64,000 nt of DNA from Candidatus Aenigmatarchaeota archaeon. Its GTDB lineage: Archaea > Aenigmatarchaeota > Aenigmatarchaeia > CG10238-14 > SCSR01. Shown here piece by piece: positions 1-64,000 of this stretch. The notes beneath the pieces were generated by a model, which made no database searches, was not told where the DNA came from, and worked only from the letters and a program-made list of their open reading frames with translations. The translations under genes were made by a program, and so were the position numbers. Position 1 is the first letter of the stretch; each line of letters opens with the position of its first letter. Where the stretch lies: NCBI GenBank assembly GCA_038998335.1, contig JAVZHQ010000001.1, positions 192,001-256,000 of the forward strand, read 5' to 3'.

Positions 1-2
1 AA

Positions 3-530
3 GAGAACGAAAGAAAAATAAAGGAAGCTAAAGAAAAAGTAGAAAAAATTTCTTTTATCCTTAAGCCAAGAATTGAGAGTCAAGTTTTGAATGGAATCTG
101 GACTTCTCAAGGAAAAGGATGGAAAGATTTTATAGATAGGCTTTGTGATATGTTTGATAGAGCAAAAAGTTATGCTTATGTAGTAAGCAGAGATTTTTCT
201 TGGACTTCTAACCTTGCTGAGGCTGTTGATTCTTGTATAAGAAGAGGAGTAAAAATTAGAACTATTGCGATAGGAGGAATAAACGAGTCAAACTATAGAA
301 GAGCAAAATGGTTTAACGATCATGGAGTAGAGATAAGAGTTTTTAAGACAAGTTTGCACCCAAGAATGATTGATATAGATGGCAGGGAAATTTTGCTAAG
401 ACTTGATACCGAAATGAAAAAAGAAAGTTTTAGGTTTACTTCGGTATGGTCTAGTGATGCTTCCTTGGTTAAAGTTTTTGATGTTTACCTCAAAAGTTTG
501 TGGAAAAATGCAGAACCTTTCAAGTTTTAA
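3..530 (+). CDS. TrmB-like transcriptional regulator, C-terminal effector-binding (PLD-like) domain; 5'-truncated by the window edge
   Basis: Frame is open from base 3. Coiled coil followed by 'IWTSQG...RAKSYAY...RGVKIRTI...RMIDIDGREIL...SVWS...FDVYLKSLWKNA', the TrmB C-terminal pattern. Confidence 0.7.
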   Translation, partial: ENERKIKEAKEKVEKISFILKPRIESQVLNGIWTSQGKGWKDFIDRLCDMFDRAKSYAYVVSRDFSWTSNLAEAVDSCIRRGVKIRTIAIGGINESNYRRAKWFNDHGVEIRVFKTSLHPRMIDIDGREILLRLDTEMKKESFRFTSVWSSDASLVKVFDVYLKSLWKNAEPFKF

Positions 531-1782
531 TGAAAGGGAAAATTATAAAAAAATCTTAAGCGAGCTTTATCTTGAGAAAAACTTATTTTTTGACCCAAGT
601 TTAAGTTCTGTATTTTTTATTGAAAAGAGTTGGGGTGGAACTTTTTCAAACTCTTTAAAAGCGATAATGTTTGATGTCGATGATACGCTTAACCCAGAAG
701 GTTCAAAAAATCTTTCAACGTTATGGTTGGAAGGCTTGCCCCTTCAAAGCAAAGAAATAAACGAATTAAAAGAGCTCATGGGTCAGATTGGTAAAGTTTC
801 TTCTTTTTTAAACGTAAGTGAATTAGACATTAAAAAGCTAGTCAACAAATTCGGCAAAAGGTTAGCTGAGCTTAACTTAAAAAAAGAGGATTTAAACGAG
901 GCTGCAAAAAATGCTGCAAAAGAATTTGAAACAGTTCCTTATTCTTTTGAAGGTTTGAATGAAATCAAAGGCTTAGGTTATTCTGTAGGACTTAACTCTG
1001 GAGCTTACTTAGAAGCTGTGAGATACTTAGCTGAGAGGTTGGGAATTTTAAAAGAAAATTGTTTCGGTTCTGTTTACAATTTTGACAAGAACAACAGGTT
1101 TACAGGAATAATTTTACCAAGACTTAACTTTAAGAAAGCCGAAGCTTTTGAAAAATTTTTAAATTTTTATAGGTGCAAAAGTAAGTTTTCAATTTTTATG
1201 ACAGATAATCCAAGAAGCGATTCAGCTCCTTCCTCAAAAGCTGGTCTTAGAATTTTTGTTTCTGATAAACCTGAAGTTTTCGATGAATTTTTTGTTTGTT
1301 TGCCTGAGGTTAGAAGAAAGGGAGAAAGTTATCATGGGTATGAAGGTATGAAGATAGTTGCGTACTTCCTTAAAAGATGGGATTTATTGAATATAACTTA
1401 TTTCTTAAGGACACCAGAAAATGAGAGAGAAATTATTAAACTTTGCTTAAGTTTAAGTGAAACAGAAGAAGAAATTCAAAAAGGGAAGAGTTTAGTTGGG
1501 AACAAATTAAAGTTTGTTAATTATGTAGAAAGCTTACTATCATTTCTTTCTCCTATTTATTCAAGAAAGCTTTTTGGTTTAGATGAGTATATTGTTAAGC
1601 TTAAGCTCACAAGCGAAGAAGAAAAAATTAAAAGTTTAACTTCTTCTATCTATTTGAAGCTAAAAGAAAAAGTTCCTGAGTTGGACGAAAAGGAAGTAAG
1701 AAAGAAAAATTTTTTGGGCAAAATTGAAGAACTAACAAAAAGTAAAATAGAAGGTGAGTTTTACGGAAACCACAGTAAATAA
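508..1782 (+). CDS. HAD-superfamily hydrolase (phosphoserine phosphatase-like core with long extensions)
   Basis: Motif I 'IMFDVDDTL', motif II 'LNSG', conserved K, motif IV 'TDNPRSD'. ATG 508 chosen as the start. Confidence 0.7.
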   Translation: MQNLSSFNERENYKKILSELYLEKNLFFDPSLSSVFFIEKSWGGTFSNSLKAIMFDVDDTLNPEGSKNLSTLWLEGLPLQSKEINELKELMGQIGKVSSFLNVSELDIKKLVNKFGKRLAELNLKKEDLNEAAKNAAKEFETVPYSFEGLNEIKGLGYSVGLNSGAYLEAVRYLAERLGILKENCFGSVYNFDKNNRFTGIILPRLNFKKAEAFEKFLNFYRCKSKFSIFMTDNPRSDSAPSSKAGLRIFVSDKPEVFDEFFVCLPEVRRKGESYHGYEGMKIVAYFLKRWDLLNITYFLRTPENEREIIKLCLSLSETEEEIQKGKSLVGNKLKFVNYVESLLSFLSPIYSRKLFGLDEYIVKLKLTSEEEKIKSLTSSIYLKLKEKVPELDEKEVRKKNFLGKIEELTKSKIEGEFYGNHSK

Positions 1783-2752
1783 AGTGAAGAATGATGTTTT
1801 CTCCTTTACCTCAGATATCCTCTCTCTTGAAAATAACTCAAAAGTAATTCTTGCTGATTTAAGTAATAGCGAGTTTGAAAATACTTTTGGCTACTTTGAC
1901 GAGAAAGAGTTTAAAATTTTTGTAAATTCTTACGGTTTGGACGAGAGGAAATTAAAGCAGTATAGTGCATGCGTAATTTCTTTTTTTCAGCCTTATGCGT
2001 TCTACCTTGAGAATGTTGAAAACTTTTTAAGAGAAGATGAAAATTTAAAAGAAACGAGAGAAGTTTTTACTGGGATAGGAAAGTGGGTTGAAAGGGCAAC
2101 TTTAAATTACTTGGAAAATTTAGGCTATGCTTTTGATCATGAGATTAAATCAAGCTTCGAAGATTACAGAAACCTAGAAGGGTTTAAGGTTTGTCAAGAG
2201 CTTTGGGAAAATGTAAAGAAACTAACCATACAAACTTTTGGCATAAGTGGTAAACCTCTTGAGCTTGAAAAAATTCATCAAAAAATTATAAGAGTTCTTA
2301 TAAAGAATATAAGCAGAGAAAGTAACCCGAGCTTATTTTTAAGGAAGTTAAGTCAGAAATTTTTAGGTTATGACGAGATTCTTTCCCTTTACTTAGAGTC
2401 AGGAGAGTATGCTTTGGTAAAGCCAAAAGATGTAAGCGAAATTGAAGAATATTACGAGAAATTAAAGTCAGCCTTAGCTTTTGACAGTAATTTTAGGGAG
2501 TACAAGTTAAGTTGGGAACCTCTAAACAAGCTTCTAAAAAATTTTGGGCTAAGGGATTTGTATGAAAAATCCTTAAAAATTTTTGAAAACTTTTCAGAAG
2601 CTCTTGGTGTAAATGAAAAGTTGAGTGAACTGGAAAAAGAGGAAGAAAAAAGTTTGGAAAATCACTTACGCGATTTGCTTACAGATATAGAATGTAGCTT
2701 AGGCTTTTTGAGAAAAGAAAAGCCAACTTTAATAGCTCTTCAAGATAAATAA
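1754..2752 (+). CDS. hypothetical protein
   Basis: 332-aa ORF overlapping the upstream gene; GGTGA-like SD context. Confidence 0.7.
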   Translation: MSFTETTVNKVKNDVFSFTSDILSLENNSKVILADLSNSEFENTFGYFDEKEFKIFVNSYGLDERKLKQYSACVISFFQPYAFYLENVENFLREDENLKETREVFTGIGKWVERATLNYLENLGYAFDHEIKSSFEDYRNLEGFKVCQELWENVKKLTIQTFGISGKPLELEKIHQKIIRVLIKNISRESNPSLFLRKLSQKFLGYDEILSLYLESGEYALVKPKDVSEIEEYYEKLKSALAFDSNFREYKLSWEPLNKLLKNFGLRDLYEKSLKIFENFSEALGVNEKLSELEKEEEKSLENHLRDLLTDIECSLGFLRKEKPTLIALQDK

Positions 2753-2757
2753 ATTTT

Positions 2758-3177
2758 ATGAAAGTCTTAGCTATAATACTTTTATTTTTTGTTTCGCTCT
2801 TTTTGCTAGCGTATTTTTTAAAGCCAGAAGAAAATTTAACCGAAAAATTTGAAAACAAGTTAGAAATTTTTACTGATAAAGAAGCTTATACCCAAGGCGA
2901 AGAAATTAAAGTAAATGTTTCATTCTTTTCTTCCAAGGATTTGAAAGATGTGGAAATAAAAGTTTTTGGGATTAAAGGAAGGTATGGAGATTATATTTCT
3001 TCAAGCAAGGTTGTTAATTTGAGAAAAGGAGAAAATTTGTTCGATTTTTATTTTAGAGCACCTTATTGTAGCGCTTGTACAGGAATTGCTCCTGGAGAGC
3101 ATGAAATAAACGTACAGCTTGTTTACAACAACACACTTTTGGCTTCTGTTTCGAAGAAAATAAGAATAGAAAGTTAA
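2758..3177 (+). CDS. membrane-anchored Ig-like protein with CxxC
   Basis: N-terminal hydrophobic helix, 'TDKEAYTQGEEI' MG2-like strand, 'CSAC'. Confidence 0.6.
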   Translation: MKVLAIILLFFVSLFLLAYFLKPEENLTEKFENKLEIFTDKEAYTQGEEIKVNVSFFSSKDLKDVEIKVFGIKGRYGDYISSSKVVNLRKGENLFDFYFRAPYCSACTGIAPGEHEINVQLVYNNTLLASVSKKIRIES

Positions 3178-3187
3178 ACAAATAAAG

Positions 3188-3931
3188 TTATTTTTGTTTG
3201 CTAAACGCAACTCCACCTAGTAAAATCATGGTAAAAGAAAAAGTACAAATAACAACTAAGCTTGTATAAAATGGAATAGAAGATAAACCGATTAAAATAA
3301 ACCTTACAGCCTCTACTCCATAAGTTAAAGGGTTTAAATAAGAGATAATTTTAAGCCACTCAGGAGCTTCTTGTATAGGGAAAAAAGCACCACTTAAGAA
3401 AATTAACGGAAATATTATGAAATTCATTATCAACCCAAAACTTTCCATCGTTTCTATCAAAGAAGCTATTATTAAACCAACACTTACTAAGCCTAAGGAA
3501 ATTACAGCCATTAGAGCTATGGTAATTAAGAATGAGTAGAAAGTAACATGAATTCCTAAGATAAATGATAGGCTTAGGATGATAACGCCTTGAATTAAAG
3601 CTACTGTACAACTTCCCAAAGCTTTTCCAGCAAATATGGAAGTTCTTGAAATAGGAGAAACGAGAATTTCCTTTAGAAAGCCAAATTCTCTATCCCATAT
3701 AACAGAAATTCCTGAAGCTATCGAAACTCCAACTAAGGAAATTACAACTATACCAGGAAACAAAAAAGTTTGATAGTTTAACTCGCTTATCCTAACAAAA
3801 GAAAAGCCACCACCCAAAACAACCAAGAAAAGCAAAGGTTGAACTATAGAACTAACAATTCTTGCTCTATCTCTCAAGTACCTTTTAATTTCTCTTAGCC
3901 ATATTGTGTAAATTCCTTCAAGCTCGCTCAT
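3188..3931 (-). CDS. ABC-2 type exporter permease (DrrB-like)
   Basis: 'WDREFGFLKEILVSP', 'FLSGAFFP', 'NPLTYGVEAVR'. Confidence 0.92.
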   Translation of the reverse strand: MSELEGIYTIWLREIKRYLRDRARIVSSIVQPLLFLVVLGGGFSFVRISELNYQTFLFPGIVVISLVGVSIASGISVIWDREFGFLKEILVSPISRTSIFAGKALGSCTVALIQGVIILSLSFILGIHVTFYSFLITIALMAVISLGLVSVGLIIASLIETMESFGLIMNFIIFPLIFLSGAFFPIQEAPEWLKIISYLNPLTYGVEAVRFILIGLSSIPFYTSLVVICTFSFTMILLGGVAFSKQK

Positions 3932-4908
3932 ATCATTCTCGCTCTCCTTTTCATCATTTCTTTGCTTTCTTCTGTTTCTTCTCTGATTTCTCTTCCTGTG
4001 TAATGGAGAAAAACGTCTCCAAGGCTAGGTTTCCTTATGCTTATAGACTCGACAAAAAATTTATTCTTCCTAGCAAATTCTAATAACTTTGGTGCAAACT
4101 TTTCAGCATTTTTAACGGTCATACTAATTTTCTTTTCTGTAACTTGAGCTTTCCTTATCGAATCTAACTTTTTAACTTTTTCCAAAAATTTTTCAGCATT
4201 TTTTATTTCTAAGGTTATGACATCTCCTTCCAAACTATTTTTCAAATTTTCAGGAGTATCTAAAACTTTTATTTCTCCGTAATCCATTATAGCTACTCTA
4301 TCACACAAAGCATCAGCTTCTTCCATGTAATGGGTTGTTAATAAAATTGTAATGTTTTCTTTTTCAGCTAGTTTCTTTATGTATTCCCAAATGTGCTCTC
4401 TTGTTTGAGGGTCTAAACCTAAAGTAGGTTCGTCTAAAAAAAGAACTTTTGGGTAATGTATCAAACCCCTTGCTATTTCTAACCTTCTTTTCATTCCTCC
4501 AGAATAATTTCTAACAAGCTCGTTAGCTCTTTCATAAAGTCCAACTAATTTTAAAACTTCTTCTATTCTCTTCTCTCTTTCTTCTTTTGGCACGCTATAC
4601 AAGCGAGCATGCATTTCTAAGTTTTCTTTTGCTGTTAATCTGTTATCTAGGCTAGGGTCTTGAAAAACTATACCTATAGATTTTCTAACATTCCTTTGCT
4701 CTTTAATTATATCAAAACCGTTAACTTTTGCTGTTCCTTTTGTTGGTTTCAATAGAGTACAAAGCATTGAAATAAAAGTTGTTTTTCCTGCTCCGTTCGG
4801 TCCAAGCAGTCCAAAAATTTCCCCTTCTTTAATTTTTAGACTTACGTTATTAACAGCTTTAAGGCCGTTAAATTCTTTTGTCAGATTAAAAGTTTCTACA
4901 ATCCACAT
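3928..4908 (-). CDS. ABC exporter ATP-binding protein (DrrA-like)
   Basis: GPNGAGKTT, YSGGM, LFLDEPT, TTH. Confidence 0.95.
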   Translation of the reverse strand: MWIVETFNLTKEFNGLKAVNNVSLKIKEGEIFGLLGPNGAGKTTFISMLCTLLKPTKGTAKVNGFDIIKEQRNVRKSIGIVFQDPSLDNRLTAKENLEMHARLYSVPKEEREKRIEEVLKLVGLYERANELVRNYSGGMKRRLEIARGLIHYPKVLFLDEPTLGLDPQTREHIWEYIKKLAEKENITILLTTHYMEEADALCDRVAIMDYGEIKVLDTPENLKNSLEGDVITLEIKNAEKFLEKVKKLDSIRKAQVTEKKISMTVKNAEKFAPKLLEFARKNKFFVESISIRKPSLGDVFLHYTGREIREETEESKEMMKRRARMI

Positions 4909-4945
4909 ATTATCATTTTTTGGTTTTTTGTGTATAAAAAAAGAA

Positions 4946-5245
4946 CTAGGAAATGTTTGGAAAAATAAGTGAGGCTATTTCCTTTGCTACACTATTTGGA
5001 TTGCTATAGACCCTTCTAGCTTTAACTCTTTTAACAAAGTAGCCCATTTGAGTCAAAATTTTATGTTTCTTTTCATATTTTGGGCTATTCCTTTCTGAGT
5101 AATCTATTTCTATAATGAAATGGCCAAAGAGCAAAAAATCTACTGTATAATTTTCAATTTTTGCCTTCACTTTTATATTTTCCTCTCCAATGTATTGAGC
5201 CAGATAGTTGTGAAGCATCTGTCTGGCTAGGAGTATATGTTCCAT
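4946..5245 (-). CDS. DUF559/Vsr-like PD-(D/E)xK nuclease-domain protein
   Basis: 'YTVDFL...IIEID...LTQMGYFVKR'. ATG 5245 chosen as the start. Confidence 0.6.
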   Translation of the reverse strand: MEHILLARQMLHNYLAQYIGEENIKVKAKIENYTVDFLLFGHFIIEIDYSERNSPKYEKKHKILTQMGYFVKRVKARRVYSNPNSVAKEIASLIFPNIS

Positions 5246-5298
5246 AAAACAGAAATTTAACACAAAAATATAAAAATTTTTTTTAATTATTTTCATTT

Positions 5299-5943
5299 AT
5301 GTCGTTAGTCGGAGAGCTCTTCGCAAAAGAGTTTGGTGAGAAAGAAGGAGTATGTTGGCAAAGAGTTATGCAAGTTTTAGCTTCCTATAACTGGAAAAAT
5401 GGGAAATTTGATGTAAGACTTTATCTTAGTGGGCTTAAAGGTATGGAATTAAAAATTCTGTCAGAATATTTAAAATTTCTTCCGAAACTTAGAGTAGTTT
5501 ACAATAAACACAACTATAAAATTTACGATTTGGTTACTAATTCCTTAGATGCTTATAAAAGAATGGAGAAGGAAAAAGAAAGAAAGAAGAAAATCTTACC
5601 GTTTATTATAAAACGTGCTAAAGAATTTTCAAAAGAATTAGTTCAAAACATTGGTTTACTCGAACCTATGATATTTCTTAGAGGGAGCGCTTCACCCAGA
5701 TCCAAAAAAATATTCTGGTATTATGATAGCCCAGAGTTGATTTTTGTTTCGGATGTGGATTTAGAAATAATAGTGCCAGAAGTTAACACCGAAATTATAC
5801 ATTACAGTAGAAATGAAGCATACAATTTCTCTGTAAAAAGTAAGATTCCCATAAATGTATATTTTAAAAGGTTTTCTAATTTAGACGAAGGTTTGGTTAA
5901 ATACGGTTATCCTTTAAGCTTACCTTACAAGTTTTATGGTTGA
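5299..5943 (+). CDS. Pol-beta/minimal nucleotidyltransferase-domain protein with N-terminal extension
   Basis: 'FLRGSAS ... SDVDLEII' matches the GS/DxD signature. Confidence 0.6.
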   Translation: MSLVGELFAKEFGEKEGVCWQRVMQVLASYNWKNGKFDVRLYLSGLKGMELKILSEYLKFLPKLRVVYNKHNYKIYDLVTNSLDAYKRMEKEKERKKKILPFIIKRAKEFSKELVQNIGLLEPMIFLRGSASPRSKKIFWYYDSPELIFVSDVDLEIIVPEVNTEIIHYSRNEAYNFSVKSKIPINVYFKRFSNLDEGLVKYGYPLSLPYKFYG

Positions 5944-5944
5944 G

Positions 5945-6018
5945 TGGGCCTGCCGGGATTTGAACCCGGGACCTTCTGGTTAAGAGCCAGCTGCTCTACC
6001 ATGCTGAGCTACAGGCCC
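5945..6018 (-). tRNA. tRNA-Lys(CTT)
   Basis: Reverse complement folds as a cloverleaf: GGGCCTG acceptor, anticodon loop CT-CTT-AA, GGTTCAAATCC T-arm; no CCA. Confidence 0.96.
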
Positions 6019-6683
6019 ATGCTTATTCTCTTAATTATTTTGTAAGCTTCGCTTAACTTTTTAACTGAAAAGTCTGGCTTAACTTTTTCTTTTAGCGGAA
6101 CATATTTATGGCTATGTTCTAACCTTTTTATAAATATTGTTTTTATCCCAAGCCTTTTTCCTGTAAGTATTCCTCTGTCAAGCCTGTTATCGATTATTAT
6201 AAAATTTTCTTTTGGTTCTTTCCATTTTTTAAGAATAAACTCAAAAAATTTTGTGTCGCTTTTTATGCATTTTGTATCATCTTGCGATACTATATCGTCA
6301 AAAAACTTTTCAAGCTCAAAATAACCTATCTTCATTTTTATTATAGGTTTTATAGCATCGGAAGCAAGAATAAGCTTATGTTCATCTTTCTTCAATTTAA
6401 GAAGAAATTTTTTCGAACCTTTTATAAGTTTTAAGTATTTTAAGTTTTTAAGATGAGCTTCTTTCCAAGTTTTTCCAAGTTTTAACTCTCTAGAAAAAAT
6501 CCTCCAATCATGCCACTCTTTGGTTCCTTCTAATTTTTCTGCAAACTTGAAAAAAATTTTCTTAGCTTCCTTTAAACTTACTTTATACTTTTTAGAAATT
6601 CTTTTGAAAAAATACTCCAAGACTTTTTCCTCAAAAATGAGATTATCGATTAAAACACCGTCCAAATCAATTATAACTATCAT
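6009..6683 (-). CDS. HAD family hydrolase
   Basis: 'IIDLDGVL', 'LASD', 'IIIDNRLDRG'. The stop codon lies inside tRNA-Lys. Confidence 0.85.
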   Translation of the reverse strand: MIVIIDLDGVLIDNLIFEEKVLEYFFKRISKKYKVSLKEAKKIFFKFAEKLEGTKEWHDWRIFSRELKLGKTWKEAHLKNLKYLKLIKGSKKFLLKLKKDEHKLILASDAIKPIIKMKIGYFELEKFFDDIVSQDDTKCIKSDTKFFEFILKKWKEPKENFIIIDNRLDRGILTGKRLGIKTIFIKRLEHSHKYVPLKEKVKPDFSVKKLSEAYKIIKRISMGL

Positions 6684-6737
6684 ATACTCACTTTTAAAAT
6701 TTAAAAACTATGAGAATTAATAAGTTATAGCGAGAAA

Positions 6738-7418
6738 ATGAGCGCATTATTAGAATTACAGCATGTAACTAAAATTTATAAGTTAGATGAGGTTGAAGTA
6801 AAGGCTTTGGATGACATAAACTTAAAAATAGAAAAAAATGAGTTTTTGGCTGTTACTGGTCCAAGTGGCTCTGGGAAATCAACTTTACTTCATATAATGG
6901 GTTGTTTGGACAGACCAACAAAAGGAAGAGTAATTCTTGAAGGAAAGGATGTTTCAAACTTAAGCGATGCAGAACTTGCAAGAATCAGAGGAATGAAAAT
7001 AGGTTTTGTTTTTCAATTCTTTAACTTATATCCAACTTTAACCGCTTTAGAAAACGTTGAGTTGCCTATGGTTATCACGGAAAAAGATAAAAATGAAAGA
7101 AGAAAAAGAGCTCTAGAATTATTGAAAGCTGTTGGGATGGAAAAAAGAGCTAATCATTTGCCTTCTCAACTCTCAGGAGGAGAAAGGCAAAGAGTAGCTA
7201 TAGCAAGAGCTTTGGCTAATAATCCTTCGATAATTCTTGCTGACGAGCCAACAGGAAACTTAGATTCAAAGACAGGGAAAGAAATAATAAATTTATTGGC
7301 TAACCTTCAAAAAGAGGAAGGAAAAACAGTAGTAATTGTTACTCATGAACCAACAATTGCAAGATATGCTGAAAAAATTATTTATCTTAGTGATGGTAAA
7401 ATAATAAGAGGAGGATAA
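6738..7418 (+). CDS. ABC transporter ATP-binding protein (MacB/LolD-like)
   Basis: [23 protein letters not shown]. Confidence 0.95.
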
Positions 7419-7421
7419 AAG

Positions 7422-8663
7422 ATGAAAAAAATTTTTGCGTTAATCTTAATTTTTATCTTTACTTTTCCAGTTTATCTTACAAAAGCTTTAGTTTCAGAAC
7501 CAATAATTCAAGCAAGCGTTTCCGTTTTTCCTTCTTATATAGCTCCAGGAAACGAAGGTTATGTTCAGCTTGTTTTAAAAAATTCAGGAAGTGGTGTAGC
7601 TAGTGGAATTAAAATTTCACAAGTTTCTTTTGACAAAGCTATAATTCCTTCAGGAAGTTGGGCAGGCGAGCTTAATCCTTTAGGAATTGGTGATTCAGCA
7701 GTTTATTTTTTCAAGTTTAGAGTTTCTGAAAATGCATTGCCTGGCTTGTATACTATAACTTTCTACATCGATTACAACACAGATTCTACGACAAAAACAA
7801 TAAAACAAATTGCTATAGTAAACGTTCAGTCTACTTCTACCATAGAAATTGCTTCTATCGAGCCTTCTACTTTAAAAGCAGGAGAAAAAATTGAGATGAA
7901 ATTCATTTTAGTAAACAAAGGAAACAACTCGATAAATAACATAATCTTTACTTGGAGCAGTCAAGGAAATGTTATTTTGCCCTTAGGTTCGGGAAACAGG
8001 ATTTTTATCCCGAGGATAGAAGGAAACTCAAACTACGAAATTAAAACAGAGGTTTCTGTAAGTCCAAGTGTTACACCAGGGATTTATCCTTTAAACATTC
8101 TGCTCCAATACACAGATAAAACAGGAGTGAATCAAACAGTAAGTTTAGTAGCAGGAATTGAAGTAAGTGGTGAAACAGATTTTGACGTTAGTATAGAAGA
8201 ATTCACTTCAACTTCTTTAACTTTAGCTGTAGCAAATACAGGAGCCTATACTGCTTATTCGGTTATAGTTAGAGTTCCTCCACAAGAAGGCTTAAGAGTA
8301 ACAGGAAGCTCTACAAGCATGCTAGGCAATTTAAATGCAGGTGACTACACACTTGCAACTTTTCAAGTTTCTCTTCCAAATTTTACTGCTAATTTTAGTA
8401 GAAATTTTACAAGGAATATAACTCAACCAAAAGTTTTGGTTGAAATTTCTTACACAGACGCTTTAGGAATAAGAAGGTCTGTTGAAAAAGAAGTAGAAAT
8501 AAGTTTTTTTGGAGTTACTGGGACTGCAAGAGTTTTACTTACAAGAACTCAGCAAGGAATTTTAACTCCTGGAATTATTTATATTGCAGTTGGTGTTGTA
8601 GGAATAGTTTTGGTTGTAGCCATAGTTAAGTTGAGAAAAAGAATACAAAGGAAGAGGGAATGA
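7422..8663 (+). CDS. COG1361-like S-layer/Ig-domain membrane protein
   Basis: Signal peptide, repeated 'LxNxG...PGxY' Ig-like domains, C-terminal TM helix; typical partner of MacB-type ABC genes. Confidence 0.75.
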   Translation: MKKIFALILIFIFTFPVYLTKALVSEPIIQASVSVFPSYIAPGNEGYVQLVLKNSGSGVASGIKISQVSFDKAIIPSGSWAGELNPLGIGDSAVYFFKFRVSENALPGLYTITFYIDYNTDSTTKTIKQIAIVNVQSTSTIEIASIEPSTLKAGEKIEMKFILVNKGNNSINNIIFTWSSQGNVILPLGSGNRIFIPRIEGNSNYEIKTEVSVSPSVTPGIYPLNILLQYTDKTGVNQTVSLVAGIEVSGETDFDVSIEEFTSTSLTLAVANTGAYTAYSVIVRVPPQEGLRVTGSSTSMLGNLNAGDYTLATFQVSLPNFTANFSRNFTRNITQPKVLVEISYTDALGIRRSVEKEVEISFFGVTGTARVLLTRTQQGILTPGIIYIAVGVVGIVLVVAIVKLRKRIQRKRE

Positions 8664-9928
8664 AACTTAGCGATATAATAAAACTTTCGATAAGTAATCT
8701 TTCTCAAAGAGGGTTGAGAAGCTGGTTAACTGTTTTGGGAATAGTTATAGGTGTTGCTGCAGTTATTGCTATTCTTTCAATTGGAGCGGGAATGCAACAA
8801 ACTATATCTTTTCAATTAAGTGGTTTGGGTGCTGACATAATCACCATTTCTCCTGGTTTTGCAAGAGCTTTTACTGTTGCTTTTCAGAGAGTTGGGCAAC
8901 AACCAATAATAGAAAGAGCTCAAGTTTCAACATACTTTACAGAAAAAGATGTACAAGCAATAAAGTCAGTAGAAGGAATAGTTGCTGTAAATAAAGTGAT
9001 TTATGGAAGAGCTAACGTTACTTACTTAGCTCAAAGTGCTTCCATTTCAGTTTATGGTGTTGAACCTTTAGCTTGGAAGGAAATATTGCCTGTTGAGATT
9101 GAAGAAGGAAGGTATTTAATGCCTGGAGATAGCGATGCTATAGTTGTTGGTAATAGAGTGGCAAACCAAATGTTCAAAAAACCCTTAGGAATAAACACTC
9201 AACTAACAATAAACGGAAAGCCTTTTAAAATAGTTGGAATTCTAAAAGAATCAGGAGGAATAGCAGGAATAATAGGAATAGACAACTTAATCTTTATGCC
9301 ATTGAGTTCAGCAAGATCTGTTTTAGGTTTTGAGGCAAACAAATACTCTTCACTTCAAGTTAAAGTTAGCGACCCTGCTTTGGTTGATTATGCTGTTAGT
9401 GAAATAGAAGAAAAATTGATGCTTTCTCGGCATGTGACAGAAGAAACAAAAGATTTTACAATTACTTCAACAAAAACAATACAAGAGACAGTTTTAAACG
9501 TAATGAACACAATAAACTTGTTTCTTGCAGGGATAGCAGGAGTTTCTTTGTTGGTTGGAGCAATAGGAATAGCCAATACAATGTTCATGAGTGTTATGGA
9601 AAGAACAAGACAAATTGGAACTTTAAAAGCTATAGGAGCAACTAACTTTGAAGTTATGGAAATATTTTTGTTTGAATCTGCTTTTATTGGTTTGTTGGGT
9701 GGTTTGATAGGAATTTTTCTAGGTTTTATTGCTTCTGGGTTAATTTCTGAGTTGGGAATAAGGTTTTTAGCAGTAGGAGCGCGTGCTCAAGCAAGCTTAA
9801 CAGTAATAACTCCTGAGCTAATTTTATTTGGTTTAGCTTTTTCAACTTTTATAGGAATCTTAGCTGGAATTCTGCCTGCAAGAAGAGCAGCTCACTTACA
9901 ACCTGTAGAAGCTTTAAGGTACGAATGA
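8660..9928 (+). CDS. ABC transporter permease (MacB/FtsX family)
   Basis: 'RSWLTVLGIVIGV', 'SVMERTRQIGTLKAIGA', 'PARRAAHLQPVEALRYE'. Confidence 0.95.
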   Translation: MKLSDIIKLSISNLSQRGLRSWLTVLGIVIGVAAVIAILSIGAGMQQTISFQLSGLGADIITISPGFARAFTVAFQRVGQQPIIERAQVSTYFTEKDVQAIKSVEGIVAVNKVIYGRANVTYLAQSASISVYGVEPLAWKEILPVEIEEGRYLMPGDSDAIVVGNRVANQMFKKPLGINTQLTINGKPFKIVGILKESGGIAGIIGIDNLIFMPLSSARSVLGFEANKYSSLQVKVSDPALVDYAVSEIEEKLMLSRHVTEETKDFTITSTKTIQETVLNVMNTINLFLAGIAGVSLLVGAIGIANTMFMSVMERTRQIGTLKAIGATNFEVMEIFLFESAFIGLLGGLIGIFLGFIASGLISELGIRFLAVGARAQASLTVITPELILFGLAFSTFIGILAGILPARRAAHLQPVEALRYE

Positions 9929-9939
9929 TTAGCAAGAGA

Positions 9940-10013
9940 TGGGTCCGGAGGGATTTGAACCCTCGACCAACGGGTTAAAAGCCCGCTGCTCTACCATGCT
10001 GAGCTACGGACCC
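9940..10013 (-). tRNA. tRNA-Lys(TTT)
   Basis: Cloverleaf with anticodon arm CGGG-CT-TTT-AA-CCCG. Confidence 0.96.
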
Positions 10014-10037
10014 ATATTAAAAATTTTTAATCAGAAA

Positions 10038-10223
10038 TTATTTTTTTCTTTCCCTTCTTAAGTTATGAGTTTGCCAAGCATATTTTCTTATTTTTGAGCT
10101 TTTTCCATAGCCACAAGCAGCACAAACTTTTGTTTTAACATTATAGCTATGCCTCCCACATCTTCTACATCTTACATGAACTATTTTTCTTCTTTTACCC
10201 ATGGAGGGGGTTCCTTTTACCAT
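10038..10223 (-). CDS. rpl37e: 50S ribosomal protein L37e
   Basis: [11 protein letters not shown]...CRRCG...CAACGYG zinc finger. True start is ATG 10223. Confidence 0.96.
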
Positions 10224-10284
10224 AAAAATCACTAGGCAACTCTTATTATTTATATGGACTTTTCTTAATTTTAATATAGAAAGA

Positions 10285-12591
10285 ATGAGAATAAGAGTAT
10301 TTAAATTTGTTTTTCCACTTATAATACTTTTTCTTGCAATTTCGATAGCAAAAGCTCTTGAGTATTCTTCCGCTTCTGTAAATTCTACCATAGCAGGGAA
10401 ACCAGCAGAATTTAAAGTTAAATGGTACGATCCTTCAGGTTTATCTGGTTATATTTTTTCTTTAGACAATTGTCAAGGTAGCTTTGTTAATGATAGTTTT
10501 GTTGTTCTTTCCCAAACAAAAACCTTTAACGTTTCTAGTTTAAGTGTAATTTTTGGTAATAACTTAACCTCAGACTTAAGTGCTTTAAACACACTAGGCG
10601 AAGGTTTAACTTATGACGTAGAAGAAAGCGAAACAAGTAAAGAAGAAAGACAAGAAATTTTAAAGGGGCCTTCTTATTACCTTATCACTTTAAACCCATG
10701 GACAAACCCTGAAAACGCTTTTTCTTCAGACAATTTATACGCTTACACTTCACAAAGTGGTAGTTTTCAGGATTATGGCTATAACCTTTCAATTCCTCAA
10801 GACGCAAAAATTATTTCTGTTTTTATTGGTTTCGAGGCTTATGCTTCTGGTAATGAAAGGTTAGAAATTAGTATTTCTTATGACGGTGGAAATACTTATT
10901 TAGGATATACCTTTGATTTACCTTCACAAGACCAAAACCAAACTGTATGGGTAAATTTCACTAACGCTACAGATTGGACTCCAGAAAAACTAAACGATAC
11001 AAATTTCAGAGTAAGGATAAGAAGTGTAAAAGTAGGTGCTATGCAACCAATCTATGTTGACTATCTTCCTATAAATATAACTTACTCTCTTCCACCAAAG
11101 TATCAGCTAGAAGTTTGGCATGACTCTTTACCAATAAGCTATGAAGGAATTTTAACTTCTATTTCCATAATTTTAAACTTTACTTCCACAGAAACAAAAT
11201 ACTATGATTTTGAGGCTTATAATTGGGTTTCAAGTTCATGGGTTAAAGAAGGTTGTGATTCTGGTTTAGTGTTTGCAAATTCGTCAACGATTTGGTATTG
11301 TAATTTTTCTTCTAATGTTATGAACTTTATTTCTCCTTCAGGTGGGATAAGAGTAAGGTTAAAATCTGAAGAAAGCGAGGAAAAAGCTGTTTTAAAAGAA
11401 GATTATCTTAAATTCTCTATTAGTTTTGCTCCTACAGAATCTTGGAGCACTACCACAAAAACCTTAAGCTCTACAGTAAGTTGTAAAGTTAGATGGTTAG
11501 TTTATGCAAACAATACTTTAAATGAATGGAGTAAAACTGAAATTTTCGAGTTTTTAACGGCTCAGGAAGCTTTTTGTGGAAATAACGTATGTGATTCAGG
11601 AGAAACTTGTTCTAATTGTTTGCAAGATTGTCCTTGTCCAGGCTCAACAGGATGTTGTGGAAATTCTTGCGGTTGTGAAGAAGGACAAGTTTGTGAGAAT
11701 AATGTTTGTGTAGCTTCAGCTCCTCAACCTCCTCCACCAGCTTTACCACCTTCAATTCCTGTATGTAACCCAAAAACTGATTTGAATTGTTGCATTCAAA
11801 CCTATCCTCAAGGATGTTGCGATTGCCCAAGTTTTGGTTACGTTAACTGTAGCATTTCACCTTTTAATCAAACTTTTGAGGATTGTAAAGAGTTGTGTAT
11901 GAATTTATGCCCAGGAGGATGTTCTGTTTTCTCTAATTCTTCTTCATGTTTAAACGCTGGTTGTTACTGGTGTAACGGAATTTGCCAGCAATTTGCTTGT
12001 GCAAGAGATTGTTCTGTTTTTCTTAGTCCCTCCTTATGTTTAAACGCTGGGTGTGAATGGTGCGATTCAGAATGCAAAGAGCTTTGCTTGCTTAACTGGA
12101 GTTTCGTCCTTCCTTTGAGGATAGAAACTTTTGTTGATTATGAAGTTGAAGTAACAATAAAAATCAAAAACGAAGGAGAAAAAAGTTTTAACAACGTAAA
12201 AATTCAATTAGTAAACATCTCACCTGATTTTGAGTACAAAATCTTACCAGAGTTTTACCCAAAAATTTTACCAGGAGAAACAAAAAGTTTTGTTTTAAAC
12301 ATCAAACCTAAAAAAGTTGGAAGTTATATAATAATTATAAATGTAAGCTCAGATGAGGCTTTTCACTTAGCTTATGTTGGCCTATCTTCTCAACAAGCTC
12401 CAGCTAAAAAGGAGCTTATAACTATGACTGCTTTGCTTTGGTTAGCAGTTGCTGTAATAATTGTTTTTATCATAGTTTCTTACAAGTTGTACATTAGAGA
12501 AAAAATTAAAGTTGAAGAAAAGATTCCAATCAAAAAAGTCGAAAAAGTGAAGAAAGTTAAAAAAGTTGAGAGAAAACGCAAGAAAAGATAG
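10285..12591 (+). CDS. large secreted/surface protein with Cys-rich region, CARDB/Ig-like domain and C-terminal TM anchor
   Basis: Signal peptide, many N-x-S/T sequons, about 34 Cys in about 175 aa, Pro linker, TM helix plus basic tail. Confidence 0.8.
11920..12062 (+). repeat. intragenic tandem duplication, 90-nt period (CSVF....SCLNAGCxWC)
   Basis: TGTTCTGTTTT...ATGTTTAAACGCTGG begins at 11920 and again at 12010. Confidence 0.8.
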
Positions 12592-12593
12592 TT

Positions 12594-12818
12594 TTAAACT
12601 TGCACAGGAGAAGCATAAACTATTGTATCTCCCCTGACTAATATTGTACCAAGTTTAATCTTGTTATCGTTTCTCTGAATCTCTGCTTCTTCCAACCAAA
12701 GGTTTAAATGTAAATCTAGAGCTTTCAGGACTCCTGTAATTTCCTCGCCGTTTTTCAACTTAACGAAAACTTTCTTTCCTTTTGCTTTATCTAAAGCATC
12801 TATCGGTCTTTCTGTCAT
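12594..12818 (-). CDS. Sm-like (Lsm/SmAP1) RNA-binding protein
   Basis: 'RPIDAL...VKLKNG...DLHLNL...VRGDTI'. Confidence 0.95.
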   Translation of the reverse strand: MTERPIDALDKAKGKKVFVKLKNGEEITGVLKALDLHLNLWLEEAEIQRNDNKIKLGTILVRGDTIVYASPVQV

Positions 12819-12878
12819 TTCTTTTCACTATTTAATTCAATAAGAAAATATATAAACATTAATTATATTAAAGTTATT

Positions 12879-14381
12879 GTGAAAAAACTTAAAATTACTG
12901 AGTCTATTTGTCCAGAAAATCCTTTTGAGAAGTTATCTGCAGAGCTTTTTGTCGATGATTTTAACAGAGTGATGATAAGAAAAAATTGTTTAAGCCATGG
13001 AAGTTTTGATGACGTTTACTGGTCAGATTTTGCTCAGTTTGAAAGAGCCGAAAGGTTTAGAGATTTGGGAGATGGTGTAGCTTTACCAAGGAAAATTGAG
13101 AAAGGTTGTCCTTATGATTGTGGTTTGTGCGAGAATCATAGATCAAGAACAACTTTACTGATAATTGATGTTACTAATAGATGCAACTTAACTTGTCCTG
13201 TATGTTTTGCTTATGCTGGAGCAAAGGGTTATGTTTACGAACCGAGCAAAGAACAAATAGAAAAAATTTTGGAATATGCGCAAGAAGTAAACTATCCAGT
13301 AAAGGTTAGAGCACTTCAATTTAGCGGAGGCGAACCAACAGTAAGGGAAGATTTGCCTGAGTTAATAAAATTAGCCAAACAAAAAGGTTATAAGCATGTT
13401 GAAGTCAACACTAATGGAATTGTGATAGCAAAGAAAGGAGCAGCATACATAAAAGAACTTAAAAAAGCTGGCATGAGCACTTTTTACTTACAATTTGACG
13501 GTTTAAAGCCTGAAATATACGAGAAAACAAGAGGTCTCAACTTGCTTCCGATAAAACAAAAAGTTATAGAAAGTGCAAGGGAAGCAGGTTTAGATAGTGT
13601 AGTTCTGGTTATGACTTTAGTTGGCGGAGTAAATGAAGATCAACTTGGAGAAATTATAAGATATGGAGCAAAGAATTCTGACGTTGTGAGATGCATAAAC
13701 GTTCAGCCTGTTAGTATTACTGGAAGAATAGAAAAAAATGAAAGAGAAAGAATGAGGATAACTCTTTCTGATTTCACTAGGCTATGCGAAGAACAAACTT
13801 ATGGGCAAGTTAAAAGGGAAGACTTTTATCCTGTGCCTACGATAAACATCCTTGGAAAAATTTTGAACTATTATTTAAAGGGAGGAGAAAGGTATTATCC
13901 AGAGTTTACTGCCCATCCTCATTGTGGCTTAGCAACTTTTGTTTTCACAAAAGGGGAAAAAGTAATTCCCATAACGCATTACATAGACATAGACAAGCTT
14001 TATTCTGAATTAAAAGAAAACCTTGAAAAAATAGAGAGAACAAAAGAAATTCCAAGTAAGCTTAAGCTATTTTATACTTTTCTTAAAAACGCGAAAATAA
14101 AATTCTTTTCAAAATTGCCAAAGCTTTATCCTTTATTAAAAAGTGGAAGCTATGAAGCTTCTGGGAAATTCATGAGGAGCTTGCTAATGATAGGAGGGAT
14201 GCACTTTATGGATCCTTACAACTTTGATTTAGAAAGAGTTCAAAGCTGTTGCATTCATTATGGTGTGCCTGATAAAAAGGAAAAAGCTAGGTTAGTACCT
14301 TTTTGCACTATGAATTCTATTCACAGAGAGGCTATAGAGAAAGAGTTTTCAATACCTTTAGAGAAATATAAAACAATATAA
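12879..14381 (+). CDS. tes: radical SAM tetraether lipid synthase (Tes / GDGT-MAS, MJ0619 family)
   Basis: N-terminal 'SICPE...KNCLSHG', 'CPYDCGLCENH', CxxxCxxC 'CNLTCPVC', 'HPHCG', 'MHFMDPYNFDLERVQSCCIHY...VPFC'. Confidence 0.88.
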   Translation: MKKLKITESICPENPFEKLSAELFVDDFNRVMIRKNCLSHGSFDDVYWSDFAQFERAERFRDLGDGVALPRKIEKGCPYDCGLCENHRSRTTLLIIDVTNRCNLTCPVCFAYAGAKGYVYEPSKEQIEKILEYAQEVNYPVKVRALQFSGGEPTVREDLPELIKLAKQKGYKHVEVNTNGIVIAKKGAAYIKELKKAGMSTFYLQFDGLKPEIYEKTRGLNLLPIKQKVIESAREAGLDSVVLVMTLVGGVNEDQLGEIIRYGAKNSDVVRCINVQPVSITGRIEKNERERMRITLSDFTRLCEEQTYGQVKREDFYPVPTINILGKILNYYLKGGERYYPEFTAHPHCGLATFVFTKGEKVIPITHYIDIDKLYSELKENLEKIERTKEIPSKLKLFYTFLKNAKIKFFSKLPKLYPLLKSGSYEASGKFMRSLLMIGGMHFMDPYNFDLERVQSCCIHYGVPDKKEKARLVPFCTMNSIHREAIEKEFSIPLEKYKTI

Positions 14382-14413
14382 GTTTATTTGACAAAAGGAT
14401 TTAAGTGGTATTT

Positions 14414-14800
14414 ATGGCACTTTGGCATGGAGAAAGAGGAAGAAAACCTACAGGAGGGCTAATTAAAGTAGCTAGAAAAAAGAAGAAGTATGAGCTTGGA
14501 AGCTTACCTACTTTTACAAAAGTAGGAAAAGAAAAAAGGGAAAAAGAAAGAGTGAGAGGAGGGGGAATAAAAATAAGAGCTTTTTCTGTAGAATTTGCTA
14601 ACGTTTTTGACCCTAAAACAAAAACTGCGAAAAAGGTTAAGATTTTAGACGTTCTGGAAAATAAGGCAAACCCACACTTTGTAAGAAGAGGTATAATCAC
14701 TAAGGGTTGTGTAATTAAAACTGAAATAGGAAAAGCAAAAGTTACTTCTCGGCCAAGTCAAGATGGAATAGTTAATGCTATACTGCTGGAAGAAGGATAG
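14414..14800 (+). CDS. rps8e: 30S ribosomal protein S8e
   Basis: 'RKPTGG...RVRGG...NPHFVRRGIITKG...TSRPSQDG'. Confidence 0.97.
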   Translation: MALWHGERGRKPTGGLIKVARKKKKYELGSLPTFTKVGKEKREKERVRGGGIKIRAFSVEFANVFDPKTKTAKKVKILDVLENKANPHFVRRGIITKGCVIKTEIGKAKVTSRPSQDGIVNAILLEEG

Positions 14801-14831
14801 TTATTTATTTATTTGAAATTTAATCTTAATT

Positions 14832-15410
14832 ATGCCTTTTGGTCTTATCGAAAGATTAAGAAGGAAAGATAGTTCGGAAGAGTTTTCTAAGATTGAGAAA
14901 ACTGAATATAAGTCAACACTTAACAATTTGTTAAATGAATTATATACTACAGTAAAAAATTGGAAAAAGGAAATAAGCGAAAGGGGTTACATTCCTTCTC
15001 AACAAGAAAAAATATACTTGCAAGATTTGATGACAACTACCCGTAAAGCTTCTCGAGTTGCTTTTAATCTAGGCGATCAAAAGCTTCAAGATTTGCTATT
15101 AAGCCTTTATGTGAATCTTAAACAACTACCTTCTGCTAAGCATGTTGAGACTGTAAAAGAGATAGAAAAGGCTGTTGAAAAAATAATGGAACATTACAAG
15201 AAAAAACATAAAATAGAAGAAGAAAAACTAAAGAGCGAGATTCCGGGAATGTTTGTAGTTTTGCTCATTTCTTTTCTTTTGTTCTTATTTGTTTCTTACG
15301 GAAGTTTTTCCTCAGGATATTTTGTTAAATCTTCTGATTTGATTTCAATTTCTTTGGTTTTTTCTTTTCTTCTTGCTTTTTCTGTGATTTTACTTTTAAG
15401 AAATTTATGA
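14832..15410 (+). CDS. hypothetical protein with two C-terminal TM helices
   Basis: Helical soluble N-terminus, hydrophobic C-terminus. Confidence 0.7.
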   Translation: MPFGLIERLRRKDSSEEFSKIEKTEYKSTLNNLLNELYTTVKNWKKEISERGYIPSQQEKIYLQDLMTTTRKASRVAFNLGDQKLQDLLLSLYVNLKQLPSAKHVETVKEIEKAVEKIMEHYKKKHKIEEEKLKSEIPGMFVVLLISFLLFLFVSYGSFSSGYFVKSSDLISISLVFSFLLAFSVILLLRNL

Positions 15411-15419
15411 ATTTTTTAG

Positions 15420-15448
15420 ATGTTAGACGTCTAACAAGAAACTACTTT
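15420..15448. repeat. left 29-bp inverted repeat containing palindrome TGTTAGACGTCTAACA (15421-15436)
   Basis: ATGTTAGACGTCTAACAAGAAACTACTTT, the exact reverse complement of 17114-17142. Confidence 0.95.
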
Positions 15449-16998
15449 ACCACGAGCTTTATTATTTCTTTTACATCTCCATAAACAACTTTTTGTTTAC
15501 AAAATCTTGTTAAGTAATAAGCGGCTTTTGCAGAATTTGTAGCTGTTGTCTTATAACCTATATCTTCAATTGGAGCGACAATCATACAAGTATCACAGAA
15601 AACTTTACCTCCGGCATCTTCTATTGTAAGAGTATAACCAAGATTGTCGGCTTGCATCTTGACATCTCTAGAAGTGCAGACCCAAAGGTCGACTCCATCT
15701 CTAATCTTTTTACCAAAAAGATATTTTGATATTGTTTTTATTTCATCAAGAGAAGAATGTGGACAACCAAATGCAACTAAATCAACATCTTTTTCTTCAC
15801 CTGTATTTAATTTTTCTTTTGTAGATTTAAGATCTATTTCTTCAAAAAATAGTGTGTCCTCTATTCTGTCTAAAAAAATACTCTTTCTCACCGCTTCAGG
15901 AGTAATGCCCTCTACGTGAAAGAGAGCTAATGATCCTGAGGCTGCACCTGCCGCACCTAAAGCTTTTAATCTTTCTAAAAATGGAATCTCAGCTATTCCG
16001 TGATAGAGTGATCGAAAATTCAAGCTCGGAGAACTTTTTTTAATTCCACTTATGTAGGGGATTTTATCTTTAATCTTTTCACCAAGCCAATATCCAAAAG
16101 TAGCAAAATCATTTATGGTTTTTAGATTTGCTTCAACTTTTATTTTTATGTTCGGATTTCTGTTTTCATCTAGATGTAAACCATATACCGGAGCAAAACC
16201 TGCTATAGCATAGAATAGAGCGCTCAAACCTTCTCTATTAGTTCTTAAACCAAGAACTGAATTAGCATAAACCACAGCGGAACTCTCGGCCCAGTGTAGA
16301 TTAACATTACCAAAGCTTTTCAACCTTGATATCAAAGAGTATATTCTCGGCAAATGATAAGGTGTGCAAGTGCAAGTGATCATGGCTCCCATTTTTTCAT
16401 AGGCCTTGATTATTCTAATCTGTTTTTCTGCAAAATCTTTAGGAACTCTTTGTTCCCTCCATCTAGTAAGGTCCATTCCAGCTGGGTTGAGCATCGAGAG
16501 TTGATTAACTCTGAAATCTTCTGCAAGATCTTCTATAAGATTTAAGCCAGCGTCTGTTATGGTTTTGTAGGAAACGCCAGATATCTGCTTTGGTAGATTT
16601 TTAGTTTCGATAAATTCGTCGGTTTCATATAATTCTGCAATCTTGACCAACTTTTCTTTTATTTCTTCAGATAAATTCAACTTCTCTATCTTGTCTATAT
16701 CTACTTTTTGTGGTTTCCAACCAGAAATCTCAAACGGAATTTTTCCAAATATAGCACCCCATATCGTAATAGCATCATCTTTATTTTCAATTATAATCTT
16801 TTTAGGAGCAAAACCTCTTTTTGCTAAACTGTATATTTTATAACTACCAACTGTAGAACCTATGGAACCAGGAATATGCAACTCTTTTCCGGCAATGTTC
16901 TGGCCATTGAGCTCATGATCTTTTTGTATCACATTCCCGTTTAAATCTACACCATCAAGCCAAGAAATTGGTTGACTAGTTTTTAAAATTTCCATCAC
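15442..16998 (-). CDS. aconitase X, fused swivel (DUF126) + catalytic (DUF521) subunits; probable phosphomevalonate dehydratase
   Basis: N-terminal 'PISWLDGVD...GSTVGSY' is the small subunit. 'QISGVSYKTITDAG', 'TCTPY', 'WAESSA', 'GCPH', 'DTC', 'TNSAKAAYY' are large-subunit motifs. Confidence 0.88.
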   Translation of the reverse strand: MMEILKTSQPISWLDGVDLNGNVIQKDHELNGQNIAGKELHIPGSIGSTVGSYKIYSLAKRGFAPKKIIIENKDDAITIWGAIFGKIPFEISGWKPQKVDIDKIEKLNLSEEIKEKLVKIAELYETDEFIETKNLPKQISGVSYKTITDAGLNLIEDLAEDFRVNQLSMLNPAGMDLTRWREQRVPKDFAEKQIRIIKAYEKMGAMITCTCTPYHLPRIYSLISRLKSFGNVNLHWAESSAVVYANSVLGLRTNREGLSALFYAIAGFAPVYGLHLDENRNPNIKIKVEANLKTINDFATFGYWLGEKIKDKIPYISGIKKSSPSLNFRSLYHGIAEIPFLERLKALGAAGAASGSLALFHVEGITPEAVRKSIFLDRIEDTLFFEEIDLKSTKEKLNTGEEKDVDLVAFGCPHSSLDEIKTISKYLFGKKIRDGVDLWVCTSRDVKMQADNLGYTLTIEDAGGKVFCDTCMIVAPIEDIGYKTTATNSAKAAYYLTRFCKQKVVYGDVKEIIKLVVK

Positions 16999-17113
16999 TT
17001 AGCTCCCCTTCTTCTTAAAGCATATTTTACTTCATAACACTATCTCACTAGTGTTTCTGAATTACATTAAGCCAAAAAAGGGACCTTAATATTAATTAAA
17101 AATAAAGTATAAA

Positions 17114-17142
17114 AAAGTAGTTTCTTGTTAGACGTCTAACAT
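17114..17142. repeat. right 29-bp inverted repeat containing palindrome TGTTAGACGTCTAACA (17126-17141)
   Basis: AAAGTAGTTTCTTGTTAGACGTCTAACAT. Confidence 0.95.
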
Positions 17143-17176
17143 AATTCTTTTTTTTAATTCAAAAGAATTAAATTTT

Positions 17177-17926
17177 ATGATCGATGTTCATTGCCATCTT
17201 GAACAAGAAGATTTCTCACAAGATAGAGATAAAGTTATAGAAGAGTGTAAAAAAGAGTTGAAAGCAATAATTACTTGTTGTGCTCATCCAAAAGATTTTG
17301 ACTTAACTTTAAGTTTAATTGAAAAATACAAAGGTTTTGTTTTTGCTTGTGTAGGGATTCATCCTGAGTACATAAAAGAAATTTCTGAAGAAGAAAAAAA
17401 TAATTTTATTGAAAAGATTAAAGCAAATAAAGATAAAATTGTTGGTATCGGAGAAACAGGCCTAGATTTTTTCTGGATTAAAGAAGAAAATTTCCAAGAA
17501 AAACAAAAAGCTCTTTTTGTTGAGTTAATAAATCTTGCAAAAGAATTAAACTTGCCTTTAATAATTCATTCAAGAGAGGCTTATGAAGAAGCAGTAAAAA
17601 TTCTTGAGAAAGAAGATGCAAAAAAAGTTTTGCTCCATATGTTTGGTGAAAATCATTTGGCTAAAAGAATAGTTGAGAATGGATGGTTTGTTTCTATGAA
17701 TACTATTGTTCTTAAAAGCAAGAAGCATAAGAAAGTTGTTAGAGATGTACCTTTAGAAAGAATAATGCTAGAAACAGATTCACCTTGGCTTGGTTTTGGA
17801 AAAAGAAACACTCCTTTGAGCGTGAAAAACGTTGCAGAAAAAATAGCAGAAATAAAAAAAGTTAGTTTTGAAGAAGTAAAAAAAGTAACAACAGATAATG
17901 CGATAAATTTTTTTAATTTATTTTAA
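17177..17926 (+). CDS. tatD: TatD family nuclease
   Basis: 'IDVHCHL', 'GIHP', 'GETGLD', 'IHSR', 'ETDSPWL'. Confidence 0.93.
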   Translation: MIDVHCHLEQEDFSQDRDKVIEECKKELKAIITCCAHPKDFDLTLSLIEKYKGFVFACVGIHPEYIKEISEEEKNNFIEKIKANKDKIVGIGETGLDFFWIKEENFQEKQKALFVELINLAKELNLPLIIHSREAYEEAVKILEKEDAKKVLLHMFGENHLAKRIVENGWFVSMNTIVLKSKKHKKVVRDVPLERIMLETDSPWLGFGKRNTPLSVKNVAEKIAEIKKVSFEEVKKVTTDNAINFFNLF

Positions 17927-18537
17927 GCAATTGATAGAGTTTCTTCGCTAATTTCAAGAGTTAAAGGTTTAGACATAAAAGTAAACTTTTCTAAGTCCTT
18001 ATGGCTTCCACACCATTTCGTTACTGCTTCATAAACTTCAGAACTTCTTTTAGAAATTTGATTAACATAAAGTCTAAGCGAACCTAACTCTTTTTCAAAC
18101 TTCTCCTCAAATTTTTTACATGGCAAACCTTTTTCGTAAGCATGTTTTTTTAAATTGTTTTTCATAGACTCAAAGTTATGAACATAAAATGCAAATCTTC
18201 TACCGTGAAATAGTTCATAATTTATAACTCCTATATCTCTTAGGTCGTCCATTCCCTTAGGCCCTTTACCTGCCCCACATATATCATATAATTCCCTAGC
18301 TCCGTAAACGTTGAAAACTATAGGAAACATTTCTCTTGCAGAAAAAGTTAATCTAAATCCTTGCTTCAAAAGAAATTCTCTTATATAATAACCGCAACTA
18401 TAACCTATTATTGCTTCTTCTTTACTTTGAGCAAAGAAAGGATTCCCAACTTTAAACAAGTGATCGATTCTTATTCTTTCTCCAGGAAAGTTTCTTTTTA
18501 AATCGTTATTTATTTTTCTTTCAGTAAGAAACTCCAC
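17923..18537 (-). CDS. hypothetical protein
   Basis: 204-aa ORF with GTG start; no recognised motif. Confidence 0.65.
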   Translation of the reverse strand: MEFLTERKINNDLKRNFPGERIRIDHLFKVGNPFFAQSKEEAIIGYSCGYYIREFLLKQGFRLTFSAREMFPIVFNVYGARELYDICGAGKGPKGMDDLRDIGVINYELFHGRRFAFYVHNFESMKNNLKKHAYEKGLPCKKFEEKFEKELGSLRLYVNQISKRSSEVYEAVTKWCGSHKDLEKFTFMSKPLTLEISEETLSIA

Positions 18538-18591
18538 AATTAAGTTTAAAGTAAAGTAATCTTTATAAATTTTGACTTCAACTTTTAACCT

Positions 18592-19851
18592 ATGAAAGAG
18601 AAACCTACAGTAATAGCCCCTGTAAAAGGAAAAGGCACAAGACTTTATCCTCTTACTTTGGATGACTCTAAATCTTTAGTAGGAATAGCTAACCAGCCAA
18701 CTTTAGAAAGAATATTTGAAAACTTAGCTCTTTATGGTTGCAGAAATTATTGGATAATTGGGGAGTATGAGCTTTACTTTTACTTTAGGAGAGGTGAAAG
18801 CTTTTCAAAAAGACTTGACTTAAAACCTGAAGCTATTTTTAACTACTCTACTGAAGATGATTTTGGTAATGCTGACGGGACAAGAAGACTTTTAGAAAAA
18901 GAGGATATAGAAGGAAATGTGCTTATAATAGGAGGAGATAACTTAACTGACATAAACGTTGATCAAATGCTTAAGTTTCATGAGAATAACGATTCAGATT
19001 TTACTGTAGCACTGGCAGAAGTTAAAGATGTTACAAAGTATGGTATAGCTAAGCTAGACGGTAATAGAATTTGTGAGTTTTTAGAAAAACCTAAGCCCGA
19101 AGAAGCTCCTTCTAATCTAGGAAGTATGTTTTGTTATCTAGGCAAAGCAAAAGTTCTTAAAGAATTTCTAGAAAAGAATAAGGACCTTACAGATTTTGGT
19201 TCTCAAGTAATACCAAAAATGGTAAAGGAGTGTAGAGTTTATGGCTATGTTCACAAAGGTTATTGGAAGGATATAGGAAATCCAGAAACTTTACTCCAAG
19301 CTTCTATAGATGTTTTGAACGGTAAAGTTGGAAAAATTGGAGAAAGGATTCATCCTTCAAGCAAAAATAAAATAGGGAAAAATGTGGAAATGGATAATGT
19401 GCTTATAGGGGCAAATGTAAGAGTTGGTAATAACGTCAAGCTAAAAAATGTTTGTATAGAAGATAACTGTATAATAGAAGATGGAGCTGAGATAGAAGAT
19501 TCTGTGCTTTATTTTGCAGCAAGAGTTGGTGAGAAAACTAAAGTAAAGAAATCTATTGTTGGAAGGTTTGCTTACACAGGAAAAAGAAGCGAAATAGGAG
19601 GTTATAATATAGATAAAGTTTCTGTAGTAGGAAATAATGTAAAAATGGGTGATGAATGGATAATATGGGAAGGTGAGCTTTTAGCTACATATTCTCCGCA
19701 AAATATGAGGAAGATTAAAAAAGCAACTTTAAACAACCAAGACTTGTATAAAATTGTTAACGTGGATAATGACATTATATTCTTTGTTAACAGAAAAACT
19801 CTTTACGAAGATTATAAAGGAATGCCTCCTCCTGTTTTCAAAAGGGTTTAG
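18592..19851 (+). CDS. sugar-phosphate nucleotidyltransferase with hexapeptide (LbH) repeats
   Basis: 'GKGTRLYPLT...K', 'GGDNL', 'FLEKP', 'YWKDIG', C-terminal hexapeptide repeats. Confidence 0.9.
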   Translation: MKEKPTVIAPVKGKGTRLYPLTLDDSKSLVGIANQPTLERIFENLALYGCRNYWIIGEYELYFYFRRGESFSKRLDLKPEAIFNYSTEDDFGNADGTRRLLEKEDIEGNVLIIGGDNLTDINVDQMLKFHENNDSDFTVALAEVKDVTKYGIAKLDGNRICEFLEKPKPEEAPSNLGSMFCYLGKAKVLKEFLEKNKDLTDFGSQVIPKMVKECRVYGYVHKGYWKDIGNPETLLQASIDVLNGKVGKIGERIHPSSKNKIGKNVEMDNVLIGANVRVGNNVKLKNVCIEDNCIIEDGAEIEDSVLYFAARVGEKTKVKKSIVGRFAYTGKRSEIGGYNIDKVSVVGNNVKMGDEWIIWEGELLATYSPQNMRKIKKATLNNQDLYKIVNVDNDIIFFVNRKTLYEDYKGMPPPVFKRV

Positions 19852-21068
19852 CTTAGTTTATACCTTAAGAAAGCTCCTATTCCTCCCAATTCTTTAAACT
19901 GAGCACCTTCGCTGCTTTCTGTCGAGATAAACTCAACTTTACTTCCTAAGTTTTTTGCTTTTTCACTTAAACTTTCAACTAATTCCTCTACGCTTTCGAC
20001 ATTCATAACCTGATTACATTTCTCACAGTATTGATTTTCAGCTTTATCTTTCGGCAAATCTTTTTCCTGTGTCAAATTACACTTATTGCATTTAAGTTTA
20101 ACATGAACAAAATCAAAACCTTCTGAAATCAGTAAAGTATCAACAGCTCCTGCTTCCAAAGCTTTTATAGTTTCCTTAAAACCGTAAGTAACATTTCCTC
20201 CCTTTTGTAGTTCAGAGAAAAATTTATTCATTATTTCCTTTTCCTTCATTATAGAAGCCTTTTCAAGCAAGTCTTCTGACCTGTTAACAAGTTCTCTTAG
20301 TCCATATTCGCCTGTATAGCTTGTATCTTTTATTCCCAAAATTTTTTTCTGAATTTCATGGTGTAAGTAATTTCCTTGGGCAAAAGTTTCTTTTGTCGGT
20401 CCTGGACCACCAATCAAAACTCCTTTCAACTCAGGCTCTTGCAAAAAAAAGTTTGAGGCAATTTCTCCTACTCTAGTAAAAAACTCATTCAAGGCGTCTT
20501 CTCTAATCCTATCATACCTACGTTGTGACATCCCACCTTTTACGCTCTTGGAAGGTACAGTAGATTCCAATTTTTTGAATTCTTCAACTAATTTGCCTTT
20601 AAGTAAGCCAATGTTAGCTTCGTTCGCGTCAAGAACTATTAAACCATAAACTTCCTTTTCTCTCAACATTTCTTTCAAAGGGTTAAGAACAAAAACTTGA
20701 TCGCAACGATAAATTTTTGTTGAAAGTTTTTCTGGAGGCTCTAAACTCCAAATTCTTACATCTGAAATTCCAGGGTCAGAAGAAACATTTCCACAAAAAA
20801 CCACCAAACCATTTTCAGGAGTTGTTCTAAAAAGTCTTAAGTGTTGAATTATTTTTTCTAAAGCACTCATCACGTTTTTTCTTACAGTTTTATCCTTTAC
20901 GTTTTGCGCTAAGCTATACTCTTCTCTTAACATGTTGACAACTTCTTGCAAGTTTGAACCAGAAGGAATATAAACGCTAACCAATTCCGTATGTCTACCT
21001 TTTATTTTTTCCAATTCTTTTACCATCTTCTTTAGTTTTAACAGTTTCTCTTCTTCCATTTTACTCAC
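19848..21068 (-). CDS. prf1: peptide chain release factor aRF1 (GGQ replaced by GGM)
   Basis: 'GRHTELVSVYIP', 'PENGLVVFCG', 'YRCDQVF', zinc ribbon, 'LGGIGAFLRY'. Confidence 0.95.
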   Translation of the reverse strand: MSKMEEEKLLKLKKMVKELEKIKGRHTELVSVYIPSGSNLQEVVNMLREEYSLAQNVKDKTVRKNVMSALEKIIQHLRLFRTTPENGLVVFCGNVSSDPGISDVRIWSLEPPEKLSTKIYRCDQVFVLNPLKEMLREKEVYGLIVLDANEANIGLLKGKLVEEFKKLESTVPSKSVKGGMSQRRYDRIREDALNEFFTRVGEIASNFFLQEPELKGVLIGGPGPTKETFAQGNYLHHEIQKKILGIKDTSYTGEYGLRELVNRSEDLLEKASIMKEKEIMNKFFSELQKGGNVTYGFKETIKALEAGAVDTLLISEGFDFVHVKLKCNKCNLTQEKDLPKDKAENQYCEKCNQVMNVESVEELVESLSEKAKNLGSKVEFISTESSEGAQFKELGGIGAFLRYKLS

Positions 21069-21073
21069 GAAAG

Positions 21074-23395
21074 TTATAGTATGTTGTGCATAACTTTTAA
21101 ATCTTTCTCAAAAACTTTTAACTCTTCTGGAATCTCTATTTTTATCGCTTCTTTTAGTGAAACTCCTTTTTTCTTTTTTTCTTCCCAAACTCTTGAGTTA
21201 AACTCTACCAAGCTTTTAGTTAGTTTTGTCATATCTTTCTTCCATTCTGGTTTTGGAAAAGTCTCTAAGTGAATACTTTTTTTAGAATAGAGTTTTTTCC
21301 AAATGTATTCTGTAATAAAAGGAGAAATAGGTGCAAGAAGAAGTAGAATTGATTTTAAACAAGTGTGTAAAGTAAACCATGCAGCTTTCTTTTCCTCTTC
21401 AGAAAATCCTTTTCCATAAGCTCTTGACTTAACCATTTCAATGTAATGCGAGGCGAATAAATTCCAAATAAATTCTCTTATTTTATTCGAAGGTACGAAA
21501 AAGTTAAAATCTTCGTACCCTTTAAGACATTCTTCTATTAGGCTACTAAGCTCTGCTAAAATCCACTCATCTGTTTTAGTTAGTTTTGCTTTTTTTGGTT
21601 CTGGAAAAGAAGAAACAAATCTTGCGACGTTCCAAAGTTTTGTTAAGAATTTGGAGTTAGCAAATATTCTTTGCTCAGAGCATCTGAAATCATAACCTAA
21701 GCTTGCTTCTTGGGCTCCCCAAAACCTAAAAGCATCACTTCCATACTTTTCAAGAATAGGCAAGGGGTCTATAACATTACCTTTACTTTTGCTCATTTTT
21801 TCTCCTTTCTCGTCAACACCATAACCAGAAATCCAAACATGCTCAAAAGGTATTTTTTTAGTTATTTGGTAACATCTTAGCAAAGTATAATAAAGCCAAG
21901 TCCTTACTATATCTTTTCCTTGTGGTCTTATCGCATTTGGATAAGTCTTATTGAAAAATTCTTTATCTTCCAAAAATTTTGAGATGAATAATGGGGAAAT
22001 GCTAGAATCAAACCATGTATCAAAAGTTCTTTCTTCACCGATAAACTCTTTTGCCTTACAAAAAGAGCATTTTGAAAAAGGTGGTTTTTCCTTCCAAGGT
22101 TTATAGTATTTTCCAGGTTTTGGAACATTAGCTTTACCACATTTTTTACAGTACCAAATTGGAATTTCAGTTCCGTAAAACCTTCTTCTTGAAATAGGCC
22201 AGTCTGTTGTTATTGAGTTAATCCAATTAAGCAATATCATCTTATGTTCTTCAGGATGGAATTTAATTTTTTCTATTTCTTTTTTCAAATCTTCTATGAA
22301 AGGAATTTGTTTTAAGTAATATTCTTTCATAGGAATTATTTCTATGGGAGTTTTGCTTCTTTCGCATAAAGGAGTTCGATGCCATATATCTTCTATTTTC
22401 TTTACTATACCCATTTTTTGTAGATCTTCTATTATTCTTTTTCTTGCATCTTCAATTTTTAGACCAGCATAATTTCCTGCGTTTTTTGTCATTTTTCCAT
22501 TTTCATCTATAGCTATTATTTCCTTGAGCTTAAACTGTCTGAAAATTCTCACATCACTTTGATCACCATAACTACAAACCATAGCAGCTCCTGTTCCAAA
22601 CTCAGGTTTTGCTTCTTTACAAGGAATTATAGGTACTTCCCTTTCATAGATTGGAATTATCGCATGCATGTTATGTAAGCTTTTATACCTTTCGTCTTCT
22701 GGATGAACTATTACTGCTTGGCAAGAACAAAGGAATTCTGGTCTTGTTGTGGCAATGGTTAAATCTTTGCCAGTTTCCTTTACTTTAAAATTTATGTAAA
22801 CAAGTTTTGTAGGAAGCTCTTCATACTCTATTTCAGCATCTGCTATGGTTGTTTTGCAATCTATACAATAATTGTTAGGTCTAGTAGCTTCGTAGATTAA
22901 ACCTTTGTTCCAAAGCCAAATAAAAGTTGTTTGAGTAAGTTTTCTGTATTCCTCACTATCTGTACGATAATAATCGTCAAAATCTCCGCTTATTCCTACC
23001 ATTTTCATTATTTTTATGAAAATCTTTTCAACATCATCCAAAGAATGTTTGCATAGTTCTATAAATTTCTCTCTTTTCACTTCATGCAATCTTATATTGA
23101 ATTTTTTTTCTGTGTAAAGTTCAACAGGAATTCCGTTTCTGTCTATTCCTATAGGGAAATAAACTTCAAAACCAAGCATTCTTGCAGTTCTTGATATCAT
23201 ATCTATTTGTGAATAATGGACTACTGCACCAATATGCCAAGGTAAACCAGAAGGATATGGTGGAGGGGTATCTATCGTAAAAATTTTTTTCTTTGTCTTA
23301 GGATTAAAACTAAAAATTTTATCCTTTGACCACTCGCTTAAGATTTTTTCCTCAAATTTTATGTCCCATCTTTTTTCTTTTAATTTCGGTTTCAC
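21074..23395 (-). CDS. valS: valyl-tRNA synthetase
   Basis: 'DTPPPYPSG', HIGH-like 'HIGA', 'ATTRPE', 'DWPISRRR', 'DTWFDSS', KMSKS. Confidence 0.93.
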   Translation of the reverse strand: MKPKLKEKRWDIKFEEKILSEWSKDKIFSFNPKTKKKIFTIDTPPPYPSGLPWHIGAVVHYSQIDMISRTARMLGFEVYFPIGIDRNGIPVELYTEKKFNIRLHEVKREKFIELCKHSLDDVEKIFIKIMKMVGISGDFDDYYRTDSEEYRKLTQTTFIWLWNKGLIYEATRPNNYCIDCKTTIADAEIEYEELPTKLVYINFKVKETGKDLTIATTRPEFLCSCQAVIVHPEDERYKSLHNMHAIIPIYEREVPIIPCKEAKPEFGTGAAMVCSYGDQSDVRIFRQFKLKEIIAIDENGKMTKNAGNYAGLKIEDARKRIIEDLQKMGIVKKIEDIWHRTPLCERSKTPIEIIPMKEYYLKQIPFIEDLKKEIEKIKFHPEEHKMILLNWINSITTDWPISRRRFYGTEIPIWYCKKCGKANVPKPGKYYKPWKEKPPFSKCSFCKAKEFIGEERTFDTWFDSSISPLFISKFLEDKEFFNKTYPNAIRPQGKDIVRTWLYYTLLRCYQITKKIPFEHVWISGYGVDEKGEKMSKSKGNVIDPLPILEKYGSDAFRFWGAQEASLGYDFRCSEQRIFANSKFLTKLWNVARFVSSFPEPKKAKLTKTDEWILAELSSLIEECLKGYEDFNFFVPSNKIREFIWNLFASHYIEMVKSRAYGKGFSEEEKKAAWFTLHTCLKSILLLLAPISPFITEYIWKKLYSKKSIHLETFPKPEWKKDMTKLTKSLVEFNSRVWEEKKKKGVSLKEAIKIEIPEELKVFEKDLKVMHNIL

Positions 23396-23439
23396 CTACT
23401 CACCTGCAATAAAATAAAATTTCTCTTGTTTAATTAAAT

Positions 23440-24150
23440 TTATATAAACTTTGAAATTCCCGGTTTCAAGTCCTTTTCTGTATCGATTATTACTATGTCC
23501 TTGTTTATGGGAAAGGCAACGTTAAATATGGGAACCTTATCAATCCAAGTTTGTTTTATTCCTCTGTGTGAATGTCCGTGAATTACCAAGTTAGGCTTTC
23601 TTTCGATTAGAACCTTTTCATACTTTTGTGAGCCTAAGTTTGAATAAAATTGGGGGTTTTCTCCTTCTAAGGTTTTGTAAGTGGGAGAGTAATGTATAAG
23701 AAGGATTTTGAAATCAGCAAAAATTCTTTGCAAGTAACGGTCAACAAAATTTACTCTCTCTTCATATATTTTCTCAATGTTTGGAACATTTTTCCTTTGC
23801 CAAAGAGTTGGCATATCTAGACTTCCTGTAGTACCTATAATACCAACAGAAAGATCTTTTATCTTAAGAATTACACTTTCATCATCTAGAAACCTAATCT
23901 CCTTATAGCTTGCTTTGATCTTCTCTCTTAAATCTTGGTATTCATTATTTCCAAAACAAGCAACTATAGGGCAAGTAATTTTACCAAAAAGTACGTTATT
24001 TATTTTTTCGTATTCTTTCAAATCCCCCCTTTCTATCATGTCTCCAGCTATTAAAAACAAGTCAGGTTTTACTCTTAAATTATCAACAGCCCTAACAAAG
24101 TCCTCATAATAATGTGGGCTATGTACATCGCCAGTAGCTGCTATTATCAT
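23440..24150 (-). CDS. calcineurin-like metallophosphoesterase
   Basis: DxH, GD, GNNE, HGHSH motifs. Confidence 0.9.
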   Translation of the reverse strand: MIIAATGDVHSPHYYEDFVRAVDNLRVKPDLFLIAGDMIERGDLKEYEKINNVLFGKITCPIVACFGNNEYQDLREKIKASYKEIRFLDDESVILKIKDLSVGIIGTTGSLDMPTLWQRKNVPNIEKIYEERVNFVDRYLQRIFADFKILLIHYSPTYKTLEGENPQFYSNLGSQKYEKVLIERKPNLVIHGHSHRGIKQTWIDKVPIFNVAFPINKDIVIIDTEKDLKPGISKFI

Positions 24151-24241
24151 ATTTTTTCCTTTAAAATATGGCAGAAGTTAAACTTATTCTTTACTTTTAA
24201 GTGTCACTACCGTTAAGTATTTAAATTTAACCTTCTATAAA

Positions 24242-24607
24242 GTGAGTAAAGGTGATATTGTGATATTCCAGAAAGAAGAAGACTGGAAGAACTTTTTAAG
24301 CGACGATGCAAAGGAAACTCTTGCTAGGCTTTTAGATTCGACAAAAAAGCACAGAGCAGCTTACTTACAGGCAGAAGACGTAAAAGTAGCTCAACTTTGG
24401 TGTGCTTTAGTAGAGCTTCAAAAGCAGTTTGCTCAATTTACAGAAGTTATCAAGAAAATAGAAGAACCTTTTAAAGCAATAATAGCAATAGGTGAAGCAG
24501 AGAAAAGAAAAACCATAGAAAGATTAGTAACAGAAATAATCAAACCAGAAGAAGAAGCAGAAAAAGAAGCAACTCAAAAGTTAGTAGATAGCTTGATGAA
24601 GTTCTAA
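24242..24607 (+). CDS. hypothetical helical protein
   Basis: 121-aa ORF; GGTGA SD precedes an alternative GTG at 24260. Confidence 0.7.
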   Translation: MSKGDIVIFQKEEDWKNFLSDDAKETLARLLDSTKKHRAAYLQAEDVKVAQLWCALVELQKQFAQFTEVIKKIEEPFKAIIAIGEAEKRKTIERLVTEIIKPEEEAEKEATQKLVDSLMKF

Positions 24608-24837
24608 AAAACAACCTCAACTTCAACTTTTCCTATTCCTTTAACTTTTTTAGCTTCTTGTTTAATCTCTTCTATTAAATAGCTTATCATCGGACAAAAA
24701 GGTGTAGTAGGCTTAAACTTAATTTTAACGTTTTTTCCTTTTACTTCTATTCCTTTTATCATCCCCATACTAACTACATCTATACCTGTTTCTGGGTCTA
24801 TTGCTTTTCTTAATGCTAATAAAACTTTCTCTTTCAT
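24604..24837 (-). CDS. DUF59 metal-sulfur cluster assembly factor
   Basis: 'DPETGIDVVSMG...TTPFCP'. Confidence 0.92.
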   Translation of the reverse strand: MKEKVLLALRKAIDPETGIDVVSMGMIKGIEVKGKNVKIKFKPTTPFCPMISYLIEEIKQEAKKVKGIGKVEVEVVF

Positions 24838-24869
24838 TCTTTTTTATTTTAGGCTTTCTATTTTTAAAT

Positions 24870-25343
24870 ATGAGAAGAAGCTTAGTTTTACAAGTACTTC
24901 TTATAATTTTCATAACTTTTGTGATTAGAGAAACAATTTATTATTTCTATCTTGGGGGAAAGTTTGATGTTTACTTTATTTTAAACTCTTTGTTCTTTCT
25001 TCTAGGGGTTTACGCAGGCTATATTTCTCTAATGCTTTTCAACCAACTCAAAAAAGAGCAGGATATTTCTATGCTGAGCATTTTTCTTTCTTTTAGAGAA
25101 TTCAAGAATGAAATTAAGTTTTTATATATTTTTTCTCTTATAGCTGGAACAAGTTTTTTTGTTTATTCTATTTTTTATGGGGCTAAAATTTTTATTGAAG
25201 CACTTAAGCCTTTTGAATGGCTTGTTGATACGTTCTTTTTAATTTCTTTTACTTGTTTTCTCGCTTTTATTGTTTCCTTTATCTTTCTTGTTAGAAAATG
25301 GGAGAAGAGGTTTGAAAAGTATGGGGGTTTGGGAAGTTATTAA
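24870..25343 (+). CDS. multi-pass membrane protein
   Basis: About 4 hydrophobic helices; overlaps the next gene. Confidence 0.7.
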   Translation: MRRSLVLQVLLIIFITFVIRETIYYFYLGGKFDVYFILNSLFFLLGVYAGYISLMLFNQLKKEQDISMLSIFLSFREFKNEIKFLYIFSLIAGTSFFVYSIFYGAKIFIEALKPFEWLVDTFFLISFTCFLAFIVSFIFLVRKWEKRFEKYGGLGSY

Positions 25344-25665
25344 CTTCGTAGTTTATTTTCTTGTTGCGATTCTTTTCTCTATAGTTACTGCTTTTGCTAG
25401 AAAATTCTTGAAAAACTTAGAAGAAAACGAAAAGCTTGCAGCTTCCTTAATTTTTCTCAACCCAAAAGTACCAAAATGTTTTTGGATTTTAGGTATAATT
25501 CTTTTTGTTTTTTCCATAGCTTTTTTACTTTCGCCTTTTTATGAGTTCTACTTTCGTTCAAGTCTTTTTGTAATAATTATTTCAACTTATCTTTTACTTT
25601 TTGCTTTTGTTTACTTTTTCAAAACCCTTTATGAGGCAACAAAAAGTGAGGAGTATGGAGCTTAG
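25321..25665 (+). CDS. 3-TM membrane protein
   Basis: Hydrophobic helices; resembles the upstream protein. Confidence 0.7.
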   Translation: MGVWEVINFVVYFLVAILFSIVTAFARKFLKNLEENEKLAASLIFLNPKVPKCFWILGIILFVFSIAFLLSPFYEFYFRSSLFVIIISTYLLLFAFVYFFKTLYEATKSEEYGA

Positions 25666-26026
25666 AGCTGAACTAGAAAAGATATTGAAAGAGATGAAGA
25701 AAATAGAAGGGGTAAGAGGAAGCTTGATAGCTAACAGAGAAGGATTGCTTGTAGTTTCTTATCTCCCTGCTGAGCTTGACGCTAGACTTTTAGCTGCTTT
25801 GGCCGCAACTTTAGTGAAAGTTTCAAGCATGACAGCTGAAAGATTGGGAATGGGTACTTTTACTCATACTGTGGTTAAAGCCTCTCAAGGTTATTATGTT
25901 TGCTTCCCGATTGATACTGAAATGATTTTAGCATGCCTACTGGAAAAGGATGTTAATCTTGGTTTAGTTTTGGTTAGAATGGAAGAGAGTATAAAAGAAA
26001 TAGTAAAAGTTTTAAGAAGTGTTTAA
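25655..26026 (+). CDS. Roadblock/LC7 domain protein
   Basis: 'GVRGSLIANREGLLVVS...LAALAATL...NLGLV'; GAGGAG SD. Confidence 0.9.
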   Translation: MELRAELEKILKEMKKIEGVRGSLIANREGLLVVSYLPAELDARLLAALAATLVKVSSMTAERLGMGTFTHTVVKASQGYYVCFPIDTEMILACLLEKDVNLGLVLVRMEESIKEIVKVLRSV

Positions 26027-26027
26027 G

Positions 26028-26099
26028 TGGACTGGCCGGGATTTGAACCCGGAACTTCCGCCTTGCGAAGGCGGCGATCTACCGTTGATCTACCAGCCC
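26028..26099 (-). tRNA. tRNA-Ala(CGC)
   Basis: Anticodon arm CCGCC-TT-CGC-AA-GGCGG; G3:U70 identity pair. Confidence 0.96.
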
Positions 26100-26141
26100 T
26101 TGATAAAATCAATTTTATTTTTGATTTAAATAATTTAATTT

Positions 26142-26912
26142 ATGGAAAGGATTCTTTTTGATGCAATAAGTTTTGCGAAAAGAGCAGGACTTTTGCTCTT
26201 GAAAGATTTTAGAAAAGTTAAAGAATACTCAAAAAGAGGGCATAGCAAAGCAATAAAAACTATTTATGATAAAGCTTCTGAAAATTTGATAAAAAAGCTT
26301 ATTTCAGCAAAGTATCCTGAGCATAGCATTTTGTCAGAAGAAGCAGGTTATGTTGAAAAGGATTCTAAGTATTTGTGGGTTGTTGATCCTCTAGATGGAA
26401 CAGGAAATTTTGTTAACGGTAATCCTTTGTTTTCTGTTTCCATAGCTTTTTTAGAAAATAACAAGCTTAAGTATGGAGCAATATACTTTCCAGTTTCTAA
26501 CGAAACCTTTTTCGCAGAAAGAGGAAAAGGAGCTTTTCTAAACGGAAAAAGAATTTTTGTTTCAAAAATAGATAAGCTAGAAAAAAGCTATTTTGTAACT
26601 TGTGAAGGCGTAGAAAAAAGTAAGAAAAGAAAGGCAAAGCTTTACTCTACAATAATATCAAAAGCAGTTGATATAAGGAAGCTTGGTTCAGGAAGCTTAG
26701 AGTGTGCTTGGGTTGCTTCAGGAAGGGCAGAGGCTTACTTAACTTTTAAAGTTCCACCTTGGGATGTTGCTGCCGGAGTTTTGTTAGTAGAAGAGGCAGG
26801 AGGAAAGGTTACTGATTTTAAAGGAAGGGAATGGAGTTTAAGACAATGCGACTTTTTGGCTTCAAATTCTCTTATTCATGAAAAAGTTTTAAAATTGTTA
26901 AAAGGCATCTAA
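26142..26912 (+). CDS. suhB: inositol monophosphatase/FBPase family
   Basis: 'SEE', 'DPLDGTGNF', 'WDVAAG'. Confidence 0.9.
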   Translation: MERILFDAISFAKRAGLLLLKDFRKVKEYSKRGHSKAIKTIYDKASENLIKKLISAKYPEHSILSEEAGYVEKDSKYLWVVDPLDGTGNFVNGNPLFSVSIAFLENNKLKYGAIYFPVSNETFFAERGKGAFLNGKRIFVSKIDKLEKSYFVTCEGVEKSKKRKAKLYSTIISKAVDIRKLGSGSLECAWVASGRAEAYLTFKVPPWDVAAGVLLVEEAGGKVTDFKGREWSLRQCDFLASNSLIHEKVLKLLKGI

Positions 26913-27338
26913 CATTTTTTTAAATTCTTTTATTTGCTCTTTTGCTACAGGTTGAAGCTTAACTTTTATTTTATTCACATTAAACCATTTAATATCACAA
27001 ACATCACTTCCTGCTTTTAATTTGCCCCCAACAATCTTTGTTTTAAAACAAAAAACCAAGTGATGATGATTATCATGAAACTCTTGAGTTAAGTGAAAAA
27101 GTTCTAAAGGTTTTATTTTAAGACTAGTTTCTTCTTTAGTTTCTCTTATTAAAGCTTCTTCCAAGGTTTCTCCTGCTTTTACCTTTCCTGTAGGAAGACC
27201 CCAGAATCCTGGAAAAGCTTTTTTTGATCTCTTTCTCTTGACTAATAAAATTTTTCTATCTTTTTCGATCAAAGCACTAACAACTGCTGAAATCTTTCTT
27301 GGAGTTTTAATGTTTCTTTTAACTGTACAAATTTTCAT
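26898..27338 (-). CDS. NUDIX hydrolase
   Basis: 'GKVKAGETLEEALIRETKEETSL' Nudix box. Confidence 0.92.
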   Translation of the reverse strand: MKICTVKRNIKTPRKISAVVSALIEKDRKILLVKRKRSKKAFPGFWGLPTGKVKAGETLEEALIRETKEETSLKIKPLELFHLTQEFHDNHHHLVFCFKTKIVGGKLKAGSDVCDIKWFNVNKIKVKLQPVAKEQIKEFKKMLDAF

Positions 27339-27356
27339 AAGATTTTATTGTTTTTG

Positions 27357-28475
27357 TTAAAACTTATTATTTGGTACAAGACTTTTCAGTCTTTTTAAAG
27401 CCTCTACTTTTTCTTTTTTCTCTATTTCAGCTTGCTTTAGAATTTCATCTAAAAATCTTATTGATTCGTCCATAGCTTTTCTTTCTATTGGCTTAGGAAC
27501 ACCATCCTTGCCACCGTAAGCATAAGAATATTTTACTGGGTCTTTCCAGCTTGGCTCTGAGCCATAAATTATTTCAGAAACTAAAGCTAAACCTCTTACA
27601 GTAGAAGGGCCTATACCTTTTATCCCTAAGAGCTCTTCGTAATTTTTTGGTTGAAACTCATAAGCTTCTTTCAAAGCGTCCCAGTTAACATTTCTCGGCA
27701 TTTTTAAAACATGAACAAAAAACTCTTTTCTTTTAAAAGGTAGAAATTGAGTTAAACTTTTTTGATAAATTGGCTTTATTGATAAGAAGTCATTTCTAAT
27801 TTTTTGTGGTCCTTCTTTTACTAAATCGACTGAAATTTTTCTTGCTTCTTCGCTTTGCTTAGCTGTCATATCTAAAACATTTTCTTTTTTTATATCGCAG
27901 CAAATTGCAGAATGAGGCTCTTCAACGAAACTTTTAACGTTTTCAGAAATCCAATGGTACCTGCGAGCAGTTTTATCTTGAATATTCATTCCCTGTTGAA
28001 CAACAACCCAAGATTTTTCTGTAAAGAAAAATGTGTGATGGTATAAAGGATACTCGCATTGGATAGCAGTATTATCTACTTTTGCGCTCATTCTGCTTGC
28101 ATACTTTAATTCTTCCATCTTTTTTGAAGATAAAGAAAGAGTTTCGCTGATTTTTTCAATTTCTTTTGGAGTTTTTCTTGAAAACTTCCCTTTTCCGCCT
28201 GCAATTCCTAAGCCAAATTTTTCTGGTCGAATAACAGATTTAAGAATAGCACATACTGTTGTGGTAACTCCTGAAGAATGCCAATCATGTCCTATAACAC
28301 AACCAAAAGCTTGGAACCAAAAGGGATTTGAAACTCTTCTTAGTAATTCTTCTTTTCCATATTCTTCTATAACTAAAGTAGCAATTTGTTTTCCTAACTT
28401 TTTCATTCTTACTAAAAGCCAGAAAGGTACATGCCCGTAATGTAAAGGAAGTTCTGCAATCCCAGTTTTTTTCAT
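27357..28475 (-). CDS. DUF763 family protein
   Basis: 'LPLHYGHVP.WL', 'WHSSGVTT', 'GGKDGVP'. Confidence 0.88.
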   Translation of the reverse strand: MKKTGIAELPLHYGHVPFWLLVRMKKLGKQIATLVIEEYGKEELLRRVSNPFWFQAFGCVIGHDWHSSGVTTTVCAILKSVIRPEKFGLGIAGGKGKFSRKTPKEIEKISETLSLSSKKMEELKYASRMSAKVDNTAIQCEYPLYHHTFFFTEKSWVVVQQGMNIQDKTARRYHWISENVKSFVEEPHSAICCDIKKENVLDMTAKQSEEARKISVDLVKEGPQKIRNDFLSIKPIYQKSLTQFLPFKRKEFFVHVLKMPRNVNWDALKEAYEFQPKNYEELLGIKGIGPSTVRGLALVSEIIYGSEPSWKDPVKYSYAYGGKDGVPKPIERKAMDESIRFLDEILKQAEIEKKEKVEALKRLKSLVPNNKF

Positions 28476-28598
28476 GAGTCTCACTTGGCTTATCAAAATT
28501 TATTTTAAAATAAAGTTAATTAGATTTTTGGGAGTAAATTTCCGCTGATTCCGATTCATTAAAAATAAAAGTTATTAGGTTAATTAAATTTTATAGCT

Positions 28599-28673
28599 GG
28601 ACAGGTGGCGCAGCCTGGTTAGCGCAATCGGCTGATAACCGATAGGTCGAGGGTTCAAATCCCTCCCTGTCCA
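28599..28673 (+). tRNA. tRNA-Ile(GAT)
   Basis: Anticodon arm ATCGG-CT-GAT-AA-CCGAT. Confidence 0.96.
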
Positions 28674-28967
28674 TTTTGCTATGTTATTCCAGTAAATTAA
28701 AATAAAAGGAAACATTTTTTAAAATTATTTTTTTGTATTTTTACAACTTTTTAGGTAGAAATTAATAGATATAGAGAGATTTCTACGCTACTTCAAAATA
28801 ACATCCAGCACACAAACAAGCGACTGTTCCTCTACAGGAACAACCTACCGAAACTCCTCTTGTAGTCCAAGCTTTAATCCAAACACCCGCTCTCCGTGAC
28901 TAGCATCTTATAGAGTGTGTTATTAATAGGTAAGTTTTTAAATCTTTTTTGTTTTCTATCTTAAATT

Positions 28968-29207
28968 ATGATTAATTATAGAGAAAAAATCATCGAAATT
29001 TTAAAAAAATCAAATGGTTTAACTTTTTCAAGTATAGAGGTTGAATTACTCAGAAGCTTGAGTGAAAGTGAGAAAAGAGAGTACAGATTTGATAAGTTTT
29101 TTGTTGCTATTTATGATTTAGAAAATGATGGTATAATATTTAGGGGAAAAGGAGGAGAATTTGAGAAAGGAAAGTTTTACTTAAAGCTTAAAAATAGCAA
29201 TTCCTAA
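28968..29207 (+). CDS. small winged-helix-like protein
   Basis: 'IIEILKKSNGLTFSSI...LENDGII...Y' pattern. Confidence 0.55.
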   Translation: MINYREKIIEILKKSNGLTFSSIEVELLRSLSESEKREYRFDKFFVAIYDLENDGIIFRGKGGEFEKGKFYLKLKNSNS

Positions 29208-29217
29208 CTTTTTTTTG

Positions 29218-29835
29218 ATGAAAGGATTATTTATAGTGTTCGAAGGAATTACCGGCTCTGGTAAAAAAACCCACATAAAACTTTTAGTAGAAAAACTGAA
29301 AGAAAAGGGGAAAGAAGTTACTGTAATTTCTTTTCCTAATTATGAAAGTGAAATAGCAAGATTTACAAAAAGAGCTGATTTAGACGCTTACACTCAATCT
29401 TTACTTTTTGCTGCTGATAGAAGTCTTTACCAGGAAAGGATTAAAGCTTTACTTGAAAAAGGAAACGTAATTCTTTGCGATAGATATTGTTACAGTAACT
29501 TTGCCTATCAAGCTGCTAAAGGCTTACCTTTAGGATGGCTTAAAGAAATAGAAAAACATACCATTAAGCCTGATATTGTTTTTTTGATTGATGTGCCAGT
29601 TGAAATTAGCATGAACAGAGTTAAACAGTTAAGCATTGAAGATTTCACTAAAAAGGAAATACTTGAAAGGTTGGAAAGGGAAAAAGACTTTCTGGAAAAA
29701 ATAAGGGAAATTTACTTGAGTTTAGCTGTAACTGATAAAGAAACTAAATGGTTTGTTATTAATGGTTCAGAAGATATTTCTGTTAATCATGAAAAAATTT
29801 GGAAAAAGGTAAAAGAAGAACTTAAAATTGAGTAG
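29218..29835 (+). CDS. tmk: thymidylate kinase
   Basis: 'FIVFEG..GSGK', 'LLFAADR', 'CDRY..SNFAYQ', 'PDIVFLID'. Confidence 0.88.
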   Translation: MKGLFIVFEGITGSGKKTHIKLLVEKLKEKGKEVTVISFPNYESEIARFTKRADLDAYTQSLLFAADRSLYQERIKALLEKGNVILCDRYCYSNFAYQAAKGLPLGWLKEIEKHTIKPDIVFLIDVPVEISMNRVKQLSIEDFTKKEILERLEREKDFLEKIREIYLSLAVTDKETKWFVINGSEDISVNHEKIWKKVKEELKIE

Positions 29836-29848
29836 AGTTTTTTTCAAC

Positions 29849-29868
29849 TTTGTTAGACGTCTAACAAA
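29849..29868. repeat. palindrome copy 3 (core TGTTAGACGTCTAACA 29851-29866; 20-bp perfect palindrome)
   Basis: TTTGTTAGACGTCTAACAAA. Confidence 0.95.
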
Positions 29869-29904
29869 AAATAAAATTTAAAAATAGAAAATTAATTTAC
29901 AATT

Positions 29905-30513
29905 ATGAAGCTTTTGACCTCGCCGGTCGAGGCTTTAAAGGAAGCAAAAACAAAAAAAAGTTTTGGTAAAACCATAGGAATATTAGTAATTTCAGCAATA
30001 CTTTTTGGTTTATCTGTAGCAATATTTCCTCTAGGATTTTCAACAACTCCTGTTAGGGCAGTACCAACCTTTTCTACAATGACCTTTGCTGTAATTTTTG
30101 TAGGTACGTTAATACTTGGTTTATTCTACGGCTATCTAGCAAAGTTAGTAATGAACATTCTTGGAGGTAAAGGGAAGTACTTCGAAGGTCTAACGACAAT
30201 AACCTACTCCATATTCCCCTTTTCTGTAGGTTTATTTATAGTAGCACTACTAAATTACGCGTTACTTCAAGTGCAGCAAATAGCCCAATATTATTTGGTA
30301 ACAATCTTTATCCAAGGGTTTATTCTATCGGTATTTACAGCACTCGGGTTAGCAGTATTTTACAAAGGACTTAACGAACTTTTCCAAGTGGATATGATAG
30401 CTGCATTGGTTGGTGCAGGAATACTTTTCTCAACACTTTGGATTGCATTTTATGGACTAATCTTTAGTTTGATGGGAGCTTTTATCCCGCTAGTTCCATC
30501 GATTAGACCATAA
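29905..30513 (+). CDS. YIP1-family 5-TM membrane protein
   Basis: 'LLTSPVEAL', 'LGGKGKY...ITYS..P', five hydrophobic helices. Confidence 0.75.
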   Translation: MKLLTSPVEALKEAKTKKSFGKTIGILVISAILFGLSVAIFPLGFSTTPVRAVPTFSTMTFAVIFVGTLILGLFYGYLAKLVMNILGGKGKYFEGLTTITYSIFPFSVGLFIVALLNYALLQVQQIAQYYLVTIFIQGFILSVFTALGLAVFYKGLNELFQVDMIAALVGAGILFSTLWIAFYGLIFSLMGAFIPLVPSIRP

Positions 30514-30571
30514 AATCGTAAGCTAATTTTTCCTTTTTCTTTTTTTCAAAAATTTTTAAAGAGTTTTTTTA

Positions 30572-30589
30572 ATGTTAGACGTCTAACAT
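30572..30589. repeat. palindrome copy 4 (core 30573-30588; 18-bp perfect palindrome)
   Basis: ATGTTAGACGTCTAACAT, flanked by a T-run and an A-run. Confidence 0.95.
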
Positions 30590-30639
30590 GGAAAAAAATT
30601 TAAGAATTAAAACTTTTAAAAGAAATTTATTTTAAGGAT

Positions 30640-30714
30640 GCCCCCTTCGTCTAGTCCGGCTAAGGATACGAGCCTTTCGAGCTCGGGACACGGGTTCAAA
30701 TCCCGTAGGGGGCA
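30640..30714 (+). tRNA. tRNA-Glu(TTC)
   Basis: Anticodon arm CGAGC-CT-TTC-GA-GCTCG. Confidence 0.96.
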
Positions 30715-30777
30715 TGTCCTTTTCAATTTTATCGAATTGTTAAAAAGATTAAAAAAGAAAAATAAAATTTATTATAG

Positions 30778-31110
30778 GTGAGAGAAATGGGTGCACCAAC
30801 TTTGTATGTAGTAGATGTGATAAAAAACATTTTATCTTATATTAGCAAGTTAATTCCAAAATCTAAAGTAAGAGTTAACGAGCTTGGAAGAGGCGAAATA
30901 TTTTACAAACCAATTATTGGAGAGGAGAGAAAACTTGTAGAAGTTTACGGGACTTCAGAAAGAAGAGGAGAAAGTGTCGGGAATCATCGAATAGTAGTTG
31001 ATTTTAAAGATCCATCTTTGAAAGAAGATCCAAAACTTATGGAGTTTCTCTATAAGCAAAAAAAGGAGATTTCTGAGCAGAAAGAGCCTATAGAACTTGT
31101 AATAAAATAG
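30778..31110 (+). CDS. hypothetical protein
   Basis: 110-aa ORF; AGGTGA SD precedes ATG 30787. Confidence 0.65.
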   Translation: MREMGAPTLYVVDVIKNILSYISKLIPKSKVRVNELGRGEIFYKPIIGEERKLVEVYGTSERRGESVGNHRIVVDFKDPSLKEDPKLMEFLYKQKKEISEQKEPIELVIK

Positions 31111-31122
31111 TCAAGTTAAAAT

Positions 31123-31641
31123 TTACCATTTTTCATAATGAACTTTCTTTTTTTCAAATTCTTTTTCTGTATGTTCAGGTTTTTTCTCCGCAGGATAACC
31201 TATAGGCATTAAACCAAGAATTCTTACGCTTTTTGGTGCTTTTATAACTTCTCTAACATATTCTTCACTATCTCTCAAAAAAACAGTTTTCCCTCCCATA
31301 ATTTGGCAGAAACAAGTACCCAAGCCTTGGTTTGTGGCTTCAAGATAAATGTTTTCAGCAGCTATAGCACAATCTTCAACCCAAAATTTTGAAAGAATTC
31401 CAGACTTAGCAGCGATGACTAAAACAACTGGAGCATCCTTAACAAAATAGCAAAAAGGTGTAGCTTTTGATAATTTTTCTTTCGTTTCTTTATCCTTAAC
31501 GACAATAAATTCCCAAGGTCTTCTGTGCATGGCAGACGGAGCATACATAGCAGCCTTTAAAATTTCTTCCAGCTTTTCTTTTTCAACTTCTTTTTTCTGG
31601 AACTTTCTTATGCTTCTTCTTTTTTTGATAACTTCTAGCAT
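31123..31641 (-). CDS. nitroreductase family protein
   Basis: 'RRSIRKF', 'APSA..RPWEFIVV', 'GLGTC', 'IGYP'. Confidence 0.93.
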   Translation of the reverse strand: MLEVIKKRRSIRKFQKKEVEKEKLEEILKAAMYAPSAMHRRPWEFIVVKDKETKEKLSKATPFCYFVKDAPVVLVIAAKSGILSKFWVEDCAIAAENIYLEATNQGLGTCFCQIMGGKTVFLRDSEEYVREVIKAPKSVRILGLMPIGYPAEKKPEHTEKEFEKKKVHYEKW

Positions 31642-31787
31642 AAAATTAAATTACCCCTCAAAATTTAATACTTACAATTTTTTAATTTCAGTCTTTTTCT
31701 GGTAATATTGCGTCCTAATTTTATAAGAAATATCAGGAGTTTAACATCAAATTTTTAAGCTTCAATTTTTTAAGAATTATTGAGATT

Positions 31788-32168
31788 ATGCCTTTTGTTT
31801 ACGTTCCTCTTAAAACTTTTCCACGAAGCTTAGAAGAAGCAAAAAAGGAATTAGAAAAGCTCTACGAATGTTTCAAGAATTTCATGAGTAAAGACTTTGA
31901 TTTTATTTCCTGGTTTGAAAACGATTTTGAAAAAGACATCAAAAGCTTAGAGAGTATAAGTGAAAAAATTTCTACCCTTACTAAAGAGGGAAAAATTCTC
32001 GGAAGACTTGAATACGTAAGAAGAGAGGCCAGAAAACTTCAAGAAGAAAGAGCCAGACTAATCCTAGGCAACTATTATTCTATTTACTATTCGAGGGCTA
32101 AGGAAGTTTTTACTGCTTTTTACAATCTTTTAGATTACTTAAAAGATTTGTTTCAACTTAAAACTTGA
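31788..32168 (+). CDS. hypothetical helical protein
   Basis: 126-aa ORF. Confidence 0.6.
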   Translation: MPFVYVPLKTFPRSLEEAKKELEKLYECFKNFMSKDFDFISWFENDFEKDIKSLESISEKISTLTKEGKILGRLEYVRREARKLQEERARLILGNYYSIYYSRAKEVFTAFYNLLDYLKDLFQLKT

Positions 32169-32247
32169 ATTATATCTTTTGATTCAAAAAATTTTAAATA
32201 CTTGTTCTTGAATTATTTTTAAATATCGAAGGAGGAAAATCGCTTAG

Positions 32248-32403
32248 ATGACTGAAGTTATAAAAAGTTATTTTAGGGAAATGAGCGATTCTCTGATAGA
32301 AATCGACTATTCCTGGAATGAAATTTACAGAAAGACTAATCCCTACTCTTACGACGCGCTAGCTTTTTCCCTCGAAAATTTGGATAAGATGTTTCAGCAA
32401 TAA
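32248..32403 (+). CDS. possible small protein (51 aa), absent from the ORF track
   Basis: MTEVIKSYFREMSDSLIEIDYSWNEIYRKTNPYSYDALAFSLENLDKMFQQ; GGAGG at 32231-32235; fills the intergenic gap. Confidence 0.4.
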   Translation: MTEVIKSYFREMSDSLIEIDYSWNEIYRKTNPYSYDALAFSLENLDKMFQQ

Positions 32404-32861
32404 TGCTTGCTAACTTGCTCAGGAGCTATCTCACAAGCCACAGAAAGAACTTGAAAACTCTTATCTATAGTAAACTCTTTCAAACAGACAGTTAAATTTT
32501 CATAGTTGAAACAGAATATTTCAAAAGGCATTATAGCTCCTCTACAATTAAAAACGCTTTCAGTTTTCTTGCACACAAAATTGGAAAAATAACATACGCT
32601 ATAATTTTCGGAAATTTTTTCATAACCTATGGGAAAGCCAGAATCCAAACCAGCGTTAGGAAATGTTTCTGTATATTCTTTTGCTTTTCTAGACAAGAAA
32701 GCTTTAATTTCTTTCTCAATAACACAACCCTTCCTTTCTTCTCTTCGAAGATTTAATAAATGAGGATTAAGAGCTATCAACCCAACTACCACAAAAATAG
32801 AAATAAGTAGAAGCATAGACTTCAAACTTCCTTTAAAAATTTTATTCACCCTTAAGAGCAA
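32394..32861 (-). CDS. membrane-anchored Cys-containing exported protein
   Basis: N-terminal TM helix followed by several Cys. Confidence 0.6.
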   Translation of the reverse strand: MLLRVNKIFKGSLKSMLLLISIFVVVGLIALNPHLLNLRREERKGCVIEKEIKAFLSRKAKEYTETFPNAGLDSGFPIGYEKISENYSVCYFSNFVCKKTESVFNCRGAIMPFEIFCFNYENLTVCLKEFTIDKSFQVLSVACEIAPEQVSKHYC

Positions 32862-33175
32862 TTAACTTGAAAAGATGTTTTTGCGTTAGTGCAAATAACG
32901 TCGCCAAACCCTAAGTAATAATACTTGTAATCGTAGCCAAAACCATAAAGAGTTTTTGTGCAGCACTTAAGCCTTGCATAATTTTGTAGCAAAACATCAT
33001 ATTTTTCTTGTAAATCTTTAATCTTTGCTTCACAATCTTGAGTAGAAACTCTTGCAAACTGCCCTGAAAAGCTTATACCAGTTATAAAACTCAAGAGAAA
33101 AATCGAAACAAAGACCGAAGCAAGTAAAACATTATTTCTTTTTCTTTTTATAACTGGAGCAGGTATTTCCATCAC
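32852..33175 (-). CDS. membrane-anchored coiled-coil/Cys protein
   Basis: TM helix, short coiled coil, 'CC...C...C'. Confidence 0.6.
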   Translation of the reverse strand: MMEIPAPVIKRKRNNVLLASVFVSIFLLSFITGISFSGQFARVSTQDCEAKIKDLQEKYDVLLQNYARLKCCTKTLYGFGYDYKYYYLGFGDVICTNAKTSFQVNCS

Positions 33176-33204
33176 TTTTTTGTTGGTTTGTCAATCTTAA
33201 ATAT

Positions 33205-33687
33205 TTAAGCCAAAGGGCTAAAAGTTGAGATTAAGTCACCAACGTAATGAGTAATCATAACAACTATAATAGTAATCAACAAGTGCTCCAAAATTACTGG
33301 TAATGGTTTTGTTCTTTGCTGTTTTGCCATATAAAAACTAAAAGATGCTATCAACGACAAACCCCAACAAACACTAACAAGTATAGCTTCTTGCAACTCA
33401 AAAATTAAAACAGGAAGTATAAAAGTAGAGGCAAAAAATAATTTTGACAGAAAAGTTGATAGTGTAGCTAGCCAAATCTCTTTTGGTTTACGCTTCTTTT
33501 CTGATTCTTCTGATATATGCATACCTATAGCATCAGAGAAAGCATCAGCTATAGCAATAGCAAGGATTCCACCGATAACAGCTATCCTAGAATGGGTGCT
33601 TGAGTGTAAGCCTACCATTAAGCCGAGAGTCGTTATTATGCCAGAAGTTAAACCAAAACTAAACCCTCTTCTTACCGATGTTTCCAT
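33205..33687 (-). CDS. VIT1/CCC1-like membrane protein
   Basis: 'FGLTSGIITTLG...AIADAFSDAIGMHISEE'. Confidence 0.8.
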   Translation of the reverse strand: METSVRRGFSFGLTSGIITTLGLMVGLHSSTHSRIAVIGGILAIAIADAFSDAIGMHISEESEKKRKPKEIWLATLSTFLSKLFFASTFILPVLIFELQEAILVSVCWGLSLIASFSFYMAKQQRTKPLPVILEHLLITIIVVMITHYVGDLISTFSPLA

Positions 33688-33741
33688 AGTTTTAATTTAG
33701 TAAGGATTAAATTTAAAGTAAACCAATAAATTATTGAGAAA

Positions 33742-33993
33742 ATGTTTATTTTTTCGATATTTGGAAAGATTTTCAAGAAGAAAGAGTCAGAGAAAGAAGA
33801 AGAGAGCAAAGAAAGTAAAGAGGCTGAAGAAGAATTTCAAAAAATTGAACCTAAGGATACTTCTTTAAGAAATGTTCCAATAGAAAAAGAAGAAAAGGAA
33901 ATGTTAAAATCCGAGCTTAAACCTGGACCTTTAACGGAAAAATTCTTTGACCTTGCTCCAGTGAGAGAAAAAAAGAAAGAAGAAAAAGAGTAA
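33742..33993 (+). CDS. hypothetical charged protein
   Basis: E/K-rich 83-aa ORF. Confidence 0.55.
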   Translation: MFIFSIFGKIFKKKESEKEEESKESKEAEEEFQKIEPKDTSLRNVPIEKEEKEMLKSELKPGPLTEKFFDLAPVREKKKEEKE

Positions 33994-34024
33994 TCAAAAA
34001 TTACATAAAAAACTAAATTATATT

Positions 34025-35005
34025 ATGGCCAAATGGTTAATTTTACTCGTTCTTATCCTAATTCTTTCTTATCTTTTTCTAGAACTTCTTAAAAGTTTTC
34101 AAGGTTTTGAATGGTTTTGTATAAACTGTGAAAACATTTCTGAAGCTGTTTTTGAGAATTTTACCTTTTCTAACCTAAGCAGTATAGAAACTTCTGCTTT
34201 TGCGCCTCTACTTTATGAGAATATAAGATGGAATCATATGCCTTTGAAAGTTTACTTGAACGTTAGTAGTGGTTTAAGCTTGCCCCAGTTTAGTGTTTCA
34301 AACATCGAAAACGTAAGAGAGGCTATGCAAAGATGGGAAAACGCAACTAACAAATTGATTACTTTTGTTGAAGTGACAAAGGCTGAAGAAAGTGATATTA
34401 TAGTAAACTGGGTTAAAACTTTTGAAGCTGGAGGGAAAAAAATTTTAGGTGAAGGCGGGCCTGTTGTTAGGGATACAGGCTTGTTTAATTTAACAATAAG
34501 GGGTGAAATCTATCTTTTAGTTCAAAGAATTAAGTGCTTGGATATAACAACAGCCACTCATGAGCTTGGTCATGTTTTAGGTTTTGACCACTCAAAAAAC
34601 TTTCAGGATATAATGTACCCTACTGCTGACTGCTCTCAAAGAATAAGTGAAGCAGAGGTTAAAACCCTTTTTGAGCTTTATAAAGTTCCGCCCAAGCCAG
34701 AGTTATACTTTCTAAACGCTTCAGTTAAAAAACCAGGAAAGTATTTAAACTTAGAGTTTGCAGTTAAGAATTCTGGTTTAATAACCTCTTTAAAAACTTC
34801 TGTAGACTTAGTTCTTGACAATAAAACAGTAAGGAGTTTTGATTTGCCAAAACTTGAGCCAGGAGAGACTATCGTAATAAGAATTAGTAACATAATGATT
34901 CCAAGCTTTAAGGTTTTACAGCTTTTTGTTGACTCAAAGAATAGTAATGACGAAATTTATGAGGATAATAATTTCGTAACTTTGGTGAGACTTGAACAAG
35001 CTTAA
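34025..35005 (+). CDS. matrixin (M10-like) zinc metalloprotease with CARDB domain
   Basis: HELGHVLGFDH plus Met-turn 'IMYP'; C-terminal 'VDSKN..DE..EDNN'; signal anchor. Confidence 0.9.
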   Translation: MAKWLILLVLILILSYLFLELLKSFQGFEWFCINCENISEAVFENFTFSNLSSIETSAFAPLLYENIRWNHMPLKVYLNVSSGLSLPQFSVSNIENVREAMQRWENATNKLITFVEVTKAEESDIIVNWVKTFEAGGKKILGEGGPVVRDTGLFNLTIRGEIYLLVQRIKCLDITTATHELGHVLGFDHSKNFQDIMYPTADCSQRISEAEVKTLFELYKVPPKPELYFLNASVKKPGKYLNLEFAVKNSGLITSLKTSVDLVLDNKTVRSFDLPKLEPGETIVIRISNIMIPSFKVLQLFVDSKNSNDEIYEDNNFVTLVRLEQA

Positions 35006-35252
35006 ATCTTTTTCTACTACTTCTTTAAGTATGGGAGAAGATTTAAAATACCAAATACTTTCTAAACTTGCTTCCTCAAAAAATGGTCTTTATCTTTCCC
35101 AGTTTTACGATAAAAATTATGATTTCCTAGACTTCTTCAAAGTGCTCATGAGTTTATACAACGAAAAACTTGTAGAAAGAAATAAAGTTACGAGAAAATA
35201 TGAAATAACTTCAAAAGGCTTGGAAGAATTTAAAAAGATAAAGCAAGCTTAA
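34992..35252 (+). CDS. small winged-helix-like protein
   Basis: 'LVER....KYEITSKG' wing; the start may be ATG 35031. Confidence 0.6.
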   Translation: MNKLKSFSTTSLSMGEDLKYQILSKLASSKNGLYLSQFYDKNYDFLDFFKVLMSLYNEKLVERNKVTRKYEITSKGLEEFKKIKQA

Positions 35253-35278
35253 ATTTTTTAACTACGATTCAATAATAA

Positions 35279-36145
35279 ATGAAGGAAAGGAGCTTCCTCA
35301 CAGAATCTAGCAAATTTGAAGAAGCAGACATAGTGATATTTGGAGTTCCCTTAGGGAAAGATGCTAAAAAAATTTTAACCTTTTTAAGAGAAACTAGCTG
35401 GTTTGTTGAATTTTTTGACGTAGATAAAAAAAGAAATTTGATAGAAAAAGTTAAATTTTATGATGCTGGCGACGTTCAACTAACAAGCGAGAATGATATT
35501 GTAGTTAAAACAAAAGAAATACTTGAAAGTAAAAAAATCCCTTTGATTCTTGGAAAATCCCATTTGTTAACTTTGTTTGCTCTAAGAGCTTTTGATAACG
35601 TGAAAGTTGTAAGTTTTGACGCTCATGCAGACATTAAAAATGAATACTATGACGAAAAAATTTCTCAGTCAACAGAACCTTTAAGAATAAAAGAGCAAGC
35701 GAGATACAATTGCACAACTTGGCTAAGAAGAGCTTTTGAGGAAGGTAAGAAAGATATAGCTATTGTAGGTTTAAGGTCTTGTGATGAAGATGATTTCTCT
35801 TTTATAGAAAAAAATAAAATTTTAGCTTTCTCGCCAAATAAAATAAAAAAAGACTTTTACGAGAAAAAAAGGATAAAAGAAAATCTTAAAAAATTTGTTA
35901 GGGATTCGAAAGTTTATTTAAGCATAGATATAGATGTTTTCGACCCAAGCATTGCCCCTGCTGTTGAGCATCCTGAACCAAATGGTTTACTACTCCCTGA
36001 GTTTTTGGAACTATTAGAAATTTTTAAAGGAAAAATTGTAGGTTTTGACTTGGTTGAAATAGCTTTTTGCGAGAAAAAACTTATGGAAATAACAGAATTC
36101 TTAGCTACTAGAGTTATTCTTGAAGTTCTGTCCAGAATTAAGTAA
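35279..36145 (+). CDS. speB: agmatinase / ureohydrolase family
   Basis: 'FDAHAD', 'GLRS', 'SIDIDVFDP', 'PNG', 'DLVE'. Confidence 0.82.
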   Translation: MKERSFLTESSKFEEADIVIFGVPLGKDAKKILTFLRETSWFVEFFDVDKKRNLIEKVKFYDAGDVQLTSENDIVVKTKEILESKKIPLILGKSHLLTLFALRAFDNVKVVSFDAHADIKNEYYDEKISQSTEPLRIKEQARYNCTTWLRRAFEEGKKDIAIVGLRSCDEDDFSFIEKNKILAFSPNKIKKDFYEKKRIKENLKKFVRDSKVYLSIDIDVFDPSIAPAVEHPEPNGLLLPEFLELLEIFKGKIVGFDLVEIAFCEKKLMEITEFLATRVILEVLSRIK

Positions 36146-36967
36146 GTTTAAGTAGGCTTCCCTTATTCCTCTAAACCCAAGATTTTTTGCTTGCAACTTT
36201 GTGAAGTATTTTCTTCCAAGCTTTTCTATTCCTTTGTGAATTCCTGAGCTGTACTGAAAAGATTTCTTGACTTTGAAAGCAATTTCTTTTGGTACACCAA
36301 GCTCAAAAGCAATTTCTCTGGTTATATGCTTTCTTAAGTTATCTTCTGGGCTTTTAATTTTAAGCTGAAGAGGAACTTTTTTTGCAAAATTTATGAAATT
36401 TTGGTCAAGAAAAGGTTCTGAGTAGCTTATTCCAAAAAAACTTGCAATTTTCCTTACAGCTTCTTGGTTTTCAAAAGCTTTTTCTAAGGTTCTTTCCATA
36501 AACTCAAAAAAGGCATCTTCGCTTATTTTTAAAAACTTGCAAAATCTTTTATAACCGCAAAACAATTCATCTAAACCGTTAGCGCTTAGAACAACTTTTA
36601 TATTATTTTCTTTCGCAAGCATAAAGGTGAAATAAAAACCGACTCTAATTTCTAAGTCAACCAAGGTTTTGGGTTTTGTGAGTGAAATTACTTTTTTAAT
36701 CCCTTCTTCCAACTCTTCTAAACTTAAGGGTTTAGTATAATGAGGAAGATTTAAAGCCTGACTCGAGATTTTTGAATTTTTTAAATCGAAAGAATTTTCT
36801 AAACCAACGGTTAAAAGCTTAACCTTTTTCCCTAGCCTCTCACAAGCTTTCGCAAGCAAAGAGCTATCACAACCACCAGAAAATGCAATTCCAACTTCTT
36901 TTTTTCTACAATTTCTTTCTATGGTTGAAAAAATTTCTTCAATTAATTTTTGCTTTATTTCTTCCAT
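36101..36967 (-). CDS. asparagine synthase C-terminal-domain protein (no glutaminase domain)
   Basis: 'AFSGGCDSS', 'GLDELFCGY', 'PFLD', 'KKSFQYSSG'. Confidence 0.85.
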   Translation of the reverse strand: MEEIKQKLIEEIFSTIERNCRKKEVGIAFSGGCDSSLLAKACERLGKKVKLLTVGLENSFDLKNSKISSQALNLPHYTKPLSLEELEEGIKKVISLTKPKTLVDLEIRVGFYFTFMLAKENNIKVVLSANGLDELFCGYKRFCKFLKISEDAFFEFMERTLEKAFENQEAVRKIASFFGISYSEPFLDQNFINFAKKVPLQLKIKSPEDNLRKHITREIAFELGVPKEIAFKVKKSFQYSSGIHKGIEKLGRKYFTKLQAKNLGFRGIREAYLNLLNSGQNFKNNSSS

Positions 36968-37018
36968 AATTTTAAATATTAAGGTAATTAAAAGTTTAAG
37001 TTGAATTATTTAATAGAA

Positions 37019-37104
37019 GCAGGGGTCGCCTAGCCTGGTCAAGGGCGCAGGCCTGAGGCGCCTGTGGCTTAGTGCCTTCCTGGGTTCAAATCCCAGCCCC
37101 TGCA
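37019..37104 (+). tRNA. tRNA-Leu(GAG)
   Basis: Anticodon arm CAGGC-CT-GAG-GC-GCCTG; long variable arm. Confidence 0.95.
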
Positions 37105-37214
37105 CTAGATTCTATTCCCATGCACTTGACAGGATTTATCATAAACTCTAAATTATACAAGGAAAGATGGCATCTATTAGTAGACTTAAATCTTTTTCTA
37201 ACTATATTTTTACC

Positions 37215-38357
37215 ATGAGAATAAAATATTCTGATTTTGTTGATTATAGAAAACTAGACCCTGTTAAAAAAATGGCTTTAGAAATTTTTGAACCAACTCT
37301 AAAATATCCTGAAAGATTAGGATTAAGACTACTACCAGAAAGTTTAGGGCAGACAGCTCCTATTTTTGAGCCTGTTGGAATAAAAGATTCAGATTTTTTG
37401 ATAGTAGGTCCAAACGTAGAAGGACTTGGAACAAAAAACTTAGTTGCAGATTGCATGTACAATGAAATTGTTGAGAAAAAAAGGATTGCAGAAAATTTGG
37501 ATGTTAAAAAATTGTATAGATGTATAGGACAAGATACAGCTGCTATGTCAGTTAACGATGTTTTGGCCGTTGGTGCAGACCCATACGTTTACTGTGATAT
37601 AATTGCATGTGGAAAAGCATCATGGTTTGATGACCTTGAAAGAACAAGAGAATTGCTGTTAGGATACAGACAGGCTGCTGATATAGGACAGTTTGCAATT
37701 CCTCAAGGTGAAACTCCTGAACTACCTGGAATAGTAAACTCTGAAACTTTGGATTTGGCTGGAGCTTCTTGCGGGCTAGTAAGACCAAAGAGCAGATACA
37801 TTACTGGAGAAAAAATAGAGGAAGGGGATATAATTTATGGACTTGCAAGTAGTGGGATTCATGCTAATGGTTTGAGCAAGGCAAGAAAGATTGCAGAAAA
37901 ACTTCCTGAAGGTTTCTTTACAGAGCTATCTAACGGAAAAACCTTAGGTGAAGAACTTTTAACTCCTACTCACATTTACTCTAGGTTAGTAATGGAATTG
38001 TTTGAATTTATAGATATTCACTTTTTACAGCCAATAACTGGGCATGGATGGAAAAAAATTATGAGGGTAAGAAAACCTTTTACCTATGTGATAGAGAATG
38101 TTCCAGAGCCATCTTTAATCTTTCAGGAATTAATTGAGTTTGGGAAAAAATATGGTTTTGATGTTTCTGATTTTGAAAATTATCAAGTATGGAATATGGG
38201 CGTTGGATATATTATCATAGGGCCTAAATTTGATGTAGATGCTGTAAGAAAAGTAGTTAGAAGAAATTCTAATATAGAAGTCTACGAGTTGGGCTATGTA
38301 AAAAAAGGAGAAAAGCAAGTAATAATAAAACCAAAAAATATTGTGTATAAGGATTAA
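37215..38357 (+). CDS. purM: phosphoribosylaminoimidazole (AIR) synthetase
   Basis: 'EGLGTK', 'AMSVND', 'GETPELPG', 'SSGIHANG', 'LLTPTHIY', 'ITGHG', 'WNMGVG'. Confidence 0.9.
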   Translation: MRIKYSDFVDYRKLDPVKKMALEIFEPTLKYPERLGLRLLPESLGQTAPIFEPVGIKDSDFLIVGPNVEGLGTKNLVADCMYNEIVEKKRIAENLDVKKLYRCIGQDTAAMSVNDVLAVGADPYVYCDIIACGKASWFDDLERTRELLLGYRQAADIGQFAIPQGETPELPGIVNSETLDLAGASCGLVRPKSRYITGEKIEEGDIIYGLASSGIHANGLSKARKIAEKLPEGFFTELSNGKTLGEELLTPTHIYSRLVMELFEFIDIHFLQPITGHGWKKIMRVRKPFTYVIENVPEPSLIFQELIEFGKKYGFDVSDFENYQVWNMGVGYIIIGPKFDVDAVRKVVRRNSNIEVYELGYVKKGEKQVIIKPKNIVYKD

Positions 38358-38373
38358 AAATTTAGGTGATAAA

Positions 38374-39777
38374 ATGAGCGAAGAAAAAGTATCGATATTT
38401 GATTTGTTTTCTCCAACAGACTATAGGTACTCTGTTGAAGAATTAAAGCAATATCTATCAGAAGAGGCTTTTGTTAAGTACAAATCAAAAGTGGAAGCAG
38501 CGTTAGCTAAAGTTAAAGCAAGAAGAGGCATGATAACCCAAGAATCTGCTGAAGAAATTTTTAAAGCTTGTGAACAAGTTAAAGCAAAAGAAGTTTACGA
38601 GGAAGAAGAAAGAACAAGACATGACATAATAGCTCAAGTCAATATGATAAGGAAAAGAGTTAGTGATGAAGCAAAGCCAGCTGTACATGTACCAGCAACC
38701 TCTTATGATATAGTTGACACTGCTAATATGCTACGCTATAGAGATGCTTTTAAAAATGTTATTATTCCTGATATGGTTTCTTTGGAAAAAGTTTGGATAG
38801 AGCTAGCTAGAAAAGAAAAAGATACTTTACAAATAGGCAGAACTCATCTGCAGCATGCCGAACCTATAACATTTGGTTTTACAATGGCCTGGTATGTTAG
38901 TAGGTTTGGAAGAAGAATTTTAAAAGTAAAAGAGGCGGTTGAAAGCTTGGAGGGGAAATTTTCAGGTGCAGTAGGCGCCTATAACGCTTCTTCTTTATTT
39001 TTTGATAATCCTGAAGAATTTGAGAGAGAAGTTTTGGCAGAATTGGGAATAAAACCAACTGAAATTTCCACTCAAATAGTACAACCAGAACCTTTAGCAG
39101 ATTTGATGCATTATGTTTTTAGCAGCTTTAATATTCTAGCAAACTGGGCAAGAGATATGAGGAACTTGCAAAGACCAGAAATAGGAGAAGTAGGTCAGCC
39201 AAGAGGTAAAGATATTTCAAGCTCTTCAACTATGCCACATAAAGCAAACCCTATAGGATTAGAAAATATAGAAAGTTTGTGGAAGGCAACGATTCCCTAC
39301 ATTTTCACAACTTATTTAGATCAAATTTCAGACCATCAACGTGACTTAACAAATTCTGCTTCCCAAAGGTTTATACCCCAAATACTTGTTCAGTTTGACT
39401 ATGCTGTAAGAAGGGCTAAAAGAATTTCTGAAAACCTTAAACCCCATTATCACAATATGCTCAAAAACTTTGAAATGAATAAGGACAAGATAATCGCAGA
39501 GCCTCTCCACGTCTTACTTTCTTTCTATGGGCATCCAAACTCTCATGAATACGTGAGCAAGCTCGTTGAACAGTCTTACTCTACTGGTAAACCATTAACA
39601 GAAATTATTACTCAAGATGAAAACCTTAAACCTTATCTTGAAAAGTTTACTGAAGAACAAAAGAATATGATTTTCAATCCTTCCAAATATGTTGGAATCG
39701 CTCCTCAAAAAGCAGAAAAAATTGCAAACTTTTGGGAAAAAAGACTTAAAGAGGCAATTTGTTATAACCAAAAATAA
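38374..39777 (+). CDS. purB: adenylosuccinate lyase
   Basis: 'TSYDIVDTA', 'GRTHLQHA', 'SSSTMPHKANP'; AGGTGAT SD. Confidence 0.93.
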   Translation: MSEEKVSIFDLFSPTDYRYSVEELKQYLSEEAFVKYKSKVEAALAKVKARRGMITQESAEEIFKACEQVKAKEVYEEEERTRHDIIAQVNMIRKRVSDEAKPAVHVPATSYDIVDTANMLRYRDAFKNVIIPDMVSLEKVWIELARKEKDTLQIGRTHLQHAEPITFGFTMAWYVSRFGRRILKVKEAVESLEGKFSGAVGAYNASSLFFDNPEEFEREVLAELGIKPTEISTQIVQPEPLADLMHYVFSSFNILANWARDMRNLQRPEIGEVGQPRGKDISSSSTMPHKANPIGLENIESLWKATIPYIFTTYLDQISDHQRDLTNSASQRFIPQILVQFDYAVRRAKRISENLKPHYHNMLKNFEMNKDKIIAEPLHVLLSFYGHPNSHEYVSKLVEQSYSTGKPLTEIITQDENLKPYLEKFTEEQKNMIFNPSKYVGIAPQKAEKIANFWEKRLKEAICYNQK

Positions 39778-39808
39778 GTTTAAAAGTTTTAAATTAAAAT
39801 AAAAAAGC

Positions 39809-41068
39809 ATGTACATTCCCAAGAAGACCCTTTTTATTCCTCTTGATGGTACAGTTGATATTTCAGATTATCTCCCTATAATAGATTCATTTTACTTTCA
39901 AAGACTGGATGGAGTTAAACAATTAGATACAGCTGAAACAGTTTACAGAGGAGCAAAGCATTCAAGGTTTGAGCACTCCATAGGGACGATGAATAAATTT
40001 AGAAGAATGTTTTTCCATAGAAATTTACCAAATTCTGATTTAAGCAAAGATGAGCTTAAAAAAGTAGAATTAGCTTCTTTGCTTCATGATTGTTCTCACA
40101 ACGCTTATGCGCATTTAACTGAAGTTATAGAGAAGTCTCTCACAGGAAAATCTCATGATGACAGGTGGGTAGAAACTTTGGAGAAGTATTTTGATAAACC
40201 TTTGAAGGAATGTGGTTTTTCGCCAAAAGATTTGAAAGAAGTTGCTGAGACAAATTTAAGAGAAATAATATGGGATATTGTTGGTGTAGACAAGCTAGAC
40301 TATATCCAGAGAGATTTTTATCATGTTGGTTTTCCAACTATAGAGATAGAACCTCAGCTTACTTATTCGATTTTTCTCAAGAGCAAAGGCCTTTGTATAG
40401 AAGAGAAGAGCTCAGCTTTGGTAACAAACTTCATTCATGCATGGTACGTTGCCCATTCTACGATTTACTGGAGAAAAGCTTGTTTGATACAAGCATCCAT
40501 GATGAGAAGAGCTATATGGGATGCTATTTCACAAGGTTATTTAGAATTAGAGAAAATGAAGGAAATGAGGGATTATGAAGTAGATTATACGCTTTTAAGT
40601 TCAAAAGGCAAAAGCAAAGAGTTGTTTAAAAAAATTCTTTCAAGAAATCTTTACAAAACTGCAGTTACGTTTAAAGTTGAAGGTTACTCTTACTTTGAGA
40701 GAAAAGGTAACAAGCCACTATCAATAGTAGAAGTTCCAGAAGAAGATGTAAATAAAATTTTTGTTGAGGACAGAAATTTTAAAGAAATCTTAGAGTTAGA
40801 AAAAGAACTCTCAAAAGAATTAACTACTGATGTAATAATTTCTACAACTCCACAGCCAGAAAGACTAAAACCAAAAGACCCAAAAATATTTTCTGCAGAT
40901 AGAGAAGAAGTTCAAAAACTTTCAGACATAAACAGTGATTTTTTAAGTTACCAAAAGAAAATACCTAATCATCTTTGGGTAGTAAGGGTTGTAGTTCCTG
41001 CTGAAGATAGAAAAGAAGTGTCAAGAATGTATAAAACAGTCGAAGAATACTTATACTCCAACTCTTAA
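39809..41068 (+). CDS. HD-domain phosphohydrolase (dNTP triphosphohydrolase/SAMHD1-like)
   Basis: 'FQRL..VKQL', 'HSRFEHSIG', 'LLHD', 'DKLDYIQRD'. Confidence 0.9.
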   Translation: MYIPKKTLFIPLDGTVDISDYLPIIDSFYFQRLDGVKQLDTAETVYRGAKHSRFEHSIGTMNKFRRMFFHRNLPNSDLSKDELKKVELASLLHDCSHNAYAHLTEVIEKSLTGKSHDDRWVETLEKYFDKPLKECGFSPKDLKEVAETNLREIIWDIVGVDKLDYIQRDFYHVGFPTIEIEPQLTYSIFLKSKGLCIEEKSSALVTNFIHAWYVAHSTIYWRKACLIQASMMRRAIWDAISQGYLELEKMKEMRDYEVDYTLLSSKGKSKELFKKILSRNLYKTAVTFKVEGYSYFERKGNKPLSIVEVPEEDVNKIFVEDRNFKEILELEKELSKELTTDVIISTTPQPERLKPKDPKIFSADREEVQKLSDINSDFLSYQKKIPNHLWVVRVVVPAEDRKEVSRMYKTVEEYLYSNS

Positions 41069-41099
41069 CATTTTAAATATTAAATTACAAATTAAAAAT

Positions 41100-41576
41100 A
41101 TGGATGAAAAGGCAGAAGCAAAGGCTATTGAGGAAGAATTGAAAAAAGAGCTCGAATCTTACAAGGCAAGAATTTTGCCTCAGTATTCTAAGAAAGCTGG
41201 CAAAAAATTAAAAAGAATTCAAAAGTACTTAGCTAAACTTAAGCCTTTAAAAATAAAATTTTCTTCAGTTTCAAAAATTGAGGAAGAGGCTAGGAACACT
41301 CTAGCTCAACTCAAAACTCAGATTTCTCAAGCCAAAGAGAAAATAGGTTCTAACAAAGCAAGAATAAAAGCTTTGAAGCAAGAAATTAAAGATTTAAAAA
41401 GAGAAATTCCTTTACTCAAGAAGTATATAAAGGGATGGAAAAAGGAAAGGAAAAAAGCTGCAAAGAAACATAAAAAAGCTTCCAAACTTTTGAGGAAACT
41501 AAAAGCTAAGATTACAAAAATTGAGAAAAGAAAAGAGAAAGTAGTTAAAAGTATGAAAAAGTACTTTAGCAGCTAA
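41100..41576 (+). CDS. Lys-rich coiled-coil protein
   Basis: Heptad pattern; very basic. Confidence 0.7.
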   Translation: MDEKAEAKAIEEELKKELESYKARILPQYSKKAGKKLKRIQKYLAKLKPLKIKFSSVSKIEEEARNTLAQLKTQISQAKEKIGSNKARIKALKQEIKDLKREIPLLKKYIKGWKKERKKAAKKHKKASKLLRKLKAKITKIEKRKEKVVKSMKKYFSS

Positions 41577-43549
41577 ACCTCAATTTTTCCAAGCTCTTCC
41601 AAGCTCTCTAAGCTATTCATCTTTATCATTTTGTTTGAAATAGTGTAGAGTATATCGTCAATATACAAAGTTCTCTTTATTTCATAATCATAGTCGTAAG
41701 GTTTTTCAGTGTGACTAATTCTTCCCCTTTCACTTATTCCTTCTTGTGTAATGTTAAAAACATAAGCTCCTTGCCATTTTTGGATATAATTCTCTGCTAC
41801 AGAAACAGGAATGACTAGTAAGTTCTTAGATTTGCTGAACAAGAATGCTTTATGATCAGAAGAAACAAGAGTATAGCTTCCTCTTGTTCCTATAACAATC
41901 TTCGAAATTTCTTTTGGATTAGAAAAATCACTAACATCAAATAAAGAAATTTTTACTCCTAGCTCTCTTCCTTGGTCGTCAGCGTCTTTACCTATTCCTA
42001 TTAAATGGGTTCCATCGTAAGGGTGTAAATAATCAGAATATCCTGGAATTTTTAGTTCGCCAAGAATTTTTGGGTTTGTTTCATCTTCTAAATCAATAAC
42101 AAATAAAGGATCTGTTCTTCTAAAAGTTACCATGTAAGCTTTATCACCAACAAACCTTACAGCAAAAATTCTCTCAGTTCTTGCTATATTCTCTATCTTG
42201 CCTAAAATGTTTAAGTTTTCATCTAATGTATAAATATTGTTAAAAACTTCTCTTCCGTAGCTTGAAGTTGTTGCTATCCTAAAATGATTGTTGTCTTCGT
42301 CCATGGAAAATTGATTTAAAACACTTCCAGGCACTTCTCCGCTGACCTTATACTCTATGTTTCCTTCAGAAATTGAAATTTTATGGATAATTGTTTTCTC
42401 CAATTCTTTAATTATTTCTTCCATTACTTTTTCATATCTATTCTGCAACTCTTTCATGAAAGAAGCTGCTTGCTCAGGGTTAAGAGTTTTGGTATAATTT
42501 TCTATTACTTCCTCTATTTTGTTCATCTTATCATAAATGTTAATGTTTGATTCTTTTACTTCCTCTATTTTTTCCTTAACTTCCTGTGGAACTACAGGCA
42601 AGATTGCCTCATCTATTATTCTTTCATAAAAGTCATAAATGCTGTAGGTTTTAGTGTAAACTATGTAGATGTTGTTTGAAGAAACATAAAGATTTTGAGT
42701 TGCTCCTATGAGAAAAGTTTTAACGTTTATTTCTTCCTCATCGTTTTGTGTGTTTAAAGCTATAACATTAGTAAACGAATAAGAATAATCAAAAATAGGT
42801 GAGTAGTAAATTTCCTCAGCCTTTACTTCTTTTACTTTGTTTCCTTCTACTACCGAAGGAAGAATTATTTCATCCTCATAAAATTCTAAAGGTTCATTAA
42901 CTATAACATAAACATAATCTCCTATCATTCTTGAGTCATAATAGCTTCCGTTAAGGTAGACTTCTCTTGTAACTTTTGGGTTAGCTTTATCTGAAACATC
43001 ATAAACATAAATGTAAGTTTTTGGGGTGTAGCGATAGTAAGGAATTAGTCCTCCTCTATATTCTCTTAAAGGAAGAGGATAGAAATAAGATTCGCTAGCA
43101 AAAATCACAAGCTTATCTTTGTTTATAAAAATTCCTTCAATACTTTTGTTTAAAGAAATTTTTGAAACAACTTTCGCGTTTTCAAGAGGGTAAGCCTCAA
43201 CTATCGTTAAGTTGTTTCCATAAACGGAATAAATGTATTGGCCATCAGTCTTTACCACGTCTGCTTCATCTACCCCTACAACTTGAACGTTTGTTGCTGA
43301 ATACTCTTGAGCAGCCGGAACAGCCAAAGGAGCGCCTGTTTTAATAGACTCAATTCCATACTCTCTAGCTATACCTATTCCTACTAAAGGAAGGTATTGT
43401 TCGCTAGAGGATTTAACAAAATTTTTAAGTTCCTCGTAAGATGAAAACTTTTTAAGCTCTACTTTATAAGTTTCAGGTCTTTTCTGGTAAAGTATCGAGA
43501 AAACTATTAAACAAATAATTAGCAAAAGGATTACTTTCCATAGCTTCAT
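41573..43549 (-). CDS. secreted beta-propeller domain protein (COG4880-like)
   Basis: 'TNVQVVGVDEADVVKTDG', 'NQFSMDE', 'VTFRRTDPLFVIDL', 'KIPGYSDYLHP'. Confidence 0.9.
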   Translation of the reverse strand: MKLWKVILLLIICLIVFSILYQKRPETYKVELKKFSSYEELKNFVKSSSEQYLPLVGIGIAREYGIESIKTGAPLAVPAAQEYSATNVQVVGVDEADVVKTDGQYIYSVYGNNLTIVEAYPLENAKVVSKISLNKSIEGIFINKDKLVIFASESYFYPLPLREYRGGLIPYYRYTPKTYIYVYDVSDKANPKVTREVYLNGSYYDSRMIGDYVYVIVNEPLEFYEDEIILPSVVEGNKVKEVKAEEIYYSPIFDYSYSFTNVIALNTQNDEEEINVKTFLIGATQNLYVSSNNIYIVYTKTYSIYDFYERIIDEAILPVVPQEVKEKIEEVKESNINIYDKMNKIEEVIENYTKTLNPEQAASFMKELQNRYEKVMEEIIKELEKTIIHKISISEGNIEYKVSGEVPGSVLNQFSMDEDNNHFRIATTSSYGREVFNNIYTLDENLNILGKIENIARTERIFAVRFVGDKAYMVTFRRTDPLFVIDLEDETNPKILGELKIPGYSDYLHPYDGTHLIGIGKDADDQGRELGVKISLFDVSDFSNPKEISKIVIGTRGSYTLVSSDHKAFLFSKSKNLLVIPVSVAENYIQKWQGAYVFNITQEGISERGRISHTEKPYDYDYEIKRTLYIDDILYTISNKMIKMNSLESLEELGKIEV

Positions 43550-43605
43550 AAATTTTTCTTGTCTTTTTATTCTTAAATGTTTAGCTTTTTTATTTGGCTT
43601 TTGCC

Positions 43606-44160
43606 CTAAAGAAAACGTTTAAGCCTTGCTTCAAACTCACAGTATTCGTGGCCCATAGCTTTACATTTTGTCTCTTCAACCACAACTTCTTCTCCCCAGA
43701 TTGCAGAAGCCCCTCCTGCCAAACTTCCCATCAAAAAAGCACATACTGGTTTTTTAGATTTTCCATAAAATTGAGCCTCAAAAGAATTATAAATTCTTCC
43801 TGTAATAGTTTCTCCCTTTTCTAGCTTACCTTCTTCAACTATTTCTCCCCTCCCCCAGCCTTCACCTTGAACTATTTGTAAAACTTTCTTAGCTATTTCT
43901 ATTCTTTTAACCCCAAGTTTTGCCAGGATATAAGCTGTTAAATTTCGTTTAAGAGCTTTTTCCACAACTTTATAAGCTTGGTCAAAAGCTCCTTGATAAA
44001 TTATTCCTTTTGTTGCAACTCCAACTATTTTACTTAAATCTTTGTTTAAAACTGGCAATACTTCTGCTGGTAAGGTTATATAAGGTAATCCTATAAACTC
44101 TAGCTTTCCTTTTTCGTACTTAATCTCTCTAACCAAAGGCCACCAAATCTTCTCTTTCAT
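43606..44160 (-). CDS. V4R (4-vinyl reductase) domain protein
   Basis: 'GWG...NSFEA...PVCAFLMG...ETKCKAMGHEYCEF'. Confidence 0.88.
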   Translation of the reverse strand: MKEKIWWPLVREIKYEKGKLEFIGLPYITLPAEVLPVLNKDLSKIVGVATKGIIYQGAFDQAYKVVEKALKRNLTAYILAKLGVKRIEIAKKVLQIVQGEGWGRGEIVEEGKLEKGETITGRIYNSFEAQFYGKSKKPVCAFLMGSLAGGASAIWGEEVVVEETKCKAMGHEYCEFEARLKRFL

Positions 44161-44675
44161 ACTAGGCTTACCTCAAACTCACAAAAATTATCACCAACAG
44201 CTTTACACTTTCTTTCTTTAACAGAAACTTTTTTGTTTAAAATTGCTGAAAACAATCCAGCAATAATTCCTGCAGTTATATAACATACAGGCTTATTAGG
44301 TTTTTCATAATACTGAGAAAATGAGCAACCATAAATTCTTATCAAGCTTTTGATTTCTTTTTCAACCTCAAGGCTAATTATATCAACACTACCGAAGCCC
44401 CAGTATTCAAGGTATTTTAGAAACTCTTTTATAACTTCCTCTTTTGTTAAGTCTTTTGGCAAGAATTTTTTCCAGTTCTTATAGTAGTTGTTAGCACTTT
44501 TTTCACAACTTTTATATATTTCAACGTTGGCTATTTCTCCTATCGTTTTTAAAATAGCTAAATGAATCGAAGGAAGCATTCTTGCAGACATAAAAACTAG
44601 TCTTTGCTTGTTTAGTATTAGTTCTCCTTTTTCAGGCTTATAGAATATTTTTTTGAGGATTGGCCACTCTTCCAT
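44157..44675 (-). CDS. V4R domain protein
   Basis: 'WGFG...PVCYITAG...ERKCKAVGDNFCEF'. Confidence 0.88.
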   Translation of the reverse strand: MEEWPILKKIFYKPEKGELILNKQRLVFMSARMLPSIHLAILKTIGEIANVEIYKSCEKSANNYYKNWKKFLPKDLTKEEVIKEFLKYLEYWGFGSVDIISLEVEKEIKSLIRIYGCSFSQYYEKPNKPVCYITAGIIAGLFSAILNKKVSVKERKCKAVGDNFCEFEVSLV

Positions 44676-44720
44676 TAATTGATTTTATTTTTTTAAGTTT
44701 AAAATCGTTTTTTATTTTTG

Positions 44721-45599
44721 ATGCCACTTTTTTCAGTAGTAACAACAGCAAAGAATGAAGAAAGAAAAACGATAGAAGAGGTTTTTCAAAACTGGGAGCT
44801 AACAAAAGAAATTTTTGAAAGAAAAACCGAGAAAAAAGTTGAGTTTATAGTTGTGGATGCGGGTAATAATTCAGAAATTCCAAAACTAAAAGATTCTTTT
44901 GTTGTTGGAGAAGAAATTTATCAAGATTATAGAAAATTTCTTTATTCTTCAGGTAAAATAAAATACAAATCTTGGGACTGCCCAAGCATAGGAAGAAATC
45001 TTGGTTTTAAATATTGCAAAGGAAATATAGTAGTTTTCCAAGATATAGACACTCTTTTCTCAACAGGCACTGAACTTGATTTTAATTACATAAACCCAAA
45101 TCTTGATAAGTATGAGAATTATTTTGAAGTTATGTATAAAGCTTTTAGAAAAAAATCGATAGTTGCAGCTTCGCCTTCTGCCAGAGCTTACGATGTTAAG
45201 AAAATTAGCAGAAGGTTTGGAATGATGGGGGAAAACTACATGGTTTGGTTGTCTTGTAAGCTACCAACCTTAAAAATAAGAAATAATTTTATTGGTGGAC
45301 CAAGCATTCCTGGTTTTAGTATATCAGCTTTAAAAAATGTTTGTGATAAAATTTACGAAGAAAAAGGGTTTTTGTTCGACCCTGAGTTAGCGATAGCAGA
45401 AGACCATAAGTTTTCTAGAATGTTAAGATTGTTTGGTAAAATTTCCTACGAGAGAAAAGCAGGGGTTTTCACAAGAACTGTTAAAAGAGTAACTCCAGGG
45501 TTTGATTTGTTAAAATCCCTTTTATACGCTGCAAAATGGTTTTTACCTTATTTTTGTCCAGATTTTTTTAAGTACCATAAACATGTTTTATCTGTTTAG
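44721..45599 (+). CDS. glycosyltransferase family 2
   Basis: 'SVVTTAKNEE', 'VVD', 'GRNLG', DxD 'DID', 'ED'. Confidence 0.8.
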   Translation: MPLFSVVTTAKNEERKTIEEVFQNWELTKEIFERKTEKKVEFIVVDAGNNSEIPKLKDSFVVGEEIYQDYRKFLYSSGKIKYKSWDCPSIGRNLGFKYCKGNIVVFQDIDTLFSTGTELDFNYINPNLDKYENYFEVMYKAFRKKSIVAASPSARAYDVKKISRRFGMMGENYMVWLSCKLPTLKIRNNFIGGPSIPGFSISALKNVCDKIYEEKGFLFDPELAIAEDHKFSRMLRLFGKISYERKAGVFTRTVKRVTPGFDLLKSLLYAAKWFLPYFCPDFFKYHKHVLSV

Positions 45600-45636
45600 C
45601 AAAAAGCTTTTAAATTAAAAGTGCAGAAGGATAATT

Positions 45637-45918
45637 ATGGAAGAAGAAAAAATTGAAGAAGTGAATAAGAAACTTGTTGGAAAAGTAACTCACTACTATG
45701 GAAAAATCGGAGTTGCAGTTGTTGAGCTTCAAGATGAACTAAGCGTTAACGATGAAGTAATAATTGAAGGTAAAGTAACAAAGCTAAGACAAAAACCTCC
45801 TTTATCCATGCAAATAGAACATAAAAACGTTGAAGTAGCAAAAGCAGGCGATTCTATTGGCTTAAAGGTTGACGAGAAAGTAAGGGAAAACGACTTGGTT
45901 TACAAAGTGGTTCAGTAA
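45637..45918 (+). CDS. EF-Tu domain II-like beta-barrel protein (stand-alone)
   Basis: 'VGKVTHYYGKIGVAV...SMQIEH...AKAGDSIGLKV'. Confidence 0.8.
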   Translation: MEEEKIEEVNKKLVGKVTHYYGKIGVAVVELQDELSVNDEVIIEGKVTKLRQKPPLSMQIEHKNVEVAKAGDSIGLKVDEKVRENDLVYKVVQ

Positions 45919-45939
45919 ATCTAAGTAAAATTTTTATCT

Positions 45940-47970
45940 TTAACCAATTTTTTCTATTTTCACGTTACAGTACTTAAAGGCTGGTATTTTTGAAACTGGG
46001 TCTAGAATCGGGCTAGTTAACTTGTTTACCTTTTTTTCTGAGTAATGGTTTGGAGCTGCCAATACTCCTTTGTTTACCCTATCGCTAATTTTAGCTTTTA
46101 TCTCAACTTGGCCAAAAGGTGAAGATATTTTTATTACTTCTCCATCTTTAATCTTAAGCTCTTCTGCATCCTCTTTGCTAATTTCAACATAAGCTTCAGG
46201 CTTGAGCTTGTTTAGGCTATCAACCTTCCTTGTCATCACTCCAGTGTTAAAATGTTCAAGCCATCTGTGAGAAATTAGAACATAAGGATAAGCATGATCA
46301 AGAGTTTGCGGCCCAACAAATGAAACAGGATAGAAAATTGCCCTTTTTCCTGGATAACCAAAATCTTTTGTGTATAGAATTTGAGTTCCTTTTGGGTTTT
46401 TATTATCGCAAGGCCATTGTATGCCTTTTCTTCCTAGTTTTTTATATGTTATTCCAGAATATTGAGGAATTGCTTTTCTCATTTCCTTAAAAATTTCTTC
46501 TGGTGAATTAAAGTTAAACTCATCTTTAAAGCCCATTCTCTCTGCCAAAAGTTTTACTATGACCCAATCTTCTTTTGCTTCTCCTGGTGGCTCAACAGCT
46601 TTATTGATTAGTTGAACTCTTCTTTCACTGTTTGTAAAAGTTCCGGTTTTTTCTAAAAAGTCTGCTGCAGGCAGAATTATGTTAGCAAGCTTTGCAGTTT
46701 CTGTCATAAAAATATCTTGAACAACAAGAAACTCCAAATTTTTTAAGTTTTCCTCTACTCTGTTAGAGTTTGGTAACGAAACTACAGGGTTATTTCCGAT
46801 TATGTACATACCAAGAATTCTTTCAGGAATGGCTTCAATCATCTCATACTCAGTTAATCCCTTAGAAATAGGTAAACCTTTTACCTTCCAAATTTTTTCA
46901 AATTTTTTTATGGTTTCCTGTGTCAAAGAAGAATAACCAGGATAAACGTTCGGCAGGGCTCCAACATCACAAGCTCCTTGAACGTTATTGCAGCCTCTTA
47001 AAGGATTAATTCCTGAGCCAGGTTTTCCAAAATTTCCAGTAAGCAAAACTAAATCTGTTATAGTTAAAATGTTTTCAACACCATTACTATGCTGGGTTAT
47101 TCCCATTCCAATTAACACAGCAGCTCTCTTAGATTTAGCATAGAGCAAAGCCACTTCCCTTATAGTTTTTTCTTCTACACCTGTCATTTTTGAAATGTAG
47201 CTGAGGTCAAACTTTTCTAAACTTTTCTTCAGTTGCTCAAAGCCTAAGGTTCTTTCTTTAATGAATTTTTTATTTTCTAATTTTTCTTCAAGAATGACTT
47301 TCATCAAACCTGCAACAAAAAGTATGTCAGTATTTGGGTTAATTCTAACAAAAATATCAGCTTTTTCTGCAGTCTCTGTTTTTCTTACATCCACAACAAC
47401 AAGCTTCCCATGCTTCTTCATTTCTAAGATTCTATCAAAGCCTATTGGTTGGGTAGCTACAGGGTTTACACCAAAAGCTAAAATGCAATCAGCTTCTTTC
47501 AAGTCTTCATAGCTGTTTGTCATAGCTGACTTTCCAAGAATTTCATATAAACCAGTAATAGTAGAAGCATGGCAAAGCCTAGTACAATTGTCTATGTTGT
47601 TAGTGCCTATAACAACCCTAGCAAACTTTTGAATTAAATAGTTTTCTTCGTTCGTGCATTTTGTTGAAGAAAAAATTCCAATAGAATTTTTTCCATAAGT
47701 ATCCCTTATTCTCACGAATTCTTCTGCTATTATGTCCAAAGCTTTATTCCAAGAAATTCTCTCAAACTTATCTCCTTTTCTGATTAAAGGATACTTTAAC
47801 CTTCCTGGATGGTTCGCTACTTGCAATAAAGTAGCCCCTTTTATGCAAAGTCTCCCTTTGCTGATTGGATGGTCCTTTTGCGGGTTAATTCTTGCAATTT
47901 CTCCTTTTTCTACTTCAACTTCTAGCCCGCAACCAACACCACAATAGGGGCAAACAGAGAATACTCTCAT
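45940..47970 (-). CDS. fdhF: formate dehydrogenase alpha subunit (Mo/W-bis-PGD, Cys ligand)
   Basis: 'CPYCGVGC...C.KG', 'NCTRLCHAS', 'LRGCNNVQGACD', 'GTFTNSERR'. Confidence 0.9.
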   Translation of the reverse strand: MRVFSVCPYCGVGCGLEVEVEKGEIARINPQKDHPISKGRLCIKGATLLQVANHPGRLKYPLIRKGDKFERISWNKALDIIAEEFVRIRDTYGKNSIGIFSSTKCTNEENYLIQKFARVVIGTNNIDNCTRLCHASTITGLYEILGKSAMTNSYEDLKEADCILAFGVNPVATQPIGFDRILEMKKHGKLVVVDVRKTETAEKADIFVRINPNTDILFVAGLMKVILEEKLENKKFIKERTLGFEQLKKSLEKFDLSYISKMTGVEEKTIREVALLYAKSKRAAVLIGMGITQHSNGVENILTITDLVLLTGNFGKPGSGINPLRGCNNVQGACDVGALPNVYPGYSSLTQETIKKFEKIWKVKGLPISKGLTEYEMIEAIPERILGMYIIGNNPVVSLPNSNRVEENLKNLEFLVVQDIFMTETAKLANIILPAADFLEKTGTFTNSERRVQLINKAVEPPGEAKEDWVIVKLLAERMGFKDEFNFNSPEEIFKEMRKAIPQYSGITYKKLGRKGIQWPCDNKNPKGTQILYTKDFGYPGKRAIFYPVSFVGPQTLDHAYPYVLISHRWLEHFNTGVMTRKVDSLNKLKPEAYVEISKEDAEELKIKDGEVIKISSPFGQVEIKAKISDRVNKGVLAAPNHYSEKKVNKLTSPILDPVSKIPAFKYCNVKIEKIG

Positions 47971-48008
47971 TAAATATAGTTTAATTTTTATAATAAATTA
48001 TTTTAATC

Positions 48009-48581
48009 ATGGAGATAAGCTGCTTGATTCTTGCTGGTGGTAAGTCTTCTAGGCTTAAGAATAAACCTTTTGTGGTTCTAAAAGATAAACCTTTGGTAAA
48101 ACACGTGTTTGATAATTTAAGGAAAATTTTCTCAGACATTGTTATTGTTGTTAAGAACGAGAAGGATAAAGTAAAGGTTGAAAGGATTATAAAAGATTGT
48201 AGAATAGTTGTTGATGAAAACAAAGTTTTTTCACCTATCGCAGGAATAGTTTCAGGAATTAAACATGTAAAAAATGATTTTGTTTTTGTTGTAGCTTGTG
48301 ACATGCCTTTTGTGAAAGAAAAAACAGTAAAGGAATTGCTCTCAAGAATAGATAATGAAACGAAATGCGCATGCTATGCTTATTCTTTAAACAAGTTTGA
48401 ACCCCTGTGTGCAATTTACAGAAAAGATTTTTTCAAAGGAATAAGTCTAGAAGAAAGCTTGAGTAAAGCTATAGAAAAAGAGAGGAATAGGGTTTTAGTT
48501 CCAATTGCTAAAGAAACCGACGAGTTTTTTAACATAAACACAAAAAGAGATTTTAAAAAAGCAGAAAAATTACTCTCCTGA
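48009..48581 (+). CDS. mobA: molybdenum cofactor guanylyltransferase
   Basis: 'LAGGKSSRL', 'VACDMPF', 'EPLCAIY', 'FFNINT'. Confidence 0.92.
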   Translation: MEISCLILAGGKSSRLKNKPFVVLKDKPLVKHVFDNLRKIFSDIVIVVKNEKDKVKVERIIKDCRIVVDENKVFSPIAGIVSGIKHVKNDFVFVVACDMPFVKEKTVKELLSRIDNETKCACYAYSLNKFEPLCAIYRKDFFKGISLEESLSKAIEKERNRVLVPIAKETDEFFNINTKRDFKKAEKLLS

Positions 48582-48755
48582 AAGGCTTGGTATTAAACCT
48601 ATTTTTTCGAACAAAAACCATAAAGTCAATATTAATAAGAGCAAGGATGCTACAAGCATGCCTGGAGAGATTTGAAAACCTTGAAAATAGTTTCTTAATA
48701 TTTCATAAACAAGGTAAAAAACTATGATGTCCCTTATAAAAGAGCGAAAACCCAT
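48570..48755 (-). CDS. small 2-TM membrane protein
   Basis: MGFRSFIRDI...; fills the gap; similar to 59242-59394. Confidence 0.65.
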   Translation of the reverse strand: MGFRSFIRDIIVFYLVYEILRNYFQGFQISPGMLVASLLLLILTLWFLFEKIGLIPSLSGE

Positions 48756-48792
48756 ATTAATTAATTATTTCACTAATAAAAATATTGAGAGT

Positions 48793-49473
48793 ATGAGAAT
48801 AGTAATCGGTTTGGGAGGTTCGCTTTTAACAAAAGAGCTTACTTACGAGAATTTCAAGAAGTATGCAGAGGTTTTGATTAAACTTAAGGAAAAAGGTCAT
48901 AGGCTAATAGTTATTTGTGGCGGAGGAAAAACTTGTAGAGAGTATCAAAAAATAGCAAAAGAGTTTAACGCTACATCAACTTTTGTTGACAGGATTGGAA
49001 TCATAGCAACAAGGCTTAACGCTTTAACTTTAATCTCAGCTTTGGGTGAACAAGCTTATAAAGATGTTGTTAAAAGTGTGGAAGAGTTAGAAAATTTACC
49101 AGAAGATAAAATAATAGTAGGAGCAGGAATATTCCCAGGCCATTCCACAGATTTTGATTCTGCAATATTTGCTGAAGCGGTAAGGGCTGATATTTTAATA
49201 AAAGCAACCAATGTAGATGGAGTTTACACTTCTGACCCAACTCAAGACCCTCAAGCTAGAAAACTGGAAAAAGTAAGTTATGAGGAATTTGAAAAGATTT
49301 TGCTAAAAAACAGGCAAGGACCAGGAGAATACAAGCTTTTTGATTTATCTGCTGCAAAGATAATAGCAAGGTCAAGAATAAGAACAATAATAGTTGATGG
49401 AAGCGATCCAGAAGAAATTTTAAGAGCAGTAGAAGGAAAACATAAAGGAAGTGAAGTTTTAAGTTTAGGCTAA
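48793..49473 (+). CDS. pyrH: UMP kinase
   Basis: 'LGGS', 'GGGKTCREY', 'PGHSTD', 'TNVDGVYTSDP'. Confidence 0.93.
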   Translation: MRIVIGLGGSLLTKELTYENFKKYAEVLIKLKEKGHRLIVICGGGKTCREYQKIAKEFNATSTFVDRIGIIATRLNALTLISALGEQAYKDVVKSVEELENLPEDKIIVGAGIFPGHSTDFDSAIFAEAVRADILIKATNVDGVYTSDPTQDPQARKLEKVSYEEFEKILLKNRQGPGEYKLFDLSAAKIIARSRIRTIIVDGSDPEEILRAVEGKHKGSEVLSLG

Positions 49474-49490
49474 AAATAAATTATTAGAAA

Positions 49491-49576
49491 GCCCTGGTAG
49501 CTCAGTTGGTTAGAGCGCATAGTTTAGCGTAAGCTTGGTAAGCATGAGGTCCCGGGTTCAAGTCCCGGCCAGGGCT
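49491..49576 (+). tRNA. tRNA-Thr(GGT) with 12-nt non-canonical intron (49521-49532)
   Basis: Removing AGTTTAGCGTAA restores the arm CATGC-TT-GGT-AA-GCATG and a 74-nt cloverleaf. Confidence 0.92.
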
Positions 49577-49688
49577 TTACGGCACAACCACAAATCCCTT
49601 ACCAATAAAAAGGGATATAACTAGTCAACAAAAGGGAAAGGCAAATTGCAGAAAAATTCTACGAGTAGTTTTGACGGTAATTATCATG

Positions 49689-51071
49689 CTAAATGCTTTT
49701 GCTTGTCCACAAAGCATGTGGTTTAAATTTTGTTTCTAAATTCGAAAATATTAAGTCAACTTCTTCTTTCCACTCATAAAACCCTTCAGGATTTTTTGGA
49801 TATTCTAAACAAATCTCCTGAAGTTTTCTCATGATTCTTGTAACATAGTTTAAATTTCTCATAAGGTCAAATCTCTTAATTCCTTTCAAAGTTCTGACAG
49901 CTTTTTCTAGTATGCTTAACCTAAGCTCAGTTTCTGTTGTTAGAGCTATTAAATCCTCTTCCCTTATTATTTCCTGATTTCTTATATAATCTATATCTTT
50001 TGAAGTAAGACTTTGAAGAAGAATCCTTAAAGCATCTAAAGGTAAATACTTGTAACCATAACTTTTTGTGTAAAGCTCAAAGTTGTAAAGCCATAAATTT
50101 TCTTTACTTGGATTATTATTTTCCAAGGCATTACATGCAACTTCTGAAGCAAGTTTTCCGCTTACTACTGCTTGTCCATTTCCACCTCCAGTAATGGGGT
50201 CAACTATGGAGCCTGCCTCTCCTGCTATTAAAAAACCGTTTCCAACAAGAGAGGTTAAAGGCCTTCTAGTTGAAACGTCCATACCTCCTGCCTGCTTTAC
50301 TCCATTTATTTCTAAAATTTTTGAGTCTTCAAACAATTCCATCTTGAGCAAAGTTTCATACAACCTCTTTTTTGGATTGGGATGGTTTGGTAGCTTTTGT
50401 ACCCCTAAGCCAACGTTTACAGTATTTTCATCATGAGGGAAAATCCAACCATAACCTCCAGGAAAATTCTCCGGGTTCAAGTATATTTCGCAATAATTTT
50501 TATTTTCCACTTTGTGTTTAATCTTTCTGATTTCTCTGTAAGCGCAATTAACATCCTTATCTTTAATCTCTTCTATTCCAAAATCGCTTGGAAGCTCGGA
50601 TCTAAATTTAGACCTAAGTCCACTTGCATCTATAACAATATCTCCATAGATTTTTCCTGATGAAAATACTTCCACACCTTTTACAAAATTTTTTTCTATA
50701 ATTGGTTTTTTAACAATAGTTTTATCGATCAATTTTGCTCCAGCATCTGTCGCAAAATCTAAAAGCAGTTGACCAAAAACGTATCTATTAAGCATACAAC
50801 CCTTATACTTTCCACCAGGAACTTTCCAGTAACCGAGAGATGGAGTATAAATAATTATTCCATCTATTTCATTAGTTTTCATTTCATCAAGAATGTTAAA
50901 TCCAGCTTCTTCAAAATGATGATAGCTTACCGCATTTCCACAAATTTTATCTCCAATTCTATTTTTTGGTTTTGCATCTATCAAACAAACATCAAAATTC
51001 CTTTTTGCAGCAGTAAGGGCAGCCATGCAGCCAGCAGAACCTGCTCCAACAACGATAATATCATACTTCAT
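49689..51071 (-). CDS. geranylgeranyl reductase (DGGR family)
   Basis: Start MKYDIIVVGAGSAG; 'KICG', 'PGGYGWIFP', 'NVGLG', 'GEAG...DPITGGG'. Confidence 0.88.
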   Translation of the reverse strand: MKYDIIVVGAGSAGCMAALTAAKRNFDVCLIDAKPKNRIGDKICGNAVSYHHFEEAGFNILDEMKTNEIDGIIIYTPSLGYWKVPGGKYKGCMLNRYVFGQLLLDFATDAGAKLIDKTIVKKPIIEKNFVKGVEVFSSGKIYGDIVIDASGLRSKFRSELPSDFGIEEIKDKDVNCAYREIRKIKHKVENKNYCEIYLNPENFPGGYGWIFPHDENTVNVGLGVQKLPNHPNPKKRLYETLLKMELFEDSKILEINGVKQAGGMDVSTRRPLTSLVGNGFLIAGEAGSIVDPITGGGNGQAVVSGKLASEVACNALENNNPSKENLWLYNFELYTKSYGYKYLPLDALRILLQSLTSKDIDYIRNQEIIREEDLIALTTETELRLSILEKAVRTLKGIKRFDLMRNLNYVTRIMRKLQEICLEYPKNPEGFYEWKEEVDLIFSNLETKFKPHALWTSKSI

Positions 51072-51147
51072 GTAAAATAATTGAATTGAAAAAATAAAAA
51101 GTTTAGTCAATTCTCCAAAACTCGTATCGGAAAATAATTTTAAAAAG

Positions 51148-51360
51148 TTGGGAGTACAATCTTTAAAAGTGGAAGATAAAAGATTTTCTTCACTCTTAGA
51201 AAAATATAAGGTAACTGACAAGAGGGAAACGAAGAGAATACTCGAAAGCATAGAAAAAGCCAAGAAAATAAGGCTTGAGAAGGGCTTATTTTACGAGGTT
51301 GATGATGGAATTCTTATAGGAGTAAACAAGGATGGAAAGCTTATTGTTTATACATTATAA
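51148..51360 (+). CDS. hypothetical protein
   Basis: 70-aa ORF; start uncertain. Confidence 0.5.
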   Translation: MGVQSLKVEDKRFSSLLEKYKVTDKRETKRILESIEKAKKIRLEKGLFYEVDDGILIGVNKDGKLIVYTL

Positions 51361-51401
51361 AAAGTTTAAATGGCTATTGCATCTTTATCGTGAAATACCC
51401 T

Positions 51402-51893
51402 TTATTTAGAATGGAGAGCTTTGGCGATTCTTTCAGGAAGTGTGTCAAGCTTTTCGTCGATTGCTTTCAAGTACTGAGCAAAAATGTCCAATTTTTCTGC
51501 GGCTTTGTCAAGTTTTTCGTTCAAGCTTGCAGCTGATGAGGAAATTGGCTTTAGTGCTTTATCAAGGGTTTCCTCTATTCTATCAAGGGCTTCTTCCCAC
51601 CCTACCAATTGCTCCAGTATTAAGAAATAAAAATATCTCTCTATGCTTAGAATTTTTTCATAGCAAGGTTCCTCTTTTATGCTTTTGACTTTTGCTTCTG
51701 GTGGGGATTCGGAAGTAACTTTCTTATAAAAAAGCTTGAGGTTATCTTCTCCATCACCAACGAGCACTTCAATTTTATCGTTGTTTATGTTTCTAGCATA
51801 AATTTTCTCGATTCCGCTTTCCATTGCTTTTTCTAATAAAAAGAGCCGGTAATCAGCATTTTGAACTTTTTCACCTTCAATTAAAATTTTCAC
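51402..51893 (-). CDS. acylphosphatase-like domain + coiled-coil tail
   Basis: 'IEGEKVQNADYR...ARN...IEVLV...PPEAKV'. Confidence 0.75.
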   Translation of the reverse strand: MKILIEGEKVQNADYRLFLLEKAMESGIEKIYARNINNDKIEVLVGDGEDNLKLFYKKVTSESPPEAKVKSIKEEPCYEKILSIERYFYFLILEQLVGWEEALDRIEETLDKALKPISSSAASLNEKLDKAAEKLDIFAQYLKAIDEKLDTLPERIAKALHSK

Positions 51894-52072
51894 CGAACCA
51901 CTTCTTCCTTCTTCATTGGATGAAGGTTACTTATTCTCTAAACTAAAATATTATCGTTTCAACGTAAATATTTAAAACTTTAGTTGTGCCTTGTTTTTCA
52001 GTAGTTAATTGAAAGTAGTTTACAATTGTTCTATTAACCGTAAAATAAGAACTTTTAGTTAGTACATTATAT

Positions 52073-52357
52073 TCAAGAGTTTTTAGCTTGTGTTAAATCG
52101 TAGATCTGAAGAAAAGAGTTTGGGTTGTCAAGAGCAAGAGCAATAACTTTGCCTAGCTCCGTAAGTTCATAGTAGATTCTGTTCTTTTCCTTGTAGGATT
52201 TTACCAGATTATCTTTTACCATCTTTGGCAATACGTACAGGCTTAGGTGCCTAGCCGAAACACGAATTTCATAAGATAGTTCAGTAGTGTAGAGTTTACC
52301 TTTTTTATTTAGCGCTAAAAGGACTTTTGCTACTGCACTGCTTCTTAGAGATTCCAT
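52073..52357 (-). CDS. winged-helix transcriptional regulator
   Basis: HTH followed by 'LVKSYKEKNRIYYELTELG'. Confidence 0.8.
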   Translation of the reverse strand: MESLRSSAVAKVLLALNKKGKLYTTELSYEIRVSARHLSLYVLPKMVKDNLVKSYKEKNRIYYELTELGKVIALALDNPNSFLQIYDLTQAKNS

Positions 52358-52399
52358 TTTATCACTTTTGTAAAGAGAGCTTTAACTATTTAAAACTTT

Positions 52400-52687
52400 C
52401 TATTTTCTTTTGCTTCTCTTTAATTTTCTTCTTACTAATCTTGGTTTCAAAACTTTGGTTTCAACCATTTTTTCAAGCAAGTTACTTATTTTGTTGAACG
52501 TGTCTGTTAAGTTAGAAATGCTTAATGAAAGGTCATGAAAATCTTCTGTCATAGTTTCCATAACAGTAGCCATATTTTCTATACTTGCTGTTAAATGAAC
52601 TATAGCTCTCATCGCTGAGCCTTCTTCGTCAAAAACGTTTTTTCCTGTACTATCAACGATTCTAAATTCTTTTATCTCCTCGTTCAT
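52400..52687 (-). CDS. hypothetical coiled-coil protein with basic tail
   Basis: Strong SD GGAGGTGA upstream. Confidence 0.7.
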   Translation of the reverse strand: MNEEIKEFRIVDSTGKNVFDEEGSAMRAIVHLTASIENMATVMETMTEDFHDLSLSISNLTDTFNKISNLLEKMVETKVLKPRLVRRKLKRSKRK

Positions 52688-52821
52688 GTTTCACCTCCCA
52701 TAATTAAATAAGTTTATTTAGTAAGAAAAAGTAATCTTAAACTTTTGTTGAGTCTTTAAAAAACTTTAAAGCAAACAAATGCTAAACCAATTTTATTTAG
52801 TTGTTTGACTTAAATAGTATT

Positions 52822-53028
52822 ATGAACTTTTGGCTAATAGTTGCGATAATTTTTATAATCTTTGCAATTATTCTTTGGTTTCTTCCTTTCGAGTGTGAAA
52901 CTACAGTAATTAGTCTTGAAAATTGCTATTGTAACTCAACACTATGCAAAAATATTTTTGGAAACAAGCTTTACGGAGAAGAATGCTCGCAATGCGAATT
53001 TATTTTTAATTCAACTAAAGCTTTTTGA
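52822..53028 (+). CDS. small membrane-anchored Cys-rich protein
   Basis: TM helix plus 6 Cys. Confidence 0.55.
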   Translation: MNFWLIVAIIFIIFAIILWFLPFECETTVISLENCYCNSTLCKNIFGNKLYGEECSQCEFIFNSTKAF

Positions 53029-53485
53029 TTTCTTCTATAGCTTCTTCCTTGAGCCTATCTAAAATCTCGCTTAAGTCTTTTGTAAATTCTACATACTCAA
53101 CATTTTTCTCAAGTTCAGACTTTATTTTTTCCTCATCTATATTTGATTCATCAAAACTTGGAGCAATACTTTTAAAGAGTTCAGTCTTAGTAAAAATTTT
53201 TATACTTTCTGGAATTATTTCTTCATGGATTAAATCTTCAATTTCATTCCTTTTTTCTACCAATACTTCATCACATTTCTTAATAAAAGTTGAAGCATAA
53301 GTTTCAAACTTCTTTCTTAGAATAGAAACATCTTTTTCTAAAATCTTCTTTCTTTCAAAAAAGTATAAAGCTAAAGCAAGTACAAACAAAGGAAAAATTC
53401 CAACAAAAAGCAAAACATACTCGTAAGGAAGAGACTTTAAAAGTGAATCAAAAGAAAATAAAATCCAATTTATCAAATTTTGCAA
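53015..53485 (-). CDS. hypothetical membrane-anchored protein
   Basis: One TM helix plus helical domain. Confidence 0.65.
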   Translation of the reverse strand: MQNLINWILFSFDSLLKSLPYEYVLLFVGIFPLFVLALALYFFERKKILEKDVSILRKKFETYASTFIKKCDEVLVEKRNEIEDLIHEEIIPESIKIFTKTELFKSIAPSFDESNIDEEKIKSELEKNVEYVEFTKDLSEILDRLKEEAIEEIKKL

Positions 53486-53502
53486 TTCTTGTATCGGATC
53501 CG

Positions 53503-56500
53503 TTATTCTCTCCTCCTCAAATCCTCCAAAATTCTTTTTTCAGTTCTTGCAACTATTTCTCTTACTTTCTTTATTGCATCGATATTAACTGAAATGCTTG
53601 AAATTCCACACTCAACTAAAAACTCAACCATCTCTGGAATATTGCTTGGGGCTTCGCCACAAATTGAACTTTCCACATTATACCTATTACAAGTTTTTAT
53701 TGTTTCTTTTATTAATCTTAATACTGCAGGGTGCATTTCCGAGTAAAGGTTTAATAACTTTGCGTTATTTCTATCTACGCCTAAGGTAAGCATGGTTAAA
53801 TCATTAGAGCCAATAGAAGCAAATGCTATTCCTTCTTTACAAAATTCTTCTATGGTTAAAGCACAAGAAGGAACTTCGACCATTATGCCAAGCTTACAGC
53901 TTTTTGGCAGTCTAACTTCCAAAGCAATTTCTTTTGCTTTCCTGAATTCCTCAACAGAAATTATAAAAGGAAGCATGATATGAACATTATCCAAACCTTC
54001 TTCATGTAAAGTTTTGATAGCTTCAAACTCTGCTTTGAGTATCTCAGGCTCATCTAAACTTCTTCTTATACCATGCCATCCAAGCATTGGGTTGTCTTCT
54101 TTTGGTTCTGTTTCACCCCCTTCTAGATGTCTTAGCTCATCTGTTCTAGCGTCTAAGGTTCTTACCCATACAGGCTTGGGATAAAATGCTTTTGCTATTG
54201 GTCTTATACCATCAAGAAGAATTTGAATGTACTCTTCTTTTCTCCCTTCCCTAACAAGTTTTGCAGGGTGTTTCCCTGACTTAAGTATCATATGCTCGAT
54301 TCTTAACAAGCCAACTCCATCAACTTTTTTTGCTATTTCTTCCACACCCTCTGGAAAAACAAGATTAACTTTTATTTGAGTAATGGTTGGCTTTATCTCT
54401 TCTTCCTCTTCTTCTGGAGCTACGATTTCTGGTGTCTCTACCTGAATTATTCCAGGATAAATCAAACCACGATAAGCATCGACAGTAACTTCTTGTCCAT
54501 CTTTTAAAACTTTTGTTGCAGCTAAGGTTCCTACTACACAAGGAATTCTCATTTCTCTTGAAACTATTGCCGCATGACAGTTTGAAACTAATAGAGGAGT
54601 GTATTTTTTGGTAAACACAACATAATTTTTATTAACTTCTTCTTCCGTATCAACTTCAAAGTTAAACACTTCTGTTTTAAATCTTTCACCAACTTCTTTA
54701 ACTCTTAACATACTTAGGCTTGAGTTAAGTATTCTTTCGATTTCTTCTTTTTCTCTTCCTTCAAGCAGAGGTAAAATTCTTTCTCTAATTTTATTTCTAT
54801 CGATTAAGAGGTTTTTATTCAAATAAGGCTTTATTTTTCCTTTCCAGTTTGCTTTATCTTCCAAACCTTCAAGAACTTGTTTAGCCGCAAAGAATTTGCT
54901 TCCCTTTTTCCTTTCGTCAAAATTTGCTTTAATTCTTTTACATTTTTCCAAAATTTCTTTCACTTTTTCTCCTATTTGAACGTTACATATTTCTCTATTT
55001 TTTGTTATTTTGGGGATAATTCCTAGCTTTAAACAAGTTATTACTATCCCCCTTAGTAGGTTTTTGTCCGAAACATAAATTTGAATTCTATTTTTAGAAA
55101 TTGTACCATCCCCATCGATAACTCCTGCAAGAAAAGCTAAAGAAGTAGCTTCATCTAAGAGCAAGCACCAAGAAGCTAAGTGTTGATAGATCTTTTCTAG
55201 AATCAAAGCAGGATAAAGTCTGTAAGAAATATAATCACTTACAGTTCCGGTAACCTCTTTTCCTCTTATTTGTGTGTGAGTTATTTTCTCTTTTTGGCTA
55301 AATTCGTAACCAAAAATTTCTTTGAAATAATCTCTAACTGCAGTAATAAACTCAATTTTTGACTCTTCCTCTTTTTGAGTAAATATCACACAACCTCTTC
55401 TTAAGCCTGTCTTACCCTTAAAAATTTTCCAGTAACCGTCAGAAAAAATGCTTCCTACTAAATATCCAAGTTTTTCGTTAGAAATCTTACATTCAGAATC
55501 AGGCAGGCCAAAAGGTACACAAATAGCTAGTTTTTTACTTAAAATTTCTTGAAGTTCTTTTTTAATTAATTCTCTTTTTTCATAAGTGAAAATTTTATGG
55601 TCTGGAGTTATTCTTATGGAATTATCTTTAATCTTTCCGGTTTGTGAAACAGAAACTTCTACAGTTTGGGCAATTCTTCTAAAGGCTCTTTTAATTCTTC
55701 TCCAAATAGGTTGATTTCTTAAGCAGTCAAAAGAAAGAATGTAAACCTTTTCCTTATTCATAACTTTTTCATAGAGTTCTTCTGCAGTAACGAAACCTTT
55801 TGGCGTTAGAAGAAGAGTATCTCCTGCTATGCAGGTTTGTCCTCCGGAATCAGTTATTATAGCTGAACACTTGCTCATAGTAGGAACCAAATCAGGAGAA
55901 GTCATTGTCGTAACTAAAATATCTCCCTTTTCAACTTTATCTATATCCTTTAGGTCTAAAACAATTTTAACAACCCCTGAAGCTATCCCAGGCGAAACCC
56001 CCAAACCCTTAAGAATAGGTTCACCAACAACTTGTATTTCTTCTACTTTTCCTATGGTTGTTATCGCTCTTGTTTGAACTATATATATTCTGTTTCTCTC
56101 TATGGCAAACTCAATGTCCTGAGGTTTACCGTAATGGTTTTCAAGTATTACTCCGTAATGAGCAAGTTTTGCTATTTCTTCTTCCGTTAAAATTTGTTTT
56201 CCTTTTTTATCTCTTGGAACAGGAATCTCTTCTGTTTTATCAGTAGCTAAATCTCTTACTCGCATAATTTCTTTTAAACCAATTTTTTTCTCGAGAAGTT
56301 TGCCATCTTTTGAAACTATATAAATATCAGGAGTAACTCTACCAGAAACAAGGGTTTCGCCTAAACCCCAACAAGCTTCTATAACTATTTTATCTTCCCC
56401 AGTTGCAGGGTTAACCGTGAACATTACTCCAGCCTTTTCACTATTAACCATTTTTTGAATAACAACAGCAATGCTAGCATGCCTAAACCCTTGTTTTGCT

Positions 56501-57033
56501 CTGTAAAAAATGGCTCTAGGCTCATACAAGCTTGCAAAACATTCCTTAACAGCTTGCAAAAGCTCTTTATGTCCTTTAACGTTTAAGAAAGAAGCTTGTT
56601 GGCCAGCAAAACTTGCTGTTGGCAAATCTTCAGCAGTAGCAGAACTCCTAACTGCAACCAAAGCTAAGTCTCTCCCAGATTTTATTATTTCTAGTTCTTT
56701 TCCAACTTCGCTATAAGAAAGAGTTTCGTAAGCTTCTATAATTTCATTTTTAATAGTTGCAGGATACTCTTGTGAAAGAATAAGCTCTTTTATTTTTTGG
56801 GAAGTCTCAAGAAGTTGAGTAGTATTGTCAACATCACACTCTTTTATCAAATTATCTATTAAATCTTTAATTTTGTTAATTTCTATAAATTTTTCAAAGG
56901 CATTCGTTGTTATTACAAACCCTGGAGGAACAGGAAGTCCAAGCCTTGTCATTTCTCCTAGGTTTGCACCTTTACCTCCTGCTATACTTAAGGAATCTCT
57001 TGAAAGCTCATCAAGCCATTTGATATATTCCAT
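53503..57033 (-). CDS. ppsA: phosphoenolpyruvate synthase, intein-containing
   Basis: 'GGKGANLGEM', 'VRSSATAED', 'T|CHAAIVSRE', 'DNPMLGWHGIR', 'SIGSNDLT'. Confidence 0.95.
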   Translation of the reverse strand: MEYIKWLDELSRDSLSIAGGKGANLGEMTRLGLPVPPGFVITTNAFEKFIEINKIKDLIDNLIKECDVDNTTQLLETSQKIKELILSQEYPATIKNEIIEAYETLSYSEVGKELEIIKSGRDLALVAVRSSATAEDLPTASFAGQQASFLNVKGHKELLQAVKECFASLYEPRAIFYRAKQGFRHASIAVVIQKMVNSEKAGVMFTVNPATGEDKIVIEACWGLGETLVSGRVTPDIYIVSKDGKLLEKKIGLKEIMRVRDLATDKTEEIPVPRDKKGKQILTEEEIAKLAHYGVILENHYGKPQDIEFAIERNRIYIVQTRAITTIGKVEEIQVVGEPILKGLGVSPGIASGVVKIVLDLKDIDKVEKGDILVTTMTSPDLVPTMSKCSAIITDSGGQTCIAGDTLLLTPKGFVTAEELYEKVMNKEKVYILSFDCLRNQPIWRRIKRAFRRIAQTVEVSVSQTGKIKDNSIRITPDHKIFTYEKRELIKKELQEILSKKLAICVPFGLPDSECKISNEKLGYLVGSIFSDGYWKIFKGKTGLRRGCVIFTQKEEESKIEFITAVRDYFKEIFGYEFSQKEKITHTQIRGKEVTGTVSDYISYRLYPALILEKIYQHLASWCLLLDEATSLAFLAGVIDGDGTISKNRIQIYVSDKNLLRGIVITCLKLGIIPKITKNREICNVQIGEKVKEILEKCKRIKANFDERKKGSKFFAAKQVLEGLEDKANWKGKIKPYLNKNLLIDRNKIRERILPLLEGREKEEIERILNSSLSMLRVKEVGERFKTEVFNFEVDTEEEVNKNYVVFTKKYTPLLVSNCHAAIVSREMRIPCVVGTLAATKVLKDGQEVTVDAYRGLIYPGIIQVETPEIVAPEEEEEEIKPTITQIKVNLVFPEGVEEIAKKVDGVGLLRIEHMILKSGKHPAKLVREGRKEEYIQILLDGIRPIAKAFYPKPVWVRTLDARTDELRHLEGGETEPKEDNPMLGWHGIRRSLDEPEILKAEFEAIKTLHEEGLDNVHIMLPFIISVEEFRKAKEIALEVRLPKSCKLGIMVEVPSCALTIEEFCKEGIAFASIGSNDLTMLTLGVDRNNAKLLNLYSEMHPAVLRLIKETIKTCNRYNVESSICGEAPSNIPEMVEFLVECGISSISVNIDAIKKVREIVARTEKRILEDLRRRE
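54580..55833 (-). mobile_element. intein (418 aa) with LAGLIDADG homing endonuclease
   Basis: Begins CIAGDT; block B 'ITPDHKI'; LAGLIDADG motifs 'LVGSIFSDG' and 'LAGVIDGDG'; ends 'VFNFEV...LLVSN' before +1 Cys. Confidence 0.95.
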
Positions 57034-57063
57034 AATAATTATTTCATTTTTATTAAAGATATC

Positions 57064-57576
57064 TTATTCCTCAATTTCAATCCTTATGGGAGTAGAAATT
57101 TTAAGGCCAGCTTTCTTTAAAGCTTGTTTCCCCACTTCTAAATTTTGCTTGTTTATTTGGAGCATCATAATCTTTTGACCTTCTTTAACTTGTATTGCAG
57201 TGCCAACAGGTTTTCCAAAAGCTAGTTTCATTCCTCTTGAATATCTATCAGCTCCTGCCCCAGTTGCTATAGGTTTTTCCCTCAAGACATGATGAGGATA
57301 TAATAAAATTTTGAAGAAATAGTTTGAACCAAGATTTTTTTCTAAGAACTTATGAGCAACTACTCTTGCTGCTTCCAAGGCATTATCTCTTATTTGTACA
57401 CTATTTTTTGCAACTAAGTATAAAGTGAGATCATAATCTCCTTTCATTCCCATTTCAAACTGATGAGTTTTTGGGTAAGGTACTCCAACCACATAACTTT
57501 TTCTTGGAACCTTTTTACTTATTCTAGTGTAAGGTCTTTCTATCTTTCTCATAGTTCTTCCAGGTCTTAAAGCCAT
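57064..57576 (-). CDS. rpl10e: 50S ribosomal protein L10e (uL16)
   Basis: 'MALRPGR', 'ALEAARV', 'GAGADR..GMKLAFGKP'. Confidence 0.96.
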   Translation of the reverse strand: MALRPGRTMRKIERPYTRISKKVPRKSYVVGVPYPKTHQFEMGMKGDYDLTLYLVAKNSVQIRDNALEAARVVAHKFLEKNLGSNYFFKILLYPHHVLREKPIATGAGADRYSRGMKLAFGKPVGTAIQVKEGQKIMMLQINKQNLEVGKQALKKAGLKISTPIRIEIEE

Positions 57577-57666
57577 AAAATCACTTTATTCAATTCTAAT
57601 TAACAAATATTTAAAGTTTTTAAAGAAAAAAGTATTTAATTTAAATAGCTGTTATATTAATAGAAA

Positions 57667-57674
57667 AGGAGGTG
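57667..57674 (+). promoter_or_regulatory. strong Shine-Dalgarno for the histone gene
   Basis: AGGAGGTG, 5 nt before GTG 57680. Confidence 0.8.
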
Positions 57675-57679
57675 TAAAG

Positions 57680-57844
57680 GTGGCATTAGTTGTTAAGTCT
57701 GCAGTTAAAGCTCAACTAAAAGGTTTCAGAGTAGGAGGAGACTTCTTCACAGCTCTAGACAAACAGATTGGAGAAATGCTCAAAACTGCTATGGCAAGAG
57801 CTAAAGCTAACGGAAGAAAAACGTTGAGAGCATGTGATTTGTAA
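57680..57844 (+). CDS. short histone-fold protein (54 aa), absent from the ORF track
   Basis: MALVVKSAVKAQLKGFRVGGDFFTALDKQIGEMLKTAMARAKANGRKTLRACDL; RV and RKT....DL histone motifs. Confidence 0.9.
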   Translation: MALVVKSAVKAQLKGFRVGGDFFTALDKQIGEMLKTAMARAKANGRKTLRACDL

Positions 57845-57913
57845 GCTAGAAATTTTTTGAACTTTTTTGTTTTTTCTTTTAAATTTTTATAAATGAATAG
57901 GTAAAATAATTTA

Positions 57914-58489
57914 ATGGAAAAAGTAGTAGGGATAACAGGAACTATCGCTTCTGGAAAAGATACAGTTAAAAAAATTTTACAAAGTAAATTTAATTGTTAT
58001 ACAGTTTCTCTTTCTTCTATCATTAAAGCAGAACTTGAAAAGAAGAAGAATAAAAATTTTAGCAGAAAAAACTTGCAAGATTTGGGTAATGAATTAAGAA
58101 AAAAATATGGCACACATATTTTAGCTATGCTCGCAGTTGAATACTTACAAAGAGATAAGGAACTTATAATAATAGATGGAATAAGAAACCCAGGAGAAGT
58201 GGATTTCCTTAGGAAAAAGTTCGGTAATAAATTTGTTTTGATTGGTGTAGATGCCAACCCAAAAATAAGGTTCGAGAGAATAAAGAAAAGAGGTAATGAT
58301 TCTGACCCAAAAACTTGGGAAGAATTTTTGGAAATAGATAAAAGAGACCAAGGAGAAAATGAACCTGAGTATGGACAAAAAACTAAGGAATGCTTGGAAA
58401 AAGCTGATTTTCTTATAATTAACGATAGTACCTTAGAAGATTTAGAAAAAAAAGTAAATGAAATAGCAGAAAAGATAAAAAACTGGTAG
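57914..58489 (+). CDS. P-loop kinase (dephospho-CoA/NMP kinase-like)
   Basis: 'GTIASGKDT', 'IIDGIRNPGE', 'RFERIKKRG'. Confidence 0.8.
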   Translation: MEKVVGITGTIASGKDTVKKILQSKFNCYTVSLSSIIKAELEKKKNKNFSRKNLQDLGNELRKKYGTHILAMLAVEYLQRDKELIIIDGIRNPGEVDFLRKKFGNKFVLIGVDANPKIRFERIKKRGNDSDPKTWEEFLEIDKRDQGENEPEYGQKTKECLEKADFLIINDSTLEDLEKKVNEIAEKIKNW

Positions 58490-58523
58490 ATTTAAATAGA
58501 ATAACAGCTAATTACTTGTAATT

Positions 58524-59240
58524 ATGAGGGTTAAGCTTTTGGCCTATACTCCTAACCCAGAATTGGTAGTTGCAGCTTCTGCTACAACTTCATTTAAAAA
58601 GAAGCCCCCTTCTTTCACTTTTGAGAAATATAAAAAGGAAATGTCAAGAGAGAAGATTAAAAAGATAATAAGAGATTTGCTTAGGCACAATCATTTATCT
58701 CCTTTAGAGCATGCTTCTTTCACTTTCGCTTTAGAAGAAGTTTCAAGAAGTTTAACTCATGAGCTTGTAAGACATAGAATAGCCTCTTATACACAACAAA
58801 GTCAAAGATACGTGAAGGTTGACACTAACGAAGAATGGTATGTTATTCCACCAAAGCTTGATGAAGAAAAAAGAAAAAAATTTGTAGAAATAATGAATCA
58901 GATAGCAAAATGGTACGAAGAATTTATAAATGAAGGAGTAGCTTATGAGGATGCCAGGTTTATTCTCCCCAACGCAACTAAAACCAACATTGTTGTTACT
59001 ATGAACGCTAGAGAGCTTTACCATTTCTTTAACTTAAGATGTTGTGCAAGAGCACAATGGGAAATAAGGAGCGCAGCCACAGAAATGCTAAGAATAGTTA
59101 AAAAAATTGCACCAACTTTATTTGAAAAAGCAGGACCTAGTTGTATGAAAGGATTTTGCCCAGAAGCAGAGCTTATGCCAGAAGAATGCAGGAAGTTAGG
59201 AATAACAAGAATACAGAAAAAGTTTAGGGAGTTGAAATAA
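58524..59240 (+). CDS. thyX: flavin-dependent thymidylate synthase
   Basis: 'HLSPLEH', RHRx7S motif 'RHRIASYTQQSQRY', 'AQWEIR'. Confidence 0.96.
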   Translation: MRVKLLAYTPNPELVVAASATTSFKKKPPSFTFEKYKKEMSREKIKKIIRDLLRHNHLSPLEHASFTFALEEVSRSLTHELVRHRIASYTQQSQRYVKVDTNEEWYVIPPKLDEEKRKKFVEIMNQIAKWYEEFINEGVAYEDARFILPNATKTNIVVTMNARELYHFFNLRCCARAQWEIRSAATEMLRIVKKIAPTLFEKAGPSCMKGFCPEAELMPEECRKLGITRIQKKFRELK

Positions 59241-59241
59241 A

Positions 59242-59394
59242 ATGGGAATAAAAGGGTTAATAAGAGATGCTGTTATGGTTTTTGTGGCGTTTCAACTTTT
59301 AACTAACGGAATTGATAAAACATATTTGGCTTATATTCTTATAGCTGTTGTGATCTTCTTCACCATTCTTGGTTTTTGGAGGTTACTTAGTTGA
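59242..59394 (+). CDS. small 2-TM membrane protein (50 aa), absent from the ORF track
   Basis: MGIKGLIRDAVMVFVAFQLLTNGIDKTYLAYILIAVVIFFTILGFWRLLS; starts 1 nt after the thyX stop; TTGA overlap with glyA. Confidence 0.75.
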   Translation: MGIKGLIRDAVMVFVAFQLLTNGIDKTYLAYILIAVVIFFTILGFWRLLS

Positions 59395-60626
59395 AAGAAA
59401 AAGTTTTTGAAATAGTAAAAAAACAAAACGAATGGAGAAGAAAAGAATGCATAAACTTGATAGCCTCAGAAAGTGTTTTATCACCTTTAGCAGAGAAGTT
59501 TTTTGTTTCTGATTTTGAAGGAAGATATAATGAGCATTCAGGAAGAGAATGTCATTACCAAGGAACAAAATATTCTTACGAAATTGAAGAATTTTGCAAC
59601 GAAATTTTTAGAAGAAAATTTAAAACAAAGTTCGCTGATGTTAGACCAATATCTGGAGGAATAGCCAATCTTGTAGCTTATACTGCATTTTGTAAACCAG
59701 GAGACATAATAGCAAGTCTGGGAATTCAAAACGGAGCCCATGTAAGCTCAAGTCACTATGGCTTAGCAGGAGTGAGAGGTTTAAGAAGCGTTGAGATGTT
59801 TTTTGATGAAAAGAAAATGAATATAGATGTAGAAAAAAGTGTTGAACTAATAAAAAAAGTTAAGCCAAAGCTTATAATGTTAGGGGCTTCTATGATTCTC
59901 TTTCCCGAACCTGTAAAAGAGATAAGGGAAGAAATTAAAGATGTTAAGATAGTCTATGACGCTTCCCATGTTTTTGGTTTAATATATAATCAAGAGTTTC
60001 AAGACCCTTTAAAAGAAGGAGTAGACCTAATAACTTCTTCAACTCACAAAACTTTTCAAGGCCCTCAAGGTGGTTTGATAATAGGAAGTAATAGCTTAAG
60101 TGAAGAAGAATGGGAAAAGGTTCAAACTGCAATTTTTCCAGGAATACTTTCTAACACTCATCTTCACAGATTTCCTGCTTTAGCTATTACTGCTTTAGAA
60201 ATGAATGAGTTTGGGAAAGATTATGCAAAACAAGTAATAAAAAACGCAAAGGTTTTGGCAAGAGAGCTCTATAACCTTGGGTTTAAAGTTCTCTGTCCTG
60301 AGTTAGACTTTACAGAATCGCATCAAGTAATAGTTAACGTTAAAGAGCTTGGAGGAGGGAAAATAGTTGCTGAAAAACTGGAAAAAAGTAATATAATATG
60401 CAATAAGATTGCTCTACCTTCTGATTCTCCCCATGATGCAACAAAAAATCCTAGTGGAATAAGGCTTGGAGTTCAAGAGCTAACAAGGTTTGGGATGAAA
60501 GAAAGCGAGATGAAAATAGTCGCAGAATTTTTCAAAAAAGTTTTAATTGAAAATAAGAATGTGAGAGAGGAAGTTAAGGAATTTAGGAAGAACTTCCATA
60601 AAATTTTTTACTGTTTTGAAGTTTAA
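59391..60626 (+). CDS. glyA: serine hydroxymethyltransferase
   Basis: 'NLIASE', 'YDASHV.GL', 'SSTHKTFQGPQGG', 'SGIRLG'. Confidence 0.95.
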   Translation: MKEKVFEIVKKQNEWRRKECINLIASESVLSPLAEKFFVSDFEGRYNEHSGRECHYQGTKYSYEIEEFCNEIFRRKFKTKFADVRPISGGIANLVAYTAFCKPGDIIASLGIQNGAHVSSSHYGLAGVRGLRSVEMFFDEKKMNIDVEKSVELIKKVKPKLIMLGASMILFPEPVKEIREEIKDVKIVYDASHVFGLIYNQEFQDPLKEGVDLITSSTHKTFQGPQGGLIIGSNSLSEEEWEKVQTAIFPGILSNTHLHRFPALAITALEMNEFGKDYAKQVIKNAKVLARELYNLGFKVLCPELDFTESHQVIVNVKELGGGKIVAEKLEKSNIICNKIALPSDSPHDATKNPSGIRLGVQELTRFGMKESEMKIVAEFFKKVLIENKNVREEVKEFRKNFHKIFYCFEV

Positions 60627-61801
60627 ATCTCAAAAAATCTCGGCTTCTTCTTTTCTCTTTCTTCTATTAGTTTAATAACTTCTTTTATTTTTTTCTCGCT
60701 TTCCTCAACTTCTTTCCTGTTATTTCCTATACCACAACTATTGCCAACGCCTACAACAATTATCTTTCCCTTTTCCTTTGTTCTTGCAATTTCTTCTTCT
60801 ACAAGTTTTAAAACTTTTTCTTTTGCAGCGAGAATTTCTTTTTTCATAGGCTGGATTGCTTCTTCTTCGCTCATTTTAATCACTATTGTTGTTATCGGAA
60901 TTCTTTTCTTTACTGCAATATTTTCTATGTACGCTTTATCTACCCCTATTCCTCCAATAGCTACTCCTATCCCTTCTGCTACACTTCCTGTTTCTTCGCC
61001 TTCAAGCTTAAGAGCAGCGTCTATGGTTATTATCTTTGCTATTTTTTCTCTTTTTGTAACCTTTTCTACTGCTTTTCCTAGTTTTCCTAACCTTCCACCA
61101 GGACCTTTTGCTCTGATTATATAAACATCTTTTCCCTTTATCCTTCTTTTTGCAAGCAAGGTATCCTTTTCTATCTTAATTAACCTACCATTTTCTACAA
61201 GGCTTGCCCCTATTAAATTTCCTATAGCATCACCTATAGGCCAGCCATTAGTTAAAGCTTCTGTACCATAGAGCAAAGCTTTTGAGACTCTTTCTATCAA
61301 GGGCATGTTAAACTGGAAAATCAAACCAAGCTGAAAGTTTTTTGTTTTCTTTATCAAACCTAAGTAGTGCTTAACAACTTTTGAAAGGAAGTTTAAACTC
61401 ATTGCTCCCGATAGTCCCATTACCAAATTGGCTTTTGTTTCTGCGTCGCTTTGCGAAGCAATTTGATTAACAAAATAGTTAAGTCTTTCTTCTGCTAGGT
61501 TTGAAATGTGTTCGAATTTGCTTATTATTCCATAAGGATCTAGCTTCACAGGCTCTATGGTAAAGAATTCGAGAAAATGTCTTATACTTTCTTTCAATTC
61601 TTTTGAAGGTTTTTTTGTAATTTTTCTCATTATTATTTCTTCAGCTTTTGCAAGGTAAGAGTCGATAGCTCTTGCTATCTCTTCCATTCTCCAAACGATT
61701 TGAAAATAGTTCAGCCTTAAGTAAACTATAGGTAAAACTACAAAAATTAATATCAAGTAAATAATGCTCCAAATGTTAACGTCTGGGTTAAAAATATCCA
61801 T
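60623..61801 (-). CDS. DUF1512 family protein
   Basis: 'PIGDAIG', 'KGPGG', 'IDAALKLEGE', 'GVGNSCGIG'. Confidence 0.82.
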   Translation of the reverse strand: MDIFNPDVNIWSIIYLILIFVVLPIVYLRLNYFQIVWRMEEIARAIDSYLAKAEEIIMRKITKKPSKELKESIRHFLEFFTIEPVKLDPYGIISKFEHISNLAEERLNYFVNQIASQSDAETKANLVMGLSGAMSLNFLSKVVKHYLGLIKKTKNFQLGLIFQFNMPLIERVSKALLYGTEALTNGWPIGDAIGNLIGASLVENGRLIKIEKDTLLAKRRIKGKDVYIIRAKGPGGRLGKLGKAVEKVTKREKIAKIITIDAALKLEGEETGSVAEGIGVAIGGIGVDKAYIENIAVKKRIPITTIVIKMSEEEAIQPMKKEILAAKEKVLKLVEEEIARTKEKGKIIVVGVGNSCGIGNNRKEVEESEKKIKEVIKLIEEREKKKPRFFEI

Positions 61802-61891
61802 TTTTATCAATTTTATAAGTGTGTACAACCTTTTAAATGTTTTGTATTATAAATATATCTTTTAAATCCTAATAAATTTTTAGTGGAAAGC

Positions 61892-62587
61892 ATGAAATTA
61901 AAGGCTGTAATAGCTGTGATAATAATAATAGCAATCGTTGGTTTGCTTTTCTTTACAGATTCTGGTAAAAAAACTATCGAATTCATAGGAGGAAAATTTA
62001 GCGAAACAGCTTCATTTATTTTTGGACCAAAAAACACAAAAACCTTTAGAATGGTTTTAGAAGTAAGCTTGGAGAATAAAAAAAGTTTCTATGAGAAGAG
62101 CTTTTCTCTTAAAAATTCTAATTTCACAGCCTATAGTATTTATAACTTTATTTCTGTTGACGGAGGAATAGAAAAAATTTCAGGTAACAAAAGAGTTGAA
62201 TTAGAATTAAGAGATTTGAACGGTAAGCTTGAGGTATCAAGTGTCGGGACGCTAAGAATTTCTGGGGAAGCAAACTACATAAGGGTTGGAGATTACGAGA
62301 GAAGTAGAGACAAACCCTATCAAATTGAGATAGAAGCTTTACCTTTTGATTGTTCTCCTGCTTGTAGTTTTAAGGCTGAAAACTTAAACGCAGACCTAAG
62401 CTTTTCTGTGATTAGCGGAGAAGTTAAGAAATTAAGAAGTGATGGAAGCGTTGATCAAATAAAATACTTAAAGGAAGAAAGTCTTATAATTCAAGGATTT
62501 AAAGGAAGCTTTGAGTTAGGGAAATCTTTGATTTTAAGTGGAGAAGCAGTTCAAGTAAGAGGAAGTGATTTCCTTTACACAGGCTGA
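61892..62587 (+). CDS. membrane-anchored exported protein
   Basis: N-terminal TM helix, beta-rich body. Confidence 0.7.
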   Translation: MKLKAVIAVIIIIAIVGLLFFTDSGKKTIEFIGGKFSETASFIFGPKNTKTFRMVLEVSLENKKSFYEKSFSLKNSNFTAYSIYNFISVDGGIEKISGNKRVELELRDLNGKLEVSSVGTLRISGEANYIRVGDYERSRDKPYQIEIEALPFDCSPACSFKAENLNADLSFSVISGEVKKLRSDGSVDQIKYLKEESLIIQGFKGSFELGKSLILSGEAVQVRGSDFLYTG

Positions 62588-62591
62588 ACGT

Positions 62592-63035
62592 ATGACTGCT
62601 AAAAAAGAAAAACCCAAGATAGCTGTTTTTGTTGACGGTCCAAACATGCTTAGAAAAGAGTTTGCTATAGACTTGAGAGAGCTTAAGAAAAGAGTGAAAA
62701 AGTATGGTAGAATAGTTATAGCAAGAGTTTTTTTAAATCAATTTGCTCCTGAAAAGTTGATAGAAGCGGTGATAAACGAAGGTTTTGAAACTATAATGGT
62801 TTTGGCAAAGGAAGAGGAAGAAGCTCAGGATGTAGATGTTGCTTTGGCTGTTTCAGCCATGGAGGCTATTTTAACAAAAAATATTGACGCGATAGCTTTA
62901 GCAACAAGAGATGCTGACTTTTTGCCAATAATTCAAAAAGCTAAGGAGTACGGAAAGAGGGTAATAGTTTTGGGCGCTCAGCCAGGTTTTTCAGCTTCAC
63001 TAAGAAATGCTGCAGATTTTGTGGAAGAGCTTTAA
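62592..63035 (+). CDS. NYN-domain (PIN-like) protein, TIGR00288-like
   Basis: 'FVDGPNMLRKEF', 'DVDV', 'TRDADFLP'. Confidence 0.9.
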   Translation: MTAKKEKPKIAVFVDGPNMLRKEFAIDLRELKKRVKKYGRIVIARVFLNQFAPEKLIEAVINEGFETIMVLAKEEEEAQDVDVALAVSAMEAILTKNIDAIALATRDADFLPIIQKAKEYGKRVIVLGAQPGFSASLRNAADFVEEL

Positions 63036-63085
63036 AAAAAAGAGTTTAAATCTATAAAATAACAATATAAAATAAGGTGGTGTGG

Positions 63086-63415
63086 ATGGGTTTGATTACA
63101 GACTTGTTCAAAAGCCTGAAAAGAGAGGAAACACTAGTAGAATTGCCAGCAGAGGAAGAGGAAAAACCTCAAGTTAACGTAAGAGTTGAAACTTTACATG
63201 ATTTTGTTGATGTTGATAGGATAACTAGGTTGGTAAAAGAAGGGAACATAGTTTTCTTAAGAACTGCTCAAATGCAGAAGCATGACTTGGGAGAATTCAG
63301 GAATAGTGTAGAAAAACTGAAAAGAGTAAGCAAACAGTTTGGTTGGGACATAGTTGGTTTGGAAGAAGGATATATAATAGTAACACCAAGCTTTGCAAGA
63401 GTAGAAAGAAGCTAA
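63086..63415 (+). CDS. sepF: archaeal SepF-like cell division protein
   Basis: 'VKEGNIVFL...GWDIVGL...IIVTP'. Confidence 0.82.
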   Translation: MGLITDLFKSLKREETLVELPAEEEEKPQVNVRVETLHDFVDVDRITRLVKEGNIVFLRTAQMQKHDLGEFRNSVEKLKRVSKQFGWDIVGLEEGYIIVTPSFARVERS

Positions 63416-63771
63416 AGTTTAAAGAAAAGCCAGTAGTTTTTCTTAAACTTGATTAAGCAGTATTTTCCTTGAAGCTTCTTACCTTTTACTCTAAAAACCA
63501 TTTTTTTATCGTCTCTTTCCTCAAGAACATAAGTTCCTTTATCCCAAATCTCAACTTTTCCTGCCCCATACTGTCCTTCTGGAATTTCTCCTTCAAAATT
63601 AGCATACTCCAAATCATGATTTTCAACTTGAATTGCAAGTCTTTTAACGCCTTTTTCTTTTGGAGGTTCTTTTGGAACAGCCCAGCTTTTAAGCTTGCCT
63701 TCCATTTCAAGTCTTAAGTCATAATGCAAATGCCTAGCTTGATGTTTATGGATTACATAAATTTTTTCCAT
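63412..63771 (-). CDS. stand-alone LigD 3'-phosphoesterase (PE) domain
   Basis: 'HQARHLHYDLRLE...SWAVPK...ENH...FEG.IPEGQYGAG.V.IWDKG'. Confidence 0.92.
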   Translation of the reverse strand: MEKIYVIHKHQARHLHYDLRLEMEGKLKSWAVPKEPPKEKGVKRLAIQVENHDLEYANFEGEIPEGQYGAGKVEIWDKGTYVLEERDDKKMVFRVKGKKLQGKYCLIKFKKNYWLFFKL

Positions 63772-63801
63772 ACTTATATTTTAGGAATAGAAAAATATGA
63801 T

Positions 63802-64000
63802 GTGGAGCAATTAGTTCAATTGATAGAAAAATTGAAAAAAAGCGAAGTAAGTAAATTAATTGAAACTAGGATTAAAGAATTTGAAGAAAACAGAAAAAAG
63901 TCAAGCGAAGAAATTTTTAAAGAGCTTTGTTTTTGTATTTTAACTGCAAACTTTAACGCAGAAAAGAGCATAAGAATTCAGGAAGAAATTAGTAATGGAT
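63802..64000 (+). CDS. ogg: 8-oxoguanine DNA glycosylase/AP lyase (Ogg2 type), 3'-truncated by the window edge
   Basis: GTG start; 'RIKEF...IFKELCFCILTANF'. Confidence 0.85.
   Translation, partial: MEQLVQLIEKLKKSEVSKLIETRIKEFEENRKKSSEEIFKELCFCILTANFNAEKSIRIQEEISNG

Follow-up and report, generated by a model that had tools for sequence, protein, structure and literature searches.

A perfect 16-bp palindrome, TGTTAGACGTCTAACA (hereafter P), recurs along the source genome (G000), that of an archaeon with a small genome, at the borders of genes that are present in some relatives and absent from others, and palindromes of this kind are linked to individual paralogues of a solo 69-aa Cas2-fold protein (mini-Cas2). 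We tentatively favour an explanation in which P is the target of mini-Cas2 at transcription-unit borders and the joint where gene cassettes enter or leave, by an enzymology that is presumed. The window analysed is a stretch of 64,000 nucleotides (C1:192001-256000). An exact search recovered four copies of P (Table 1) and confirmed the sequence-only reading, which had described four identical intergenic copies and no other full copy, one pair bracketing acnX and the other a Yip1-like gene. Its overall interpretation, cassette ends or, alternatively, sites of a dimeric protein, is partly supported. None of 100 dinucleotide-preserving shuffles of the window contained an exact match. With up to three mismatches allowed, only the four exact copies were matched in the window, and the shuffles gave a mean of 0.29 and at most 2 matches.

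Table 1. Features of the two P-bounded units and the mini-Cas2 gene (window positions unless a contig is given).
Feature	Position	Strand	Remark
192-aa membrane-like ORF	14832-15410	+	conserved neighbour; stop codon and T6 run directly before P
P copy 1	15421-15436	.	left border of acnX unit; exact match
11-nt inner flank AGAAACTACTT	15437-15447	+	inverted repeat of 17115-17125
acnX, fused aconitase-X (swivel + catalytic domain)	15442-16998	-	Pfam AcnX 3.9e-119; cargo 1
11-nt inner flank AAGTAGTTTCT	17115-17125	+	partner of 15437-15447
P copy 2	17126-17141	.	right border of acnX unit; exact match
tatD	17177-17926	+	conserved neighbour of acnX unit
Thymidylate kinase (Tmk)	29215-29835	+	conserved neighbour of Yip1 unit
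P copy 3	29851-29866	.	left border of Yip1 unit; exact match
Yip1-domain membrane protein gene	29905-30513	+	Pfam Yip1 1e-09; cargo 2
P copy 4	30573-30588	.	right border of Yip1 unit; exact match
tRNA-Glu(UUC)	30639-30715	+	conserved neighbour
mini-Cas2, solo 69-aa Cas2-fold protein	G000:C1:317857-318063	-	outside window

In the whole genome, P occurs 17 times exactly, four times with one mismatch and not at all with two, and the near-matches at three (4) and four (37) mismatches are at about chance level (expected by hand estimate for 0, 1, 2, 3 and 4 mismatches: about 0, 0, 0.3, 4 and 35-50). All 21 copies are intergenic and scattered over 660 kb, and they cluster with gene-sized spacing, at intervals of 1373, 1680, 1355, 207 and 3746 nt, of 1705 nt, of 722 nt, of 1007, 270 and 35 nt and of 1791 nt. 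Conservation is confined to the 16 bp, the flanks of the 21 copies being unconserved. Most copies are preceded by a T5-7 run and followed by an A-run or TATA-like stretch. In 10 cases a start codon or tRNA 5' end follows at 35-50 nt, and 15 copies are at most 127 nt from a start; ten lie within 15 nt after a stop codon, and six (142340, 142547, 207421, 326091, 409289 and 430014) adjoin stop codons only. The flanked genes are functionally unrelated, differ between genera and include the housekeeping genes for SerRS and TFB. All five genomes of the same genus carry P, as does a second genus. An assembly artefact is excluded as the source of the copies, because genomes that were assembled separately also contain the 16-mer.

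The acnX unit begins in a convergent gap, in which copy 1 lies 10 nt past the stop of the 192-aa ORF and 5 nt from the acnX stop, as had been described from the sequence. Copy 2 is 127 nt from the acnX start and 35 nt before the tatD ATG (17177). Because the 11-nt inner flanks are inverted and abut P, each end of the unit is a 27-bp inverted repeat. Such flanks were found at this unit alone, and the 27-mer had no exact match in the metagenome_contigs collection. Within this genus acnX is accessory; its protein was matched in none of five relatives searched, its DNA found no match in any of the five same-genus genomes, and a search of 5.8 billion proteins gave a best non-self homologue at 55% identity, the named homologues being from Micrarchaeia and Thermoplasmata. 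In G001 the locus is empty and reads geneA-P-tatD with a single P kept; the alignment runs at 97% up to and through copy 1 and then straight into tatD, where identity drops to 86%. The tatD locus of G002 carries a diverged P (10 of 16 letters), and those of G005 and G004 carry no P at all.

The Yip1-like gene is likewise accessory: G000 and G004 have it, and the locus lacks it in G001 and G005. The thymidylate kinase stop is 15 nt before copy 3, which ends 38 nt before the Yip1-like ATG, an arrangement also seen in G004, and 50 nt separate copy 4 from tRNA-Glu (30639), so that the distances of 35-50 nt noted earlier for three of the four copies proved correct. The empty locus of G005 reads Tmk-P-tRNA-Glu, with a single P 49 nt upstream of the tRNA gene, and the counterpart of copy 4 is also kept in G001. 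The suggestion that paired copies are cassette borders is thus borne out at both loci: the cargo is present or absent among same-genus genomes, and exactly one palindrome remains at the empty acnX (G001) and Yip1 (G005) sites.

The cassette test that the sequence-only reading had advised came out positive, and more P-bounded units behave alike. At the two-gene unit 796443-798234, G003 has the genes and both copies of P, and G001 lacks the genes and has a single P. A 6-8.6 kb island begins exactly at P 146293, a 632-bp insert lies beside P in G001, and DNA identity between G000 and G001 shifts at P from 97 to 86, 91 to 99, 94 to 89 and 90 to 97%. In the genus g2, P pairs bracket other cargo, namely a UDG gene and a HEPN-MNT pair. 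In a hand tally that covers only loci picked for containing P, about 10 of 22 G000/G001 indel junction ends fall within 20 nt of P, and about 12 lie away from it, for example at the replacement of a 1012-aa gene. The AAA_14 unit (1680 bp) may have arisen as tandemly duplicated paralogues and not through an event specific to P.

Judged by sequence pattern, P belongs to a family of perfect 16-bp palindromes, TGT-NNN-ACGT-NNN-ACA, that occurs in this order of Aenigmatarchaeota-like archaea, and it represents one specificity within that family. For each specificity there is a mini-Cas2 paralogue whose promoter contains it. In G000 this promoter is sandwiched between two copies of P in the order P, TATA-like stretch, P*, 4 nt, ATG, which is the same in G012; the orthologues in G012, G023 and G020 have P-like sites 4-10 nt before the ATG. 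An own perfect upstream palindrome was found for 10 of 10 paralogues inspected (all six of G010 and four out of the 16 of G009), with further cases in G003, G006, G027 and G035. All 17 genomes with at least three pattern palindromes encode mini-Cas2, and the 16 without mini-Cas2 have 0-2 matches each (reversed-pattern controls: up to 2); five of the 25 mini-Cas2 genomes have no match, and the genomes in these counts are related and hence not independent samples. G030, from a different family, harbors about 25 copies of TGTTATACGTATAACA, an independent expansion of another specificity.

The fold of mini-Cas2 was predicted with high confidence (AF2 pLDDT 95.7), and in a Foldseek search of the PDB nearly all of the top ~30 listed matches were Cas2, with VapD also among the fold matches. 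A homodimer was predicted with a score of 0.58 (best control 0.00), with at least 97% contact agreement between runs and a partner pLDDT of at least 92. Of 30 solved pairs 20 attain the mark for this score, as does 1 of 23 single chains; since Cas2 dimers are already solved, the pass may reflect likeness to known structures. The hypervariable part of the protein is helix alpha-1, with invariant R22 and D8, which lies outside the predicted interface. The metal-binding (catalytic) Asp of Cas2 is retained, and no known DNA-binding motif was detected in mini-Cas2. Cas2 proteins are not known to bind DNA sequence-specifically. Cas1 was not found in G000, and among 41 relatives it occurs in 6 as against 25 with mini-Cas2. 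The earlier alternative that P is the site of a dimeric DNA-binding protein has gained the strongest new support, through the promoter sites and the co-occurrence.

P is probably a double-stranded protein-binding site rather than a hairpin, and its likeliest cognate binder would be mini-Cas2, probably as a homodimer. Copies of P occupy the narrow gap between the T-run ending one unit and the BRE/TATA-like stretch opening the next. Genes would be gained and lost by breakage and joining inside P, so that a gain would leave P-cargo-P and a loss a single P. We tentatively favour an active process, with mini-Cas2 recognising and perhaps cutting P and thereby seeding joints. Joining may be enzyme-driven, or it could make passive use of the microhomology that the identical 16-mers offer. 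A chromosome with many active recombination sites would be expected to endanger the cell. Of the earlier idea that a trans-acting enzyme mobilises single genes, the cassette states stand, and no such enzyme was identified.

The placement 35-50 nt upstream of starts makes almost half of the copies look like ordinary operators or upstream activating sites. It is conceivable, if rather unlikely, that the role of mini-Cas2, or of another dimeric factor, is confined to transcription regulation, with the P copies as its operators just upstream of BRE/TATA. Cassette-like differences would then be by-products of whole units being gained and lost with their operator, the 16-mers occasionally serving as microhomology for illegitimate or homology-facilitated recombination. 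This would suit the 15 copies near starts, the divergent gap at 796443, where P lies midway at 45 and 37 nt from two starts, the autoregulatory layout conserved in G012, the fact that most specificities in G010 have a single site, at their own gene, and the copies in G030, which are placed like P, 30-65 nt upstream of starts. However, regulons normally have graded, degenerate sites, whereas here a gap separates one mismatch from chance level. Nor would regulation alone account for functionally unrelated cargo that changes with the genus, for tatD without P in G005 and G004, for an acnX without close relative that nevertheless has two perfect copies and inverted flanks, or for the independent expansion of different specificities to 20-30 copies. 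Mostly single copies genome-wide, at a fixed distance from TATA boxes, had been named in advance as evidence against cassettes; the 10 copies at 35-50 nt agree with this in part, but six have no nearby start, and empty sites exist.

That P is the core site of a trans-acting tyrosine recombinase (XerA or integrase), with mini-Cas2 an unrelated neighbour, appears improbable. The window had been said to encode no recombinase, and in a search for two families the four Phage_integrase genes and the single Y1_Tnp gene of G000 all lay outside it. One of them, XerA (NF040815, 280.6 bits against a cut-off of 220), lies about 400 nt from P 796443, and three further integrases are present, but XerA falls under the integron-integrase cut-off (235.5 against 265), and an orthologue was found in only one of five P-bearing relatives searched (G012, 74%). 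G006, with 21 copies of P and 93% completeness, has only a 33% integrase. The P half-site GTTAGAC agrees with the integron core consensus GTTRRRY. An attC site is a long imperfect hairpin, and P, when tested, was no canonical attC or dif site. Integrons and attC clusters are reported from archaea including Aenigmatarchaeota (PMC9668308), and site-bounded units without internal recombinase resemble dif modules (PMC6449649, PMC13141974); Xer sites, however, are described as 11-6-11 bp (PMC2958812), whereas P is conserved over 16 bp only. Nor would a tyrosine recombinase explain why palindromes and mini-Cas2 paralogues are paired.

It is very improbable that P is merely transcription punctuation (a roadblock terminator or insulator) or a parS-like chromosome-organisation site: the T-runs before and A-runs or TATA-like stretches after P would fit, and 12 of its 16 letters match the bacterial parS consensus, but P did not qualify as a parS site, ParB_N was not found in G000 by a search whose control matched 11 of 14 known genomes, P also occurs in divergent promoter gaps and varies in presence between close relatives, and cassette states and paralogue-specific palindromes would stay unexplained. 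Least probable of all is the earlier idea of a REP-like hairpin of an HUH (RAYT/IS200-type) enzyme or a protelomerase-type site, for although P is a perfect palindrome, often just after stop codons, in a genome with one Y1_Tnp gene, it tested negative as an HUH/REP site, its ssDNA hairpin is weak in three of four window copies (-2.8 to -4.7 kcal/mol, z about -1.2), the flanks of the 21 copies hold no conserved tetranucleotide, and the sole Y1 gene sits in an IS200/IS605-like element on contig C9, which lacks P, alongside a TnpB fragment and a hairpin of the element's own that differs from P.

P as a mini-Cas2 target and cassette joint has partial parallels. In Acinetobacter dif modules, pdif-flanked genes are moved by XerC/XerD in trans (PMC6449649, PMC13141974); as far as these accounts go, both systems place single genes or small sets, including toxin-antitoxin pairs, in either orientation between short inverted-repeat sites, with the recombinase outside the unit and units present or absent between relatives. 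Unlike the 28-bp XerC-spacer-XerD pdif sites on plasmids, P is a chromosomal 16-bp perfect palindrome in a variable-triplet family tied to a Cas2-fold protein, and XerA co-occurs poorly with it. Integron cassettes are likewise mostly single-gene units separated by recombination sites (PMC9668308), and P forms arrays of 3-6 sites at gene spacing, but without IntI, attI or a long imperfect attC hairpin; P cargo has its own promoters and both orientations, and sites span hundreds of kilobases and flank housekeeping genes. Cas1-Cas2 adaptation and casposons share the Cas2-fold protein and a short palindromic unit duplicated around inserted DNA, with the acnX unit having terminal inverted repeats just inside the duplicated P; they differ in that G000 has no detected Cas1, whole genes of 0.7-3.7 kb between 16-bp sites take the place of spacers, and short-spacer arrays are lacking. 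Small dimeric regulators such as antitoxins or RHH-type repressors are autoregulated through palindromic operators. Like them, mini-Cas2 has a palindrome overlapping its own promoter, operators diverged among paralogues and a predicted homodimer, but it has the ferredoxin-like fold of Cas2 and retains the catalytic Asp, and its sites, identical in an all-or-none manner, fall at gene-content junctions. A stand-alone Cas2/VapD sub-family, also outside CRISPR loci, is known in Burkholderia (PMC10491678); mini-Cas2 is shorter, and in the literature searched none of these nucleases was described with a cognate palindrome or cassette borders. In summary, the palindrome family and its paired mini-Cas2 proteins point to an undescribed DNA-recognition and gene-shuffling system in these archaea.

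The 16-bp perfect palindrome TGTTAGACGTCTAACA (P) occurs exactly four times in the window, no match was found in 100 shuffles, and allowing up to three mismatches added no further copy there. The sequence-only reading had described these copies as two pairs, each around one gene, and the same positions were recovered, with acnX alone in pair 1 and a Yip1-domain gene alone in pair 2. Its description of the surroundings was also accurate: copy 1 lies between two convergent stop codons, and copies 2-4 end ahead of tatD (by 35 nt), the Yip1-like gene (38 nt) and tRNA-Glu (50 nt). Besides AcnX, the source genome encodes TFB. ARAGORN also called a tRNA with an undetermined four-base anticodon in the window (Rfam tRNA score 52 bits), which may contain an intron. 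The source genome (G000; archaeal, 1.01 Mb, 33% G+C, nine contigs) was scanned by script and holds 17 exact copies and four with one mismatch (P*), all on contig C1. At two, three and four mismatches there are 0, 4 and 37 copies, and about 0.3, 4 and 35-50 are expected by chance in a 1-Mb AT-rich genome (hand estimate). The family is therefore all-or-none, since nothing exists at two mismatches and the counts at three and four are near the chance estimate. Across the genome, the 21 copies are strongly clustered at gene-sized spacings. One array holds six copies (at most one mismatch) and a three-mismatch relic, another holds four copies. The genes flanked by P are functionally unrelated and include two AAA_14/DUF4143 ATPases, SerRS, a class-I (Trp/Tyr-type) tRNA synthetase, TFB, a Cas2-like gene, AcnX, TatD, Yip1, tRNAs and an Lrp/AsnC regulator.

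All 21 copies are intergenic in greedy ORF calls, and one of them overlaps a stop codon, the ORF terminating at a TAG inside P. Counted by hand, the flanking ORFs define 10 tandem, seven convergent and four divergent gaps; 10 of the 21 copies lie at most 15 nt from a stop codon, 10 of 21 have a start codon or a tRNA 5' end at a distance of 35-50 nt, and six adjoin only gene ends. Most copies have a T5-7 run before them and an A-run or TATA-like stretch after them. On the basis of these distances and flanking runs, P lies downstream of one transcription unit's end and ahead of the following unit's promoter. P contains the stop codons TAG and TAA in two of three frames on each strand, and this internal TAG is the stop of one AAA_14 ORF.

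Coordinates of P copies, P-associated units and neighboring features (genome G000 unless another is named; L numbers denote the sequence stretches studied)
Feature	Location	Strand	Stretch
P copy 1	window 15421-15436		
P copies 2, 3 and 4	window 17126, 29851, 30573		
P with internal stops, second example			L001 5985-6000
acnX	window 15442-16998	minus	
Yip1-domain gene	window 29905-30513		
tRNA called by ARAGORN	window 49490-49577		
Six-copy P array	C1 137.9-146.3 kb		
1680-bp unit	C1 P 139305 to P 140985		
Metabolic-gene island	C1 146.3-152 kb, from P 146293		
P* adjoining tRNA	C1 161481		
tRNA adjoining P	C1 ~161.5 kb		L002 2538-2626
Four-copy P array	C1 316.8-318.1 kb		
mini-Cas2 gene	C1:317857-318063	minus	L003 4854-5063
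1012-aa ORF	C1:319122-322160	minus	L003 6122-9160
Orphan palindrome	C1:344566-344581		L170 766-781
tRNA adjoining P	C1 ~785.2 kb		L006 3187-3310
Two-gene unit	C1 P 796443 to P* 798234		
Contig with IS200/IS605-type TnpA	C9 (5963 bp)		L007
Integrase-like ORF	G001:C10		L021 ~690-1000
SerRS-like piece	G002:C58:3019-3134		
Palindrome or mini-Cas2 copies near contig ends	G006:C34:14-147; G012:C4:30908-30968; G011:C1:106; G030:C60:12; G030:C61:2		

At up to one mismatch, P was found in 11 of 41 related genomes, G000 included. It is present in all five other genomes of the genus (G001-G005; 17, 1, 11, 4 and 15 copies), has 21 copies in one genome of a second genus (G006) and one to three, mostly variants, in four further genera; the remaining 30 genomes had none at this threshold, and the reversed-pattern control gave 0 everywhere. 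When one genome per prokaryote species was scanned, multi-copy contigs were confined to Aenigmatarchaeota or "uncultured archaeon" MAGs and bacterial matches were single copies, with about 140 matches expected by chance in the 596 Gb (hand estimate). Viral contigs gave five single matches, about chance level. P is a conserved, strictly identical, intergenic 16-mer, and a literature search, with supplementary tables outside it, returned no report of it.

Among close relatives, some gene units are present in one genome and absent in another, and P copies fall at the borders of these units. The acnX DNA has no match in 5/5 same-genus genomes, where its flanks are present, and a protein search found acnX in 0/5 relatives. 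In G001 a 192-aa gene, a T-run, one P and tatD follow in direct succession, which is the empty site (one P, no cargo) that had been sought in relatives; a second one was found at the Yip1 locus of G005, where Tmk, one P and tRNA-Glu have no Yip1 gene between them. At the acnX locus G005 and G004 have neither P nor acnX, and G002 has a diverged version (10/16) at the orthologous place between well-conserved flanks. A search of 5.8 billion proteins gave no AcnX homologue above 55% identity; the named homologues are from Micrarchaeia and Thermoplasmata. Both P copies flanking acnX are perfect, and on the inner side each runs on into an identical 11-nt stretch, inverted between the two ends. Such a pattern would result from a crossover within P against a molecule whose palindrome was longer, or from a terminal-inverted-repeat element inserting with duplication of P. 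As metagenome contigs gave 0 matches to the 27-mer junction of the unit and 0 confirmed loci for acnX relatives, the cassette could not be traced to other contexts. At the Yip1 locus, G004 has the order Tmk-P-Yip1 on a contig that ends about 10 nt before the second P copy, and in G001 a decayed 15-mer is separated by 55 nt from a perfect P, the interval holding no gene. After tRNA-Glu, G001 carries an ORF that by eye resembles the N-terminal part of an integrase and is absent from this place in G000, which suggests an element integrated at the tRNA.

Further units behave similarly. The 1680-bp unit is missing in G001; it holds a paralogue of its neighbor and may therefore be a tandem duplication. 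The two-gene unit is also missing in G001, which has one P there, and G003 has both copies and the unit. An island of 6-8.6 kb begins exactly at a P and holds spermidine synthase, AdoMetDC, radical-SAM proteins, a methyltransferase and a PIN protein, and no recombinase was found in the 10 ORFs scanned. G006 has P pairs around a uracil-DNA-glycosylase gene and around a HEPN-MNT pair. G001 has an extra 632-bp ORF directly beside P, its homology to G000 is lost within 20 nt of the P* that adjoins a tRNA, and DNA identity between the two genomes shifts across P from 97 to 86, 91 to 99, 94 to 89 and 90 to 97%. Among 22 G000/G001 junction ends tallied by hand at the examined loci, about 10 fall within 20 nt of P and about 12 do not, one case of the latter being the replacement of a 1012-aa gene; since the tallied loci were chosen for holding P, this is a lead and not a statistic. 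The 1012-aa ORF lies three genes upstream of the mini-Cas2 gene (see below), and has no Pfam match; G001 has 1.2 kb of different DNA in its place, and G003 and G005 have the ORF at 75-81% identity. Synteny with relatives is lost at the 3' ends of the two P-adjoining tRNAs at ~785.2 and ~161.5 kb; one has an apparent intron, and the former has P on both sides in G001. Beside the island-bordering P, G002 carries a 115-nt piece resembling the promoter and start of SerRS, which adjoin a different P in G000. This piece may have been left by an exchange between sequences flanking two P copies.

Outside the window, P copies stand on both sides of a gene encoding a solo Cas2-fold protein of 69 aa (mini-Cas2). 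Its promoter reads P, a 19-nt TATA-like stretch, P*, 4 nt and ATG, and another P follows the gene. The structure model has a pLDDT of 95.7, and nearly all of the top ~30 listed Foldseek matches in the PDB are Cas2 proteins (TM 0.6-0.7); scores against sequence models were just under the cut-offs (e.g., TIGR01573, 21.1 vs 24.5). A conserved Asp at the end of strand 1 is a hallmark of Cas2. D8 of mini-Cas2 is invariant in the alignments (21/21 and 14/14 sequences), as are P10, R22, S35, W37 and G57. A homodimer is predicted with a score of 0.58 vs 0.00 for the best control, the runs agreeing in at least 97% of contacts at a partner pLDDT of at least 92, and the mark is attained by 20/30 solved pairs and 1/23 single chains; because Cas2 dimers are already solved, this may only reflect likeness to known structures. 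The searches found mini-Cas2 in 25 of the 41 relatives, in as many as 16 copies per genome, and Cas1 in six of 41. The family consists of solo Cas2-like genes, and most carrier genomes are without Cas1. Most relatives are fragmented MAGs (69-95% complete) with many P and mini-Cas2 copies at contig ends, often only a few hundred bases away. The assemblies seem to break at these copies, which fits population heterogeneity or repeats there.

P is one member of a family of palindromes that is linked to solo mini-Cas2 paralogues. In three other genera the orthologues carry P-like sites, 4-10 nt ahead of the ATG. G012 repeats the layout of the G000 mini-Cas2 promoter with two copies of TGTTATACGTCTAACA, the orthologues of G023 and G020 keep the half-site ACGTCTAACA, and G008 shows only weak resemblance to P. 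All ten paralogues inspected (6/6 in G010, 4/16 in G009) have their own perfect palindrome upstream, behind a common ATAGAAA / TTTAT block. Seven of these palindromes have the form TGT-NNN-ACGT-NNN-ACA, with the triplets AAA, TAT, CCA, CTC, AGA and CAT, and three deviate in the center (ATAT) or the outer triplet; TGTTATACGTATAACA and TGTCTCACGTGAGACA are paired with other mini-Cas2 paralogues. The pattern TGTNNNACGTNNNACA has 40 matches in G009, nine in G010, eight in G011, five in G020, 20 in G000, 17 in G001, 14 in G003, 15 in G005 and 24 in G006, with 0-1 for reversed-pattern controls. Nearly all matches are perfect palindromes in families of 2-6 identical copies, and a few are hybrids of two half-sites. 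The matches in G000 are the P family and one orphan, TGTCATACGTATGACA, with no paralogue adjoining; a T-run precedes the orphan and a 53-aa membrane-like ORF starts about 85 nt downstream. Over the 41 genomes, which are related and hence non-independent samples, mini-Cas2 is present in 17/17 with at least three pattern matches, the 16 genomes without a mini-Cas2 match have 0-2 (controls at most 2), and 5/25 carriers have no pattern match; the co-occurrence extends over five families. In G030, from another family, about 25 copies of TGTTATACGTATAACA were found, intergenic and 30-65 nt from starts at the three loci viewed. This is an independent expansion of another specificity. Neither these palindromes nor solo Cas2 proteins with cognate sites turned up in the same literature search.

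Among the paralogues, helix alpha-1 (residues 12-27) is the variable part, and it takes no part in the predicted dimer interface. In one pair of paralogues whose alpha-1 helices are similar, the palindromes are similar as well (TGTCCGAT.. and TGTCCAAC..); in another such pair they are not. Sequence-specific binding by mini-Cas2 is proposed, with indirect support from the hypervariable, exposed alpha-1 and from the occurrence of the protein together with the sites. The protein would bind the palindromes as a dimer via alpha-1, and breakage and joining would take place inside P. We tentatively favor an active, mini-Cas2-linked process at P, as plausible and a little short of probable. Potentially, P is instead the operator of a plain regulon, with identical sites used passively as joints. 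As in an autoregulated transcription factor, the cognate site overlaps mini-Cas2's own promoter and is kept in orthologues and paralogues; even on this modest reading, a new regulator family with perfect operators would have been found, and the all-or-none site spectrum and the enrichment at junctions would need explaining. We regard the regulon as rather unlikely.

A tyrosine recombinase acting in trans on P is improbable. Four tyrosine recombinases and one Y1 HUH gene are encoded in G000, and no RAYT flanked by P. One of the four recombinases is XerA, about 400 nt from the P at 796443 (NF040815, 280.6 bits, cut-off 220). It was rejected as an integron integrase, since TIGR02249 reached 235.5 bits in two stretches (cut-off 265). 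An orthologue was found in only 1/5 P-bearing relatives searched, though these genomes are only 79-93% complete, and in G006 the XerA search gave only a 33%-identical integrase; with this poor co-occurrence, XerA is an unlikely P enzyme. The hairpin/HUH and punctuation/centromere readings share the remaining probability. The single-stranded fold of P is weak in 3/4 window copies (-2.8 to -4.7 kcal/mol, z about -1.2; -7.9 in copy 4, which has complementary T- and A-runs).

Every known system compared with P fails on a defining feature: IntI/attC, the 11-6-11 Xer site, RAYT, Cas1 or ParB. Integron attC sites are imperfect inverted repeats of 55-140 nt (R''-L''...L'-R') that fold single-stranded with extrahelical bases. 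P differs: its conserved part is a perfect palindrome of just 16 bp, the flanks are unrelated and the fold is weak, and G000 has no IntI, an integron integrase marked by the IntI-specific insertion, the best candidate being XerA. The integron core site is GTTRRRY and the inverse core RYYYAAC; the P half-sites GTTAGAC / GTCTAAC fit them, but this match is post hoc, and its chance is about 1 in 1000. Chromosomal dif is single-copy, whereas P has 21 copies and a conserved unit of 16 bp. The archaeal dif Xer site has two 11-bp arms and a 6-bp spacer (PMC2958812). The chromosome-boundary TrmBL2-dif system concerns a single dif site and is not relevant to P (PMC11840125). With CRISPR-Cas adaptation, mini-Cas2 shares the Cas2 fold and the conserved Asp; however, Cas1 (PF01867) was not found in G000 (90% complete; control search 7/14), and the Cas1 or casposon idea was rejected for this reason. 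In REP/RAYT systems, repeats flank a RAYT-type Y1 HUH gene and the hairpin is stable. The sole Y1 gene of G000 lies on C9, by a TnpB fragment and its own, different hairpin, and no P is found on C9. Thus, IS200/IS605 TnpA was rejected as the P enzyme, and REP/RAYT is not supported, nor is the single-stranded hairpin idea of the sequence-only reading. C9 carries this TnpA, the TnpB N-terminal fragment, a family-A DNA polymerase-like ORF and other ORFs, and is probably a virus or plasmid fragment. parS/ParB was rejected, since ParB_N had 0 matches in G000 (control search, 11/14 genomes). The known systems closest to P in behavior are the dif modules of Acinetobacter and the cassettes of integrons; on a formal level, so is the duplication of repeats by Cas1-Cas2 or casposases.

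To our knowledge, the accepted role of Cas2 today is only structural, inside the Cas1-Cas2 integrase. It is tempting to speculate, doubtful as this is, that solo mini-Cas2 proteins are sequence-specific, paralogue-programmable DNA recognition/cleavage modules, each reading its own 16-bp palindrome via alpha-1, and that the sites are portable docking points for whole-gene insertion with palindrome duplication. If true, this would be the first Cas2-fold family with cognate, paralogue-specific DNA sites and thus a new role for the fold, and the variable triplet paired with the variable helix would be a natural recognition code. It would provide a gene-sized, Cas1-independent counterpart of "repeat-spacer-repeat" insertion. 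The system would then bear on how palindromic repeats and Cas2 met before CRISPR, and might be a relic of the ancestry that CRISPR repeats and Cas2 have, or run parallel to it. For very small DPANN genomes, it would be a route to exchange single genes, from toxin-antitoxin pairs to metabolic genes, with no recombinase inside the units.

What the first reader, a model, noticed from the sequence alone, without database searches (positions are those of the whole stretch)
20529..20537. Release factor aRF1 has GGM instead of GGQ
Seen: ...PSKSVK-GGM-SQRRY (codons GGT GGG ATG). Gln to Met needs two base changes, so a single-base error is unlikely. Established: GGQ is essentially invariant in class I release factors; its Gln positions the hydrolytic water and is N5-methylated by PrmC/HemK-type enzymes. 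Inference: a natural variant of the catalytic loop, in which Met might mimic methyl-Gln and remove the need for the methyltransferase. The rest of the protein looks intact.
Basis: partly seen in the sequence, partly recalled or inferred. Interest (0 to 1): 0.75.

Follow-up and report, generated by a model that had tools for sequence, protein, structure and literature searches.

The report
Release factor lacking its universal glutamine
The only translation-termination factor of this small hot-spring archaeon, and of about a hundred related genomes, has a bulky hydrophobic residue where other release factors have a catalytic glutamine, and the same genomes lack the enzyme that normally methylates that glutamine.

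Summary
Window 20529-20537 (minus strand) reads GGT GGG ATG, giving G178-G179-M180 in an intact, strongly scoring aRF1 (TIGR03676, 506 bits). This is the only eRF1-type catalytic domain in the 1.0-Mb, 90%-complete Aenigmatarchaeota genome.

It is not an error or a one-off. Of the 120 closest database proteins, 117 have GGM and none has GGQ. I read the motif in 168 of 201 genomes sampled from the phylum: 100 lack GGQ (GGW 58, GGM 38, GGY 2, GGF 1, GGA 1) and 68 keep it. In other archaeal phyla 80 of 80 aRF1 genes have GGQ.

A true Mtq2 (HemK2) glutamine methyltransferase was found in 0 of the 100 non-GGQ genomes and in 61 of the 68 GGQ genomes. One mixed family splits cleanly between the two states. 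The gene is under strong purifying selection, all three stop codons are in use, and the 23S peptidyl-transferase core is unchanged.

My best reading is a working release factor in which an encoded hydrophobic side chain replaces N5-methyl-glutamine, making Mtq2 dispensable. A rival is a shift of the catalytic glutamine to GGxSQ.

Six literature searches found no description. I rate it a new variant of a known kind, of high interest.

The parts
19848..21068 (-). aRF1 gene (406 aa from GTG; the probable true start is the ATG at 21059, giving 403 aa). It is the only class I release factor and the only eRF1_2 domain found in the genome.
   Evidence: ORF. Pfam eRF1_1/2/3 score 70/137.8/101.9 bits. 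TIGR03676 scores 506.6 bits against a cut-off of 234.7. Single copy in G000. dN/dS against the four genus relatives compared (G001-G004) is 0.03-0.09.
20529..20537 (-). GGM tripeptide (G178 G179 M180) at the position of the universal GGQ.
   Evidence: Aligned without gaps to GGQ of PDB 4af1 and 4crn. Unchanged in contigs of runs X2 and X3.
20523..20525 (-). Gln182, two residues after Met180 (GGMSQ). It is the candidate shifted catalytic glutamine in the rival explanation.
   Evidence: Position. Q at +2 in 83 of 93 non-GGQ aRF1s, 5 of 63 GGQ aRF1s of the phylum and 36 of 80 GGQ aRF1s of other phyla.
20514..20516 (-). Tyr185 (GGMSQRRY). Apart from the GGX residue, this is the only alignment column that separates non-GGQ (Tyr 80 of 93) from GGQ lineages (Phe 53 of 63) at 70% or more.
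20892..20903 (-). NVKD, the local form of the NIKS stop-codon-recognition motif.
   Evidence: Relatives have NIKS, NVKS, NVKN or NVKD regardless of GGQ status.
20691..20711 (-). YxCxxxF motif (YRCDQVF) of the N domain, intact.
   Evidence: The motif name is recalled and also appears in the abstract listing of PMC4381064.
20013..20090 (-). CxxC...CxxC zinc-ribbon insert in the C domain (CNKC 327-330, CEKC 348-351).
   Evidence: The halobacterial aRF1 4af1 has an aligned insert. Weak Zn_ribbon_8 hits in two relatives.

Best explanation
This gene encodes the organism's working, omnipotent class I release factor. In a large clade of Aenigmatarchaeota the Gln of the catalytic GGQ loop has been replaced by a bulky hydrophobic residue: Met here, Trp, Phe or Tyr in sister lineages, and once Ala.

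Shown: the replacement is real, fixed, lineage-wide and under purifying selection. It sits in the only release-factor-type protein of the genome. All three stop codons are in use. The same genomes lack the Mtq2 (HemK2) methyltransferase that methylates this Gln in other archaea. The 23S peptidyl-transferase core does not differ from that of GGQ relatives.

Inferred: the two glycines still deliver the loop into the peptidyl-transferase centre. Hydrolysis still depends on the rRNA and on the backbone of residue 180. The side chain's role is packing, and in canonical factors that packing is improved by N5-methylation. Here it is provided directly by an encoded hydrophobic side chain, so the methyltransferase became dispensable and was lost, or its loss selected for the replacement. 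Which came first is not resolved.
For: 1. Identity and uniqueness. TIGR03676 scores 506.6 bits and all three eRF1 domains are present. In G000 (1,009,365 bases, 90.4% complete) there is one aRF1 and one eRF1_2 domain. There is no bacterial RF-1 domain and no bVLRF1.

2. Lineage-wide. The 120 best of 3523 homologues have GGM 117 (4 with an intein after M), GGF 2, GGW 1 and GGQ 0. I read GGX in 168 of 201 phylum-sample genomes. Non-GGQ total 100 (GGW 58, GGM 38, GGY 2, GGF 1, GGA 1) and GGQ total 68. As a control, 80 of 80 aRF1 loci from other archaeal phyla have GGQ.

3. Selection. dN/dS against six relatives is 0.03-0.18, with synonymous changes in the Gly codons around an unchanged GGM. Of the 100 replacements, 99 are W/M/F/Y.

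4. Methyltransferase. TIGR00537 search of the same 201 genomes, joined to GGX. A true Mtq2 (NPPY-type motif where inspected) was found in 0 of 100 non-GGQ genomes and in 61 of 68 GGQ genomes. In the mixed family f20, 5 of 5 GGQ genomes have it and 0 of 18 GGW genomes do. The best HemK-like hits in the own genome are PIMT, an unclassified NPPF methyltransferase, a UbiE-like enzyme and Trm5b, none near the Mtq2 or PrmC cut-offs. Trm112 is retained.

5. All three stops are used: ORFs of 250 aa or more end in TAA 227, TGA 97 and TAG 93 times.

6. PTC. In 23S domain V of 14 GGQ-lineage and 25 non-GGQ genomes, no column separates the groups at 80%.

7. Literature. [quoted passage not shown] Passages of PMC6144793 show that Haloferax Mtq2 methylates the GGQ of aRF1.
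Against: No biochemical evidence exists for release activity of any GGM or GGW factor. No RNA or protein evidence was obtained.

The link with Mtq2 loss rests on few evolutionary events. On the aRF1 tree there are 3-4 Q/non-Q changes. Only 1 independent pair lies on well-supported branches and 3 on all branches. Shared ancestry could therefore produce much of the pattern.

7 of 68 GGQ genomes also lack a detectable Mtq2 (83-91% complete). One non-GGQ genome (G039) has a hit just over the TIGR00537 cut-off (87.5 against 87 bits), although in a 349-aa protein without the NPPY motif. Six to eight non-GGQ or undetermined genomes have middling hits to a different NPPF-type methyltransferase family.

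33 of the 201 genomes were not read for GGX. All genomes are incomplete MAGs.

The enrichment of Gln at +2 (83 of 93) fits the rival register-shift model.

From recall, not checked here because the papers are not held: Gln mutants of yeast and human eRF1 and of E. coli RF2 are reported as non-functional or toxic in vivo.
Confidence: 0.55

Rival explanations
1. Register shift. The catalytic glutamine has moved two residues downstream, turning GGQ-S-x into GG-x-S-Q. This is the loop pattern (GGxSQ, or GxuQ with a small residue before Q) that Burroughs and Aravind describe for the VLRF1-type branches of the same superfamily. Gln182 would then take over the side-chain role, unmethylated, and Met180 would be a spacer.
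For: Q at +2 in 83 of 93 non-GGQ aRF1s against 5 of 63 GGQ aRF1s of the same phylum. It changes less often on the tree in the non-GGQ rows (7 changes in 93 rows) than in the GGQ rows (13 in 63). GGQSQ is common in other phyla (36 of 80), so one substitution could create GGxSQ. A passage of PMC6514570 gives GGxSQ for aVLRF-1 and acVLRF-1. Small second eRF1_2 proteins in two relatives carry GGYSQ and GGSSA loops.
Against: 10 of 93 non-GGQ factors have no Gln at +2 (GGWSAN, GGWSAS, GGWSSN, GGMSAG, GGMSAR), and this arose about 7 times on the tree. Q+2 is therefore dispensable in several surviving genera. Position 180 is not free to vary as a spacer would be: 99 of 100 are W/M/F/Y. There is no insertion that would lengthen the loop as the paper describes for VLRF-1 (alignment without gaps). 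The protein scores only 27 bits on the acVLRF1 model (cut-off 125).
Confidence: 0.25
2. The glutamine side chain is simply dispensable on these ribosomes. The substitution is near-neutral drift in a fast-evolving, reduced genome. Its co-occurrence with Mtq2 loss reflects shared ancestry and general gene loss, not a functional link.
For: Few independent events. 7 GGQ genomes also lack Mtq2. One lineage has GGA (G071). The residue keeps changing among W, M, F, Y and A, with 8 state changes on the tree.
Against: 99 of 100 replacements are bulky hydrophobic residues, and polar, charged or small residues are almost never seen. That is not what drift gives. In family f20 the split is clean (5 of 5 against 0 of 18). 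80 of 80 aRF1s outside the phylum keep GGQ, including other DPANN (Micrarchaeota, Iainarchaeota).
Confidence: 0.12
3. The protein no longer hydrolyses peptidyl-tRNA. It only reads stop codons, or acts as a Pelota/Balon-like A-site factor, and release is done by another, unrecognised factor.
For: GGQ is regarded as essential. Bacterial eRF1-fold hibernation factors noted earlier in this scan carry GGWSQ or GGYSQ loops (notes e1-1033759 and e1-2561958; unchecked AI notes).
Against: No other eRF1_2 domain, bacterial RF or bVLRF1 was found in the genome. The protein scores as high on the aRF1 equivalog model as canonical factors do, and far below the cut-offs for Pelota (86.9 against 177.65) and the hibernation-factor families (20-30 bits against 320-480). 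The stop-codon motifs and both glycines are conserved under strong purifying selection. PF18854 cross-hits are generic to GGQ aRF1s too: 37-56 bits in GGQ factors, 41-62 in non-GGQ ones.
Confidence: 0.05
4. Sequencing or assembly error, or a pseudogene.
For: None found.
Against: The same codons appear in contigs of two other studies. 117 of the 120 closest proteins have GGM. The ORF is intact and dN/dS is 0.03-0.18.
Confidence: 0.01

Closest known systems
Canonical archaeal and eukaryotic class I release factors aRF1/eRF1 (solved examples 4af1, 3agk/3vmf, 1dt9, 4crn)
   Same: Same three-domain architecture and full-length collinear alignment (292 bits to 4af1). YxCxxxF motif, NIKS-like motif, the two loop glycines, the C-domain zinc-ribbon insert. 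It is the single omnipotent factor in a genome that uses all three stop codons.
   Different: The Gln of GGQ, invariant in 80 of 80 aRF1s from other phyla, is Met here and W/F/Y/A in relatives. NIKS reads NVKD.
GGQ N5-glutamine methylation system: Mtq2(HemK2)-Trm112 in archaea and eukaryotes, PrmC in bacteria (PMC6144793 passages; PMC8131318 abstract and passages)
   Same: GGQ-bearing members of the same phylum carry a typical Mtq2 with an NPPY motif. Trm112 is present in this genome.
   Different: Mtq2 was not found in this genome or in any of the 100 non-GGQ genomes. [quoted passage not shown]
VLRF1-type members of the aeRF1 superfamily (Vms1/ANKZF1, aVLRF-1, acVLRF-1) with GGxSQ / GxuQ loops (PMC6514570 passage)
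   Same: The local loop pattern GG-x-S-Q.
   Different: Those are rescue factors without stop-codon-reading N domains and with a longer loop. This protein is a full aRF1 orthologue, scores 27 bits on acVLRF1 (cut-off 125) and has no loop insertion.
Balon and other bacterial eRF1-fold ribosome hibernation factors (NCBIfam NF052287-NF052289; earlier scan notes e1-1033759, e1-2561958)
   Same: eRF1 fold. Some carry GGWSQ or GGYSQ loops and a zinc ribbon according to those notes.
   Different: Scores of 20-30 bits against cut-offs of 320-480. Those factors lack stop-codon motifs and coexist with normal release factors. Here the protein is the only release factor.
Laboratory GGQ mutants (for example eRF1(AAQ) used to trap termination complexes, PDB 6hcf and 5lzv; Gln substitutions in RF1/RF2 and eRF1, recalled from Shaw and Green 2007, Seit-Nebi et al. 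2001, Mora et al. 2003, none readable here)
   Same: Substitution at the Gln position with the glycines intact.
   Different: Those are engineered and are reported (recall) as impaired or lethal in vivo. Here the substitution is natural, fixed and conserved in about a hundred species-level genomes.

Membership tests
aRF1/eRF1 orthologous group (NCBIfam TIGR03676; Pfam eRF1_1, eRF1_2, eRF1_3) | Full-length match to the equivalog model above its curated cut-off | tested here: met
   506.6 bits against 234.7, residues 10-404 on model positions 3-402.
aRF1/eRF1 orthologous group (NCBIfam TIGR03676; Pfam eRF1_1, eRF1_2, eRF1_3) | Three-domain architecture N-M-C | tested here: met
   eRF1_1 residues 13-135, eRF1_2 141-269, eRF1_3 273-405, all above cut-off.
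aRF1/eRF1 orthologous group (NCBIfam TIGR03676; Pfam eRF1_1, eRF1_2, eRF1_3) | Stop-codon recognition motifs NIKS and YxCxxxF in the N domain | tested here: inconclusive
   YRCDQVF is present. NIKS reads NVKD. NVKS, NVKN and NVKD also occur in GGQ relatives. All three stop codons are used.
Canonical (GGQ-type) class I release factor | Gly-Gly-Gln tripeptide at the tip of the M domain | tested here: not met
   GGM at 178-180, aligned to GGQ of 4af1 and 4crn. The protein is therefore filed as a variant, not a canonical member.
Canonical (GGQ-type) class I release factor | N5-methylation of the Gln by Mtq2 or PrmC | tested here: not met
   There is no Gln at the site. No Mtq2 or PrmC over cut-off in G000; the best TIGR00537 hit is 27 bits against 87.
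Canonical (GGQ-type) class I release factor | Peptidyl-tRNA hydrolysis on the ribosome in response to stop codons | not testable with these tools
   Needs a release assay.
Pelota/Dom34 | Match to TIGR00111 above cut-off; no GGQ or NIKS; Sm-like N domain | tested here: not met
   86.9 bits against 177.65, over the M and C domains only. A separate Pelota-like gene lies elsewhere in the genome.
Balon-type / Rv2629-type ribosome hibernation factors | Match to NF052287, NF052288 or NF052289 above cut-off | tested here: not met
   23.4, 20.1 and 29.9 bits against cut-offs of 330, 480 and 320.
VLRF1-type release factors (GGxSQ loop) | Family model match; GGxSQ loop | tested here: inconclusive
   The loop pattern GGMSQ fits. 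The model match does not (NF041024 27.2 bits against 125). The PF18859 cross-hit of 35.6 bits is also seen in GGQ aRF1s.

The most novel reading that the evidence does not exclude
A whole clade of archaea terminates every protein without the 'universal' catalytic glutamine and without its methylation. An encoded hydrophobic residue (Trp, Met, Phe or Tyr) does the job of N5-methyl-glutamine in the peptidyl-transferase centre. This natural experiment would show that the side chain's essential contribution is hydrophobic packing, not chemistry. It would also show that release-factor methylation can be made genetically obsolete.
Probability: 0.5. Interest if true: 0.9.

Novelty: new variant of a known kind. 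Interest (0 to 1): 0.8.

Why it matters
GGQ is the textbook example of a motif conserved across all class I release factors in all domains of life, and its glutamine methylation is described as present in all three domains. PMC6144793 states that Mtq2 orthologues occur in all archaea.

A natural clade with about a hundred species-level genomes has replaced the glutamine, lost the methyltransferase and kept an unchanged peptidyl-transferase centre. That gives a direct handle on a long-running question: what do the Gln side chain and its methyl group actually contribute to peptide release?

It suggests simple experiments. One can put Trp or Met at the Gln position of a tractable archaeal or yeast factor, with and without Mtq2. 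It also gives a marker (GG[WMFY]S plus no Mtq2) for a deep split inside Aenigmatarchaeota.

It is a caution for automated annotation and for motif-based filters that discard release factors lacking GGQ.

Tried and rejected
1. Second release factor in the genome. Searches with the protein, TIGR03676, PF03464, PF00472 and PF18826 found none. The genome is 90.4% complete, so absence is not proven.

2. Co-variation in 23S rRNA. Domain V segments from 39 genomes were aligned and no column separated the groups. Only part of the 23S was examined, and only 39 of the 140 genomes with a match. The mapping to E. coli numbers is from recall.

3. Expression. No RNA holder was listed. Two metatranscriptome runs (X7, X8, about 3% of each read) laid 0 reads. 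This is no test either way.

4. Link to bacterial baeRF family 10 (GGWSQ plus zinc ribbon), suggested by earlier scan notes. PF18854 scores are no higher in non-GGQ factors (41, 51, 62 bits) than in GGQ aRF1s of this and other phyla (37-56 bits). I dropped the idea.

5. Altered genetic code as the reason for NVKD. All three stops are used and NVKD also occurs in a GGQ relative. Dropped.

6. Taxonomic placement of distant non-GGQ aRF1s (P0169, P0213, P0241, P0207, P0159, P0268; about 40% identical to the phylum's factors). The cluster look-up gave no organism names. The genome-contig scan returned only GGQ loci, 50% identical or less. Their lineages remain unknown, as does whether they are sole copies.

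7. Statistical test of the GGQ-Mtq2 link by independent pairs. Too few pairs, 1 to 3.

8. Papers. Shaw and Green 2007 and Seit-Nebi 2001 are not held.

9. No structure prediction or complex prediction was run. They would not distinguish the mechanisms.
Full report
**1. The observation**

Window 20529-20537 reads catcccacc on the + strand, which is GGT GGG ATG on the - strand. The codons lie in an uninterrupted ORF, 19848..21068 (-), whose product contains TVPSKSVKGGMSQRRYD. Counting from the GTG start the motif is G178 G179 M180. The closest database protein is 403 aa at 100% identity, so the ATG at codon 4 is the likelier start.

The protein has all three eRF1 domains above Pfam cut-offs. It scores 506.6 bits on the aRF1 equivalog model TIGR03676, whose cut-off is 234.7. 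It falls far below the cut-offs for Pelota, acVLRF1 and the Balon/Rv2629 hibernation-factor families. In ungapped alignments to solved structures, M180 lies on the Gln of GGQ in aRF1 4af1 and eRF1 4crn.

**2. It is the only release factor found**

The window belongs to a 1,009,365-base assembly in 9 contigs, 90.4% complete.
- Searches of that genome with the protein, with TIGR03676 and with the eRF1_2 domain model found this gene alone.
- The only other hit is a 224-aa Pelota-like frame that lacks the central domain.
- No bacterial RF-1 domain and no bVLRF1 was found.
- ORFs of 250 aa or more end in TAA 227, TGA 97 and TAG 93 times, so the factor must serve all three stop codons.

**3. It is not an error**

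Contigs from runs of two other studies cover 20528-21068 with no difference at the GGM codons. Against six relatives dN/dS is 0.03-0.18, although dS is close to saturation. The Gly codons vary synonymously (GGT/GGA/GGC and GGG/GGA) while G-G-M-S stays fixed.

**4. How far the variant extends**

The closest NCBI homologues are labelled Aenigmatarchaeota.
- Of the 120 best of 3523 database hits, 117 have GGM (4 of them with an intein directly after the Met), 2 GGF, 1 GGW and none GGQ.
- I sampled 201 genomes of the phylum, including this one. Of these, 198 have an aRF1 match at E of 1e-30 or better.
- I read the motif in 168 of them. The other 33 were not fetched; most have intein-split or unlisted matches.
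- The result is GGW 58, GGM 38, GGY 2, GGF 1 and GGA 1, which makes 100 non-GGQ, and GGQ 68.
- Eight further relatives that are outside that sample all have GGM.
- By family code, GGM dominates the window's own family. GGW dominates f4, f5, f10, f14, f15, f20, f22 and f31. Twenty other families have GGQ only.
- As a control, 80 of 80 aRF1 loci from other archaeal phyla have GGQ. These include Micrarchaeota, Iainarchaeota, Hadarchaeota, Methanobacteriales, Thermoplasmata, Thermococci, Asgard and Thermoproteota.
- Among 150 representatives of 50%-identity clusters, 149 could be read and 27 are non-GGQ (GGW 12, GGM 8, GGF 3, GGE 2, GGA 1, GGS 1).
- Six of these are only about 40% identical to the phylum's factors, yet score 310-464 bits on TIGR03676. 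The phenomenon may therefore exist in other, unplaced lineages. I could not name them.

**5. The methyltransferase**

I searched the same 201 genomes with the HemK2/Mtq2 model TIGR00537, cut-off 87 bits, and joined the result to the GGX table.

Among the 68 GGQ genomes:
- 53 have a hit at E of 1e-26 or better.
- 8 more have lower-scoring, split or truncated hits. The seven I inspected carry the N-P-P-Y type motif followed by L-P.
- 7 have none (G069, G145, G156, G158, G165, G187, G189; 83-91% complete).

Among the 100 non-GGQ genomes:
- None has such a protein.
- Most best hits have E of 1e-4 to 1e-11, which are generic methyltransferases.
- Six have middling hits. On inspection these belong to other families: about 230-aa NPPF/NRPF/NLPF proteins, 325-349-aa proteins, and an RsmC-like one. 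One of these families coexists with true Mtq2 in the GGQ genome G123.
- One of these hits, in G039, is nominally over the cut-off (87.5 bits) but lacks the NPPY motif.

Family f20 is mixed and splits cleanly. The 5 GGQ genomes all have the NPPY protein and the 18 GGW genomes do not.

In the window's own genome the best candidates are a protein-isoaspartate methyltransferase, an unclassified NPPF methyltransferase, a UbiE-like enzyme and Trm5b. Trm112 is present, as expected if it serves other methyltransferases.

Passages of PMC6144793 report that Haloferax Mtq2 methylates the GGQ of aRF1. [quoted passage not shown] This clade is an exception to that statement.

**6. How independent the link is**

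On a FastTree tree of 156 full-length aRF1s plus 8 outgroups:
- All GGQ families form one clade (support 99).
- The non-GGQ sequences fall into two groups joined by weakly supported nodes.
- There are 3-4 changes between Q and non-Q, and 8 among all six states.
- Only 1 independent pair sits on well-supported branches, and 3 on all branches, so no statistical claim is possible.

This is a gene tree that includes the trait's own protein. A species tree is needed.

**7. What else changed**

In the aRF1 alignment, apart from residue 180, only one column separates the groups at 70% or more. This is the aromatic residue five positions on, which is Tyr in 80 of 93 non-GGQ and Phe in 53 of 63 GGQ factors.

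The residue two positions on is Gln in 83 of 93 non-GGQ factors. It is Gln in 5 of 63 GGQ factors of the phylum and in 36 of 80 GGQ factors elsewhere. The typical loop therefore went from GGQ-S-[AS]-x-R-F to GG[WM]-S-Q-x-R-Y.

In 23S domain V I compared 14 GGQ-lineage and 25 non-GGQ genomes over roughly E. coli 2430-2790 (numbering recalled). No column separates the groups at 80%. The sequence contexts of A2451, U2506, U2585 and A2602 are invariant.

**8. Mechanism**

Shown: a conserved, sole, full-length aRF1 with both glycines intact; a hydrophobic residue at the Gln position; no Mtq2; an unchanged PTC.

[quoted passage not shown] Methylation makes bacterial factors faster and more accurate (PMC8131318, abstract and passages).

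From recall (papers not held): the backbone NH of the Gln, not its side chain, is the catalytic contact. Gln substitutions retain hydrolysis in vitro but lose discrimination against nucleophiles other than water.

Inference: Trp, Met, Phe or Tyr supplies, without modification, the hydrophobic packing that the methylated amide gives. This made Mtq2 dispensable. The near-exclusive use of bulky hydrophobic residues (99 of 100) is the main internal argument.

The chief rival is a register shift to a GGxSQ loop, the pattern described for VLRF1-type relatives (PMC6514570, passage). It is supported by the enrichment of Gln at +2. It is weakened by about 7 independent lineages with no Gln in the loop at all, by the constraint on residue 180, and by the absence of any loop insertion.

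**9. Comparison and novelty**

The protein is an aRF1 orthologue by every sequence criterion, but it fails the GGQ criterion of canonical class I factors. I therefore file it as a new variant of a known kind.

Six full-text searches found no description of a natural aRF1/eRF1 lacking the Gln, or of archaea lacking Mtq2. They covered the terms GGQ motif, aRF1, DPANN, Aenigmarchaeota, Aenigmatarchaeota, GGW, GGM, GGWSQ, GGMSQ, GGYSQ, GGFSQ, GGxSQ, Mtq2 and translation termination. Subscription journals and supplementary files were not searchable.

Earlier notes of this scan describe inteins at the GGQ|S site of DPANN aRF1s, and bacterial Balon-like proteins with GGWSQ loops. None describes this variant.

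Noticed in passing
window 20519-20528; relatives G004-G006, G008, G009, G019-G021, G026, G030, G031, G038, G040, G111, G199 (loci L182-L194, L200, L201): An intein allele of the same gene. In contigs of runs X2 and X3 a 1235-base insert replaces 8 bases directly after the GGM codons. Many relatives have GGM|C...HN|SQ or GGW|C.... This is the insertion site that earlier scan notes report after GGQ in DPANN aRF1s, but here the residue before the intein is Met or Trp.
   Followed up: partly
outside the window: G000:C1:648670-649323 (+): The genome's Pelota-like gene is a 224-aa frame that matches TIGR00111 positions 1-130 and 249-351 only, so it lacks the central (eRF1_2-type) domain. Relatives in families f4 and f7 have full-length 342-365-aa Pelota.
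   Followed up: no
window 20892-20903 (-): The NIKS stop-codon motif reads NVKD. Relatives show NIKS, NVKS, NVKN or NVKD with no relation to GGQ status, and all three stops are used.
   Followed up: partly
L359 (G021:C1:12862-13179) and L360 (G018:C40:1891-2265): Two GGM genomes of the same family carry a second, small (244-257 aa) protein with an eRF1_2 domain and loops KGGSSARRF and KGGYSQARF. They lack NIKS and the C domain, and may be archaeal VLRF1-like rescue factors. The window's genome has none.
   Followed up: partly
outside the window: G000:C1:412614-415875 (L223) and relatives' 23S genes: The 23S rRNA is 3262 bases against a 2987-position model and has an extra stretch of about 40 bases in domain V that most relatives lack. 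BLAST matches in many relatives break at the same query positions (about 345 and 522-536), which suggests introns or insertions near the peptidyl-transferase region. The positions I take, from recall, to be E. coli 2452/2453 read U/G in nearly all 39 sequences, and the 2503 equivalent varies (C/U/A) in both groups.
   Followed up: partly
L205, L207, L209, L218, L219, L206 (G203, G043, G176, G201, G144, G123): A family of methyltransferases of about 230 aa, with NPPF, NRPF or NLPF in place of NPPY, scores 60-85 bits on the Mtq2 model. It occurs in a few genomes of both kinds and sits beside true Mtq2 in G123. Its function is unknown.
   Followed up: no
proteins P0247, P0259, P0204, P0268: aRF1 orthologues (TIGR03676 361-396 bits for those scanned) with GGE, GGS (before an intein) or GGA, from unplaced metagenome lineages. 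P0259 is filed at NCBI under a bacterial name. Whether they are second copies is unknown.
   Followed up: partly
window 21074-23395 (-) and 18592-19851 (+): The aRF1 gene lies 6 bases downstream of a 773-aa frame that looks, by eye only, like a class I aminoacyl-tRNA synthetase (no family search was run). Its 3' end overlaps by 4 bases a convergent 419-aa frame that looks, again by eye only, like a sugar-phosphate nucleotidyltransferase.
   Followed up: no
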